A stretch of 64,000 bases of DNA from Gracilinanus agilis (GCF_016433145.1 NC_058135.1:165452582-165516581), one strand, 5' to 3'. Shown: positions 1 through 64,000, counted from the first letter of the stretch. A program made the numbers and translations. Notes: generated by a model not told the origin, from the sequence alone.

Positions 1-117
1 CCCCCGCCCGCCTTCCCTTCCTCCTCCCCCACCCCCTCCAGCCCAGAACCAAATCAAACCGAAACCCGGACCCCGATCCGCCTCCCCCAGCCCGTCCCTC
101 CCCGAGAGCTCTCGACC

Positions 118-144
118 ATGGGCATTTCTGTTTTCACCTTATAA
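118..144 (+). other. uORF1 MGISVFTL*, in frame with the main CDS
   Basis: accATGg (strong Kozak) to TAA at 142-144. Confidence 0.6.
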
Positions 145-146
145 AG

Positions 147-176
147 ATGGCGGTGCGGGATCACTGCAACCTTTAG
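147..176 (+). other. uORF2 MAVRDHCNL*, out of frame
   Basis: aagATGg (strong Kozak) to TAG at 174-176, ending 4 nt before the main ATG. Confidence 0.6.
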
Positions 177-180
177 ACTA

Positions 181-216
181 ATGACTGTCCGAAACATCGC
201 CTCCATCTGTAATATG
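181..216 (+). CDS. USP46: USP46 coding exon 1 ([12 protein letters not shown]), phase 0
   Basis: ATG at 181; donor ATG|gtgagt at 217. Confidence 0.95.
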
Positions 217-3200
217 GTGAGTACTAGCTGGCCTGGAGGTTGGCTGGAAGGAATGAGGAGCCAAAGGAATGAAAGAAAGCCCAGGAAGAACAAACCTCCC
301 TGGGGCCAAGGGCTAGTTGGAGGGTGGGGGCGGGGAGGTGGCCGTCTCCGGGTGAGGTCCAGCGGCTAGAAGGACGAAGAGCTCAAGTGGCCGGAGCGCG
401 GGAGGACCACAAGTAACAACGGTGGGAGAACCTTGCCTTCCCTAGCTCCCCTAGCCCTCCCACCCCGGCAGTCCCCGCAGGGTCCCGCCACTGCTGCCCC
501 CTCCCGTGTTGAGGCTGAGCCCGGCGGGCTCCGAATGGAGGTGGTCTGGGGGTGGGGCCGAACCTTCGGCTGGCGTCTGGGGGAAACCCCAGCTTGTGAC
601 CCCGCCGTGGGAGAATACGCGTCTGGAATCCCGACCCTCCTCCCCACCAACACACTAGGGGACTGCGTCTCTGCAATGCATTTTAAATGCATTGGTCATT
701 AGTGATTATGAAAAAATGCAACAATTTAAAATAAAAATATGCTGCAGCTCTCTCTTGGACTGACTGCCTCTGCGCTCTGGCTGGTGAAAAACCACTTCGG
801 CTCTCGTGGTGCCTCAGTTTTTCCCATCTGGGAAGGGGAAGGGGAGTGCGGATAATGTTATCTGGAAATCCGTGGAATTCGAAGGCCCTCTGGTCCTAGC
901 TGTTAAGTGGACTGCGTAATACCGTTCAGCTGTGGTCCTCCTATTCCTCTAGCTCTTTAGCAAATATGGGGGGAGTTATTGCTAGCCCTAAGGTGGGGTT
1001 TGGGTGCTTGCTAGCAGTCACTTTAATTTGTGCCTCCCTCTCCAGTGTACTCCCATATCCTTTGCAGGTTCTTCAATTTTCCCAAGACTCTAACCCACCT
1101 TATGTGAATCCCAGTGTGCACGTTGTTGGCACTGACACTCCTGCCCTGTGTCTCGCTCAGGAGGATGCCAGCTTGCCCATGGAGTAAGGCAGTCATTCTC
1201 AACCTGGTAGATTCTATTCCCCTCCAGCATTAGGAACCTCTTCTGGGTGTGCCACTATATTTGTTTACTCTCCAATTTCCTATCAGGATTCATTCAGCCT
1301 AGAGTGTCCAGGATGCTGCTGGGAACCATTGCACCATTTCTTTTTAATATCTTTTATTTGTTATATTTTGAAACTCTTTGGGAACTGGTAGAACAGGCTT
1401 CTAGTTGGAATCTGAGGAGGCTTGGACAAAAGTAGCCAAATTAAAAGTGAGACCCGAGTTGGAAACCCTTGGGGTAAGGTGATCAGGCTTCCCCCCACCC
1501 CCACCCCATCCCCTCCCTGCCAGAGTTTTATCTTCTATTTCACACCTGAGATGCCAGATTAACACATGGCCAGGGAGAGTATTAATGAACCCTGCTTTAT
1601 CTCTAGGATGGAACAAGTCTGTTAGACCAGCTTCAGTTTTCATCATTGGTCCACATAGTCTCTGACATTGCCTGCAAAGTATGCACTAGGACTTCACCAA
1701 AGAGAACACAGCAATGGTTACTTGCACATGGAGCGTTCTAACTGGTGTGGGACAATAGGAGCCTTCTTAATTTTCATCTTCTCCACCTGGAGGAGATCAA
1801 CTCTCCTGCCCTTCCATATGTCAGTGCATTCATGCTTAAGGGAGGAAGAAAATGTTACCTACCTACCTATAGTAAAACTGTTATTTCTCTTAGTTTGACT
1901 TTTCATTTTTAATGGTTCATGGTGGATACTGTTTCAGCCTAGACTGGCAACAGCTTCATAGTGAATGGTGGTTATGGGAACAGAAGAGAAATTGGCCTTT
2001 TCACAGGCTATTGTGAAATGTTCTTGTAGTCTTTCTTTTTTAAACCCTTCCTTTCTGTATCATTTCTAAGACAGAAGGGTGTCAAGAACTAGGCAGTTGG
2101 TGTTAAGTGACCTACCCAGGGTCATACAGCGATGAAGTCTCTGAGGTTATATTTGAACCTAGAATCTCCTGATTCTAGGTCTGGTGCTCAATCCACTATG
2201 CTACCTATTCCTCTTGAGGAGGTCACCTCTTGTTTTAGTGTCTTCTTTGCTGCAGAGCTATTTTCCACTGAGCCTCAAAGGCAGTCTGGAAAAGCAAGAA
2301 ACCATAAGAAGAAGCTGCCCTTATGTTTTGGTGGTGACGGTTCAGGATTCCTCCTCCCCTTTATTCATTTTTAAAACCCATACCTAGCTGTAGTACTGCC
2401 TAGCTGCTTCTACCTTTGTTCTTAATGTATGTAGGGGAGGTCATGGGATGTCTTTGGCAGTTGAGAATAGGCTTCATGCTGTTCCCTCTAAAACTTGAGG
2501 CTATTTGTATTGGCCAATGAATGAACAGTTGGGGGTTGCATACTGTGGGCCTATGGAGTAGACAAGGCTGTTGGAGTGTGTGTGCATTTGGTTGGAGAGG
2601 TGGAGTGCCAAAAGCTTACCTGTCCAGATCTTCTTACAGTGAAGAATCAAATTTAATGGTCCTTCTTCAATTAAATAAATAGTGAACCGTAAATATATAA
2701 ATGATGATTGCTCAAACTCCTCTGCTCTAATTCTTCCTATACTGGTTAAGTCATTTGTCTTTTCTTGGCTTTACTTTTCTCTGGTGTAAAATGGAAATTA
2801 TATAGTCTTCAGCCTCTATGGCAACAGTTACAAATGTAAACAATTTTAAGTGTCTAGGGCTTTGCAAAATAGATGCAAATCAAACAAAATAATAATGTAA
2901 ACAGGGAGGTGGAGTGGAAAATCATGACCACTCCCCCTTTTAAAACACATAAATAATTTCAGCCCCTCCCTATCTGACTGAGCCAGAGGAGAATGTTTCC
3001 TGAGTTGAGTTGACTTCTTGGCTGGGATGCTGCTGTTTTCATCTGATCAGACATAATATACTCATTGGACTTCACTGTAGGGTTTGCATTTGCTGATGAA
3101 TTGTTTTCAGGTAGGTCTTTCATGAGTCTCTTCCTCTCTTCATTTTCATGCTGAAATCGGTTTTTAATTAATCCAGATCTTATTTCTTACCAAGGCTCTC

Positions 3201-6200
3201 GTTCAGGTCTACTTTCAGTCTCTGTAACAAATGGGGATAATTGATTGTGAGGTGACATATTTGTAGACGGGCTGGTTTTGGTGCAGGAAAGAAGTAAAAA
3301 GATTTCATCTTTTTCTTGAGATTCAACAAAGCTAAGATCTATATATATTGTGCAGAGGATTTGTTTTCCTGACCAAAATGGGAATAAGCAGAGGAGACAC
3401 AAGAAAATAACATTCAGTATTATTCATGTTTGAGAAATAAACACCTTTTTTTTCTCTACCCTGTACAATTTACCTACACATAAGAAGAAAACCCCAGAAG
3501 TTTTCCCAGTCTATTGGGAAGTTAAAGCTATATCTTATTCATATTAATAATTTTTTTTTTCTCATTTGAACTCTTGCCATAGCACTTCTTGATAAACTTG
3601 CTTCAGGAATGTCATCCTGGCCACAGTGTCTAGTTCAAAGGTAATAAAGCTTGCTTGGCTGGTGTGTTGTAATTTTCAGAATGCATTAGTTACCAAAGAA
3701 TGTTGAAATGTGTATGGCTGGTTAATGAAGCCTTCACTGTATCTTCAGCATAGCCAGAATCCCACATATAGATGAGTTGAGGTTTAAAATATTGACAAAT
3801 GGAAAATGAGAATTTGAGAGCTTTTAAGAAGTAGCTTTTGTTTGGAGAGGTAAAATGCCATTTTAAAATGTGACTTTAATAGACACAAATTGGTTTTAAA
3901 CTATTTTCTCTCGCTTATTGTTGAATTAGTGGTTATATTGTATTTTCTCTAGCCAATAGATATCATGATGTGATGCTTTCTTATTTTTTATAATTAGATA
4001 AAGTTGTTTTAAGAAGATATATATTTACTATCTGGTCAGTCAACATTTTTTCAGCACTTTTCTTAAATTATTACAGTATGTTTCAGAGGCAGCTAGGTGA
4101 TGCAGTGAAGAGAGTACTGGGTCTGGAGTCAGGAAGACTTATCTTCTGGAATTCAAATCTTGCCTACTTATTATAAGTGTCCCTGGACAAGTCACTTCAG
4201 ACTGTTTGCCTCAGTTTCCTCATCAGAAAAAATGACCTGGAGAGGAAATGGCAAACCACTCCAGGATCCTTGCCAAGAAAACCCCAAATGTGGTTGTGAA
4301 GAGTCAGACATAAATGAAACAACTAAACAACAATATAATGTGTTGCATGGTGAAGGGGATGACATAGAATTGAGAGGCAAGAGTCCTTGATTCAGCTTAA
4401 TTCTTCCAGATGTATGAATCTGGTAAAGTTCTTTATGTTTTCATCTCTTATTTTCCTCATATGTAAAATAAGAGTATTGGGTTAGGTGACCCCTAAAATC
4501 CCTTCTTTTCCTAAGAGTTTTTAATGCTTTTTTCTAAATATTAAAAATTTTAGTAATCATTCGAATATATTCTGTTCCCAACTAACTATAAAAAAAGAGG
4601 ACATCGAAATGCCGTATTGAATAACCATTTAGTGAATAGCTAAAACTTGCCGAATTTTTGAAAAATTCCTAAATCTAGATGGCTTCTTTGGAAATTTTTC
4701 ATCCAACTAGAAAAATAAACAACTTCTCTGAGGTCATAGTTGGCAAAAATATTAAAATTCATAATTTTAAGAAAAAGTAAAAAAAAAAGAAAAAAGAAAA
4801 AATAGGTTATTTAGTAGAATTAGTTGTTAGTTATCCATGATAGTCTTGAAATAATTGGAAACTGGGCCTTCTGGTTAACTCTGTGTTCAATTTGCTTTAA
4901 GTCTCTAAAATCAGCCCATGGGGTTTCACCTGTCTAGTTTACTGATTTTAGAAACTGAAACCTGAAAGTGGGTTAAGCAGATGGGAGATGACAGTTCTGA
5001 CATTCATGCCTAAAATATGGGAATGGAAATTGTGTTAAAGGGATGTTGTTTTTTGTTGTGAGGATTATTTAGCTATTAATTTAGTATTAGTGTTGGACCT
5101 AGCAGGAAGGGCTGGAGGATTCCAAGATGGAATGAAGAAGCAGGAAGTGTGCTTCTTGCTCACTGAGAAGGACTCCATGGTGGGAGTTACAGGCAGTAAC
5201 TGATTCCCTGGGAGACCTCAGAGCTTGTGGAGTTGCACCCTGATTCCCTGGGATCCTGGAGTGTGGTGAAGGTTGGAAGCAGAGAGAGACAGGAATGTCA
5301 GATGGACAGGATCAAACAGGATAGGGAGACCAGGGTTTACTGCCAAGGAGCTAACTGTCAACAGGAATGGCAGTTAGGCCCAACAGTCACTCAGCCCACC
5401 TAGGCAAGGGCCTATGGAACCAGCAGGCAACAGGTAAAAGTTTATAACAGTTTAATGTGGGAAACAATAATAAAGGATGGGAATAAGGGATTCTATACTT
5501 ACAAGCTAAGGGCAAGCCAAAGGGTCAGGGGAAGGACTTAACTACACTAAACTAAGACCTAAGCCAGGCAGGGCCCAGAGAATAACAGGACTGGAGTGGG
5601 AATCCTCACAGTAGAGTCCAGAGATGTTTTCAGGATGCCAGGAACCAACTCCTCCAGAACTGATGGTCCAAAGCAGCCCAGTAGGGAGAGGAGCCTGCAA
5701 GCTGTCCACCAGATTGCAGATCACTCCCTACTCAGTACTGTTGTGCAGGATAGATGTCCTCTGCTTCCAACCTTCACCACACTCCAGGATCCCAGGGAAT
5801 CAGGGTGCAACTCCACAAGCTCTGAGGTCTCCCAGGGAATCAGTTACTGCCTGTAACTCCTACCATGGAGTCCTCAGTGAGCAAGAAGCACACTTCCTGC
5901 TTCTTCATTCCATCTTGGAATCCTCCAGCCCTTCCTGCTAGGTCCAACACTAATACTAAATTAGTAGCTAAATAATCCTCACAACACTTTCCTCCCCTTT
6001 TATTTCCTAGGTTCACAAACTCATGATACAAATATATAGATATATTCAACCTTCCTATATTTGGGATTTGGCTAACCAAACTAATGCCCCACTGCTGAAT
6101 GTGTACTGTACGTTTAACTAATACAATAAAGCCTCATTCATTTGAGCTTCCTTCCTCTGACATTTGCATGTACTTGGAAATATTTGTTTATTTTTTAATA

Positions 6201-7660
6201 TTCTATAATTTAAACTTTACTTTTTTCATTCTACCCTTTCTCCTAATCAGACAATATTTTAATTTATTAAAAATATTTTAAATACTTACCTTTATGTCCT
6301 AGTAATAGGTCTTAAAACAGAAGGGCAAGGGCTAGACAATTGGAATTAAGTGGCTCACCAGGATCACACAGCTAGTAAGTGTACAGATTTTAATCCACAT
6401 CCTCCTGACTCCAGGCCTGGTGCTCTATCTATCATGCTACCTAACTACCCCCAGTCAATACTTTTTTTTTGATTGAAAATTTTTATTTAATTAATTGATT
6501 TAGAATATTTTTCCATGGTTACATGATTCATGATGATTCATGTTATTTCTCACCCCCCCCATTAGCCAACAAGCAATTGCCCAGTCAATATTTTTAAAAA
6601 GCTTTGACTATCACATTTGTCTTATGTAATATTATCTTTAAAGGGCTTCATAATTATTATCATTTTCATTTCATAGAAGCAGAAGCAAAATCAAATGACT
6701 AGCTCAAAGTTACTTGAGTAGTGGTAATTATTTGTTGTTGTTCAGTCATTTTAGTCATATTTGACTCTCCATAACCCCATTGGGTTTTTTTTTGTGTGTG
6801 TGTGTGAATGGAATGGTTTGCTATTTCCTTCTCCAGCTCATTTTTGAGATGAAGAAACTGAGGTAAACAGGGTTAAGTGACTTGACCAAGGCCACACAGC
6901 TAGTATCTGAGGTCAGATTTGAACTCAGGAAGGTGAGTCTTCTTGACTCCAGATTCCATGGTCTATCCACTATGCCAAGAGGTAATTATGCACATTTCTC
7001 TATTGCATTCAAGGTTAATAAATGCTTTCCTCTCAAAAACCTATAAGGTAGGTATTGTAAAAACGGCTTTCCAAAGGTCACTCAGTAACCATACTATTTT
7101 CTTCCCAGTTTACCACTGTAGTCACTAATTACATTTCACTCTAATAGTTTTGCAATATTCAAGCCTGTAGTTGTGAGAAAGTGACACATTGGTGGGGTCT
7201 GGGAAAATTCCACAGTGATTCTTAATTGTAAGACCTGAACTATTGAGATAAACTAGGAAAGACTTATTTGAGTGTCTAAAAACAATCTAAGCTGACAAGT
7301 AACTCAGATCAGAATGCTTCATATGGTTCTGGCATTGACGTTGGGATTCTAAATTAGCTGAAGTTTGGAATTATTCATTCAGAGTTTCATGGTGAGTCCA
7401 AGATAGAACCAACTTTTAGTCTGATTGGAGGCAATTGCTTTGGTTGATCTTAAATTTTAAGGGGACCTTTTAAGTTGCTTCTGGTTCAAAATCCTTGAGG
7501 ATACATTCTAGCCGCTAGACTTTCTTTCTACTGTCTCCCAGGATAGTTTAGTCCTTTCTAGTGCTTTGAACATGTAGGCATTTAATAAATACTTGGTGGG
7601 TTGGATTTTAAATGAAATGCTCTCTGATCTCTTCTGGCTAAAAAACATCCAACCTCAGAA

Positions 7661-7693
<33 letters not shown>

Positions 7694-10600
7694 TTGTGTG
7701 TGTGTGTGTGTGTAAAAGTAAAAGGGGAGGTCACAAGGAAGGGACATGACTGTCTTATGATAGGAGCAATAACTGAATGGGAAAAAGAACAAGCTTGTGG
7801 AACTAGAGTAGAGATCTAGGGACAGAAGTTAGAGAATTCCTTGCCAGTCTTTAAATGCAGAAAGTCATTATTATTCAAAACCAGATCTTAATTTAACACA
7901 ATGTTACTAATTTTGGAATGTAACTTTAGTTCAATCAAAAGAAGCATTAGAGAAAAGTATCTTTTCAGCAGCTTAGGAGACATCGAAATTAATGGTTTGT
8001 GGATTCTTCATATTTACTCAAAAGCTTTTAGGTATCCTTTTAGGAAACAAAGTTCAAGTAGTCTTACTTCCACATTTCTCTCTTCAGTTGAGTTTGGTGG
8101 AATGTGACTTATCAGCTCTTGCCTAAACACAGATTTGGGAGGTGTGTTTTGTTTTTAACCTGAACTTTATTGTTCACAATGCTGTGGCATCTTGGAAATG
8201 TGTGTTCTGGCTCTATTGAATTGCAACAGTTACTAGCTTAGTTAATTTGTTTGGTTCCAAGGAGCAGGTTGGACAACTTTGGGTTGATGTTGCAAAGAGG
8301 TAGTAGGCTTAGGTGCCAGGTCCAGAAAACTTTTCTAGTAATTAGTGTTATCCCTAAGTAGAATGGGTGTCTTTGGGGAAGTAGTAGATACCCTCTCCAC
8401 TATCCCCTTCCCAACTGAGATTTTTGAGACATAGCTAGATGACTGCTTGCCAGTGATGTTGTTTTAGTGTGGATTATTAGTCAGGTATGTGTTGGACTAG
8501 ATGACCTCTGAGGTCTCTTCCAATTCTAGATATCTATATAATTTTTAATCAGCAAGACTATAAGCATTTACTTTATAGATTCCAAGCACTGCAAAACACC
8601 AGGAAATACAAAAACAAGGGAAAAGGAAATCACTATTCTCAAGGAGGAAGGACATTATACAAAAGAGAACTGAAAAGTTGGAAGGTAGGAGAGAAGGTGC
8701 CTGTAAACGGTGTCAATTAATGAATGAATCAACAAACATTTATTAAGCTCTTACTATGAGCCAGGCACTGTGCTAAATGCCGGGGATACAAAAAGAGGCA
8801 AAAGAGATGGGTCCTGTCTTCAAGGAACTTACAATCTAAGAGAAGAGACAACATGCAAAAAAGCTATATACAAGGCAAGCTATATCCAGAATAAATGGGA
8901 AATAATTAAAACAGGAAAAGTACTGAAGTTATGGAAAATCTGAAGCAAAACAGAGAAAGGGATTGAAGGTTGGCTAGCCCAGAATTCTTTCCAAAATTCA
9001 GCCCCCTGTGAGGAACTCATTGGTATGAGCAGGGGACCCTGCTAGGGGCTGGGAGATTCCAGCCAGAGGCTTCAGGCTCCAAGAGAAGTTTAAGGGGGAA
9101 GATGGCAGCTGAGGAATGGGGTAAAATCTAGCATGTCAGAAGGGATCTGAGAAAAGAATGAAGGGGATATAGCCTAGGAAATCTGCTACAAAATACAGAA
9201 AGGTTTTTTTTGATCCACAGGATAGTCAGCAGTCATTACCAAGCCCCTACAATATGCTAGACATTTTTAAGTAAAAGGGATTTGGAGAGAAAAATGCAAC
9301 AGCTCCTTCTTTCAAANNNNNNNNNNNNNNNNNNNNNNNNNNNNNNNNNNNNNNNNNNNNNNNNNNNNNNNNNNNNNNNNNNNNNNNNNNNNNNNNNNNN
9401 NNNNNNNNNNNNNNNNNNNNNNNNNNNNNNNNNNNNNNNNNNNNNNNNNNNNNNNNNNNNNNNNNNNNNNNNCAAATATAATGGTGGGCAGCAGGACAGG
9501 GGAAGAAGACCTGGCACTAACATTTGGGAAATCAGAAAAGGCTGTGTTTTATTCCATTGGAAATATTCTCTCTTCAAAGTATGTGTTAAATTCAGAATAA
9601 TTTTCTTAAAGTGAATGAGTTAAACCCAAGGGTAATTCTAAAATTTAAAAACTTGGCTATCAGTTTTGTCTTTCTTCACTCAGCATACCTTTACTACACC
9701 TATGACTAGTCCACAGATTTTAACCTCTTTTCACTTTTGCTTTCCTTCTAGTGGAGGGGCCAGTGGATAAAAAGATGAATACCAGGAGACAGCAAGGGAC
9801 CTTCTAGAGAACAATTCATAAATTGATAATTGGCTCTTCAGATGACCTCATATTGGCTGAAAGAGCAGCTCATCGCTTATGTAATTTGTGTTGGATCATT
9901 CCATTGTTCTTTTCAGGAAGAAAAGCTTGAATCTGAGAAGTAACTCCAAAACATGGCATTCCCACCAAAACACATACATTCATTACACTTTAACAAGACT
10001 AGCAAAGTAGGGAACAAATTTGCCATCATTATTTTAAGCTGTGGTTTACACAGTCACTCAGTGCATAGCAGGGTCAGGAGTGATTAGATTAGGTAGAAGG
10101 AAACCCTGTTGTAATCTGTTCCCTAGAAACAACAGCCACAGCAGAGGTGGTACCAACTTTTCCCAGGCCTCCCTGTGGGGAGAAAAAAAGGGCAAAGAAC
10201 CTTGCTTCTGCCCAGCAGCGGTTTCCTAGCCCCACTTCTTCCAGAATGAATCTCAGATTTCATAATGAGAATGGAATAATAAAGTATATATGCCATGAAC
10301 TTTGTGCTATCTTCAGTTTTTCTAGAACACAATTGTGCTGTCAGAAAGGAAAGGAGGAAAAAAAGGTATGATGGTGATTATTCTTTGGACAAGTCACCTT
10401 CTTGGGTCTCAGTTTCCTCCTTTCTAGAATGAGGAAGTTAAACTAGATCAGGATTTTCTTTTCTTTTCTTTTTTAAAATTTGTTTGCAGTCTGGTGAAGG
10501 CTATGAATTCCTTCTCAGACTAAAGTTTTTAGATGCATAAAACAAAATAAGCCTAATATATTGAAATAAGGAACTTTATTTTCACCCAAGTTCTCATATC

Positions 10601-13600
10601 TTGAAATCCATCTGCAGACCCACATATATTTGAATCACATTTTACAGATGAAGATCTTTCATCTGTAAAATTAGGGGTTTGGAATTTATGACTTTTAAGG
10701 TTGATTCCATCTACACATAGATGATTCTGTGATTATGGAAGGTCTCAAGACACCAGTCAAGAGCTCATTCCTCCATGGCAAGGAGAACAGAAAGATGTTT
10801 GCAATTAGTCTGATTACCCCAGTTACTTCTGAGCTCCCTAAATAATCACTCAAAGCATTAAAAGTCATTTAAGCAAGGCCTTCCAGTTGAGTGACAGATA
10901 CCATTCACTCTTCTTCCCCAGTATTAATGGATGGACAGTTAGGGTCCTTGGATATCAAAATGAATAGTGAATTTATGTGGTTTCAGTTTTTGGAGACAGC
11001 ACTGAATTTTTAAGAATAGTGATTTGAAAATTGTAACTCGGTAAGGGAATCTTGGGATTGTAAGGAATTTTGATGATACGAGCTAGTGTAGAAATGTTAA
11101 ATAAAGAAAGGACTTTTAAAAGAAGAATTGGAAAAGAAAAGGAAAATCAATCTCCAAATTCAGACAAATGTAGATAAAAAATGTAGGTGTGTTTGGCAAA
11201 AAAACTTCTAATAACCCTTCACGGTATGATGCATTTCTCCTATTCCTGGTAACAAAGGTACATCAAGTAGCCAAAAACATTTAGTCATTTGTTTAGTTTA
11301 AAAATCAGTGTTTTGGTGAAGACAGTTAAAATGTTTCTAGGTGGAGAAGAACGTGGGTCCAATAAATTCAATTGCATTAAAATAGTTTAGCTGTTTACCT
11401 GAAGAAAAAGAAAAAAAATAATTGCTGACAGGGAGGGGAAGACTTTTGCTTCTCTGCCCTTTGCCTTCTTTTAGGGGATTGGGGGTAAGAATAACTTTGG
11501 TTGTTTGAGATGAAAAATCTCTCCTAAAATAGGGTATTTTGGGGATCTCTGACCCAGAGAGAGAGAGGCTGGATGGTGCAGTAGGCTGAATTCAGAATCT
11601 TGGGAGCTGGGTTCATATTCTGTCATTTTAGCTTAAAACCTGTGTCAACTGATTTGTCTTTTCTAGAATCCCTCTTTACTCATCTGTAAATAAAGCGGCC
11701 TGGGCTTATCAGATGATTGCTAAGGTTCTTTCTAGCCTCTGCCTCTACATCTATGATCCCTTCTTTGTTCTTCAAAATAATTCAGATGCAATCACTGTAG
11801 GAATGAGTTTGGTTGGAGTATGAGGAAATCAGGCACAGAGGTAGCCAGTAAGTTTTGTAATTTAGGGGACCAGAGAAAGTCTGAGAGTTGCTCTGTTAGT
11901 CCGGTTCCTGTGACTACTGTCCAAGCAATTTTATGTTTTTCAGTGTCTGTGAGTAAAAGAAATATAATTAATTCTGCCATGGAGGAAACCAGCAAAGTCT
12001 GATTATAGGCTTATTGCTACATAACAAATAGAATGGACTTGATCACAGTAAAGTGGAAGCAGACTTTTTGCTATTTCACTTTTAAGTTAATCACTGTTTT
12101 AATGATTGTTTTGACCTGTGCCTGCAAGGAATGCATTTTCTGAGCTTGGCCTCTGACCCTAGTCAAGCCTCCTCACCAAAGCCTCTAGCTGTACTTCATT
12201 TCTGTTTTCTCTGTGTTCCAGCCTGACCTCGGGTTATTCTACTGTATCACATATCCCTGGGCCATCTCTTTGGCAGGAGATTTTGTAGCTCAGGTGCAGT
12301 GAACCAGAGACCTTTAACAAGAAGTCAGATCAGTGAATTTGCCCAATGTTTGCCATTTGGTCCTATCCACAAATAATTAAGATTTGGAAATATCCTAGTG
12401 GAAGGTCAGAGTACCACTGGCCTGCAGTTACATCAACTGATTCTCTGTTACAGCTTGGAAGGAGTAGGATGCAGGGCAAAGAGATAGTGACAGGCTGGGA
12501 CTCGGATCTCTTATGCAGTCACTAATTGGTAAGCAAGCGTCTTCACATCTCTGGGTTTCAGGTTTTTCATCTATAGAACAGGAATAAAAAAGAACTGCCT
12601 CTACTTGGGTTGTAAGCGTATTGAGAAGATAAAATTAAATAGTGAGATATGAAAATGATTTGTACTGAATACTTGGAGGTGCTGTGATTGTGTCAATATG
12701 GGAAATGCCTGCCTTTCTGTTACCATCCCAGGGTGGTGTTTGAGGCACTTGGAGGGTCAGGATCATGTTCAATAGACACAAATAAAGGTCAGAATGGGTT
12801 TTGAACCTCGCTCTCCCTGACTACAAACCTCATATTCTATCTATTACGACAGGACATTTAAAAAAGTTGTGGGTGTTGTTTTTTTTTTTTAAGTTAAGGC
12901 AAAGTGGTATAATAGGTCCTTGTTCCCTTAACTTTTATCCTATTTATTGCTAGCTTTCAGAGAGTACTATTATCAGATAGGTATAGTTAGAGACAAGAAT
13001 ACTACAGAACAGTATTAAAATGCTTGATTTCCTACATATTGTTTTCTTTTCTTAAAATTTCCTATTACATTATTACCAGGAGTTAATAAGATTTCAAGTG
13101 TATACTCTGGTTTATAACATTGTAAATGATATTGCACAGATGTATTCCTATGTTCTAATTTGTTTTTCTTAATAAGTACTAGAGAATAAGGTTAAAAACA
13201 GGAATTAAAAATCCTCTCAGATCTTTTTCCTGATGAAATTCTATGATATCAAATCACTTTGGTACAACATTTAATTTTAACATTTTCCTGGAGCCTAGCT
13301 TCTAAACTATATTAAAGTGGATGATATCAACATTCTTTACCCTTTTTTTATGCTTGACTATAACCCTTTTGGTTCTATAGATATCCCTTCCCCATCGTGA
13401 TTTCAATATATCTTGGGTCAGCATAAGAAATTAAATGGGAATTTGGGGGGGAATTTTATGGAAGCCACAGACATCATGACACATACAATGACATCAAAAG
13501 TTTAGAAATGACCTGGTTTGGCCTATAGGCAAATACGTAACCCAAATATTACAATAAGATACTGTAAAAACCCTATAAAAGAAAAAGAAAATTCAGACTT

Positions 13601-16600
13601 CTCTGGAATGAGTGAGGGCCAAAACATTAGATGTGGATTTTCCAAGTCGTGGAGGCACTGTACCCTTAACCCCTACAATGTGGAAGAGATACCTGTACTT
13701 CTTTCAGAGTGACTGAGTTGCATGAAAATTTGTTCACTCTAGTTGATTTGTCTCCATGGTTATTTACTAGAAGAATAAATTCTGGATATGCTACTCTGTA
13801 AAGTGGATGGTTAGTGGGTAAGTAAACATCATTCTGGCTATTGAGCTTGCATATTTTCAACTAATAGAGCCAGCAACCAATGGGATGTTTAGGTATAGTC
13901 TTCACCATTTGCCCTGCTTTTTGCGCATCATCCCAACATTTATAATTTTGGAATTACTCAAACTCTTGACTGAAAAAATCATCCCCAATTGGTTTAGACT
14001 TGGGCTTATCCTGGATAATAACTATGTTCTAATAACTCTGTTTCTCCAGTTATTTTCTGTGTTACTTGCAGAGCTTTTGTGCACCTCGGACAAGGGGCTG
14101 AGTAGGGCTGGAGAAGCTCACCTGGGATATGTGTATGTGAGGGAAGTGTGGGGAGAAGGAAATACTTTCTGGGACAGTACTTTTAATGCTTTCTGAATTC
14201 CAGCATGTCAGAGCCAAGCCTGGTTGTTTGTCCTAGTTATGGCTGTGGCTATATGGGGGAGTCTTTTTTCCCCCTTACCTTCATTCTTTTCATTCCTCAA
14301 TCTTTTTTTTGAAAAGTCACAGAGACCAATGAGGGAATTTGTTTTGCTTATTTGTTACAAAGTTTTCCCCAATAAAGGAAGAGGAAAAAAAGTTTCATTG
14401 AATGAAAAAAATAAAAACAAATAATGAGAGAAGTCTGCATTTCCCGTAATAACCCTTGGGATGAATTGGCCCTAAACTAGTTGATCCTTTGACTCTGCCT
14501 TTCTGAAAGGAGACACAACCCATAGATTTTTTGGTTTTTTAAACAGATCTATTTTGGATTGTGTTTTTTCTTTAAATCCTTTTTTATTCAAATATGTAAA
14601 CTACTTTCAATATTCTTTTCTTAGAAAATGCCTAAATCAAGAATTTCAAACAAGCAGGAGGAGAGGAGCTAAATGCCTTAATTTTTTTTTTAAAAAGAAC
14701 TCTTACTTTCTGTCTTAGAATCCATACTCAGTATCAGTTCCAAAACAGAAGAGCCCTAAGGGTTAGGCAATTGGCCTTAAATCACTTGCCCAGGATTACA
14801 CAGATAGGATTTATCTGAGACAAGATTTGAACCCAGGCCTGTTCACTATCCATTGAGTCACCTAGCTGCCCCCTTCATTTTTTTAAAGTAATATTTTTTG
14901 CATGGAAATAACTTTTCTACCATAATATTTTTTTGTGTGGTTAGCCTTTATTATAATAAAATGTCAATTAAGTCTAAGATGTAATGCTAATTAACTTTAG
15001 AAAAATTTATACATATCTGTAATAATTTAGCAGTTATTCTTACTCACCTTGCATATCTAATAGTCATTTGTCAAATCTTGTCACCTCTGTCTCTATAACA
15101 TCCTTTAGTTATATGTTTTCTTCTCCATTTCCATAACCATGACCCTAATTAAGGCCTGTATAACCACTCACCTGGACTATTTTGGTGAATTTTTATTTGC
15201 TCTTCCTACCTCAAGCTTCTCCTCTCTTCAGTCTATCTTCTACCTGGCTGTCACTGAGATTTTCCTAAAGCACAGACAGATCTGCCTATTTCCACCTCAA
15301 TTCTCCCTAACAGTAAAATACAATGGCTTCCTATTATATCTGGAATCAAATATAAACTCCACTTTGGGGCATTTAAAACTCTTCACATCCTGGCCCCTTC
15401 TAATCTGTTCAGTGTTCTTCTTCACGTACTGTATAAGACAGTCATGTTTGGTGTTCTAAACAAATTCTCCATCTCCTTTCTTTTGCCTCTTTGCCTGCCT
15501 AGAGTCTCAGCTCTAGGTAAATCCCTTATTGATCACTCCCTTCTTCTCCATCCACTCCCCCTCTATGTGTCTTATTTTCCTCTATTTGTAGCTGTATATC
15601 TAGTACCCAGCATAGTGCCTGGCACATATGTAAGCACTTAATAAATGCTTTTTCTTCTATTCATTCATTCATTCATGAGTCTGTTCTTTTTCTTTTTTTT
15701 AAACCCTTACCTTCCATCTTGGAGTCAATACTGAGTATTGGCTCCAAGGCAGAAGAGTGGTATGGGCTAGGCAATGAGGGTCAAGTGACTTGCCCAGGGT
15801 CACATAGCTAGGAAGTGTCTGAGGCCAGATTTGAACCTAGGACCTCTGGTCTCTAGGCCTGGTTCTCAATTCACTGAGCTACCCAGCTGCCCCCTGTTCT
15901 TTCTTAATTGCCTCTACCAGAATCATCATGAAGCAAATTGTATTTCCAAACCTCTTTACTGGGAGCTTCATTTCCTTTTCTCCTGGGGTGATGTCTTACT
16001 TAGCTGTTGGGCTGCCAAGCTCATCTATTCACCTTCATGGGATATTAGAGTTAGAGGGGACATCAGGCTGCCTAATCCTATCCATATATGTAAACCCAGA
16101 ATTTCTTGGCAAACATTTTCCATGGAAGGTATGTGTTGTCTATGTAGGTTTTATATGTGTGTGTGTGTGTGTGTGTAAAATATGTCTTTAAAATTTGGTT
16201 GGAAGAGGTCACTTTGCACTTTGATTCCTATTTGGAGGAAAGTAGGAGATACGGCCTGGGTTTTTTGAACTACTGTTGAAGACTGCCTTGGTGGACTGAA
16301 AGATGACTCAATGTAGTATATCTGTACAAGGGGTAGAGCTGGCAGGAGAGTTGGAGAAGAGTCTTTTTTTTCTTCCAGCTTGGAGAGAAGACACAAGTGG
16401 TTCCAGTTCCTACTGGAGAGGACCCTGGAGAGAAGTAGGATAGGCTTTGGAAAGACAGCTGGCCCCCCAACATGTCTGTTTTCCCAAAATCTGTTCTTTG
16501 GTTCCTTCCCAGCCCTTCTTCCCCAGAGGGTTTGGGATTACTTATGTCTTCTCTTGAAGGAATAAGGAAAAAGGGCTCTTTCCAAGTTCTGCCTCCTACT

Positions 16601-19600
16601 TCTCCCTTCATATAGTGTTGGGTAATCAGTTTCTCTGTGAGGTTTTGAAACCTGTATTACTTCAAAAAATGGGTCATCCAACCCTTGTTTGAAGACTATC
16701 CAAGAAAGAGGAACCCACTATCTCCTATGGCAATCCATTCTGCTTGTGAATACCTCTTAAGTGTCAGGATGTTTTTCTTATAAACAAGCCTATATCTTCC
16801 TCTTTGCACCTTCTCTCCATAAAATTAGTTCTGTTCTTTAAGGCTAAGCAGAATAAGTTCAGTTCCTTTTCTGTGGTACCAATTCTTCAAATATTTGAAG
16901 TATAGTTTTCAAGTCCCTTTAAGACTTTATTCTCTATCATGGACTGGGGGCAAAGAGCAAAATAGCTCCCCCCCCCCCCCCACAACTTACATGCTAATAA
17001 GGTAGCCAGCATCTACATTAAAAAGCATATACAAGATACACAGTGATTATGTGGAAGATTACTTTAGAGGGGAAGGAACTAACAGCTGAGGGTACTGGGA
17101 AAACTCTTCTCTACAGGGTGTTATTCGAGGGGAGTCTTGAACTAAATCAAGGATTTCAAGAGGTAAAGATAAGTAGGGAGAATCTTCTAGACAAAGGTAG
17201 GTAGATAGGTGAGAGGAGGAAGAGCAAAATCATAAAGCTGTGTAGAGGAATAATGTGTAAGAAGAATAGGAAGAGAAGGGGTCACATTGGAGCTTTAAAT
17301 TCCAAGCAGAGGACTTTATATTTTATTTATTTACTTATATTTATATTAATATTTTAATATATTTATATATTTATTTATCATATTTACTTTATATTTGTAG
17401 ATTCTTGAGGTACTAAGAAGCCACTGGCAGTGTTGTCTGTCAAAGACCTGGCACCCATGCAAGCCACACTTGGGAGCTGCTCCCTTTCCCTTTTGCTCAG
17501 AGCCTTAGGACATTTTTTGCATGCCCCACCCATCAGCCTAGCAGCTATAAGCAAGCACTTTCTCTCTCTACTCTCTCTGGTAAAGGGGGAGGGAAATCAC
17601 TGACTGCTTGAACTTACCCTCTGGATACTCAATCTCTAAAGGTTCGCCTGTTGAGGCACTAGGGTTTGTGTAGACCAGATTTGTGTTTTTGAAAAATCAC
17701 TGGTGACTATGAGGAAGATGAATTGGAGTGGGGAGAGACTTGAGGAAAGATTCCCATTAGGAGGCTGTCACAGTTTGTAACTATGCTGGTAGTCACTAAC
17801 CTGTGCATATTCCTCCTCCATACCCTGAAGAGGTTAAAGAGGAAAAGGAATCATATGTACAAGAATATTATAGCAGCTCTTTTTGTAGAAGCAAAAAATG
17901 GGATGCAAAATAGGTACCCATCAACTGGAGAATGGCTGAACAAATTATGGTATATGACCATAATGAAATATTACATCCTTAGAGGTCAGGAAAGGGATAA
18001 TTTAGAGAAACTAGGGAAAACTTGTATGAACCAATGCAGAGTGATAGGAGCAGAACCAGAACAATTTTTACAGTCACTACAATACAGATTAAAATGCTTT
18101 TTGAAAGCCATATGAACTATGGTTAATGTGATGATTGCCCACAATTCCAGAGTATTAATGATGAAACATGCTGCCAATCCCCTGACAGAGAGGCAAAAGA
18201 CTCAGGTGCAGAATGAGACATTTTTTTTTTGGACATGGTCAATGTGAGGATTAGTTTTGCTTGACTGTGCATTGTCATAAGGATTTCTCTTCCTCCATTT
18301 TTAACTTGAGGGGGAGAGAGAGTGGATCTAGCACCTGGTTTGCCAAAGGAAAAGAAATAAAAGAAAAAAGGTAATTGAAGCATTTTCTAAAAAACACCAT
18401 CACCACCAACAGAAGAGAACAGAATGAAGGCCAGAAGGAAATAAAGATAAGCCAGACAACTTTGAATGTTAATGTTGGATTTCTTTTATAGTTAAGAGGA
18501 AAAGCAAACTTTAGAGATTTATAGTTCTGTGCACAATTTTTTTTTTCCTGGTTTGGTGAAAAGGTGATGAGTGCCTCAGCTAGGATAGAGGTTAAATGAG
18601 TAGATGGAGAAGACATAGCTGAGTCAAATTATAGAGAAACATTCTATGCTTTAACTGATTCTTATGTAACATAATCTCAAAGGTCTTTTAGCAAAGTTCT
18701 TAATAAAATCTGGCATCCACACCTAAGCACAATGTTTCAGATAGGGCTTGACTAAGGTAGAGCATAGTAGGTGAATAACCCCCTTATTCTTGGATTCTTT
18801 TAATGACCCCCAAGCTCATATTAACCCTGTACTAATTATTTGAGGGTGAGCCTAATCTCTTACCCCTAGTTGTGCAAGGGCAAATCAAGAAGTCATGGAC
18901 ATTCTTAGCCTGATAATCAAGACCCCCTTGCCTCCTATATAATAAAACAGCTATTCCAATATTTAGTTCCAGTAACCCTGGAGTGCTTCCTGTGTTCTGT
19001 GCTGTCCATTCTCATTGTTCCTTCAATCCAATGCTTAGATATTTGTTTAGGTACTTTCCCACATATAGGAATCAGAGAATGGGGGTTTGAATTTTAATTC
19101 TGACATTTCCTGGATGCTGTTAGACAAGCTGCTTCTCTTTTCTATATATCAGTTTATGCATTGTAATGGGATTAACACAGAACAGATTTTCTTAACTAAA
19201 TGAGCTTTAACGTCCCTTCCAGCTCTAAATCTATGATTCTGAGCTGTCTATCCTTCATGGCCCCAGCTCCAGGTCCCCACCTTCATGAAGCCTCTCTTAC
19301 AGGGAGCTCTTACTCCTCTGACCTTTTAGAATTTTTATTGTGGCTCTCCATGGAGAATGCTTTTATTTTAGACTGAGTTAGCTTTCTGCTTTCTTCTTTT
19401 TCCAATTTTCCAAGTGTAAACACAGATATAGTAAAGATTTGAGTCATCTCCAACTTGAAAACTTTGATTTGTCATTAGTTCTAGTGCTATCTTTAGTTTT
19501 GTTTTATATTTCCTTAAGTAAAGTTGTAGTATTCTTTGGAAATTTTTGAGAAAAAGATGTATATGTTTCCCTTCTAAAAGGTTTTGGAGTCCCTGGGTCC

Positions 19601-22600
19601 CTGGGTCAGAGAGCAGATTATTAGACTTCATATGATCTCTTCTATCTCTATAATCCCTAGGGAATTCTCAGGAAAACCTCAAAGGGAGGGACTGTAGGAT
19701 TGAGCTTCCACCCTACAGTCGCTGTATTCTGATTCACTGACACCAATTATCTGTGTAATCTTGGGCAATTCACTTCCCTCTGTCTCAACTTGTTCTTATG
19801 TTGAACTGACATCCATAAAGTTGCCATGAAGTCTAATTAATTAACAGTTATTATAAATGCTTTAAAAATGTGTGTTTAATGGGTCATCTTCGATTTTCTC
19901 TTTTCTTCTTGTGAACATAAGTAGAAATTAATGCAATCCCCTAGCGATATTCACTTCCTCATTTGCTTTCACTCAGATTCATGCATTGTCCCAGTAACAA
20001 ATTACTTCTTAGTATACCTCATTTTTTAACCCATTGCTCACTGTTCCTTGATTTTCTTTGTTGTTGTTGCTTTCCTGCTCATACTAGGGAGAAGCAGCAT
20101 GGTACCCTGGAAAGGAGATGGCCTGGGAGTCAGGATATAAGGTTTCTAATTCTCCTGTTAACTTCTCTGGGTAACTGTGGACAAATCACTTTGCCTTTCC
20201 AGGCCATGTGGATTTGCACTTGGTTCCAATAGGCCCTTCCAATTCTTTTCAATAGTTTGTCCTATGTTTTTATATGACCTTCTTGAGTTATATGCTCATG
20301 ATCCACTATTCTTCTTGTCTTTCCCATCCTGTACAGTAGCATTCTTCTGTCTCAATTGAGTTTTTGTTTGTTGCAAAGAAGAAAACTTACTAGTATTCTT
20401 TAGTTTGGTTTTGTATTACAAATTGTATCATAATATTCTTTATTTCCCTTTTCCATTTATCTCATCCATTTAGACTTCCTAGTTGCATTGTAGCTTACTC
20501 ACACTGTTTTTAGATTCATTCTGTAAGAGCTAACATTATCAACTCCCCTCTGGGGCTCATTGCTGTTCAGAATATTTTTTGAAAGATTGCCATACTTTTA
20601 CTGGCAGAAATATGAAGCTCAGAATTTTCTCTATCTTTAGATCCTTGATTTTCTCTGTTGAACCATAAAGCAGTCATGCATTGCACTAGTTATGCGTTGA
20701 GTTTCTCCACTAGGATATAGAAGTCAGTCATTATTTGTTAAGAGATTGAGCTAAGAGGAAGAACTAGTAGAGTAGTGTTTCTGAGTCTGAGGAAGGGGAA
20801 GAGTATCCAATAGGAGGGTGGGGGTAGTTAATAGGGTCATAAGCTACAGAAAAGTCAGAGGAAGACTGAAAAGGAGAATGGCCTTTGGCTATTGGGAGGT
20901 CATTAGTGAATTAGAGAAATTTCTATAGAATTATAGGAATGGAAGCTAGGTGGAAAGTGAAGAGGAGAATAAGTAGGGAGCAAATAGGAGTACTGGGCTT
21001 AGGTAAGTCTTTTCTCCCAAATAATTTAATCGTGAAGACGAAGGAGATGAAGGAGATGGTAGTGTGGTTGAGTGGGCTAGATGGACAAAGAAAGATTGTT
21101 TTAAGATTGTTGAAACTTGAATGCTTTTGTAGGCAAAGGGGAAGGAACCAGTGGAGAGTGAGATTTAAAATGTATGAGAAATTTGATATGACTCAGAGCA
21201 AGATTCTAAAGGAGGTAGGAAATGAGAGTCAAAGCTGGATAAAAGAGAGAGTTGGATAGTCCTTACTGAGTCAAGACATTACCCCATGATGTCTTTGGTC
21301 TTCTTTGAAAATGGACAGACAAGAGTAGCTATTTTTAGGGTCAGAGGGAGAAAGAAAAAAGGTTGTAATCTTGATATAATTTGAGCATGGAGAAGATGGC
21401 CTAGTTGATAAGTTTCCCTCTATATACATGAGGGAAACCTGGCAGGTTTACCAGTCTGTAAGCATAGTATTGGCAGTTAGGTGGTACAGTGGATAGAGCT
21501 TTCAGCCTGGAGTCTGATACTTTTTATCTTTATTTATTTATTTATTTATTTATTTTTTAGTTTTAATTTTGAATATTTTCCCATAGTTACATATTTCATG
21601 GTCTTTCCCTCTCCCCAAAACTCCCCTAACCCCCCTTAGCTGATGCATAATTCCACTGGCTTTTACATGTATCATTGATCAAGACCTAATTCCATATTAT
21701 TGATAGTTAGACTGGAGTTATCATTTAGTGTCTACATCCCCAATAATATCCCCATCAGCCCATGTGATCAAACAGTTGTTTTTCTTCTGTGTTTCTGTTC
21801 CCACAGTTCTTCCTCTGAATGTGGCTAGTTTTCTTTCTCATAAGTCCCTCAGCCTTGCTCTGGATTCTTGCATTGCTGTTGGTAGAGAAGTCCGTTATGT
21901 TCGATTGTTCCACAGTGAACTCAGATACTTTTTAGCTGGATGTCCTTGGGCAAGTTGTTTAACCTTGTTTACCTCAGTTTCCTCCTCTGTAAAATTAACA
22001 GGAGAAGGAAAGGGCAAACCATTCCAGTTTCCTTTGCCAGTTATCCCAGTTAGGTTCATAAAGAATCAGATAGGACTGAACAACAACAAATAGCATAATA
22101 TAAATCAGCAGTAAGATGCTGCAACCATTAGGAAGGGCAGAAGGAAGGAAAAAAATGTTTATTAAATTCCTGCTTTGTGGCAGTCATTGTGCTAAGCATT
22201 TTACAAATGTTACCTTGTTTAATTCTCAAAACAACCATAGAAGGGGAGTATGTTCCTCATTCCAGGTTCAGCTAGAATCTCTCCACTGTGCCACCTACCT
22301 GCCATAAAAGTTACTGTGGTCTTACAATGTAATAACATGTGTTTAATGTCCAGACCAAGAGAGATAATAGTTTGATGAAATTCTACCCTGTTAAAAATCA
22401 CAGGGGGCAGCTGGGTAGCTCAGTGGATTGAGAGCCAGGCCTAGAGACAGGAGGTCCTAGGTTCAAACCCGGCCTCAGCCACTTCCCAGCTGTGTGACCC
22501 TGGGCAAGTCACTTGACCCCCATTGCCTACCCTTACCAATCTTCCACCTATAAGCCAATACACAGAAGTTAAGGGTTTAAAAAAATTAAAAAAAAATCAC

Positions 22601-25600
22601 ATCTAAGACATCTGGTCTAATTCTGGGTACCACATTTTCAGAGCATCATTGACCCACACAGGGATGATTTCCTGTCTGCATTTCTTCCAATTTATATGTT
22701 ACATAAATTGGTTTTCTGAACCCAAGGGTAGATCTTGATATTTATCTAAAGAATCTTACTCTTCTTGACTTCAGCATACTGTTTAGCCTGCTAAGCCCAT
22801 TTTTTATGAATCATTTTTCAACCTAACCCAATGAATTATGAAGATCAAATGAGATGATATTTATAACATGCTTAGCACAGTGTTTGGCACATACTTAGGA
22901 GCTATATAAATATTAAGCCGTTGTTGTTGTTAGACCTCCTGGATTATGACAAGATTAGAAATAATGCTGAATATATGTCAGTTGGAAAGAACTGAGGATG
23001 TTTAGTCTGGAGAGGAGAAGACTGAGGAGCATCATGATTTGCTCTTCAAATATTTGTGGAATTGTTCCATGGAAGAGGGTTTAGATAATATTCTTAGTGG
23101 TCCCAGAACACAGGACTAATTGGATAATTACTGGAAACTGGATTTCAGCTTAGTATAAGGAAATGCTTCTTAAGAAATATGCTTATCTCAAAGATGAATG
23201 GAGGCTGGTCCTCTGAGGCTATTTTGAAAGTAACAACTCTTAGTATAATTTTTTTTTTTCCTTTGGAAGAGGATGGGCCAGTAAGAGCAGACAAGAGACA
23301 GGAAGGACAGCTTATTCAAAATTTCAGGCTTCCATGGGGTTTTAGAAGTTATCTAATATTTTCATTTTTTGAATGAGAAAACTGAATCCCAGGGAAGATA
23401 AATAACTTGTTTAATGTTACCCAGGTAACAAATAGCAAAGGTAGGGTTTGTACCCAAGTCCTAGGAACTTTCCTGTAGTGTCAATGGAATTACAAATCTA
23501 GGAACTGAAGGATGAAAATTATAGCCCTTTTCACTGTTAATCTATTTTATTACCCTGATTCTTGGGTATGAGCTCAACTTGGGTATTTACCTCAACTACA
23601 ACTGCTGCCATTGGAGGCTTAGCTCAGGTTCATTCTTTTCAGGAAGAACCATACCCATCAATTGAGGAATGGCTAAACAAGTTGTGGCATATGATTGTGA
23701 CAGAATATTACTGGGCTGTAAGAAATGATGAGCAGGTTAATTTTGGAAAAATGTGGAAAAACCAACATGAAGTTAGGAAGAGTGAAATGAACAGAATCAA
23801 GAGAACATTATATATGGCCACAGAAATATTGTTTGAAGAATGACTCGTGTATGTCCACTTCCAGAAAGAGAACTGATAAATAGAAATAAGACATGATTTT
23901 ATATACACATTTTTAAAAAAAGAACACACGTAGCTCATTTTTTCATTAGGAGCAGGGATTTTCAAATAACATACTTCTTAGGTGATTGAACAAGAGAGTA
24001 ACTGATTTTAGGAAGATTTATTTTTTTATGGTGGGGTTTTTTGGACATTTCTGGAGTTGAGGACATTTCTGTTTCAGGGAGAAATGTTTTGTGAGATCTA
24101 AGTTCTACAGTTTTATGTTAAACGTGTATCCTGCAAAAAAAAAAAACAAAAAAAACAAAAAAAATGAGATTCAGAATCACAGAATGTCAAAGTGGAACCC
24201 ATATCTGGATCATTATCTTATTCAGCCAACATTTATTAAATTTCTATTTTATGCAGAGCTCTGGGGATGCCAGTCCCTAACCTCAAGAAGCTTACATTCT
24301 ACCAGGGGAATACAACATGTACTCAGATAAGCAACTACAAAGTATATACAAAGTAAATATAAAATAATTTCTGAAAGGGGAGGGCAGTAATAACTGGGAC
24401 CATTAGGAAAATCTTCTTATAGGAGGAGTTTAATAGTTGAACCCATGAAGGAAGCTCAAGATTCATACAGGCAGAGAAGTGTGAGTTGGCAGGGGAGGTT
24501 GGTGAGGGGATCCCGTTGTTTTTGTCTGGAGACACATGAGTTTGTTTTTGAATCTGTAAAATCCCAGAGGCCTTGAACATAGCAATGGTAGGTGCTAGAT
24601 ATATATTTTTTAAAATTTGAATTGAGGTTTTTGTTTTTGTTTTTTGACCTTGGTTTTATGCTGATACTGATGCTTATCAAAGCAAATGACCAGCAATTTA
24701 GAGGCTTAGAGAGTTGCTTGGGATGTGAAGTGATTTATTGAGATGTCATAGTTCTATCAGAAGGCAAGATTTGAACCTAGGGCTCCCTGACTCCAAGACC
24801 TTCTCTCTATCCAATCAAGTTGAAATGGATTTATAAGATTGAAATCATGGTAAGTGAACACTCATTTTAGTCTCTTAAGTCGGAGATTCTTAACCTGAGA
24901 TCAAAGCACTTGTTTTTTTTTTAAATATATGCGTTGATAAATTTATTTCAATATAATAACTGGTTTTCTTTTGTAAACCTTTATTTAGTGCATTTAAAAA
25001 CATTCTGAGAAGGGGTGTATAGTTATCACCAGACTGCCAGTGATATCCAAGACACACAAAAAGGTTAAGAATACCTGTTCTAGGGACATGAATTTCTTTT
25101 GATGTATTACAGGGATGTGTCTTAGAAGGAGAAACCAGTAATGTATAGATTCATGCGTTACTAGAGACAATAGATTTAAGCAGCATTGTACTTTACTGCA
25201 TTCCTAAGTGACAGGTAAAGAAATTAGATTACTGGAACAGCAGATAGAATATACAAATTGAGTGGGGAGGAAAAGACAATTTAGATGTGGCTAGAAAATT
25301 CTATCCCTTTGAATTATTTGTTTTATTGGGGATTGGTTTTGCATTTAAACTTTTCCAAGTCTCCAGTCATAGTTGTGCCTATTTTCACCCCATTCATTCA
25401 GCTCTTTAGAAGCTATTTCCCTCTGTTGACAGGAAATGCTAATTGTGTGCAGCAAGAGACAAGCTCAAATGAGATTAAATAAATTTTTATAGTAACTTAA
25501 CATCCAATAACCAAAACAAAGAAGTTTACCGAATAAGTATAATCTCCTAAAAAGTATTTTAATAGTCAGTGAGGTAGAAACAAATAACATTAATGAATGA

Positions 25601-28600
25601 TAAACCAAAAAAAAAAAAGGCTTTTATTCTATATCCTCTTACAGATCTGTGTAAAGTTCCATCGCATTGTGTTGTTTTCTTTCAGGAACAATTCTTTACA
25701 AGATTCAATTCTTGCCTTAAAAAAATACCAATATTATAGGTCTCCGTAAGCTTGAGAGAGCCGAGCCTTTTATGGTACCAAAGTAAGAAGGCAGGCAGGC
25801 TGTCCATAGAATGAGGTCTCAAGGTATGGACATCCTTGGCTGAATGGCAGAGTCTTTCTTTTTTACTGGTCAGTTGCATGCAAAGAGAACTTGGTCCTGT
25901 ACTTAATTTGGAGTCATCCTGACCTTGTTATGTTCACATTGTTGCATAAACTTTGGCTCACTTCTTCTTGTTGCCAATAGGTTCATTGTTGAAGAAGCTT
26001 TACCAAGGTCAGGGAGGAGAATAGTTGTTTTTTATGCCAAAGCGTAGGACTATTTTAGTTGGCTCATCAACTAGTTGCCATTGGGAGTGCCTAGATTCTA
26101 CATGGGGGAAGGGAAGGGAATAAACATTTATTAAGTGCCTGCTATGTGCCAGAAACTGTGTTCTGTGCTTTTACAAATATTACCCTGTTTGATCAAGCTA
26201 GGTAGCACAATGGCTAGAATGCTGGACCTGGACTTAGTCATACTAGAACTCAAAACCAGTCTTAGAAATTCATTAGCTATGTGACCCTGGGCAAGTCACT
26301 TAACCTTTGTCTGCTTCAGTTTTCTCCACTGTAAAATGGGGATGATAATAGCCTTACCTCTCAGAGCTGTTGTGAGGATCAAATGAGATAAGTAAACTTG
26401 TTCTCTTAACTATTAAAACTTTCCTTTATTTTGATGAAAGTTTTAAGTTGGTGGTGTAGTCCATATTCCATTCTGGATGATAGACTTTCACTCTCATATG
26501 AAACCAACATTTTATTCCTTAAGAATTTTTTGGTCATGATTTTTCCATTTTATTGTTTCATACCTCCTCTTTCCTAGAGTTCTCTTAGAGCAGGGGTCGG
26601 CAACCTTTTTGGCCATGAGGGCCATAAATGCCACATTTTTTAAAATGTAATTTCGTGAGAGCCATACAGTGCTCACAGTGCGCGCTCCTGTAACAGTGTG
26701 CACTCCTGTGACAGCACCTGAAAAAAAAATTGACTTTATGGCTCCTGCAGAAAGAGCCATATGTTGCCAACACCTGTCTTAGAGCATAATGGAAGATGTG
26801 GGGGGTGGGAGGAGGGGAGGGAAAGAACATGAATCATGTAGCCATGGGAAAATTCTCTAATTAAATAAACTTAATTAAAAAAAAAGAACATAATGGAAGA
26901 TGAGAAGAAAAGATTGAGGAAAAGAGAAGCATATTGCCAAGATTAAAGTAGGGCAGCTGGATGTAAGGGATGTTCTTAATTTGAATTCCTTCCCATTTTT
27001 GACCCCTTAGCATCCAGCATGAGAGACAGTCATATGAAGACAATAATGTGCCTGCCCATTCTTGCTATCTCTTGTGGTCCAACCAAGCCCCATTACCTGT
27101 AATTCATTTGGGTGACCTCTTTTTCTATACACTACATTCTATAGTAACTTACATTAATATCTGACCAAAGAAAATGTTTCTTTTGGGACTGACTTTTTCA
27201 AGTTTTGTTTTCTCATCTTGTCTATTTTATATTAAACTAAACATATTATTTTTCTTTCTCCAGGGCACCAATGCCTCTGCTCTGGAAAAAGACATTGGTC
27301 CAGAGCAGTTTCCAATCAATGAACACTACTTCGGATTGGTCAATGTGAGTATTATTTTCATTAAATTAAGTAGCCTAGTCTCTTTTCCCATATGGAACCC
27401 CCAATGGCCTTGTTTTCATTGCTTGATTTTCTTTTTTTTACAACCCTTACCCTCTGCCTTAGAATCAATACTTGTGTCTATTCGTTCCAAGACAGAAAAG
27501 CAGTAAGGGATAGGCAATGAGAGTTAAGTGACTTGCTCACACTCTAAGGAGTGTCTTCACTTGCCCGCATAGCTAGGAAGTATCTAAGGCTAGATCTGAA
27601 CCAAGGACCCCTGTCTCTAGGCCTTGCTTTCAAACCATTGAGCTACCCAGCTGTCCCCCATTGCTTGATTTTCAATAATTCCATTCTACTGATTAGAAAG
27701 TGGCAAATTGGAGGTTTAAAGCTGCCTTAAAATATACATTAGCTATTTTACCTGTGCTAGTTCCTCCTTTTTTTGTGGAGCCTTCTTTATAGGATCTCCC
27801 TTACCTATGTATCTTTTAGTAGCTAAGGATAAATTATACTATTCAACAATGAATTTTAATTTATTTTGATGGCCACTCCAGGTAAATCTATGCAGTCAAA
27901 CTTACCTTTTTCCTAAACCATATGGAGAAAAATCTTAGGTTAATGCTAAATTCATTGCATGATTAAATTTAAATCCCACAAATATTTATTAAGTACTATA
28001 TTTTATATACATTAAGAGAAAGATTAAATAAAACATACGTCTCTTTCTAGTTTGTAAGATTATTGAGGGCAAGGACACATAGAGGAATAAATATAATATC
28101 AGATAAAAAAAGATAATTCTGTAAAACAAATACAACCGAGTTATTATGCAAAGGACAGAAAAAGAAATATCATTTCCATCTCAAGGGAGATAAGGCAATA
28201 ATTAGATCAGACTTCAGGGAGAAAGTGACATTTGAACTGAGTCTTCAGAGGTCAGGGGGTTTCTTAACCCAAAGGGAAAGAACATGGAATGCATTCCAGC
28301 TTCTGGTGAAGTAGACAGGAGGAGCCATTCTATGCAAACTTCTGGTCCCATTTCATTTCTGTTTTAGCCCCTTTGAATTTCCCCAGAGCAAAACCCGGTG
28401 CATAACAAGATCTACCAGGCTCTGGTTTCCTGACCAGCTGGCTATGGCCAAGTAATCAAGTAATACAACCCATCTCCCTTACACTTTCCCTTCCTGATCT
28501 GCCTCTCTGGGTAGAGGGCTTAATAGAGCAGAAACACACTCTCAGAAATACCAGGCTGTCTTGTACAGCTGCTCTGGTAGCACACTCTGATGATGTAGCC

Positions 28601-31600
28601 ATAGGCTAAAGCATGATTTCCAAAGGAAGTTGCCCTCTGAATGCAGCCCTTTCCCCCTGGGTGTGTGGCTTCCCTCTTGAACCTTCCTTATAAAGGGAGA
28701 GTGAGAGGCTAGCAAGGAGAGAAGGAAGGTTATGGAACCTGAAGTGATGTCTTTGGGTCGGAACAGAAGCATATAAGGGAGGGCTGTGAGTGAAATGAGA
28801 ACATTTATTAAAATAGAATGTCTTGGACCCCTGTCTGTACGGGCCATTACTGAAGTAGTGGGAGTTTTGCCTTTACAAAGAGAAATGTATTCATGGTATG
28901 TGGGGAGGAATAAAAATGGAGGCAATTAAATGGAAGGAGAAAGAGAAACTGATGTTTATTTTCTTTCTCCCCAGACTTGTTAGTTTTTTCACATTCGCAA
29001 CAAATGTGATATGTCACAGCTCCATCTAATTTCTTAAAAGAAATTGTTCTCTCTCTCCCTCACCTTTACCCGCACCCTTTCTCCTCTCTTTTAAAAAAGA
29101 AAAACCCTTAGCTTCTGTCTTAGAATCCATATTAGTATCAGTTCCAAGACAGAAGGGTAGTAAGGACTAGGCAAATGGGGTTAAATGACTTGCTAGGAAG
29201 AGCATGGGGCGAGATTTGAATCGAGGGTCTCCTGTTTCTAGGTCTGGCTTTCTATTCACTGAGCTATCTCTATTCTCCCTTCTCTTCTTTCTGCCTCCTT
29301 CCTTGCCCCTTCCCCTTTTCTTCCATCTCTTTTTTTGTGTATATACACTATTAAACCTGGCAAGACCATTCAAATTCAGAAAAGGAAAATATAACCCAGA
29401 AGCTTTCCCCGTCGAAGCCTTCTCCCAGGCACTGTCTGTTGACTAAGGGCCAAGTTTCAGTGAAATAGTGTAAGGCTCTCACCTCAGGACCTTATCATTG
29501 GTGTGTAACATTAAGAAGCTGGTAAGAAGCAGGGGAAGGTTATAGGACTTGAAGTGTTCATGGGTTGGAGTAGGATATTATTAATAAATCAGAGGGAATA
29601 TCTGTCTTCTTCTTGGGCTAAAAACAAGCCACAAACTAAAGGAACAATTAGGGTCTGTCGTTCTGATGAGAGATTCATTTACTGTTTCAAAGAGAAGAGG
29701 ATCCTGGATTTAGAGTCTGTGAAAGCTGGGGATATACTAGTTTCACTGAGAAGTAGTATGGCATTGTAGATAGAAAACCTGCTTTCAGGGAGATGTTGGT
29801 TTCAGTCCACTGATGGCTGTGTGATCCTGGGCAAGTCACTTCATTTCTTGATTTTCCAGCCAACCTCTTAATATTATGAAATGTAGAGCCAGTGTTGACT
29901 TTCAAAGGCAGAGGAATTTTCCTCACTGGCCATTTCTCATACCAAAAAACCCCAAAACAAACTGAATAGTTATACTATTTATTTCACAGGGTTCTTGTGA
30001 AGATCAAATGAGAAAATACAAATAAAGTTCTTTGTGAACCATAAAGGCCATTTGACCTGCAATGAACTCAAATTTAGCAAGCAGAGAACTACCAGCCTTC
30101 CACAATGAGACGAGAACATTTGAATGGTCTTTCTAGGCTTAATAATATCTACCATGATGTTTTTTCCCCACTTGTGACATTATACCAAAGCCAGATTGTC
30201 GCTACCCTTCCAATTACTAGTACATTTGTAAAGATAAAGGCTAAAAAAGCATTTGTTCTAATACTTTTTCTCCTTTTTTGTGGTCTATATTTTGTCTTCA
30301 TGTATCCTTTTATTATCTTGGTGGCTAGGGGTCAAGAAAGCTCAAAGTTGTCTGGATCTTCCTGTGTTTCCAAGAATCTCTGCCCTCACAAGTGGGTGGC
30401 ATTCAGCTTCTGCTGAAATGACTCCTTTGAGGGAGAACTTTTTGGACAGCTGTGAAGCTTAGACATTTTTTCCTTATCAGCAGCTGAACTCTACCTCCTT
30501 TGTAATCCCTACTCATTGATCTTAGCCTCACCCTCTGCAATTCTAGAGATTGTCTAATACCTCTTCCAGATGGCAGCTTTGAAGTATTTGAAGACAGCTA
30601 TCATGTCCCCTCTCCTCCCCACTTCTAAGTCTTATCTTCTCCAGGCTAAACAGCTCTGGTTTCTTCAATGAGTCCTTATCTGATATGGTTTCAAACTCAT
30701 CATCCTGATTGCCCTTCTTTCTACTATGCACCTGTTGGTAATTTTTCTTTAGATATGGTCTGGCCATACTAGAGATTGTCCTGCTATTTATGCAGCCAAA
30801 GATAGAATTGCCATTTTTAGTCCATCATTTCAAACTCATATTGAGTTGGCAGTTAGCCCAAATCCTTAAGTCTTTTTTTCCATGAAAAGAGTCTTTCCTT
30901 CCTAAACATAAATATAGGATTTAAACATTTGTCCTTATCAGATTTCATCTCTTAGATTTGTCTCATCATCCTAGCCAACAAGACCCAACCAGTTTCTCCA
31001 TCAGGGAATAAGACTTATTTTACTCTGAAGATTTTTGCATGTGGTCTGTTGTACTCAGAGGAAAGGTTCAAAGACTATCATTGAGGATGTTTGTGTTTTT
31101 CATCTTTTTAAATTGATCATACTGATCTTTACAATTCAAGGATTTTACTACATTTCTAGTACAAGTAGGCTGACGTAGATTCTCATGCCTGGATGAGCAT
31201 TGAATATTAAGGTCTCCAGAGATAAAGGGCTTCTAGAAATCAGATCTCTTTGGGAAATGATTCATGATAATCTGTTTTTCCTTTGGCAGTTTGGGAACAC
31301 ATGCTACTGTAACTCCGTGCTGCAGGCATTGTATTTCTGTCGGCCGTTTCGAGAAAATGTATTGGCGTATAAGGCCCAGCAAAAAAAGAAGGAAAATCTG
31401 TTGACTTGCCTAGCAGACCTTTTTCACAGCATTGCTACTCAGAAGAAAAAAGTTGGCGTTATTCCACCAAAGAAGTTCATTTCAAGGTTAAGAAAGGAGA
31501 ATGGTGAGTGTAAAGCAATGCCTTGTTTAAAGCATGACTAGTCTTGTCTGCTTTCCTATAAAACGAGAAAAAAATTAATGATAGGACTTAGTGGATCAAA

Positions 31601-32381
31601 TTACTTCAATCATAAGGTTTATTTCAAGAGTCTGCCATTTTGTTATTGGTGGCATTCTCTCTACAAGTGGAGAATGTAATTCTTATTAGATTTTTAAAAA
31701 TCTACTTATTAGGTTTTCCCCCAAGAGCTGTGTCCAAAAAAAAAAAAGATCATAAACTTGTGACCCACCTAGTGATGGCTCTCTCTATCCAAAAACAAAG
31801 TCCATTATTGGGTTTGTATTTATAAGCTTCTTGCAATTTGGTGGACTCTTTTAGAGTGTGCTTTCACTGATATAGCCCTTGAGGATTGATGTACATCTTT
31901 TTATATCAAAGAGGCTTCAAAATAGGTTTTTAATGGAGGAATGGCTCCAATATGAAGGTAAAATTTGAAATTTTGTTTTAGCAGGAGGTTCTATGAATTT
32001 TTTTTAATATATGTATAATAATAGTTCAATAACATTGGTTTTCTTGATATCTTATTTTCTACATTAAAAAAGTTTTTCTGAAAAGCGGTCACAAAAATAG
32101 GCCTTCCATTTTTTAGAATAACCTCCCAGAAGGATTAGATGTGTTCTGCTTGATCTGAGTGGGAAGAACCAGGAGTGATGAGTAGAAGGTACAATGAGGC
32201 AAATTTAGACTTAGATGAAATTTGGTCAGTCAATAAGCAATTATTAGGCATTTACTATAGCCAGACACAGTGCTAAACACACTGGGAATACAAATACAAG
32301 CAGAAATAAGGATAGTTCCTGCCCTCAAGGAATTTACATTCTAATGAGAGAGGACCATCCATAAAAGGAAGCTGAAAAGAC

Positions 32382-32419
<38 letters not shown>

Positions 32420-35400
32420 CACCCGCACGAGTGCGCATATACACAAAGGTATGTGGCACAGATACATTATAGAGGATATGAGGGGTACAGCATAGGGAGT
32501 AATGAGATGTTGGCTGGCCTAAATGCCCTCTAAGGAGAAGCCATCTGATTAGATGGAGAGGCCAGACCTAGGGGTAGAGATTGGTACTTCCATTGTGAGG
32601 ATTCCAGGGTTTGAGTGAGCTTCAGGATGAACAGGGTTCTGGGGCATGGAACAGGAAGTCCATAGTACAGCCTAGAGAGGAATGAAAAGGAAAGGAAAGA
32701 ACAAACTTGTGACCCTCAGAACAATCACCGAGGGTAGTGGGCTGCTTTAGGAGGTGGAGGATTTCCCCTTATTGGAGGTCTCAAAGTGGTGGATAGGAAA
32801 TTGTCATGGAGATTCTTTTTCAGGTATAGATTAGATTTCATGACTGTAAAGAGCCCTTTCTGCTCTAAAAATTTTGTAATTTTTGTTTGAGGACCGAAAA
32901 AAGCCCACCTCCCCCAAAATAGAGCCCTCTTCTTATAGGATCATAACCAGGGTATTGTAAGAGAGACATTTGCCCTAGGCATTCCTCTAAATAGAACTTC
33001 AATTGAAAGAAACATTTTGATCCATTAATTAGACAAAATTATACTATCCTGTACCCTTGTCATAAGTATTTATAGCAAATGAATATCATCTCATACTAGG
33101 TAGTGCTTTAAAAAAACAAACAAACTAGTTCTTTTTAATTAGATTGTCCCATTCAGTTAAAGAATATCAATTTAATATACTGTGCTTTGTGTTCAGTTGA
33201 CTTGCTGCTGTTCTGGTTTCTTACTCTGATTTAATTTTTTTCTTGGAAGGGAAGAGCTACATCGGATGAAAAACTATTTATAGAATAGCTAAAGTTGTTT
33301 GATGTGTGCTCAGGTATATCTTATCTTTTAGCATTAACCAGTTTAGCCAAAGCTCATTGTTAGATGATCTAATCTTACATGAAGCAGTAAGATTTGAACC
33401 CTGAGCCACCTAGCTGCCCCTTTCCTTATTGTTTTTTTTTTTTAAGATAACTATCCTCTGTCCAGTCTCCCAGGTTCATAATCTTGATATTATCCTTAAT
33501 GCTTTATTCTTCCTCATCTAGGCTCTTGCCTTTCACTTCCATGATGTCTCTTATTCCTGTCTCCTCTCTACTTCACACACTTTTATGCAGGTCCCCATCA
33601 TCTTTTGCCTAGATTTTTAAAAATTCATGTTTTATAATGAACTTAACAAAATGTCCACAAATGCATACATTTCTGTATAGATGGTAGAAAACCATCTCAT
33701 CTGGTCCACCACGAATCGGGGCTGTTTGGCATCTAAGAATTTTCACCGTAAGCATTTACACTTTGGAATTCAGCAGATGGTACAAATCAGAGCTTGATTT
33801 ATTGTTTTCTTGATTGACTAGGCTTAAGAAAGTGATGGAGAAAATATTAATAATGCAAATTAAACTGAAAACTCTTTGGAAATTTTTGGAGAGTCAGTTG
33901 TTAAAATTTTACTAGCACACTCCTGATAATCATATCTAAATTGGTCTCCATCCCTTAAGTTTCTCTTCACACCATTCCACCTATCATAAGAGCTGCCAAA
34001 AGTAATTTACCTTAAGTATCAATCTTACTATACTATTCCCCTACTCAGTAAACTAGTGGTCGAGTATTGCCTCTCAGATCAAATATAAACCTTCAGGATT
34101 GTCTTTTAAAGCCTTTCCCAGCCCCAGTTCATCTTTCCAACCTCATCATAGATTACTCCTTTTCCCTACCTTAATAGACCTAATCTCCACCTCCCATCTA
34201 CATGTCTTTGTACTGGTTTTCTGTCCTCCATGCTTGAAATGCCAAATGCCCATCAGCTCTTACTCACAGTCTTTGGCTTCCTTCAGAACCCAGCCTCCTA
34301 CCCAAAGCCTTTCCTTATTCCTCCCAATTGCCTTGTAGGTTATCTATTCTGTATTGATTCTCTATGTTTTTATCTGGACACGTTGTCTCCCCTAATAAAA
34401 TGTAAGCTCCTTGGATTGTTTCCAGATGGAGATTTCTTTCCTCAGAGCCCAGCAGTATGCCTGCCACATGTAGGCGGTGTTTAATAAATTCTAATTGAGG
34501 GATGCTGTCATGCAACAAGGTTGAATGCACTTAAGTACAAGAGGACACATGCCTATAATGAGATGCTGGTTGTGTATACGCGTCATCAGATGTATGTGCT
34601 GTGTACTATTTAAATTCAGAGTAGAGCAACTTTGCTTTGGTTATAGGAATCTGTCCTCAAATTAAGGAGCTTGTTACACGTTCCTCTCTAAAGTAGATTA
34701 GTTCTAATTCATATGTACAATCTTACTTTCCAGTTATTTCACTTGATATCTGGAAATCAAACATTAGTTCCATAGTATAAGATCTTTTCTTGCCTTCTCT
34801 GCAAATCATCTCCCCCAGCTCTTCAAGCCCTGTGACCCCTTAAATCTTTTGCCCTTGCCCCAAAGTTATCTCTATTTCCTCCCTCACCCTTCCCTGACCC
34901 GCATTAGCATGGTACATGGCACATAGTAACTATAGTTTAATTACCAAACGCTTGGTAACTATGTCATAAAATGACAAATATAAAGAATTTGGAGAAACTT
35001 GGGAAGACTTGGAGGAACTGATGTCAGCCAAATGAAGTCAGCAGAAGGAAAAGAACCATGTCCATAATGAACAGAGTAATGTAAAGGGAAACAAACCAGA
35101 AAAGCTTTAGAGCTCTGATTTTAGCTGAGACTTAAAGAATCTAGGGAAGTGAGGAGATGGAGATAAGAAGGGAGAGAATGCCAGGCATGGGGGACAGTCA
35201 GCCAGTGAAAACACCTGGAGTCAGGAGATGGGGTGTCTTGTTTGAGGAACCACAAGGAAGCCAGTATCACTAGCCTGAAGAGTATGTAAAGGGAAGTAAG
35301 TTAGAAAGGGAAACATGTTATGAAGGGCTTTAAGAGCCAAACACGGGATTTTATATTTGATCCTGGTGGTGAAAAGGAGCCACTGGAGCTTATTGAAGAG

Positions 35401-38400
35401 AGGGATGACATGATCAGACCTGTACTTTAGGATAATCACTTTGACAGCTAAGTAGAGGCTGGACTGACTGGAGGGAGCACAGGGGCATGAGGTGGGGAGC
35501 CCAAGAAGAAAGGAAGATTTAAGTTGTGTTGAAGGGAGCTAGAACACAAGAGAGATATTCTCATTTCTTTCTCTATCCGATTTCAATATCCTGTAGTTTT
35601 GGATCACTGAAATCTTTAGAAGAGACCTTGATTCCTTGGAGGCTGAATAATTCATAACAGAAAATTCAGAAAGTTGATAGCTCTTTTTCTTTCCTGTAGC
35701 AGTGGGACAGTGGATAGGTTACTGGACATAGAGTCAGGAAGCCCCAGATTTAACTTACATTTGTGACTCCGAATAAGTCACCTCATCTCCGTGCCTTAGT
35801 TTCCTCACCTGTAAAATGAAAGGGTGAATGGTCTTTTCAACTCTTAATCTATGAACTTGTTTTGGATAATATTCAAACTTTGTTTTATCAGGAAACAGAA
35901 CTTTAAAGAACTATCCATACTTAAAGCAAAAATCTTAAATTATAACTTAGAGATGGTTTCTTTTTTATTTAAATGCAGCTCCCTGGAAAGCTTAGGACTT
36001 AGAAAGTAAAATTGAAATGGCCAAGAATTATTCTTAAAGCTTAGTTGCATAACACAGAGAAGTATCCTAATATACCTGTCCTTCTTTTAAAATAAAAGTT
36101 TAGACATGGTACTTGATTTTAATTATGCAATTTTTTCCCTATAAAATGGAGAGCAAAATAGTGAATTTCTTTTTTTTTTCAGATCTCTTTGACAACTACA
36201 TGCAGCAGGATGCCCATGAATTTTTAAATTATTTGCTAAACACTATTGCAGACATCCTGCAGGAGGAAAAAAAGCAGGAAAAACAAAATGGGAAGTTAAA
36301 AAATGGCAACATGAATGAACCTGTGGAAAACAACAAACCAGAACTCACCTGGGTACATGAAATCTTTCAGGGAACGCTGACCAATGAAACTCGTTGCTTG
36401 AACTGTGAAACTGTAAGCTTTCAGATATTTTTTTCATGTTGTAAATTGTGTATGTGCACAGGCACGTGCATTTATATGCATGCTTCTTCTTTAACTAGCA
36501 ACAAAAATATACTCAAACCTACTGTGGATGAGGCACCATTCTAAAAAAAATATCAAACTGTTCAGATGTCAATCAAATGTATATGTAGTGGGTATGTGTA
36601 GATGGATAAATGTATGAGTACATGGGGAGGGGGAACCCAAAGATAAAACATGGTCTCTACTCTCAAGGACCTTAAATCTCTAAAGAATGTAAGTACTTGG
36701 GTAAGTCTACTTGAGCTAGATAATTGAGAATTTTTTCTCACATTGTCTAGCCATCTTTCTCCCATTGTGCACTTGGGAAGTCGATTTATCTTTTTTTTAA
36801 AAAACCCTTACCTTCCATCTTAGAATCAATAATATGTATTGGTTCCCAGGCAGAAGAGCAATAAGGGCTAGGCAATGGGGGTTAAGTGACTTGCCCAGGG
36901 TCACACAGATAGGAAGTGTCTGAAACCAGATTTGAACCTAAGACTTCCCATCTTTAGGCCTGGCTCTCAATCCACTGAGCCACCCAGCTGCCTTCTACAT
37001 TTATCTTTAATGAATTTCATCTTCCCAGATTCATTCTGTTGCACCATTCTGGTATCCCTGCCCGCCATTTATATGTTTGAGGCATCAATAAAGCTGTTGA
37101 GGGGGCAGCTAGATGGCTCAGTGGATAGAAAGCCGGGGCTAGAGACAGGAGATCCTGGGTTCCAATGTGGTCTCAGATTCTTATGTGATTAGGTATGTGA
37201 TTAGGCAAGTCAGTTGACCCCCATTTCCTAGCCCTTACCTCTCTTCTGCCTTGGATCTGATACTTAGTGTTGATTCTAATATGGAAGGTAAGGGTTTAAC
37301 AAACAAACAAAAAATGACCCAAGCACAGATCCTTGAGGCACTGCACTAGAGACCTCCTTCCAAGGTGATTGAAAAACATCAGTGAGTCTATCCATTCATA
37401 GTTTTGAATCCATCTTACTAATCTATCATTTAGCCCTTAGCATCTTTTCCTAAACAATAGCTTGAAAAACTTTGTTAAGAATGTAAAATAATGATTATAA
37501 AAGATTGTGAGTTTGAAAATGTGTTACTTTAAGTGTGATCAGTACATATACTCATGCATCATTGCAGAAACAACCAAGGCTAGCATCTAGTTAGCAGGGA
37601 TATTTAATTGAAATAAGATGTTGTACACTGTTAATACTACTTATCTCTGAGCCTCTAATTCCCCTTCCCACTCCAATCAGTTGTCTTAATTACTTCTTGT
37701 ACTGCTTTTTCATTATGAATTATAAAGCTAATTTGAGGGCATGTTTGGTACTGCTTGCCCCCGGCACCATGATTATTAGTTATCACTCTTGAAGGAAGAG
37801 CTTTTATTAGATAATTCCATTAGTGCAGATGGGTGAAACTGAGGACCTGTGAGAGTTATGGCAGTGACAGAAGAGAAGAAAGGAGGTTGAAGTCGAGAGA
37901 GATTGCAATTATGGAGTTAAAGTAAATAGGACTTGGCAGCTGATTAGATAGGAGAGGTAAAAGGAGGAAAGAGTCAAAGCCAGCACTACAGTTTTGAAGG
38001 CGTAAGTGAAAGGTAATGATACAATTGACAGAAATGGTGAAATCAGAAGGAATTTTAGGTTGGGGAGCAAGATGGTGAAGTTGGTCTTAGACATATTGAT
38101 TCTGTTGTTATTTTCTGCCCAGTGCTCAGCATTGCTGGCTGTGGAGAACTTAAAGTGCTATTGACGTGTTCGAGTTCACAAAGATGTAAAAGACTGATTA
38201 TATTGAGTGTGTGCTTTGTCCAGGCCAGGTATGCTTTGAAGGATGAGAAGATAATTCAAGAGTTAAGAAAAAATGATCAATAATTACATTTGTGAAATCT
38301 CCCAGTGGGACCCAACTGCAGAGGATTGTGCTGAGTAGAGAGATTGGCCCCTGGAGAGTTGTCAGTGTGATAATAAGAACTCCATGTTTCTTCTAATTGC

Positions 38401-41400
38401 AGAGGAACAGCTTTCAGCCTTGTGTTCTGGAAAACAATGTTGTTTTTCCGGTTCTCGCCCTTTGGAAGTCAGTTGTGAATGTTGCCTGTGCTTGCTGCTC
38501 AAATGTCAACGGAAGGATTTGTAGAGACAGGGCTGGTTTCGATCTTATTTCAGAAGTGACAGGAGAGACTGTTTTCCAGCTAACATTGCCAAAGTTACTT
38601 CAGAATCTAAAAGTTGCGAAGTTTCCCTCAGTTTTCCACTGTTCTCTCTTTCACTCTTATTTCTTACATTTCCTAGGTCTATTGAATTTTACTTAACATG
38701 TATGGGTTTCTTTATGTTTACATTTTATCCCCTTCCTTGCCTCCAAGGTCAACTGGATTAAGGCTGAAAACTAGTTTGGCCCCATTTATGATTTCCCAGC
38801 ACTTTTTTTTTAACCCTTACCTTCTGTCTTAGTATCAGTTCTAAGGCAGAAAGGCAGCAAAGGCTAGATAATCAGGGTTAATTTTGCCTTGCCCAAGGTC
38901 ACAGAGTGAGGCTCTATTAAAAGATACAGAAACCTATCATGAGGTCAAGTCTGTTCTTTGAATTCTTCTGTCCTTCTTTGGACTCTATAGTCTCTTCTGA
39001 GGCTGTCTAGGGTCAATTGGCTCAACTTAAGGTCAGAAGTTCGTTTTAGTTCTTAGAGTTTAGAACATGTCCAGGTCTCTGCTTCTTCAAGTGGAAAAGA
39101 AGCTGAGTAATATAGCAAGGAAGAACCCACAAGCTCTTCTCCCTAAAGCAAATAGCAATGGATGAGTGGGGACTTTTGTCCCATTTTCTCCCAGCTACAC
39201 ATCTCCACGTGTTCTTGCCTAGATCTCTCTGCAACTCTATGATTCAAAGTTGAAGCAAGGAATTTGAGATTAAGAGAAACTGTTGAGTGAACACAAATTT
39301 TAATTGGGATGTAAACATCCAAATTTAAACAAGAACAGAATGAGGTTTCAGTGGGAGGGTTTATTTTTTTTAAATGGATGAGTGTGGACCCTGCTGTTAG
39401 AACCAAGTCAGTACCAGCTGAAATAATAGAAAATATTCTTTGAAGCTTTGTGTATGTGTGTGTGTGTGAAGAGATCTGGGTTTGAATCCTGACTGTGCTA
39501 TTTACTACTTGGGCAGATCATTTAACCATTTAATACAGCGTCCTCATTTAGAAAATGGAGAAGTAGGATAGGATACTCTCTTAGGATTTTCTAATTCTAT
39601 GACTTGCTGAGGAAAAAAGAACTCTTTCTCTCCCTCTCTCCCTCTCATACATACATGCATCATATTATTGTAAATGGAAAGTAGTTTTAGAGAAAAGAGA
39701 CCATGAGGTCAGAATATCCTGCAGAAGGTGGGGGCCAAGGAAGCCAGGAGGTGAAGGTAAGGAGGCAGAGGATCCATTCATGGGGCACAGACAATGTAGA
39801 GTCAAACATTCAGAGATGCACTGTTAAAGTTTTAGGAAAATGAGGAGGTAAGTGTAGCAAGATTATAATGTGGAAGGGAACAAGGTAGGAAAGAAAGAAA
39901 GGACCAGTTTGTGAAGGTCTTTAAAAGCCAAATAGAGGATTTTCTATTTGTTCCTGGAAGTAATAGAAAGCTACTACTGCTTTTTTGGGTTGACATGCTT
40001 AGTCCTGTTCTTTAGGAAGATCACTTAGACAACCAAGTGGAGGATGGACTGGAGTGAGTCAGAACTTGAGGTAGGGAGGCACACTAGAAGGAAAGCTATT
40101 GTCAGTGATCCAAGTATAAGAGGATGATGGCTGGCACCAAGTTGGCAGTTGTGTGAGAGGGAGAAAAGGATGTCCATGAGAGATGTTGTAAAAACAGAAA
40201 CAAGGTTTGGTAACAAATTAGATATGAGATGTGAGTGCAGGTGAGGTATTGATGATGATGCCAAGGTTGCTCCTGGTTGACAGGAATAGGGAGATTTAGA
40301 TATTAAGCATGTTGTAGGTGAAAGTTGATGGGTTCTCTTTTGGACATGATGAGTTTTGAGATGCCTATGAGGCATCCAGTTTGAGATGTCTAAACGATAG
40401 TTGGTAATGTGAGACAAGAGCTTAGGAGAGATTGGGGATGATTATATAGGTCTGGAAGGGATCTGAAAAGAAATGGGCTCAGTGATAATTGAACCCATGG
40501 GGACAAATGAGATTACCAGTCAAGATAGGATAGAGGGAGAAGAGAAGAGGGCCAGGACAGACCCATGGGGGACATCTATGGTTAATAGGTCTGACCTGGA
40601 TACAGCAAAGGAGATTGATAAAGAAGGTGTAGACAAATTGAAAAGAAGCCATGAGATAGAGTCATGGAAACCTAAAGAAGAGAGCATATCCAGGAGAAGA
40701 AGGTGATTGACAGAGCCAAAGGCTGCAGAGTGGTCCAGAAGGATGAAGATTAAGAGAGGGGCTATTCAATTTGGCAAGCATGAGGTCATTGCTAACTTTG
40801 GAAAGAGCAGTTTCTGTTAAACAATGAAGGTTCTGGGCAGATTGAAGAGAGTTTAGAGGCAAGTGTGAGGAGAGAGAGTGGAAGTCATGCATTTAGAAGG
40901 TTTTCTCAAGGATTTTAGCCAGGAAGGGAAGGAAGATATAGAATGATAGCTTGTGGGGATGGTTGGATCCAGTGTGAGTTTTTTAAGATTGGAGACATAG
41001 ATGGAAGACACGGGCATGTTTGCATGGTAGCAGACATAGAGATTAAAGGTTAGTGAGGGAGTGGGAATGATAAAGAGGACAATCAGCTAGAGAAAATGGG
41101 ATGGATCAAGACAAAAGGGTACATGTACAAAGGTTTGCCTTGGCAAAGAGAAGGGCCATGTTTTCATGTGAGACAGAGGAAAAGGAGGAGATAGTGAAGG
41201 AAGGCATCTGAATGGTGAAAGATGAGAAGGAAAAACAGAACTCCTGGCAAATGGCCTCATTTTGTGTGTCTGTGTATGTGAAGTCTGAAGCCTGAGTACC
41301 TTTGGTGAAAGTTTTTATGTGAGTCAGATAGCCAGCCAGTTAGGGAAGTGTAAAAGGATTGTCATGCTTCATTGAGGGCCCAGGTGAGATTATGTAACTT

Positions 41401-41970
41401 AAATGTATACTGAATACAGTCAACATGGATCTTGTTTTTTTCCAGTCACTTTCAATAACTAGCTTGTGAACAGGAATGAAAGCAGTATATTTGGGGAGTA
41501 ATCCAAATTTGGATTTTGGCAAAGCTTGATTGGCACTAGAACAAGGGGCTAAGGAACTTAAGTGTAAAGGATACTATTACAGTTGAAGCGATTTAACCAG
41601 AGGTCAAGATAGGGAAAGGAGGAAAGCATAGCCAACGTAAGTGCAATGGGCCTGAGAAAGAACTAAGGCATGGAGGGATTAGAGGTCACAATGATGATAA
41701 ATGATGTGGGGATTGTAAGGAGGAGGGAAACATAGCATGATAAAAGCTTATCAAATGAGGGAATTTTAGATTTCATGATTATGGAACTAGAATACTTGTG
41801 GGTGAGAGCAAAATCGAGTATATGGCTGTGTGTAGTTGAGGTAGAGTGATGAAGTGACATATGGCAACTGAGTGAGGAGGGTATGAATTAAAGTGCAAAC
41901 AATACTGAAAAGGGGTAGACACACAGAATCATCAGGAGGGAACCAGAGCTCAGTGAGTGAAAGAAGATGC

Positions 41971-42015
<45 letters not shown>

Positions 42016-45000
42016 TATCACAAGTGACATATATTGGAAAGTTAGGAAACTTGAATGAGTACCTGTATTTTGGATGGCATACCTATAGTATGATGGCAGG
42101 AGTTGGGGTGGAACAGTCACTCAACTCATTGAGAAAGTAGATGACAGCTACCAGATTAGTAGATAACAGCTACCAGAATTTCAATTATATGACAAATTTG
42201 GATTGAGTGTTGGTGGTAGATGGTTTGTCTAGATTTGATGATGGGGAGAGAGGAGTATTTTGACTTTCCCAGTGTGACTGATGAGTCAGGTGATATTAGT
42301 AAAAATGCAACCAGTCAAAAGACATTTTTAAAAAACAAATATATTTCTAATTGATTTTGTTAAATATTTCCCAATTACATGAAGATATTTTAATACTGAT
42401 CTTTTAAAATTTTGAATAGTAAATTCTCTCCCTCCCTCCTGCTCCTCCCCTTCCCCTTGAGAAGGCAAGTAACACAACACTGATTATCATATTGAGACTT
42501 ATTTCCATATTAGTCATATTGCAAAAGGAAACACATACACACACAAGAAAAATAAAGGAAAAGAAATATGCTTCAATCTGCACTCAGAGTTCATCAGTTC
42601 TCTTTCTGGAGATGGATAACATTTTTCATCATGAGACCCTTAGAATTGTCTTGGATCCTTGTAGCTAAGTCTTTCACAGCTGATCTCATTACGATATTAC
42701 TGGCAGTATATACAATGTTCTCTTAGTTCTATTCACTTTACATAAGACTTCAATTCATATGAGACTTCCAAGGTTATTGAAACCTTCCTGCTCATCATTT
42801 CTTAGAGCACATTAGTATTCCATCACAATTATACTACAACTTAGTCAGCCATTCCCCAATTGGTGAGTGATCCCTCAATTTCCAATTCTTTGCTACCACA
42901 AAAAGAGGTCTTGTAAATATTTTTGTGCAGATCTTTTTTCCCTTTTCTTTGATCTTAAAGAGATACAGACCTAGTCGTTGTATTTCTGGGTCAAAGGGTA
43001 TGCAGTTTTTATAGCTTTGGGGAGTGGTTCCAATACAATGATAACTAGTGGGGGTGGTTGGAGTCAATAAGTATGCTTTTTAAGAATGGAGGCATAGATG
43101 GAAGACATAGGCATGTTTGCTTGGTAGCAGAGAAGCAGGACATAGAGATTAAAGGTTAGTGAGGGAGTGGGGATGATAAAGAAGGCAGTCTGCTGGAGAA
43201 GATGGGATGGAACAGGACAACAGATTTGCCTTGGCAAAGAGAAGGGCCATATTTTCATGTGAGGCAGGGATAAAGGAGGAGATAGTAAAAGAAGACGCCT
43301 GCGTGCTATAAGATGAGGAGGAGGGAAAACAGAGTTCCTGGTGAATGCCCTCAAAGTTTTTTTTGTAGAGTCTGAAGCCTGAGAACCTTTGGGGAAATTT
43401 TTGTTCCAGATTGTTCTCTAGAATAGTTGGACCAGTCCTCAACTCCACCATCTTTGTATGAATGGCCCTATTTTTCTCTATTCCCTCTAGCATTTTTCAT
43501 TTTCCTTTTCTGTCATGTTAGCCAATCTTATAGATTTGGGGTTGTATCTCAGAATTGTTTTAATTTACCTTTCTCTAAACCAGTGATGGGCAAACTTTTT
43601 AAAGAGGGGGCCAAAGGAAAGGAAATACTCATCTGTCAGTCTGTTTCTAAGGCAACTCTTTTGAAGTTTCATTGAATTGTACCCTACTCCTCGTATTCAT
43701 CAGATTAGGAATAATGTCTTAAGGACAGATAGAACATTTCTGGGAGCTGCATCTGACCCTCCAGCTATAGTTTGCCCATCACTGCTCTAAACAATAGTGA
43801 TATAGAGCTTTTTATGTAACTATTTGATTCCTCCTTCTGAAATTCCTGTCCTTTTTAAAAATTTTATTTATTTAGAATATTTTTCCACGGTTACATGATA
43901 CATATTCTTTCCCTCTCCTCTTCCCTCCCCACTCTCGTAGCTGAGGAGCAATTTCACTGGGTTATACATGTATCATTGTCTAAAACCTATTTCCATATTA
44001 TTAATATTTGCAGTAGAGTGATCATTTAAAGCCAACATCCCAAATCATATACCCGTTGAACTGCATGATTGATCATATGTTTGAAATTCCTATCCTTTGA
44101 TAATTTTTCAATTGGAGAATGGCTCATATTTTTTTTAAATTTGGCTGAGTTCCTTATCTATTTGAGAAATGATACCTTCATCTGAGAAACTTACTATAAA
44201 TTTTTTTGCCCAAATCCCTTTCTAATTTTGGCTGTATTAGTTTTGTTTTTGCAAAATCTGTTTTTTTAACCTTTACTTTCTGTTTTAGAATTGATACTAA
44301 GTATCATTTCCAAGGCAGAAAAGCAGTAAGGGATAGGCAGTTGAGATGAAGTGATTTGCTCGGGGTCACACAGCTAGGAAGTATCTGAGGTCACATTTGA
44401 ACCCAGGATCTCCTGTCTCCAGGACTGACACTCTTTCCACTGAACCACCTGACTGCCCCTTTGCAAAGCCTTTTTAATTTCATGTAACCAAAATTATCCA
44501 TTTTACTTCTTGTAATTCTCTCTTACCTCTTGTTTGGTCATCTGACGGGTAACTTTTTCCATGCTCTCCTAATATACTTATGAAGTCATCCTTTATTTCT
44601 AAATCCATTTTAACCTTATTTTGATAGACAATGTGAGATGTTGAGTTATGCCTAGTTTCTGCCAACCTACTTTTTAGTTTTCCCAGCAATTTTTATTAGA
44701 TGGAGAATTCTTGCTCCAAAAGCTGGGATCTTTGGGTTTATCAAACCTTAGATTACTGTGGTCATTTACTACTGTGTTTTGTGTATCTAATCTATTCTAC
44801 TCATCATCCCCTCTATATCTTAGCCATCACTGGATTGTTTTCAGGATTACTACTTTATAATATAGTTTGACCCCCCAAATGGAGTCTTTAAGAGTTGAAC
44901 TTAAATGATTAAACAACAACAACCATATAGTTTGAAATCTGGTTCAAAAGACAATTGGGAAGTGCTTCTTTTTAATCAGCACTGAAAAGGGAGACCAAAA

Positions 45001-48000
45001 ATGCAGGTTAATAGGAAGAGGCTAGGTCTCAATGAATGTCCCAAGATTCTTCTATCATAATAATAACAATAATAATAATAGCTGGAGGTTTGCAAAATGC
45101 TTTGCATAGTTATCTTATTTGATCCTTAAAACAGTCCTTTGAGGTATTATTACAATTTACAGATGAGGAAACTGAGGCACAAAGAAGTGAAAGTATTTGT
45201 CTAAGCTCACACATCTTGTAACTTTTTAGAAAGGACTCTTATTTCATGTAATACTGACTCCAAGATCAGCTCTTTATCCACCACGGCAAACTGCCTTTAT
45301 AATTTAACAAGTTCTTTGTACTTTGTGTACAAATCTTATTTCCCCAGTAGATCAGAAACTCCTTGAGAATAGAGACTCATTTTCATTTTTGTATTCCCAG
45401 TACCCGCCACATAGTAGGCACTTAATAAAAGTTGAGTTCAAAATCATTGCGGGAGAGGTGTGTCTCTAAATCCCCTTGTTCTCCATTTTATCTCTTACCG
45501 ACTTCTGGTTTCTCTGTCATTTTAGTACTTTTCTGTCACCTCCATGTGAGCTTGAACAGGGAAAGCAAAAGGAGTTTGTTGGAGTTAGAAATTCTGCATT
45601 AAGGCTGGGGTACAGAAGAGGTTTAAACCTTTGGGTGAAAGGAAAATTTGAGATTTCTCTGCAGAGTGTTTTGGTTTTGTTTTTTTTTTTTTCCCTTATG
45701 CTAAACTTTTAATGCCTTTAAGACTTGGTCCAGGTTATTTTGGCAGTTATATTTGTGGCTAAGTGCAAGTAAAATATGATTATTGAAACTTTGGCCATTA
45801 CATAGCCTCGGACCTAATGTAATTTTTTTTTCTTTCTGCAGGTTAGTAGCAAAGATGAAGATTTTCTTGACCTTTCTGTTGATGTGGAACAGAATACATC
45901 AATCACACACTGTCTAAGGCAAGTGGACTGTGTCGTGCCCCTATTTATTTCTTTTAGGTCAATTTAGTGATACACAAATACAAAAAGCCCAAGTTTCCTT
46001 CCCTTTTTTCAAAAGATGTTTCTATGCCACTCATTTGAAATCTGTCATTTCATTACCTTCTCCCCCTCCTGGAAGGGATTGGAAGTAAACAAGAGCAGGC
46101 ATTGAGAGAAGAGACTTTTAGAGAGAAAAGGCAAGAGAACAGTTTAGAAATGTTTTTAAAGTTTTAGATGTTTGATATTCTGTTTAATCTCTTAAGCATG
46201 AAGTATGTGCATTTTGCTTATATCAATCATACTTGTGTAAAATATATTAGCTTTGTGGAAAGAAGGGAAAGAGAAGAGGATAGAAAAAAATGAAGGGAAG
46301 AAGGGAAAATTTTAGCTCTTTCTATGTATCAAACTCTGTGCTAAGTATTGGGGATAAAAGAATGAACAAAAAGCAAGTCCCTTTCCTCAAAGAATTTCAA
46401 TCCTAATGGGGAGAGACTACATATAAGAGGCAGCTGAAAAGCCTGGGAGAGGATGAATCTGGAAGGTATCCAGAGCAGGGAAGTCCAGAGAAAGTCAAGA
46501 ATTGGACACAGAGTGGAATGAAGTCAGACTGGCCTGGGCCTCTACAAAATGGAGGCTCCTCGAAGAACTCTCCAATGAGAGAAGGCAGGGTTGATGTTCT
46601 AGAGGGATATTTCAGGGTGGTGAGCTGGATGAGGGAGTGGTTGGCTGTTCCAGGGCAAGGAGGTCCTAGGTGCTGAGGAAAGTTCTAAGATAAGTCTGAA
46701 GTAGAAGGGGCATAGTTTAAAAATTTTAATTTAGTTAACTTTTTAAAAATAAGCTTTTTTATGGTATTATTTTTTGGTGGGGGAGATTGGGTCTCTGGGT
46801 GTCACCGAGACTGGAAAAATAGTAGCCTGAGCTGATTGGTTGCTGGTTGGTGGGGAAGCTTTGATGCACTCCATTTCTGACCTCTGATAGTTTGCCTCTC
46901 ATGATGCAACCTGGCTTCCCTCCCCACACTTCTGCCAACTCCCAGAGTTCACCATATTGGTGTCATACTTAGTTCAAACACTTGATTGGCCATGCCCCTG
47001 TAGCTGTTCAGAACTCCTGAGCTCAAGACATCCATCAGGCTCAGCCTCCTCAGTAGCAGGGAATATAGATGTATACCCCCATACTTTCAAGTTCCCTTTT
47101 ACTTTTGGAACCTCAACTCTAGAGATAGACTTACTCTGGGAATTTTCTTCTCTTTCTAACTCTCAGCATTTAATAGGAACAGTTTCTGGAAGGGATCTCA
47201 TTGAGATTAAAGGAAACAAGGGACTCAGAGTTTATTACTTGCCTAAGGTTACAAAAAGAATGCTAACTAGGAGGAACTAGAACTACATCATCAAAGGATT
47301 TTTAATAGCATTTTTGTTTTTTACAAAATTGTATTTGATCTTTCATTTTACCATTTTTATTATAAAGATATTTTATTATAAAGATATTTACCAATTACAT
47401 ATAATAATGAATGAAACATAAGTTTTCTGAAATGATCCAAATTGTCTCCTTCCCTTCTTCCCTCCCCACTTCTGGAGCTGACAAGCAATTTGATCTGAGT
47501 TATACATGTTTTATCATGCAAAATGCATTTGCATATTGAACATTTTTATAAGGGAATAATCACATAAAACCAAAAACCCAAATACACTACAGTGAAACAT
47601 TGTATGCTTTCTATCTGCATTCTGATTCCAGCAGTTCTAGAATTGTATTTTAGATTGTTACAAGGTGAAACCATTCAAGAAAAGAAAGCTTGATGCAGAT
47701 AGGAAGGTGAGGAGATACTATTGATGGAAATCAGCAAGCCTCAACCACAGTTTCTCCTTTAACTAAGGGTCCAGATTAGTTAGAACTTCTCCTCTAGGGG
47801 AGGTTTATGCAAGAAAACAAAGGTTGGTGTCCTGCACTAAAGGCAATAGGAACCACTTCTGGGATCAGATAGAAAGAGGCCCCAACCTGGCTCCAGGGGA
47901 CGCCAGTTAAACTGGGAAAACCACAATGCTGCTTCTCTAAATACCTTAAGTTAAAGAGAACAGTGCTATTCTGACAGCTTTTGGACCTTTGGTCCAATTT

Positions 48001-51000
48001 TAGTTTTTTCCTTTATTTTGAGTCACTTTGGGGTCCCTGAACTTTTCTTAAGGAGGAAGTAATAAGAGCTGACATTTTTATAGCATATTCAGATTTATAA
48101 TGTGTTCTCATTTGATCCTCACACCAACTCATGCTAAAGTTCTAAAAATATTACTAATCTGATTTAATAATTGTAAGGTATTATCCCCATTTTAAAGATA
48201 ATAAACAGAGGCTGAGGCTTTAAATGACTTGTCCGTGGTCACACAGGTGGTAGGTGTTGGAAGTGGGATTTGAAACCAGTTTTCTTTTGACTGCAAGCTC
48301 AATTCTTTTTCCACTAACTTTTGCCTTTTGTGACTTTTCCTTATGAGTAACTAAACTTAAATTTAATTCACTTGAGGGCCTGCCATGTGCCTTCTGGGCA
48401 ACTAAGTGGCATAATGGATAGAGTGACAGATCTGAAGTCAGGAAGACTCATCTTCATGAATTTTAATCCCGCCTCAGATACTTACTGATTATGTCACTCC
48501 ATGCAAATTGCTTAACTTGTTTTGCCTCAGTTTCCTCATACCTTTAAAATGAACGGGAGAAGGCAATGGCAAACCACCCCCCATATCTTTGCCAAGAAAA
48601 CTTCAAATGTGGTCACGAAGAGCTGGACATGACTGAAATGACTGTAGAAATCAATGAACATGTGCCTTCTGTCACCGTGCGAGGCACCCCTGAGACTGAG
48701 GGACGATGTGAGGGAAGATGTACATAGATCCTAAGGAGAGTGAGGGAAATGCAGAGGGGAAGTCTGGACGAGTTGCTCTGAGGCATAGGAAGGAAAGCCT
48801 AGTTTCCCCTGGTGGTTAGAAGACAGACTTGGAAGACTAGAGGAGAAAGTAACACCTGAGTTGGGTCTTGAAGGATGGGAGAGAATTCACCGTGGGAAGA
48901 GAGAGAGGACTGGATGGGCAAAGGCGTGATGATGAAGGAGAGCCAAATGAAGTTAGGCAACAGAGAATTTGTTGAATCAACTCACAGATCCTGCCCTCAG
49001 AAGAGTTTTCAATCTATATAAGTAACCTATCAGGCAGAATGTACTAATTCTGAAGGAAAGGTCCCATATGCTATAAAAAAATGTCACCCTGGATAGATCA
49101 CTTTCTGCAGGAGGGGAGCTTCTGAGTTGGACTTTGAAAGAGGGGAGCGACTCCAACAGATGGGCCTAGAAAGAGACTGGGAAATCTATTGCAAACGTAG
49201 CACATTGCTTGGCACATAGTAGGCATTTAATAAATGCGTGTTGACTGACTCATCAGCCTACAAAGGGAACTAAAAGAACAAAGTCACAGAGATTTGGTTG
49301 ACACAAGCAGTTTGTGTCAACCTGTGGGTAGGGAATACTGTGGAATAAAGCTAGATGGGAAGATTGGAAGGTCTTGAATGCCTGGTTAAGAAGTAGTACA
49401 CCTGATGATTACCAGGAGCTTAGGGAAGGTTTTGTCATGCAGATGTCCAGGAAAGAAGGATTCTGCCAACTGGGCTCTCCCCCACCTCCCCCAAGGAATT
49501 CGTGTGAACTATGGAAAGGGGCAGGGCATAGCTATGGCAGCCTATTTGATAATAGTCTAGATAAGGTTTTGTGATCTAAAAAAATTCTGAACTAAACAAA
49601 CACCAAATAGAATGATCATTTCCATGCGTGAAATAGAACAGAAAAAGAGAATTAGCACATGAACTTGTGAATCCGCTTATAGATTGCTTTTCCTTTTAAA
49701 TATAAAATAATTCAGCAGGCACTTTCAAAAATGACCTGCTTATCTGTTTTTCCTTCTGGTCCTCTTTCTGTTCTCTTCTTGTCTATATTTTCCCCCTAGC
49801 ATGCCTTCTGTTCTCCTCTGTACATTTTATATGTTAAATTTTTTTCCATTGAATTAGCATTTATTTTATCTCCGACATAAACTCTCCCACTGGAAAAAAG
49901 AAAAACGAAAAACAAAAGTCTGGTAACGAATATGCATAGGCAGGCAAAACAAATTCAAGGATTGGCCACGTACCAAAATGTATATTTCATTCTGCACCGT
50001 GAATCCTTTCCCTCTCTGTAAGGAAGCAGGCAGTATGGTTCTTCATTAATCCTTTGGAATTGTGGTTGATTATTGTATTCATTGATAAGAGTTCTTAATT
50101 TTTCTGGAGTGTGTTTCTACAAGGTTGTTATTTTATAAAGTGGTCTCCTGTTTCTTGTATTAGTTCATTTTTTAGGAAAATTCAAATATCTTAAAATTTA
50201 ATCTATTTTTTATTTCTTATATAGTTTAAAAAATTCTTGAATCCTTTTTTTTGAGGACTGTATAGCTAGCCTTCTTTTCCCTCCCACCCCTCCTGCAAAA
50301 GTAAAAACAAAACCTTTGTAATAAATATTAGTCAAATAGAATAATATCCTCTATTGCCTATGTCCCCAAATATCTCTATGCATTCTGAGCTCATCACTTC
50401 TTTCTAAGGAGGTTGATAGCATATTTGATCATCAGTGTGTGCTCAGGCATCTTAACTGATCATTGCATCAAACCCAGTTATTAAGTCTTTCAAGCTGTTT
50501 TTCTTTACAATGTTATTATTGTTCTCTAGGTTATGTTTACTTCATTTGGCATCTGTTCAAATAAGTCTTCCCCTGTTTCTTTGAACTCTCCTCATTTCTT
50601 GAGAGTGCCATAAAATAATATTCCCATATCACAATTTGTTTGGCCACTCCAATTGATGAGTACTCCCTTAGCTTCCAGTTCTTTGCTATAATTACAATAA
50701 AATAAACTGCTGGAAACATTTTTATACTTAGGTACAAGGAATAGTTCCTTTCCTCTCTTTTTGATTTTCTTAGGGTAGTGACCTAGTAGCAATATTGCTT
50801 GGTCATGGTTTAATGCTCAGGAGCACACAATTCCATTTCGTTATGACTTTGTCAATAGCAGATCTCCTAGAGAGAAGACAATTCTCAGACAGAGAAACGT
50901 GATTCTTGTACATTCTTTCCACTTTGTTCTTGCAAAATGTATCTATGCCCCCTGTTGGTCAGCTGTGCTTGAGAGAAGGGCTTGTAACATCTGGAACTGT

Positions 51001-54000
51001 TAAAACTTACTACATGTTCAAGTGGGTTACTGTGGAATATTTTCTGAATGCCTTTAAAAATAGCTCAGATTCCCATCTGTCTGGGGTGGTTGAGGCCAGT
51101 GAATCAACTCTGAAATCTTTCCTTTCCCCACAACTTTGTTCTTTCCGCCAAGGAATTTGATCATGTTTTTTATGCCCCGTTTTTACCAGTAAACAATCAA
51201 ACCTACCTGTTCCTTCATAGATACATGCTTTCACAAGCCTCTAGAATTAGACCTTTGGCAATTTTAGAACCAAACATAAGGGCTCGAGGGAAGCATTTGA
51301 GGCAGTGTGATCAGTTAGAAAATCTTGTGGTCTGTAGAAAATGTGGTCAGATTAGAGAAAGTCTGACTGGAGTCAGAAGATTTGGATTCAATTCCTGCTT
51401 CTTAGTGTCTGACATTGGGCCAGGCAGTTCATCTAGGAGAGCCTTGCTTCTCTCAGCTACAAAATAAAGCAGTTGGATTAGGTGACCTCTAATAATATCC
51501 CTTTCTGAAGGTGCTAAATCTATCTCTGTTCCTAAAATCCTTCAGGAGGAGGAGTCAGGAAGTAAACTGGAAATTCCCAGTTCATCCTCCATATAGTGTG
51601 GCCACCAAACTACTGAAGAACTCTACAAATTTCTTGGCACTTTCCACACAGCCCCACTTGAAAGAGATTAGCTTTAAGCTAGATGGGGAGACATTTCGGT
51701 TTTGTGTTTTATTTCCACTCATTTTTTGGAGTTTATTGAGACTTCTTTATATAAGGAACTTGAAAAGTCTGCCTTGTTATTATCATATCCATACCTTTTC
51801 TAAACTGATAATCTCATGATTAAAAAAAATCAGTATAAAAATAAACAAGAAATTTTTAGAAAATCAATATGTGGAGTTGGAGCTCATCTGTTCTCCACAG
51901 TATTTAAAATAGCTCATTTTGGCAATGCTTTCATAGACCATTCTTCATTAAGGATTAGGGAGTGGTATAGAGGGACAGGCTTGGGGATGAGAGGTCCCAG
52001 GTTCAAATCTGGCCTCAGATAGTTCCTAGCTCTGTGACCTTGGGCAAGCCACTTAACCTCGATTATCTATCCCTTACTGTTCTTCTGCCTTGAAACTGGT
52101 ACTTATTATTGATTCTAAAATAGAAGGTAAGAGTTTAGGGGGAAAAAAGAAGCAAGGAGCTTTTTATTCCTTATTGGTCACCCTCCTAGCTAATATTTTT
52201 TGGGAAGCACTAATAGATACTGTGGAATGAAGGCTCCTAAATATATTTGGTCTTATTCATTCATTCTTTTTTTTTTTCAAAAAACCATGTGTTGTTCTTC
52301 TTAAGTGTTTAGCCAGGCATGGAAGGCTAGATTGTCTGGGGGAAGAGGAATGAAGGGGAAAGACATAGATGGAACAAAAGAGTTTTCATAGTTCCAGAGG
52401 TGATCATTATAGACTCAAGGAATACAAGATGACAAGTCCCATTCGGTGACAGAGAACAGAAAAAGGATTGTATGTGAAATTATAAATCTCTTTTTTTATA
52501 GCTTGCTTTTCCTTTTAAATACATAATCAATTATACATGTCATTTTTAAAGCTGTCTCACCTTTTTAAATTTTTCTTCTGGCTTTTTTTTCAATTAATAA
52601 GCATTTATTTTCTCTCCTTTTTACCTCTTTTCATAATTAGTACTCTGGAATAATAGATCAGAGTTCCTAAATCATTCAAAGTTGTTCAATTTTACAAGAT
52701 TGCTGTTATTTTATAAATTGTACCCTTCAAATAATGATTACTTACACAATTTTTCAAAAGTAATTCATAAAGAAAGCTTGCAGAGCATTTTCTTCTATTT
52801 CATCAGGCTTCAGAACAATCCACTGAGGTATTTATTAGCCTCTTTTTACATAGAGGGAAACTGAGACCCAGAGAGATTAAGTGAGGTGGCCATTGGTATT
52901 TTTAAACTCAGGACTTCCTGATTCTGAATCAATCACTTTGCAAACCATAAGCAACAAGTCTCACAAACCTTCTGATAGCTGCTTTCCATAAGTGGCTTCA
53001 TTATTTGCAGTACATGTTCTGTGTGCTGTGTTCAGTAGGCAGAAGGTATTTTAACTGAAGAGTGGAATCAAGAGATGAGACTTAATAACTGGATGATCCA
53101 AGGATAGCCTCGATCTTAATTGTTCTGGACTTTGGTTTCCTTATTTTAAAATAGGGCTAAAAATACTCTCATTAATTTCCTCACAGCGTTGTTGTGAGGG
53201 GAGTAATGTTTAAATCAGAAAGTGCTCAAAAATATGAATTTTATTAGATTAATACTATATAATATGCCCCAGATTTTGAACAGATTGTAAAATGAACAGA
53301 GATGTCTAGACCAGATTGGGAAACCATATTATTCTTGCCCTGGCACTTTCTACCTTGCCGAGAGGCGGTATTCAGAAAGTTTATTTGTAAGTTGTTTGGT
53401 TCGACTTGTAGCACCTTTTGCACCTGAAACATTGCATTAAATATTTAGGTCACAAAAGCATATTTAATCTAGAATATAGCAGAACTATGTTACTAGTGGC
53501 ATTGGTCTCTCCTGAAGTCTGGGTTCCAGAAGCGAGGATCCAGGTGGGTAGTCCTAAATATCTCTTTTCTCCACTTCCCTACCCACAAACAAGGAATACA
53601 CAGAAAAGGAGTGGTGGGAGGGATGGGAGAAAGGCAGCAGAAGCTGAAGGTATATATGATGTTCTGCATCTGTAGTCCCCAAGCCTTGCAGGAAAAGGAG
53701 GCAGGGAGGGAGAGCATTTGTCTCTTCTTCGGTAATCCAAAGACGGGAATCCAACTTGATCTTTACAGTTTTGCAGTATTCAGCTTTGTTCTTCTACCCA
53801 ATTTGTTGTTGTCATGGATAAGAGCTCTGGGTGTGAAGTCAGGAAGATCTAAGTTCAAATCTAGGCTCAGACATTTTTACTAAACTGTCTGACCCTGAGC
53901 AAATCTGTTTGTCTCCATTTCCTCTTCTGCAAATGGGAATAATAATAGCACCTCCCTCCCAGGGTTGTCTTGAGGATCAAATGAGATGATCACTGTAAAA

Positions 54001-57000
54001 TGTTTAGCACCATGCCTATCCTACAGTATATAAATGTTAACTATTATTACTATTATTATGTATGATGTTTTTCTGGCTTGACTTACTTCCCTTTGACATC
54101 ATCAATTCATACAAAGTGAAGCATTATCTCTAAAAATGTTTTTCTTTTTTATTTTGATCTTAACGAACATGAACATTTTAATAAAATTAAAAAAGAAAGG
54201 TAGGTTCCATATGACACTGCGGCATTCTCTTGTGGATGATTTTAAGAGAGTATATTAAATTTAACGTGATAGTAACAAGATCTCCATGTTTGTGTCTTCT
54301 TAAAGATGCTAAATAGTATTGTCAGTAGCCTCAAAATAACTGTCCCAGTAATTCACATAATGACTTAAGAACTGTTTTAAGGAGCTTTGAAAACAGAAGC
54401 CTGGAGAAGGCATACCAAGTAGCACAGGAATATTATTCTTATGTATCTGTTTGATCTTCCATTATATGTCCAATCTGTTGATCAATGAAGTTTTCTGTAC
54501 CAACTTGGGCTTGTAGCTCTGGGACCATTCAATTATTCCTTGTTTGAAATTTTTCTTTCTGGTGAAATTAAAGCCAAAACAATGGAAGTACCTGTTCTCT
54601 GAACATTATCTCCAGACTTCAAATGAAAGAAGTCAGAGTCTTCAACTTTTTATTTTTGTCAAAAGTCGGCTGCTTTTCTTTGTTTTGCATTCAGATGACA
54701 AATGTGTGCTACAAAGAATTTTGCAGCGCAACATAGGAAATGTCTTTGGTCAAGTAAACAAAATATATTCTGGTTCCTTTTAAAAATGAGATTATGTTTC
54801 TCTACAGAGACTTCAGTAACACTGAGACCCTGTGTAGTGAACAGAAATACTACTGTGAAACTTGCTGCAGTAAACAGGAGGCCCAGAAAAGGTGAGTAGA
54901 AAATTCAGATGTACATTAGAGACAGAGGATGTGGGTCCTCATCCAATACAGACTGGGAATGGTGTGCCGGAGTGGGAAGGGAGCAGGGAACCCACATCCT
55001 TAGACATGGAGGTGGTAGGTGGCAGGGTTTGGAGAATTTCAAATTTAGAAGTGATTTGAAAGTCACTTATACCAATTTCTGCCTGATGCAGAAAACCCTT
55101 CTATAATATTCTCAACAAATGGAGATGTCGAACTTCTGTTTGGCTTTTTTCTTTGAGAGAAGCCCCAAACATCCTGCCCCATTTTTGTAAAGCTCTAATT
55201 ATTAGAAAATTCTTTCTTATGTTGAGCCAAAGTCTTCTTCTATATAATGCTTAACTATTGATCCTGTACTTCCCCTCTTGAACATTTTAGAATGTTTGAT
55301 CCCATTTCAGCATGACAGCCCTTCAAACGTTTCAAGTGAGTTTCAAACTCACCCCACACTCCCTACTCAAATCTTTTCTCCAGGTTTACCGCCCCATTTT
55401 CTTCAACCAATCACATTCTTGCATGGTTACAGAGTAGTTTTAAGTCGCCTTTCTCTGAATATATCTTGCAAAAATGTGGTGCTCAGAAATGGTCTGAGCA
55501 ATTGGATTATTATGTCTCTTTTTCTGGACACTGTAAATGCTGAGTAAGATCATTAAGTCCTACTCCGATCTCTCATCCTGGCTTGGAAGCAACCCTGACC
55601 CCTCAGAGTCAGGCAGTTTCTAACAAGCCAGTGAGTCCATTGAGCGTCCAATGTCAAAGGATGCGCCTTATGATATTTAGAGGCAGCTGCCATGTCACAT
55701 TCTCTACTTTTGTGGAACTTGTAGTCAATGAAAATCCTTGGGTCTTTCTAACATGACCTTCTGTCAAGCCATTTCTTCCCACTGAAGGTAACCATTCTAT
55801 TCTCTATATCTTTGGTACCCAAGACCTTATCCCACACTTGAATACTTCAGGCATCTGGGAATTTATAAGTCTGAGTATTTACTCCAGTAATGCAGACTGC
55901 AAACCCACTGTGACTTAGTAGATGGTCCTTGAGAGTTGTTACCTGAATATTCACGACCTTGCTGCCAACCGGGTGATGAACCTCTGCAAACTTACCTAAA
56001 GTAGACCTTGGATAGCAATGTACAGTTCTTTACGTGGCTTGTACTTGAAACCTTTACAGCTTTTTAGAATTTTCTAGAGGTTCTGCTCCATAACTTTGGA
56101 AACCAGTGGTCATCTGGACACCATGATGAGGCATAAGAAGAGGACTTTATTACAGATACTATTTCTTTCTCTATTAAAAATATCATATTTAAATCAGCAT
56201 GATAGGCAAGTAAGTGAGAAATAAGAGAAATACTTTGATGTCCTTCACATTTTGTGCAGTCATATGCAGGTCTAATTTGTAGTTTGTCATCAGTCCCTCC
56301 ACTTCCTTACTTCTTATTCACTTCTCAGCTCCTTGCAAGTTAACTTTGAATTCCACTGTTTGACCAATGCTTTTCTTTCTGAGGTTACTAATAATCCCTT
56401 AGTTGCCAAATTCGTGACTTTTTCTCACTCATCCTGTTTTTCACTGTTGACTACCCACTACTGGATAATCTTTTTACTTTGAGTTTTTATTACACTGTTC
56501 TCTCCCACCTGTGTGAACAGTTCTATTAGATCTCCTTTTCTGTATCATCATTTACATTACAAATCTCATGTACCAATTAGTTGAACTCATGGGAGATCAT
56601 GAAGTTACTAAGAGAAGAGAGCCCAGAACCAATTCCTAGAACGTACTCTCACTTAATGGTTGGGAGATAGATAGATGATGGTCCAGCAAAAGAGACTAGG
56701 TCAGATAGTATTCAAGTAGGTCAGGTAGAATAAGAACTGAGAAATAAGAGATTTTTAACTGAATGAGTTGGAGAATTTCTTGAACTTTCCACTTTATTTT
56801 GCTATGACAGGTGAAAATGTTACTTATCCAGGTTTGGTTTATCCAAACTAGTTTTGTCATGGCACATTTTGGACCTCTATATTCGTTTCTTCTTCCATTA
56901 CTTCTGGTTCATCTACAAAACCTTTAGTTGGTATATTACTTGAGCACCCAAGTGATTTTTACTATTATCCTGAGAAAATAATAACTTAGAAAGCAAATTC

Positions 57001-59949
57001 TGCCAGAGCCACATTAGTGCCATTAGAGGCATACCCTCTTTTAACTCTAGGGTAGAAACAAGACTCACTCTTCCAGTTGGCCTAGTTTCAGTCTTCATCA
57101 CTGACATTGCCAGCACAATACATACTAAGACTTCATTAAAAGGAAACTAGCACTGGTTATTATTTTAGGGAGATATATAATTTATTTGAGACAGTTGGAG
57201 CCTCCTTTATTCTCTCAACTCTTCTTGCCCCAGCCTCGAGGAGGGAGGCATTAGAATGCAATGAAAAAGAACCATGGATTTGAAATGAAAGGACCTGGGT
57301 TTCATTACCTGTGTGACCTGGGGCAAGTCGCTTCACCAAACTGGGTCTCAGTTTCCTCAACTGTAAAATAAGGAGGTTAAGTAGATGCCTTCTAAGACCT
57401 CTAAGTCTATGATCTTATTTTGGCCATGCCTTCTCTAGAGCAGAACATATGACTCTCTCCTTTAATTCAATTATTCTGATCTGTTGTGGGCAGGGAAACC
57501 AGATAACTAAGTCTGTAAGACCTGAATCCTGAATGGGTCCTGTTTATTAAGGTTGTGAATTATATTTAATGAACAGATTGTGCCAACCGTCTTGGCTGCT
57601 CGGAGGATTCTTTTCAGCCATGTTCTAGATAGTTGCGGTGATATCTAGCTAAGTGAGGTGGTATTTCATACATTTTTTATTTGAGTACCTGCTTTTTTAG
57701 GTTGCCAGGGCTATGTCTGCCCTCCTTGAGCCAGTACAGAAAATAAAATGTGCTCTTTTCCCCAAAAAAGGATGAGGCTTAACAATTTACTTATGATTTC
57801 CTAGGATGAGAGTAAAAAAGCTTCCAATGATCCTGGCATTACACCTTAAGAGGTTCAAATATATGGAACAACTCCACAGATATACGAAGCTCTCCTACCG
57901 TGTGGTGTTCCCGTTGGAGCTACGTCTGTTCAACACATCCAGTGATGCAGTGAACTTGGACCGCATGTACGACTTGGTGGCTGTAGTAGTACACTGTGGC
58001 AGGTAAAGGGCAGAATCACTGTCTGTTAAAGGTCATTATTTGTTTTTTGAAAGGCTGTTAATCCACAGTCAAGGGAAATTCTGAATGGAACTTGTAGAAA
58101 ACCACTGACCAACACAGAAAAGGTTGGTTCCTGTTTTCATAGAGAGCTGTTAGATTGTGAGGAGTTTGTTCCACCAGGAAAGCCCAGTGGGCGATTACAT
58201 CTTTATTCTTCAAGATAACAAAAATCTAGGAAAATTAAAAATAGTAATTCACTACTAATTTTCTTAGATAGGTTTGGTTTTAGCTCATTTTCTTTGACCT
58301 GGAAAAGTATATGCTAAAAGTATATGCTAAAAAAACATTTTAAAAGAATATGCCGTCATTTCTGGTGGTCTCATCACGAGTACAAGAATCTCAGTTTTTA
58401 GAGCATCTGCAAACAAGTAGTACAGTAAATTAATGCCAAATGAATTAATGTCAAATGAATTTAGCTAAGACACTCCCACATATGACTTGTCTAATAAATT
58501 TTTTTGACATGCTACTGACAGATGTAAGCTATACCTACATTTATATTCTCACTATAAGTGAAAAAAGACACAAAGAAATTGTCACTAAATTGAAAGACTG
58601 AGAGAAAACTGGAAAAAAAGGAAATCGTTATCACAACAAGTAGCCCCCAAACATCCTTGGCCGGCCAACATTATATGGGCTTTTCTAGCAGAGAGACATG
58701 ATGCCTAAGGATGCTAACAGTTTTGAGCATTGGTTCTTCACTCAGAGTCCACAAAACCAGTTTCAGGAAGTCTGTGAACTTGGATGGGAAAAAATAATAC
58801 ATCTTTATTTTCACTAACCTCTAAGTGCTATTTAGCATTTTCCTTCAATTATGAATGTAGGCAGGAGATCACAGTAGTATTGGATTTCACTAGACTGGCA
58901 GAGAGGTCCATAATACAAAAAACGTAAAAGTATTCGGTAATAGAGTGTATGCTCTTCTTTAAAACATTGCAGAGGAGATCAACAGAAGACTACGAACATT
59001 ATAATTTCACAAAACAGAAAAAGTGGTTGATCATGATGAACCTAGGGAGAGTTTGGAAGACAGCCAGCTTGACCAGATACTACAGAGAGTACTGAGGGTC
59101 AGAACTGGAAGGAACACAACAGAGAGACCAAAATGGAAGAGATCCATTTGTGGTTTTGTGATATATTTTCATCAACAATAACTGGGTTATTATTGAGGTC
59201 TCTTTTAGCTCTGAGATTCTATAATATTGAAAACACCAAATTTGGACTCATCATCTCAGTATTAAAGGTATTATCTGAAGGAGAAGTAATGACAGCTTCA
59301 TCTTAAGATTCATACCATAACAGTTCTTTGCTAGTTACCCCATTTTCCATTAAATCTAAGTTTTTGGAAACTTCATAAATTCCTAAGGAATTGTCCTTGG
59401 CCAGTGATTTCAGTCTAGGGGGCTCCAGGAGTTAGCTGGATCATTGGTTCTCTAGAGGAATGTTATTAAAATCAAAGGTCTTTTGAAGACATCAGAGGGG
59501 ACCCCTAAGTCTCATTGTACTCTCCTAGGAGGTGTATAATCCCATGTGATTTTGAACAAACCCAGGGGAAATGGAGCTTTCCAATTTAGACAGTGCATCC
59601 AAAATTAAATCAAGGCTTTTCACTTGTACAGATCTAGTAAAACCGTATAATAGTCATACAGAAATAGAAGCCTGAGACAGGAAAAAATTGTTCTTCCAAT
59701 CACAACTAATTCTTTCTTCTTTTCTTTTCAGTGGACCTAATCGTGGGCATTATATTACCATTGTGAAGAGTCATGGGTTCTGGCTCCTATTTGATGATGA
59801 CATTGTAGAGGTCAGTATGATGATTATTATGGTAGTGCAGTTTTTCTCTCTGTCTCTCCGTGTATGTGTATGTCTCTCCTTGCCTCTCTTCCCCCCGCCC
59901 TTGTCTCTCTCTCTCTCTTGTGTCTGTCTCTCTCTCTCTCTCTCTCTTG

Positions 59950-59990
<41 letters not shown>

Positions 59991-62888
59991 CGTCTCTCTC
60001 CTCTCTTTCTGTCCCTTTTTATCTGAATTTTTCTGAAATAGGTCTTCATTTTTTTTTGTCTCCTGATAAAACTTGATTTGAAAATTCTCATATTCCTGGT
60101 CTTATAACTTTTCCCCCTCTTAAACTAAAACCGTGGCCTTAGAGGCCACAGACTAATTCAGTCTACCCGAATCACACCTTAGCATCCCATGTTCTCACAT
60201 TGTCAGATTCTTCTTTCTATCTAGGGAGGGGATTTGATTGAAAGAGATTGGTAGAGCCAGGCTGGGCTCATTGAACTAAGCCATAGCAAGGAGGGGAGAA
60301 TAGGACAGGTGAAAGCACAGCATATCCTTTTTCCTTCCTGAAGGTATGTCAGGTCATGAGTCTTGAGCTGGAGAATCACCACTGTTCTTGTTGCTCCATC
60401 ATGCCCTGAGGGTGCCTAGGAGGCTATACCTCTTCCCCTTCACTCAATCCCAATAAGAGAATCCACGAGAAGGCACTAGGAAGCCAAAGATGCCTTTAAA
60501 GGGGCTCATCTGAAGTTATGAAAAAAGAGAAGCTGGTTCAATTTTTTAGTTTGTATTTAGACACCGTACATACCCTAGAGGAGTTGAAGGGAGATGGAAG
60601 GACCATTAGGTCCTTAGGGGAGCTGTACTACCATGCTGGGAACTAAATAGTGTTTTCAACTGATATACTCTAGGATAGAGATTCTTATCTTTGGAACTGT
60701 AGATTTCAGGGGTTTCATGAGCTTGAATGAGAAAAAGATTATGTCCTTATTTTAGCATAATGGATTTCCTCTACTTTCCTATATATTTTATTTTGGTGCA
60801 CCAAAAATATTCTGAGAAAGGATTTATAATTGACAGAATGCCAAAGGGTTTCATGAGACAAAAAGAATAAGACTATTACTAAAAAATTTCTCTGAACAGT
60901 ATTTTACATTTTGCTACAGAAATGACCAAATGGCAATTTGGATTTTTTGAGGATTGGAAGCCAGAATGTGGTTAGAAACAAATATGTGAATAGGAATGTT
61001 TTTAAAGTCAAGCAGAGTTTTAAAAATCTATGCTTAAATGTGACTACCTAGTGTGCTAGTTCCCATTTTCTCTCCTAATTTGGGATTTTATATCCCAGTG
61101 GATTATTATTAGAACTTCTATAATCATTGTTTAATACTGATTGTGCACATAGGCATTGTAAAGACTGCATGTTATACAGGACCCCTCTTCAGATTTAATC
61201 AGCTCTGGAGTAAAGGAAGATAGAAAATGAACCCCAATAGATGTCTTTTGAATGGCCCCAAATAGTCTATTGCATACCTCTTTTCACAAAGCAATAAAAG
61301 AACACAGCTTGACCATTTTCTGTGGCAGTTATCTGGAAGAGTTGTGTAGAATGATCCTATGCAAGGACTTCTATAATAAAGAGCATTTGGCTTTCAAACT
61401 GAGTATCTCTGAGTTTTATATTTGCAATTCAGAATGAAAATTTGAGATTTGGATAGCCAAAAAATAAAAATCAATATCCCTGGTTTTTGCAATGAATAAT
61501 TAACATTAATTCAATTCTATATTCATTGAGTGACTGCTATACCCAAGAAGCACACTGCTAGGTACCATAAGGGACAGAAAAAGAGGATGGGACTTGGTTC
61601 TTACTCTGAACAAGTTAGGAGAGAGGACTTAACTACTTTAAACTTCTTACAGGAAAGCATATTAATGAAAAGGCTGAGTAAATGGAAGTTCGAGGAACCA
61701 ATGACCAAATTTAACTTTTAAAAGCACTCTTTAAAACAGATTATTAGGAGATGTCCATAACATAAGAACAGTAATTTTCCAGCTGTTAGCATCATTGTTC
61801 CAAAGCTGTAACAGACTATATCAATGGAAATAATTTGATGAATAAACAGTATCTTACTGAACAGATGCTAATGACCCCTGGGATCACTGGGTAGGACATT
61901 CACTTTGATTCATTTTTCCAAAAGAAATGATGACTTTCTGATGTTAAGTTAATGTTCTCTCCCTGAGGATCCACTTGTGACCCAGCGAGGTAAAATTTCA
62001 GAATGGCAAATAAGGGTTAGGACTACTGTCTGTAGCAAAGAAACCAAAGCTAACTGACCCAAGCTACAATCCAGCTTGTGATCTTGCCCTCATTAGTATC
62101 ATACAGTCAGCTATGGACGTGAGCAGTCAAGATGGTGTTCTTAAGTAGCCAAAATGCATTCTATTATAGGTCAGAACCCTTAAACTTCAAAGGTCTGTCC
62201 AAACTGTTTTTCTTGTACTAGAATTTTATCGTACTAATTATTTTTTAAGTTAAACAGACCATCTGCTGGGGTCATAGCATCTTTTTTTGTAGTTGTTGTT
62301 AATGGAAAATTTTCTTTGTAATGATTTTATTGTAAAGGGATTTTTAGGAGTAAATTACATGCTTGAGGGACATATAAATTTGAGATGATTGGGGAACATT
62401 TTAGTAGATTATTTTTCTGGACATTAACCTGGTAACCAAAAAGAGTTAATGTTGATCTTTTTGTACCCCCCCCCCACCTTCTACTATTAGAACTTAGAGA
62501 TATTGAATTAGTTTTAACTTCTTGAGTTGCTGCCTATCTCTGTCATATAAAGAAACAGTCAAGTTAATTGCATGTAATCTATATCTAAACTGATAAATCA
62601 TCTATTCATCATATTTTTCTGAGTATGCCTTGGCAAGTATGATATGTGTTTTTACCTTATGATGTATAATTTGTTTGTAAAATATTTGTGTTATTTTCTT
62701 CTTCCAATTGCCATTTTGAATAGTTGTGTTCATTTTAATTTTTTTCTTCCTCTTCTCTTCTATCTCCCCTTCATTCCCACTCAAAGAAAATAGATGCTCA
62801 AGCTATTGAAGAGTTCTATGGCCTGACATCCGATATATCAAAAAATTCAGAGTCTGGATATATTTTATTCTATCAATCAAGAGAATGA
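181..62888 (+). CDS. USP46: USP46 ubiquitin carboxyl-terminal hydrolase 46, spliced CDS of 9 exons, 366 aa
   Basis: Exon lengths 36+81+214+230+77+84+198+79+102=1101 nt join in frame with matching phases. Translation [51 protein letters not shown]...[10 protein letters not shown] is recognised as USP46 (USP12 begins MEILMTVSKF instead). Cys box C44, His box H313/D329 and zinc CLNC/CETC are present. Confidence 0.97.
3096..3110 (+). CDS. USP46: Alternative 5' coding exon (MNCFQ), phase 0, splices to exon 2
   Basis: ATG AAT TGT TTT CAG followed by donor CAG|gtaggt at 3111; phase matches exon 2. From memory, a shorter human USP46 isoform starts MNCFQGTNAS (not verified here). Confidence 0.7.
4086..4332 (+). 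mobile_element. Mar1-type CORE-RTE SINE
   Basis: tRNA-like head, CORE (gcctcagtttcctcatc), RTE tail (atggcaaaccactccag...aacaac). Confidence 0.8.
5054..5986. mobile_element. LTR-like element with 231/228-bp inverted arms (5054-5284 and 5759-5986) and a 474-bp spacer
   Basis: Arms are reverse complements with 2 substitutions and one 3-nt indel; termini TGTTGTG...CACAACA; minus strand carries ATTAAA/TATAAA and ends near CTGACA at about 5296; no TSD found. Confidence 0.75.
6295..6452 (-). mobile_element. Old SINE1_Mdo-like SINE, diverged
   Basis: Antisense head (ctacctaactacccc) and 3' segment (taccttt...agaagggcaagggctagacaattgg). Confidence 0.65.
6461..6579 (-). mobile_element. 5'-truncated L1 3' end with 11-bp TSD CCCAGTCAATA
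   Basis: TSD at 6450-6460 and 6580-6590; poly-T tail and L1 3'UTR motif. Confidence 0.8.
6730..6985 (-). mobile_element. Mar1/RTE-tailed SINE
   Basis: gttgttgttcagtc... RTE tail antisense, CORE antisense. Confidence 0.7.
7663..7713. repeat. (TG)n microsatellite, interrupted
   Basis: Direct reading. Confidence 0.95.
9317..9472. other. Assembly gap (156 N)
   Basis: Run of N. Confidence 0.99.
14682..14873 (-). mobile_element. SINE1_Mdo-like SINE
   Basis: Antisense head cctagctgccccc, antisense 3' end cttactttctgtcttagaatc. Confidence 0.8.
15690..15894 (-). mobile_element. Young SINE1_Mdo-type SINE with TSD TGTTCTTT
   Basis: Full antisense body; TGTTCTTT at 15682-15689 and 15895-15902. Confidence 0.9.
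16146..16175. repeat. (TG)n microsatellite
   Basis: Direct reading. Confidence 0.9.
17805..18300 (+). mobile_element. L1 ORF2 C-terminus and 3'UTR remnant
   Basis: Translation [13 protein letters not shown]...[12 protein letters not shown] is the typical L1 ORF2 end. Confidence 0.85.
21470..22092 (+). mobile_element. Mar1-type SINE interrupted by an L1 insertion
   Basis: Head at 21470-21515; CORE and RTE tail resume at 21924-22092. Confidence 0.75.
21527..21923 (-). mobile_element. Young L1 3' end with (TTTA)n tail and 11-bp TSD GATACTTTTTA
   Basis: TSD at 21516-21526 and 21924-21934. Confidence 0.85.
22403..22591 (+). mobile_element. Young SINE1_Mdo-type SINE with 10-bp TSD AAAAATCACA
   Basis: Intact A/B boxes (tagctcagtgg; ggttcaaacc), A tail, TSD at 22393-22402 and 22592-22601. 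Confidence 0.93.
22975..23215 (+). mobile_element. L3/CR1 3' remnant
   Basis: ggatgtttagtctggagaggagaagactgagg...ttcaaatattt pattern. Confidence 0.7.
23640..23970 (+). mobile_element. L1 ORF2 end / 3'UTR remnant
   Basis: [19 protein letters not shown] translation. Confidence 0.85.
24881..25078. mobile_element. Old non-autonomous hAT-type MITE
   Basis: Degenerate TIRs cggagattcttaacct / aggttaagaatacctg (13/16); no TSD; related decayed copies near 10470-10630, 31980-32110, 58740-58925, 60705-60870. Confidence 0.6.
26591..26776. mobile_element. hAT MITE, 186 bp, TSD TCTTAGAG
   Basis: TIR CAGGGGTCGGCAAC / CAGGTGTTGGCAAC (12/14); perfect 8-bp TSD at 26583-26590 and 26777-26784. Confidence 0.92.
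27264..27344 (+). CDS. USP46: USP46 exon 2 ([27 protein letters not shown]), 81 nt
   Basis: Acceptor tttctttctccag, donor AAT|gtgagt. Confidence 0.97.
27432..27659 (-). mobile_element. SINE1_Mdo-type SINE with 14-bp TSD ATTGCTTGATTTTC
   Basis: TSD at 27418-27431 and 27660-27673. Confidence 0.9.
29095..29270 (-). mobile_element. SINE1_Mdo-like SINE
   Basis: aaacccttagcttctgtcttagaatc...cactgagcta antisense. Confidence 0.75.
30545..30980 (-). mobile_element. L3/CR1 3' remnant
   Basis: ttgaagtatttgaagacagctatcatgtcccctctc...cttctccaggctaaac antisense pattern. Confidence 0.7.
31290..31503 (+). CDS. USP46: USP46 exon 3 (FGNTCYCNS...RLRKEN), 214 nt; catalytic Cys44 codon at 31302-31304
   Basis: Acceptor ttcctttggcag, donor ATG|gtgagt; USP Cys box. 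Confidence 0.97.
32384..32422. repeat. (TG)n(CG)n alternating purine-pyrimidine tract
   Basis: Direct reading. Confidence 0.9.
36183..36412 (+). CDS. USP46: USP46 exon 4 ([14 protein letters not shown]...CLNCET), 230 nt
   Basis: Poly-T acceptor ...ttttcag, donor ACT|gtaagc; QQDAHEF box. Confidence 0.97.
36794..36992 (-). mobile_element. Young SINE1_Mdo-type SINE
   Basis: Full antisense body; probable TSD ATTTATCTTT at 36784-36793 and 36999-37008. Confidence 0.88.
37101..37313 (+). mobile_element. SINE1_Mdo-type SINE with internal 12-bp tandem duplication (atgtgattaggt)
   Basis: gggggcagctagatggctcagtgg head; gaaggtaagggttt end; AAAC tail. Confidence 0.85.
39690..41950 (-). mobile_element. 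Long L2 LINE remnant (ORF2 endonuclease to RT region)
   Basis: Minus-strand decayed ORFs ([13 protein letters not shown]; [11 protein letters not shown]; [11 protein letters not shown]) typical of L2. Confidence 0.8.
41971..42020. repeat. (CAT)n trinucleotide repeat, about 15 units
   Basis: Direct reading. Confidence 0.95.
43036..43401 (-). mobile_element. Internal L2 fragment inside L1, paralogous to about 40945-41320
   Basis: Shared blocks such as acatagagattaaaggttagtgagggagtggg and tttgccttggcaaagagaagggccat; GTTCCA on both flanks. Confidence 0.75.
43581..43784. mobile_element. hAT MITE, 204 bp, perfect 16-bp TIR CAGTGATGGGCAAACT, TSD CTCTAAAC
   Basis: TIR identical at both ends; TSD at 43573-43580 and 43785-43792. 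Confidence 0.95.
43855..44081 (-). mobile_element. Young L1 3' end with 17-bp TSD TGAAATTCCT(G/A)TCCTTT
   Basis: TSD at 43838-43854 and 44082-44098, one mismatch. Confidence 0.8.
44262..44460 (-). mobile_element. SINE1_Mdo-like SINE
   Basis: Antisense body ending ccacctgactgcccc. Confidence 0.8.
45842..45918 (+). CDS. USP46: USP46 exon 5 ([26 protein letters not shown]), 77 nt, GC donor
   Basis: Acceptor tctttctgcag; donor AAG|gcaagt (GC-AG intron) is needed to keep frame with exon 6. Confidence 0.93.
46772..47088 (-). pseudogene. Full-length 7SL (SRP RNA) retrocopy, P7SL_MD-like
   Basis: Reverse complement matches 7SL: ctactgaggaggctgag, cttgagctcaggagttctg, actaag...caatatggtga, ccaggttgc, ggtcagaaatggag, gagacccaatctc, then an A-rich tail; S domain retained; CpGs decayed. 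Confidence 0.85.
48395..48650 (+). mobile_element. Mar1-type CORE-RTE SINE
   Basis: Head, CORE and RTE tail (aatggcaaaccac...tgactgaaatgact). Confidence 0.8.
49830..50780 (-). mobile_element. L1 3'UTR/ORF2-end remnants
   Basis: Minus-strand [15 protein letters not shown]...; typical L1 3'UTR segments. Confidence 0.7.
51955..52150 (+). mobile_element. SINE1_Mdo-like SINE
   Basis: ggttcaaatctggcctcaga...gaaggtaagagttt. Confidence 0.75.
54808..54891 (+). CDS. USP46: USP46 exon 6 ([27 protein letters not shown]), 84 nt
   Basis: Acceptor tttctctacag, donor AAG|gtgagt; second zinc CxxC. Confidence 0.96.
55130..55760 (-). mobile_element. L3/CR1 3' remnant
   Basis: agaaaattctttcttatgttgagcc...cagcatgacagcccttcaaac antisense pattern. 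Confidence 0.6.
57805..58002 (+). CDS. USP46: USP46 exon 7 ([17 protein letters not shown]...VVVHCG), 198 nt
   Basis: Acceptor atttcctag, donor CAG|gtaaag; LHLKRF motif. Confidence 0.97.
59732..59810 (+). CDS. USP46: USP46 exon 8 ([26 protein letters not shown]), 79 nt; catalytic His313/Asp329
   Basis: Acceptor tttcttttcag, donor GAG|gtcagt; His box. Confidence 0.97.
59844..60020. repeat. Compound (CT)n/(CTGT)n pyrimidine-rich microsatellite just after exon 8
   Basis: (CTGT) about 10 units at 59951-59990 plus CT runs. Confidence 0.93.
61700..62150 (-). mobile_element. Ancient CR1/L3-like RT fragment
   Basis: Minus strand gtgatcccaggggtca...tactgtttattcatc resembles the GVPQGS..LF..FIND RT motif, followed by a decayed ADD-like segment. 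Confidence 0.45.
62787..62888 (+). CDS. USP46: USP46 exon 9 coding part ([33 protein letters not shown])
   Basis: Long pyrimidine tract ending cactcaaag (AAG acceptor); stop TGA at 62886-62888. Confidence 0.95.
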
Positions 62889-64000
62889 CTTGAAGAATTA
62901 CAGAACTGCTTTTAAGTGGGACAGTGGAATAGAGCCCACTCTGATCTGGCTTCTCCGCAGATTGATCACCTTCCTTCTTAATGGCCCACCAGTGACGTAC
63001 CCTGAGCCTAAATAGTCTAACTGTGTTAGGCTGTTGCCCCCTTTCCCTTCACCCCTCCCATTTTGATATGCAGCACTTTTGGTTTTATTTCCGTCAGAGA
63101 TAGAATTAAATGTTATCCAATTGTAGTAAGATTTACATGAATAACATTTACAGATTTTTAGGATTGAGTCAACACTATGCCATCTGCTGCCTCCCAGTGA
63201 ACTAGAGTAATGTTTTCTACAAAAGGCCATCTTCTCTTTTGGGGCTTTTTACTGAACTTTGTAAATGGCTTCAGGGGTCAATTTTGACGCATTCCTCTTA
63301 ATTGTGTAACTCAGAGGCTCTACCGCTCTCCATTTTTAGCTCATAAGCCAAGTTTTCTATAGAGTAGGCTTAAAGAATTGGTTAGATTTCATGCCCTCCA
63401 GGGCTGAAACTCTAGCTTTAAGTTGAAAAACTTGTAGAAGTGAGTAACCTCAATACTAAAAATAGCCTCAAAGTAGGGGAATGGGGTATAGAGCTTATTA
63501 TAGTGACATTAGTGTTAGCCCTTTTGGCATTGGAACCAGCCATTGAAGTTCAAGGGCCCAACAAGGTATGGTATTAAAGGTAGGTGAAAGGAAGAAGAAG
63601 AAGAAACAGAAGAGAAGTTCTGGATGATGGGAAGGTCCTTATCTTAAAGATAAACTTAATGAAGTTTCAGTACCACAAAAATTTCCTCTTATCAGACCCT
63701 TGGGGAATATCTCACCCTACTAATCTTTTCAGGGTAATTTTTCAATTGATTCTGCGATACTTTCTACAGTAGTGGGGGTAAAACAAGCAAGTAAACACCT
63801 GGCCCCACTCCCCCAAATCATTTAGTACCGGCATAACCTGTATGTCATGGGACTAAACAGGGAATCACGTTTTTATAGTTATCCAGTCCTATTATGTGAC
63901 TGTTAGTAATTTTTATTTTTCAGTTAGTTTACAGAGGCCCTGGCAAATGTCAGGGTTAATAAAGAACTGTTCCCTAGGGGGAATACTGGAAATAACTAAG
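62889..64000 (+). other. USP46: USP46 3' UTR (probably continues beyond the window)
   Basis: Follows the stop codon; no clear TE seen; AATAAA at 63958-63963 lacks an obvious GU-rich downstream element. Confidence 0.7.

What the first reader, a model, noticed from the sequence alone, without database searches (positions are those of the whole stretch)
181..27281. Hidden strong-Kozak Met12 start would expose an ancestral N-myristoylation motif (MGTNAS): possible translation-controlled lipidation switch
Seen: the annotated ATG (181) has weak context (cta ATG a). The in-frame ATG ending exon 1 (214-216) has A at -3 and gains G at +4 only after splicing to exon 2. Initiation there gives MGTNASAL, which fits the NMT consensus MGxxxS (Gly2, Ser6). 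Known, from memory: plant UBP3/UBP4 and fly/worm USP12/46 homologues begin at this position (MGAxxS-LEK-like), and the plant ones are predicted to be myristoylated. Inference: the vertebrate 11-aa extension masks this motif, and leaky scanning or reinitiation after the uORFs could yield a 355-aa myristoylated, membrane-targeted DUB from the same mRNA. The MNCFQ isoform has no Met before Gly and could not make it by initiation.
Basis: partly seen in the sequence, partly recalled or inferred. Interest (0 to 1): 0.75.

Follow-up and report, generated by a model that had tools for sequence, protein, structure and literature searches.

The report
USP46 second start codon, buried lipidation motif
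The USP46 gene keeps, 11 codons inside its reading frame, the start codon and fat-attachment (myristoylation) motif with which its insect and plant relatives begin, so a second, lipid-anchored form of this enzyme is plausible in vertebrates but nothing yet shows that it is made.

Summary
The window holds the whole USP46 gene. ATG 181 has a pyrimidine at -3 and A at +4. The in-frame ATG 214-216 is the last codon of exon 1, has A at -3, and is joined to GGC of exon 2 (27264), giving M-G-T-N-A-S. The N gap (9317-9472) lies inside intron 1 and touches no coding sequence.

The evolutionary claim holds. Insect, water-flea, nematomorph and plant homologues start exactly at this Met-Gly, and Daphnia has the same intron directly after the ATG.

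Three points qualify the reading:
- The 11-residue extension is translated and conserved. It is identical from eel to mammal, and every DNA difference is synonymous.
- Extensions are not only vertebrate. Copepods have a similar one, and many plant models begin M-V-M-G.
- A short upstream reading frame with a TISU-like start (147-176) ends 0-5 nt before, or overlaps, the M-T-V start in all 8 loci checked. Hezroni et al. 2017 published this element for USP12/USPL.

No evidence of Met12 initiation or myristoylation turned up in the datasets I could search. The mechanism type is already known (Arabidopsis JASON, human NAA40). Verdict: a sound, untested hypothesis of moderate interest.

The parts
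118..144 (+). uORF1, 8 codons (M-G-I-S-V-F-T-L) plus stop TAA, start context acc ATG g
   Evidence: A short ORF ending in TTA TAA at the same place occurs in pigeon, eel, gar and a teleost mRNA contig. Whether it lies in the mRNA of this genome is unknown.
139..155 (+). Most conserved block of the leader (t-t-a-t-a-a-a-g ATG G-C-G-G-T-G). It is a TISU/YY1-like element and matches 10 of 12 positions of SAASATGGCGGC.
   Evidence: alignment: the 14 bases up to ATGGCG are identical in window, eel and gar, and conservation collapses upstream. Consensus. The TATA-like part is not kept in L006, L007 or USP12.
147..176 (+). uORF2, 9 codons (M-A-V-R-D-H-C-N-L) plus stop TAG, strong context aag ATG g. 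It ends 4 nt before AUG1.
   Evidence: In 8 of 8 loci (USP46 of mammal, pigeon, eel, gar and two mRNA contigs; USP12 of arowana and Xenopus) an ORF opening at this ATG ends 0-5 nt before, or overlaps (TGATG), the M-T-V ATG. The peptide is not conserved. Published for USP12/USPL.
181..216 (+). Coding part of exon 1: AUG1 (181-183), the 11-residue extension, and AUG12 (214-216) as last codon
   Evidence: Protein identical in 90 of the vertebrate USP46 clusters. All variable DNA sites among window, pigeon, eel, gar and L006 are synonymous.
217..27263 (+). Intron 1 (phase 0, directly after the Met12 codon). It contains the assembly gap 9317-9472 and the alternative first exon.
   Evidence: The same intron position occurs in Daphnia pulex, eel, gar and arowana USP12.
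3096..3110 (+). Coding part of alternative first exon 1b (M-N-C-F-Q), donor gtaggt at 3111. No Met precedes Gly13.
   Evidence: The same N-terminus appears in bat, pika and lemur models.
27264..27344 (+). Exon 2 (27 codons, G-T-N-A-S-A-L-E-K ... G-L-V-N). The NMT-type motif G-T-N-A-S-A is 27264-27281.
   Evidence: It fits G-{EDRKHPFYW}-x-x-[STAGCN]-{P}.
27277..27308 (+). 10-bp hairpin in the mRNA, its base 13 nt 3' of AUG12
   Evidence: local ViennaRNA, -18 kcal/mol for 51 nt. Kept in gar. Broken by uncompensated synonymous changes in eel. Absent in USP12 and Daphnia. Probably incidental.
31290..31503 (+). Exon 3 with the catalytic Cys box (F-G-N-T-C-Y-C-N-S)
   Evidence: Used as the query.
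36182..62888 (+). Remaining six coding exons (about 36182-36418, 45842-45919, 54806-54892, 57803-58042, 59730-59855, 62784-62888). The borders are approximate.
   Evidence: local tblastn with eel USP46.

Best explanation
ATG 214-216 with GGC of exon 2 is the retained ancestral start codon and N-myristoylation motif of the USP12/46/UBP3/4 deubiquitinase family.

In the vertebrate lineage an upstream in-frame AUG (181) became the main start. It adds an 11-residue peptide that is itself under strong purifying selection, so the major product is the 366-residue protein whose Gly13 is internal and cannot be a substrate of N-myristoyltransferase.

Four features make it likely that a minority of ribosomes start at AUG12:
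- AUG1 has a conserved non-optimal context.
- AUG1 lies 4 nt after the stop of a conserved short upstream ORF with a TISU-like start.
- No other AUG intervenes between AUG1 and AUG12.
- AUG12 has A at -3 and G at +4.

After methionine removal, that 355-residue form would begin G-T-N-A-S and would be a good N-myristoyltransferase substrate.

Shown here: the anatomy, the ancestry, the conservation of the extension, of the contexts and of the upstream ORF. Inferred: initiation at AUG12 and lipidation. Not shown at all: that the choice of start is regulated or matters for function.
For: Anatomy.

Ancestral start: (62 of 120 arthropod-set and 69 of 117 plant proteins begin M-G at this position). 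One search adds a nematomorph and a streptophyte alga. One search shows Daphnia with ATG|gt and then GGA GCT AAC.

The extension is translated and selected: (identical peptide, only synonymous differences).

Conserved contexts: one search gives C or T at -3 and A at +4 for the M-T-V AUG in all USP46 loci. The codon before the internal Met starts with a purine in nearly all.

Conserved abutting upstream ORF, present in spliced mRNA of two species. [quoted passage not shown]

The N-terminal 39 residues are dispensable for an active recombinant USP12 complex, as expected of a free regulatory tail.

Precedents for an extension that hides an M-G motif or toggles myristoylation through start choice: JASON; NAA40.
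Against: There is no direct evidence of a start at Met12.

USP12 and USP46 do not occur in the supplements of Thinon 2014, Goya Grocin 2019 or Gawron 2016. In Bogaert 2023 they appear only as an interactor hit.

Human USP46 is not in the weakest 10% of start contexts. The same -3 to +5 context at USP12 Met5 scores 100 on that scale, so leakiness may be modest.

Residues 13-39 are conserved throughout the family well beyond what N-myristoyltransferase reads. The motif may therefore be kept for another reason.

Plant UBP3/4, which begin M-G, were seen in cytosol and nucleus as YFP fusions. I did not establish which end carried the tag.
Confidence: 0.5

Rival explanations
1. Relic only. Met12-Gly13 is a frozen remnant of the old start. 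It is kept because the whole N-terminal tail (residues 1-39) is under strong protein-level constraint. AUG12 is used too rarely to matter and no lipidated form exists in vertebrates.
For: Every residue of 1-39 is invariant in jawed-vertebrate USP46, so the invariance of Met12 is not special. The S-x-L-E-K ... F-P-x-x-E-H-Y-F-G part is conserved from plants to animals, beyond the reach of N-myristoyltransferase. USP12 and USP46 are absent from the myristoylome and N-terminomics tables searched. The AUG1 context is not extreme on the FACS-seq scale.
Against: Alternative first exons put Q, K, S, E, R, P or W before Gly13, so a Met residue as such is not required there. Yet exon 1a always ends in ATG, although CAG or AAG would fit the donor consensus better. 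With no intervening AUG and a strong context at AUG12, some initiation is hard to avoid.
Confidence: 0.35
2. Start choice between AUG1 and AUG12 is regulated, by leaky scanning or by reinitiation after the upstream ORFs. It acts as a switch between a soluble and a membrane-anchored deubiquitinase.
For: The stop of uORF2 lies 0-5 nt from AUG1 in all loci. Reinitiating ribosomes therefore have little room to reload before AUG1 and more room (37 nt) before AUG12; that reinitiation rises with distance is from my memory of Kozak 1987. The USP12 upstream ORF is heavily translated. Known substrates are membrane receptors such as integrins, LRP6/Arrow and glutamate receptors (titles and abstracts). 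Copepods, some insects and vertebrates all have paired first exons with and without the Met.
Against: No data show regulation, lipidation or localisation. Plasma-membrane recruitment of USP12 is attributed to WDR20 and to the first four residues, and USP46 is not recruited (plus my memory of the Olazabal-Herrero 2019 abstract). An unmodified N-terminal Gly would be a degron, so the short form could simply be unstable.
Confidence: 0.15
3. The conserved block at 139-155 acts mainly as DNA: a YY1 site, with or without a TATA box, of the core promoter. Under this reading the 'upstream ORFs' are by-products with no role in start choice.
For: The block fits the YY1/TISU consensus, which also regulates transcription. 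The uORF2 peptide is not conserved and its length and frame vary. In JPX, mutating the ATG also lowered transcript levels.
Against: The TATA-like part is lost in L006, L007 and USP12, while the ATG and the stop next to the main AUG persist in three different frames. The block is inside spliced mRNA contigs. Ribosome footprints cover the USP12 upstream ORF, and the JPX ATG represses downstream translation. The two roles are not exclusive.
Confidence: 0.3

Closest known systems
Arabidopsis JASON long and short forms (Cabout et al. 2017, PMC5853252)
   Same: One mRNA and two in-frame AUGs used by leaky scanning. The N-terminal extension of the long form prevents plasma-membrane localisation. The short form begins with an M-G-C-x-x-S/T/C-like acylation motif.
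   Different: In JASON both forms and their localisations were shown experimentally, although myristoylation itself was only proposed. For USP46 nothing beyond sequence is shown. The USP46 motif has no Cys for palmitate. A conserved abutting upstream ORF is an extra feature.
Human NAA40 long and short proteoforms (PMC8037211)
   Same: Alternative translation initiation decides whether the product carries an N-terminal myristate, with different localisation.
   Different: The polarity is reversed. In NAA40 the long form is myristoylated and the short one is not.
TISU-associated upstream ORF of USP12, USPL and the JPX lncRNA (Hezroni et al. 2017, PMC5577775)
   Same: It shares the ATGGCGG-type element close to the 5' end and the short non-conserved peptide, and it ends at or overlaps the main AUG. 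It is translated in USP12 and repressive in JPX reporters. The window's uORF2 (147-176) is the USP46 counterpart.
   Different: The paper states the conservation for USPL and USP12, and USP46 is only named as compared. It does not discuss the second in-frame AUG or lipidation. In USP46 the ORF stops 0-5 nt before AUG1 instead of overlapping the annotated start.
Plant UBP3/UBP4 and insect Usp12-46
   Same: They are orthologous deubiquitinases with the same tail (G-x-x-x-S-x-L-E-K/R ... F-G-N-T-C-Y) and the same intron after the ATG in Daphnia.
   Different: They start at the Met-Gly, so Gly2 is exposed. I found no experimental proof of their myristoylation in the library. Many plant models add M-V before M-G.
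Classical N-myristoyltransferase substrates such as G-alpha subunits (from memory: transducin alpha begins M-G-A-G-A-S-A-E-E-K)
   Same: Gly2, small uncharged residues at 3-5, Ser6, and an acidic/basic E-K a few residues on.
   Different: This is a resemblance recalled from memory, not tested here. USP46 lacks a second membrane signal (no polybasic patch or Cys next to Gly).

Membership tests
USP12/USP46 deubiquitinases (peptidase C19) | Cys box and full-length collinearity with USP46 orthologues | tested here: met
   (F-G-N-T-C-Y-C-N-S in exon 3); 100% identity over exons 1-3 to vertebrate USP46, with Pfam PF00443 on the hits; nine exons cover residues 1-366 of eel USP46.
N-myristoylated proteins (N-myristoyltransferase substrates) | Sequence motif after the initiator Met: Gly2, no charged, aromatic or Pro residue at 3, small residue (best Ser) at 6, no Pro at 7 | tested here: met
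   G-T-N-A-S-A fits. The pattern is permissive, so this alone is weak.
N-myristoylated proteins (N-myristoyltransferase substrates) | Gly is the N-terminal residue of the nascent chain (translation starts at the preceding Met, or proteolysis exposes it) | not testable with these tools
   This needs ribosome profiling or N-terminomics. No N-terminal peptide was found in the tables searched.
N-myristoylated proteins (N-myristoyltransferase substrates) | Experimentally detected myristate | tested here: inconclusive
   USP12 and USP46 are absent from the supplements of Thinon 2014 and Goya Grocin 2019. These are low-abundance proteins and only the stored text was searched, so absence is weak evidence.
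N-terminal proteoform pairs made by leaky scanning | Annotated AUG in a poor context | tested here: inconclusive
   By the -3/+4 rule it is poor (C at -3, A at +4). By FACS-seq values, human USP46 is not in the weakest 10% and the same core context at USP12 Met5 scores 100.
N-terminal proteoform pairs made by leaky scanning | The next AUG is in frame, has a strong context and follows with no intervening AUG | tested here: met
   AUGs at mRNA positions 181 and 214, with the next at 224 out of frame. The context is t-g-t-a-a-t ATG g-g.
TISU element | Match to SAASATGGCGGC | tested here: met
   Window 143-154 reads A-A-A-G-A-T-G-G-C-G-G-T, 10 of 12 positions (consensus).
TISU element | [quoted passage not shown] | not testable with these tools
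   There are no RNA reads for this genome. The contigs L007-L009 begin 13 nt or less upstream of the ATG, which is suggestive only.
TISU element | Its ATG opens the main ORF (true of 64% of TISU genes) | tested here: not met
   Here it opens a 9-codon ORF. This places it in the 36% minority class, as described for USP12.
Regulatory upstream ORF with the stop next to the main start | Short ORF, conserved in position, ending at the main AUG, present in mRNA | tested here: met
   (8 of 8 loci, 7-12 codons, stop 0-5 nt before or overlapping). (spliced contigs). Translation was not testable here and is reported for USP12.

The most novel reading that the evidence does not exclude
The USP12/46/UBP3/4 family is an ancestrally N-myristoylated deubiquitinase. 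In vertebrates, and independently or ancestrally in copepods, a conserved extension buries the motif. A TISU-type upstream ORF that ends at AUG1 divides ribosomes between AUG1 and AUG12. Cells could then set the ratio of soluble to lipid-anchored enzyme, and with it the rescue of membrane receptors (glutamate receptors, Notch, LRP6, integrins, T-cell receptor) from degradation.
Probability: 0.15. Interest if true: 0.75.

Novelty: new member of a known kind. Interest (0 to 1): 0.5.

Why it matters
USP12 and USP46 are soluble enzymes, yet their best-known substrates are membrane receptors. How the complex reaches membranes is only partly explained, by WDR20 and by the N-terminal motif of USP12.

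If the family is ancestrally myristoylated, a simple anchor would explain substrate choice in flies and plants. A buried copy in vertebrates would then offer a tunable version.

I found no paper in the searched library that links USP12, USP46, UBP3 or UBP4 to myristoylation. The idea therefore seems unexamined, and it is cheap to test with G2A or G13A mutants and clickable myristate.

If the short form is not made, the result is still useful. It would date the extension and the upstream ORF to before the vertebrate genome duplications.

Tried and rejected
The later look-ups used protein ids of other species that an earlier search had returned.

2. TATA-box reading of t-a-t-a-a-a-g (140-146), which would give a leader of only 6-15 nt. 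Rejected, because the TATA-like letters are lost in L006, L007 and both USP12 loci while the ATGGCG and the abutting stop remain, and because spliced contigs include the block.

3. A start-enhancing hairpin 13 nt after AUG12. It is real in the window and in gar but not conserved in eel, USP12 or Daphnia, so I give it no weight.

5. Supplement searches for USP12 and USP46:
- Thinon 2014, Gawron 2016 and Goya Grocin 2019: none.
- Bogaert 2023: one interactor row.
- Fijalkowska 2017: no files held.
- Hezroni 2017: none in the stored text.

6. Papers not held: Majeran 2018 (plant myristoylome), Van Damme 2014, Ingolia 2011 and Olazabal-Herrero 2019.

7. Copepod genomic locus: not on record.

8. 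Homology between the copepod and vertebrate extensions. Both end in C-[TNA]-M|G and share M, L, V and I at similar spacing, but the peptides are too short to decide.

Full report
WHAT IS THERE

The window carries the complete coding region of a mammalian USP46 gene on the + strand. maps nine coding exons from 181 to about 62888.

Exon 1 ends with twelve codons, [12 protein letters not shown] (181-216), followed by the donor gtgagt. Exon 2 (27264-27344) starts GGC ACC AAT GCC TCT, which reads G-T-N-A-S. Exon 3 (31290-31503) holds the catalytic Cys box. An alternative first exon inside intron 1 encodes M-N-C-F-Q (3096-3110).

The only run of N (9317-9472) lies in intron 1. It cannot affect the frame or the continuity of the coding sequence, and I did not try to fill it.

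THE OBSERVATION

It is correct.
- AUG1 (181) has C at -3 and A at +4.
- AUG12 (214) has A at -3 and G at +4.
- No AUG in any frame lies between them.
- Initiation at AUG12 would give a 355-residue protein that begins M-G-T-N-A-S-A-L. This fits the permissive PROSITE-type pattern for N-myristoyltransferase substrates.

There is one small slip. The base after ATG 214-216 is already G in the genome (the g of the gt donor), so G at +4 is not gained only by splicing.

ANCESTRY

I searched 1.84 billion representative proteins with exon 3. I followed this with three word-index searches, using a vertebrate protein, a copepod protein and a streptophyte-alga protein as queries. N-termini were classed relative to the Cys box.

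| Set | Start at M-G | Internal M-G | No Met before Gly |
|---|---|---|---|
| Arthropod set (120) | 62 | 50 | 8 |
| Plant set (117) | 69 | 43 (34 of them M-[VLI]-M-G) | 4 |
| Vertebrate set (113) | 3 (fragmentary models) | 95 | 14 (other first exons) |

One protein in each of the plant and vertebrate sets showed no Gly motif in the tail.

The arthropod set includes flies, mosquitoes, aphids and water fleas. The plant set includes the Arabidopsis protein that begins M-G-A-A-G-S-K-L-E-K. A nematomorph and the alga Chlorokybus also start M-G.

In Daphnia pulex the start ATG is the last three bases of exon 1 and exon 2 begins GGA GCT AAC. This is the same phase-0 intron as in the window. The next intron, after G-L-V-N, is also shared.

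Met12-Gly13 is therefore the old start of the family. I could not check nematodes, nor the statement that the plant proteins are predicted to be myristoylated, because the plant myristoylome paper is not held.

THE EXTENSION IS NOT A MERE MASK

The extension [11 protein letters not shown] is identical in mammals, birds, turtles, amphibians, gar, eel and teleosts. Hagfish and a cyclostome-like transcript have close variants. USP12 has M-E-I-L-M-T-V-[SR]-K-[FI]-A-S-I-C-T-M.

Among window, pigeon, eel, gar and a teleost mRNA, all four variable DNA sites in these codons are synonymous. The peptide is therefore translated and selected.

Copepods carry M-S-[DE]-L-R-R-V-I-G-D-R-L-I-P-C-[TA]-M before the Gly. 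They also have a second first exon ending in K. Extensions and paired first exons are thus not a vertebrate novelty. Whether the copepod and vertebrate extensions are homologous cannot be decided from 16 residues.

The N-terminal motif of USP12 is reported as needed for shuttling to the plasma membrane. The first 39 residues are dispensable for an active recombinant complex.

THE 5' LEADER

Upstream of AUG1 lie two short ORFs (118-144 and 147-176). Aligning the leader with eel and gar shows one sharply conserved block, t-t-a-t-a-a-a-g ATG G-C-G (139-152). Conservation collapses upstream of it.

I compared eight loci: USP46 of the window, pigeon, eel, gar and two spliced mRNA contigs, and USP12 of arowana and Xenopus. 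In all of them, an ORF of 7-12 codons opens at an ATGGCG/ATGGCT in a strong context. It ends 0-5 nt before the M-T-V AUG or overlaps it as TGATG. It does so in three different frames and with an unconserved peptide.

Two spliced contigs from other vertebrates contain the ORF, so there it is in mature mRNA. A TATA-box reading of the block fails, because the TATA letters are not kept where the ATG and the stop are.

The block matches 10 of 12 positions of the TISU element, which is also a YY1 site. Hezroni et al. 2017 already described this element for USP12, the lost paralogue USPL and the JPX lncRNA. In their account it is a conserved TISU-associated upstream ORF that overlaps the main AUG. 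[quoted passage not shown] The window shows the USP46 counterpart, which is an extension of a published finding rather than a new one.

HOW IT MOST LIKELY WORKS

Shown:
- The old start and motif persist.
- AUG1 has a conserved non-optimal context.
- AUG12 is the next AUG and has a strong context.
- A strongly initiating short ORF ends next to AUG1.

Inferred:
- Ribosomes reach the coding sequence by leaking past the uORF2 AUG or by reinitiating after it.
- AUG1 takes most of them, because the extension is selected.
- A minority go on to AUG12.
- The resulting G-T-N-A-S N-terminus would be myristoylated, or degraded as a Gly degron if it is not.

On quantity, the classical -3/+4 rule calls AUG1 weak. 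On the FACS-seq scale, however, human USP46 is not in the weakest 10%, and the same core context at USP12 Met5 scores 100. The annotated USP12 AUG scores 63 and is in the weak set.

I put the odds at about 60% that some Met12 form is made. Given that it is made, I put the odds at about 70% that it is myristoylated. I put the odds at about 15% that this is a regulated, functional switch.

AGAINST

No table I could search lists USP12 or USP46 as myristoylated or as having a second N-terminus. These are weak negatives for low-abundance proteins.

Residues 13-39 are conserved far beyond what N-myristoyltransferase reads, so the motif may persist for other reasons.

COMPARISON WITH WHAT IS KNOWN

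The mechanism type is known.
- Arabidopsis JASON makes a long form and a short form by leaky scanning. The extension prevents plasma-membrane localisation of a short form that begins with an M-G-C-x-x-S-like motif.
- Human NAA40 toggles myristoylation by start choice.

If true, USP46 would be a new member of that kind, with a TISU-type abutting upstream ORF as an added layer. I found no paper that links this deubiquitinase family to myristoylation.

VERDICT

The finding is of moderate interest and easy to test.

Noticed in passing
window 139-176; L001 1464-1495; L003 1463-1500; L006 248-291; L007 14-40; L013 537-596; L005 1487-1513; L014 575-613: A TISU/YY1-like ATGGCG opens a 7-12 codon upstream ORF. 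Its stop lies 0-5 nt before, or overlaps (TGATG), the M-T-V start in USP46 and USP12 from fish to mammal. This was published for USP12/USPL/JPX (PMC5577775); the USP46 copy and the strict stop-start adjacency are shown here.
   Followed up: yes
window 27277-27308: A perfect 10-bp hairpin in exon 2 starts 13 nt after AUG12, a spacing said to favour start recognition (Kozak 1990, from memory). It is kept in gar, broken in eel, and absent in USP12 and Daphnia.
   Followed up: yes
proteins P0279-P0330 (copepod-type), L010 188-240: Copepod USP12/46 has a conserved 16-residue extension ending I-P-C-[TA]-M before the Gly, a weak first AUG (t-t-c ATG t), and a second first exon ending in K. This parallels the vertebrate layout.
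   Followed up: partly
proteins P0399-P0517: 34 of 117 plant UBP3/4 models begin M-[VLI]-M-G, with an extra in-frame AUG two codons before the M-G start. This is either an annotation habit or a second case of tandem starts around the motif.
   Followed up: no
window 39800-41900: About 2.1 kb in an intron has strong G-over-C (0.27-0.58) and A-over-T skew, and tandem repeats do not explain it. It could be a sense-strand LINE fragment.
   Followed up: partly
window 5054-5986: Another first-stage note (s1-154169) reports a 230-bp fold-back of LTR-like sequence in intron 1. I did not examine it, and it has no bearing on this finding.
   Followed up: no
protein P0001: A 252-residue colugo (Galeopterus) model is identical to the window over exons 1-3 but contains the Cys-box stretch twice (two matched stretches). 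It looks like a mis-assembled or mis-predicted gene model.
   Followed up: no
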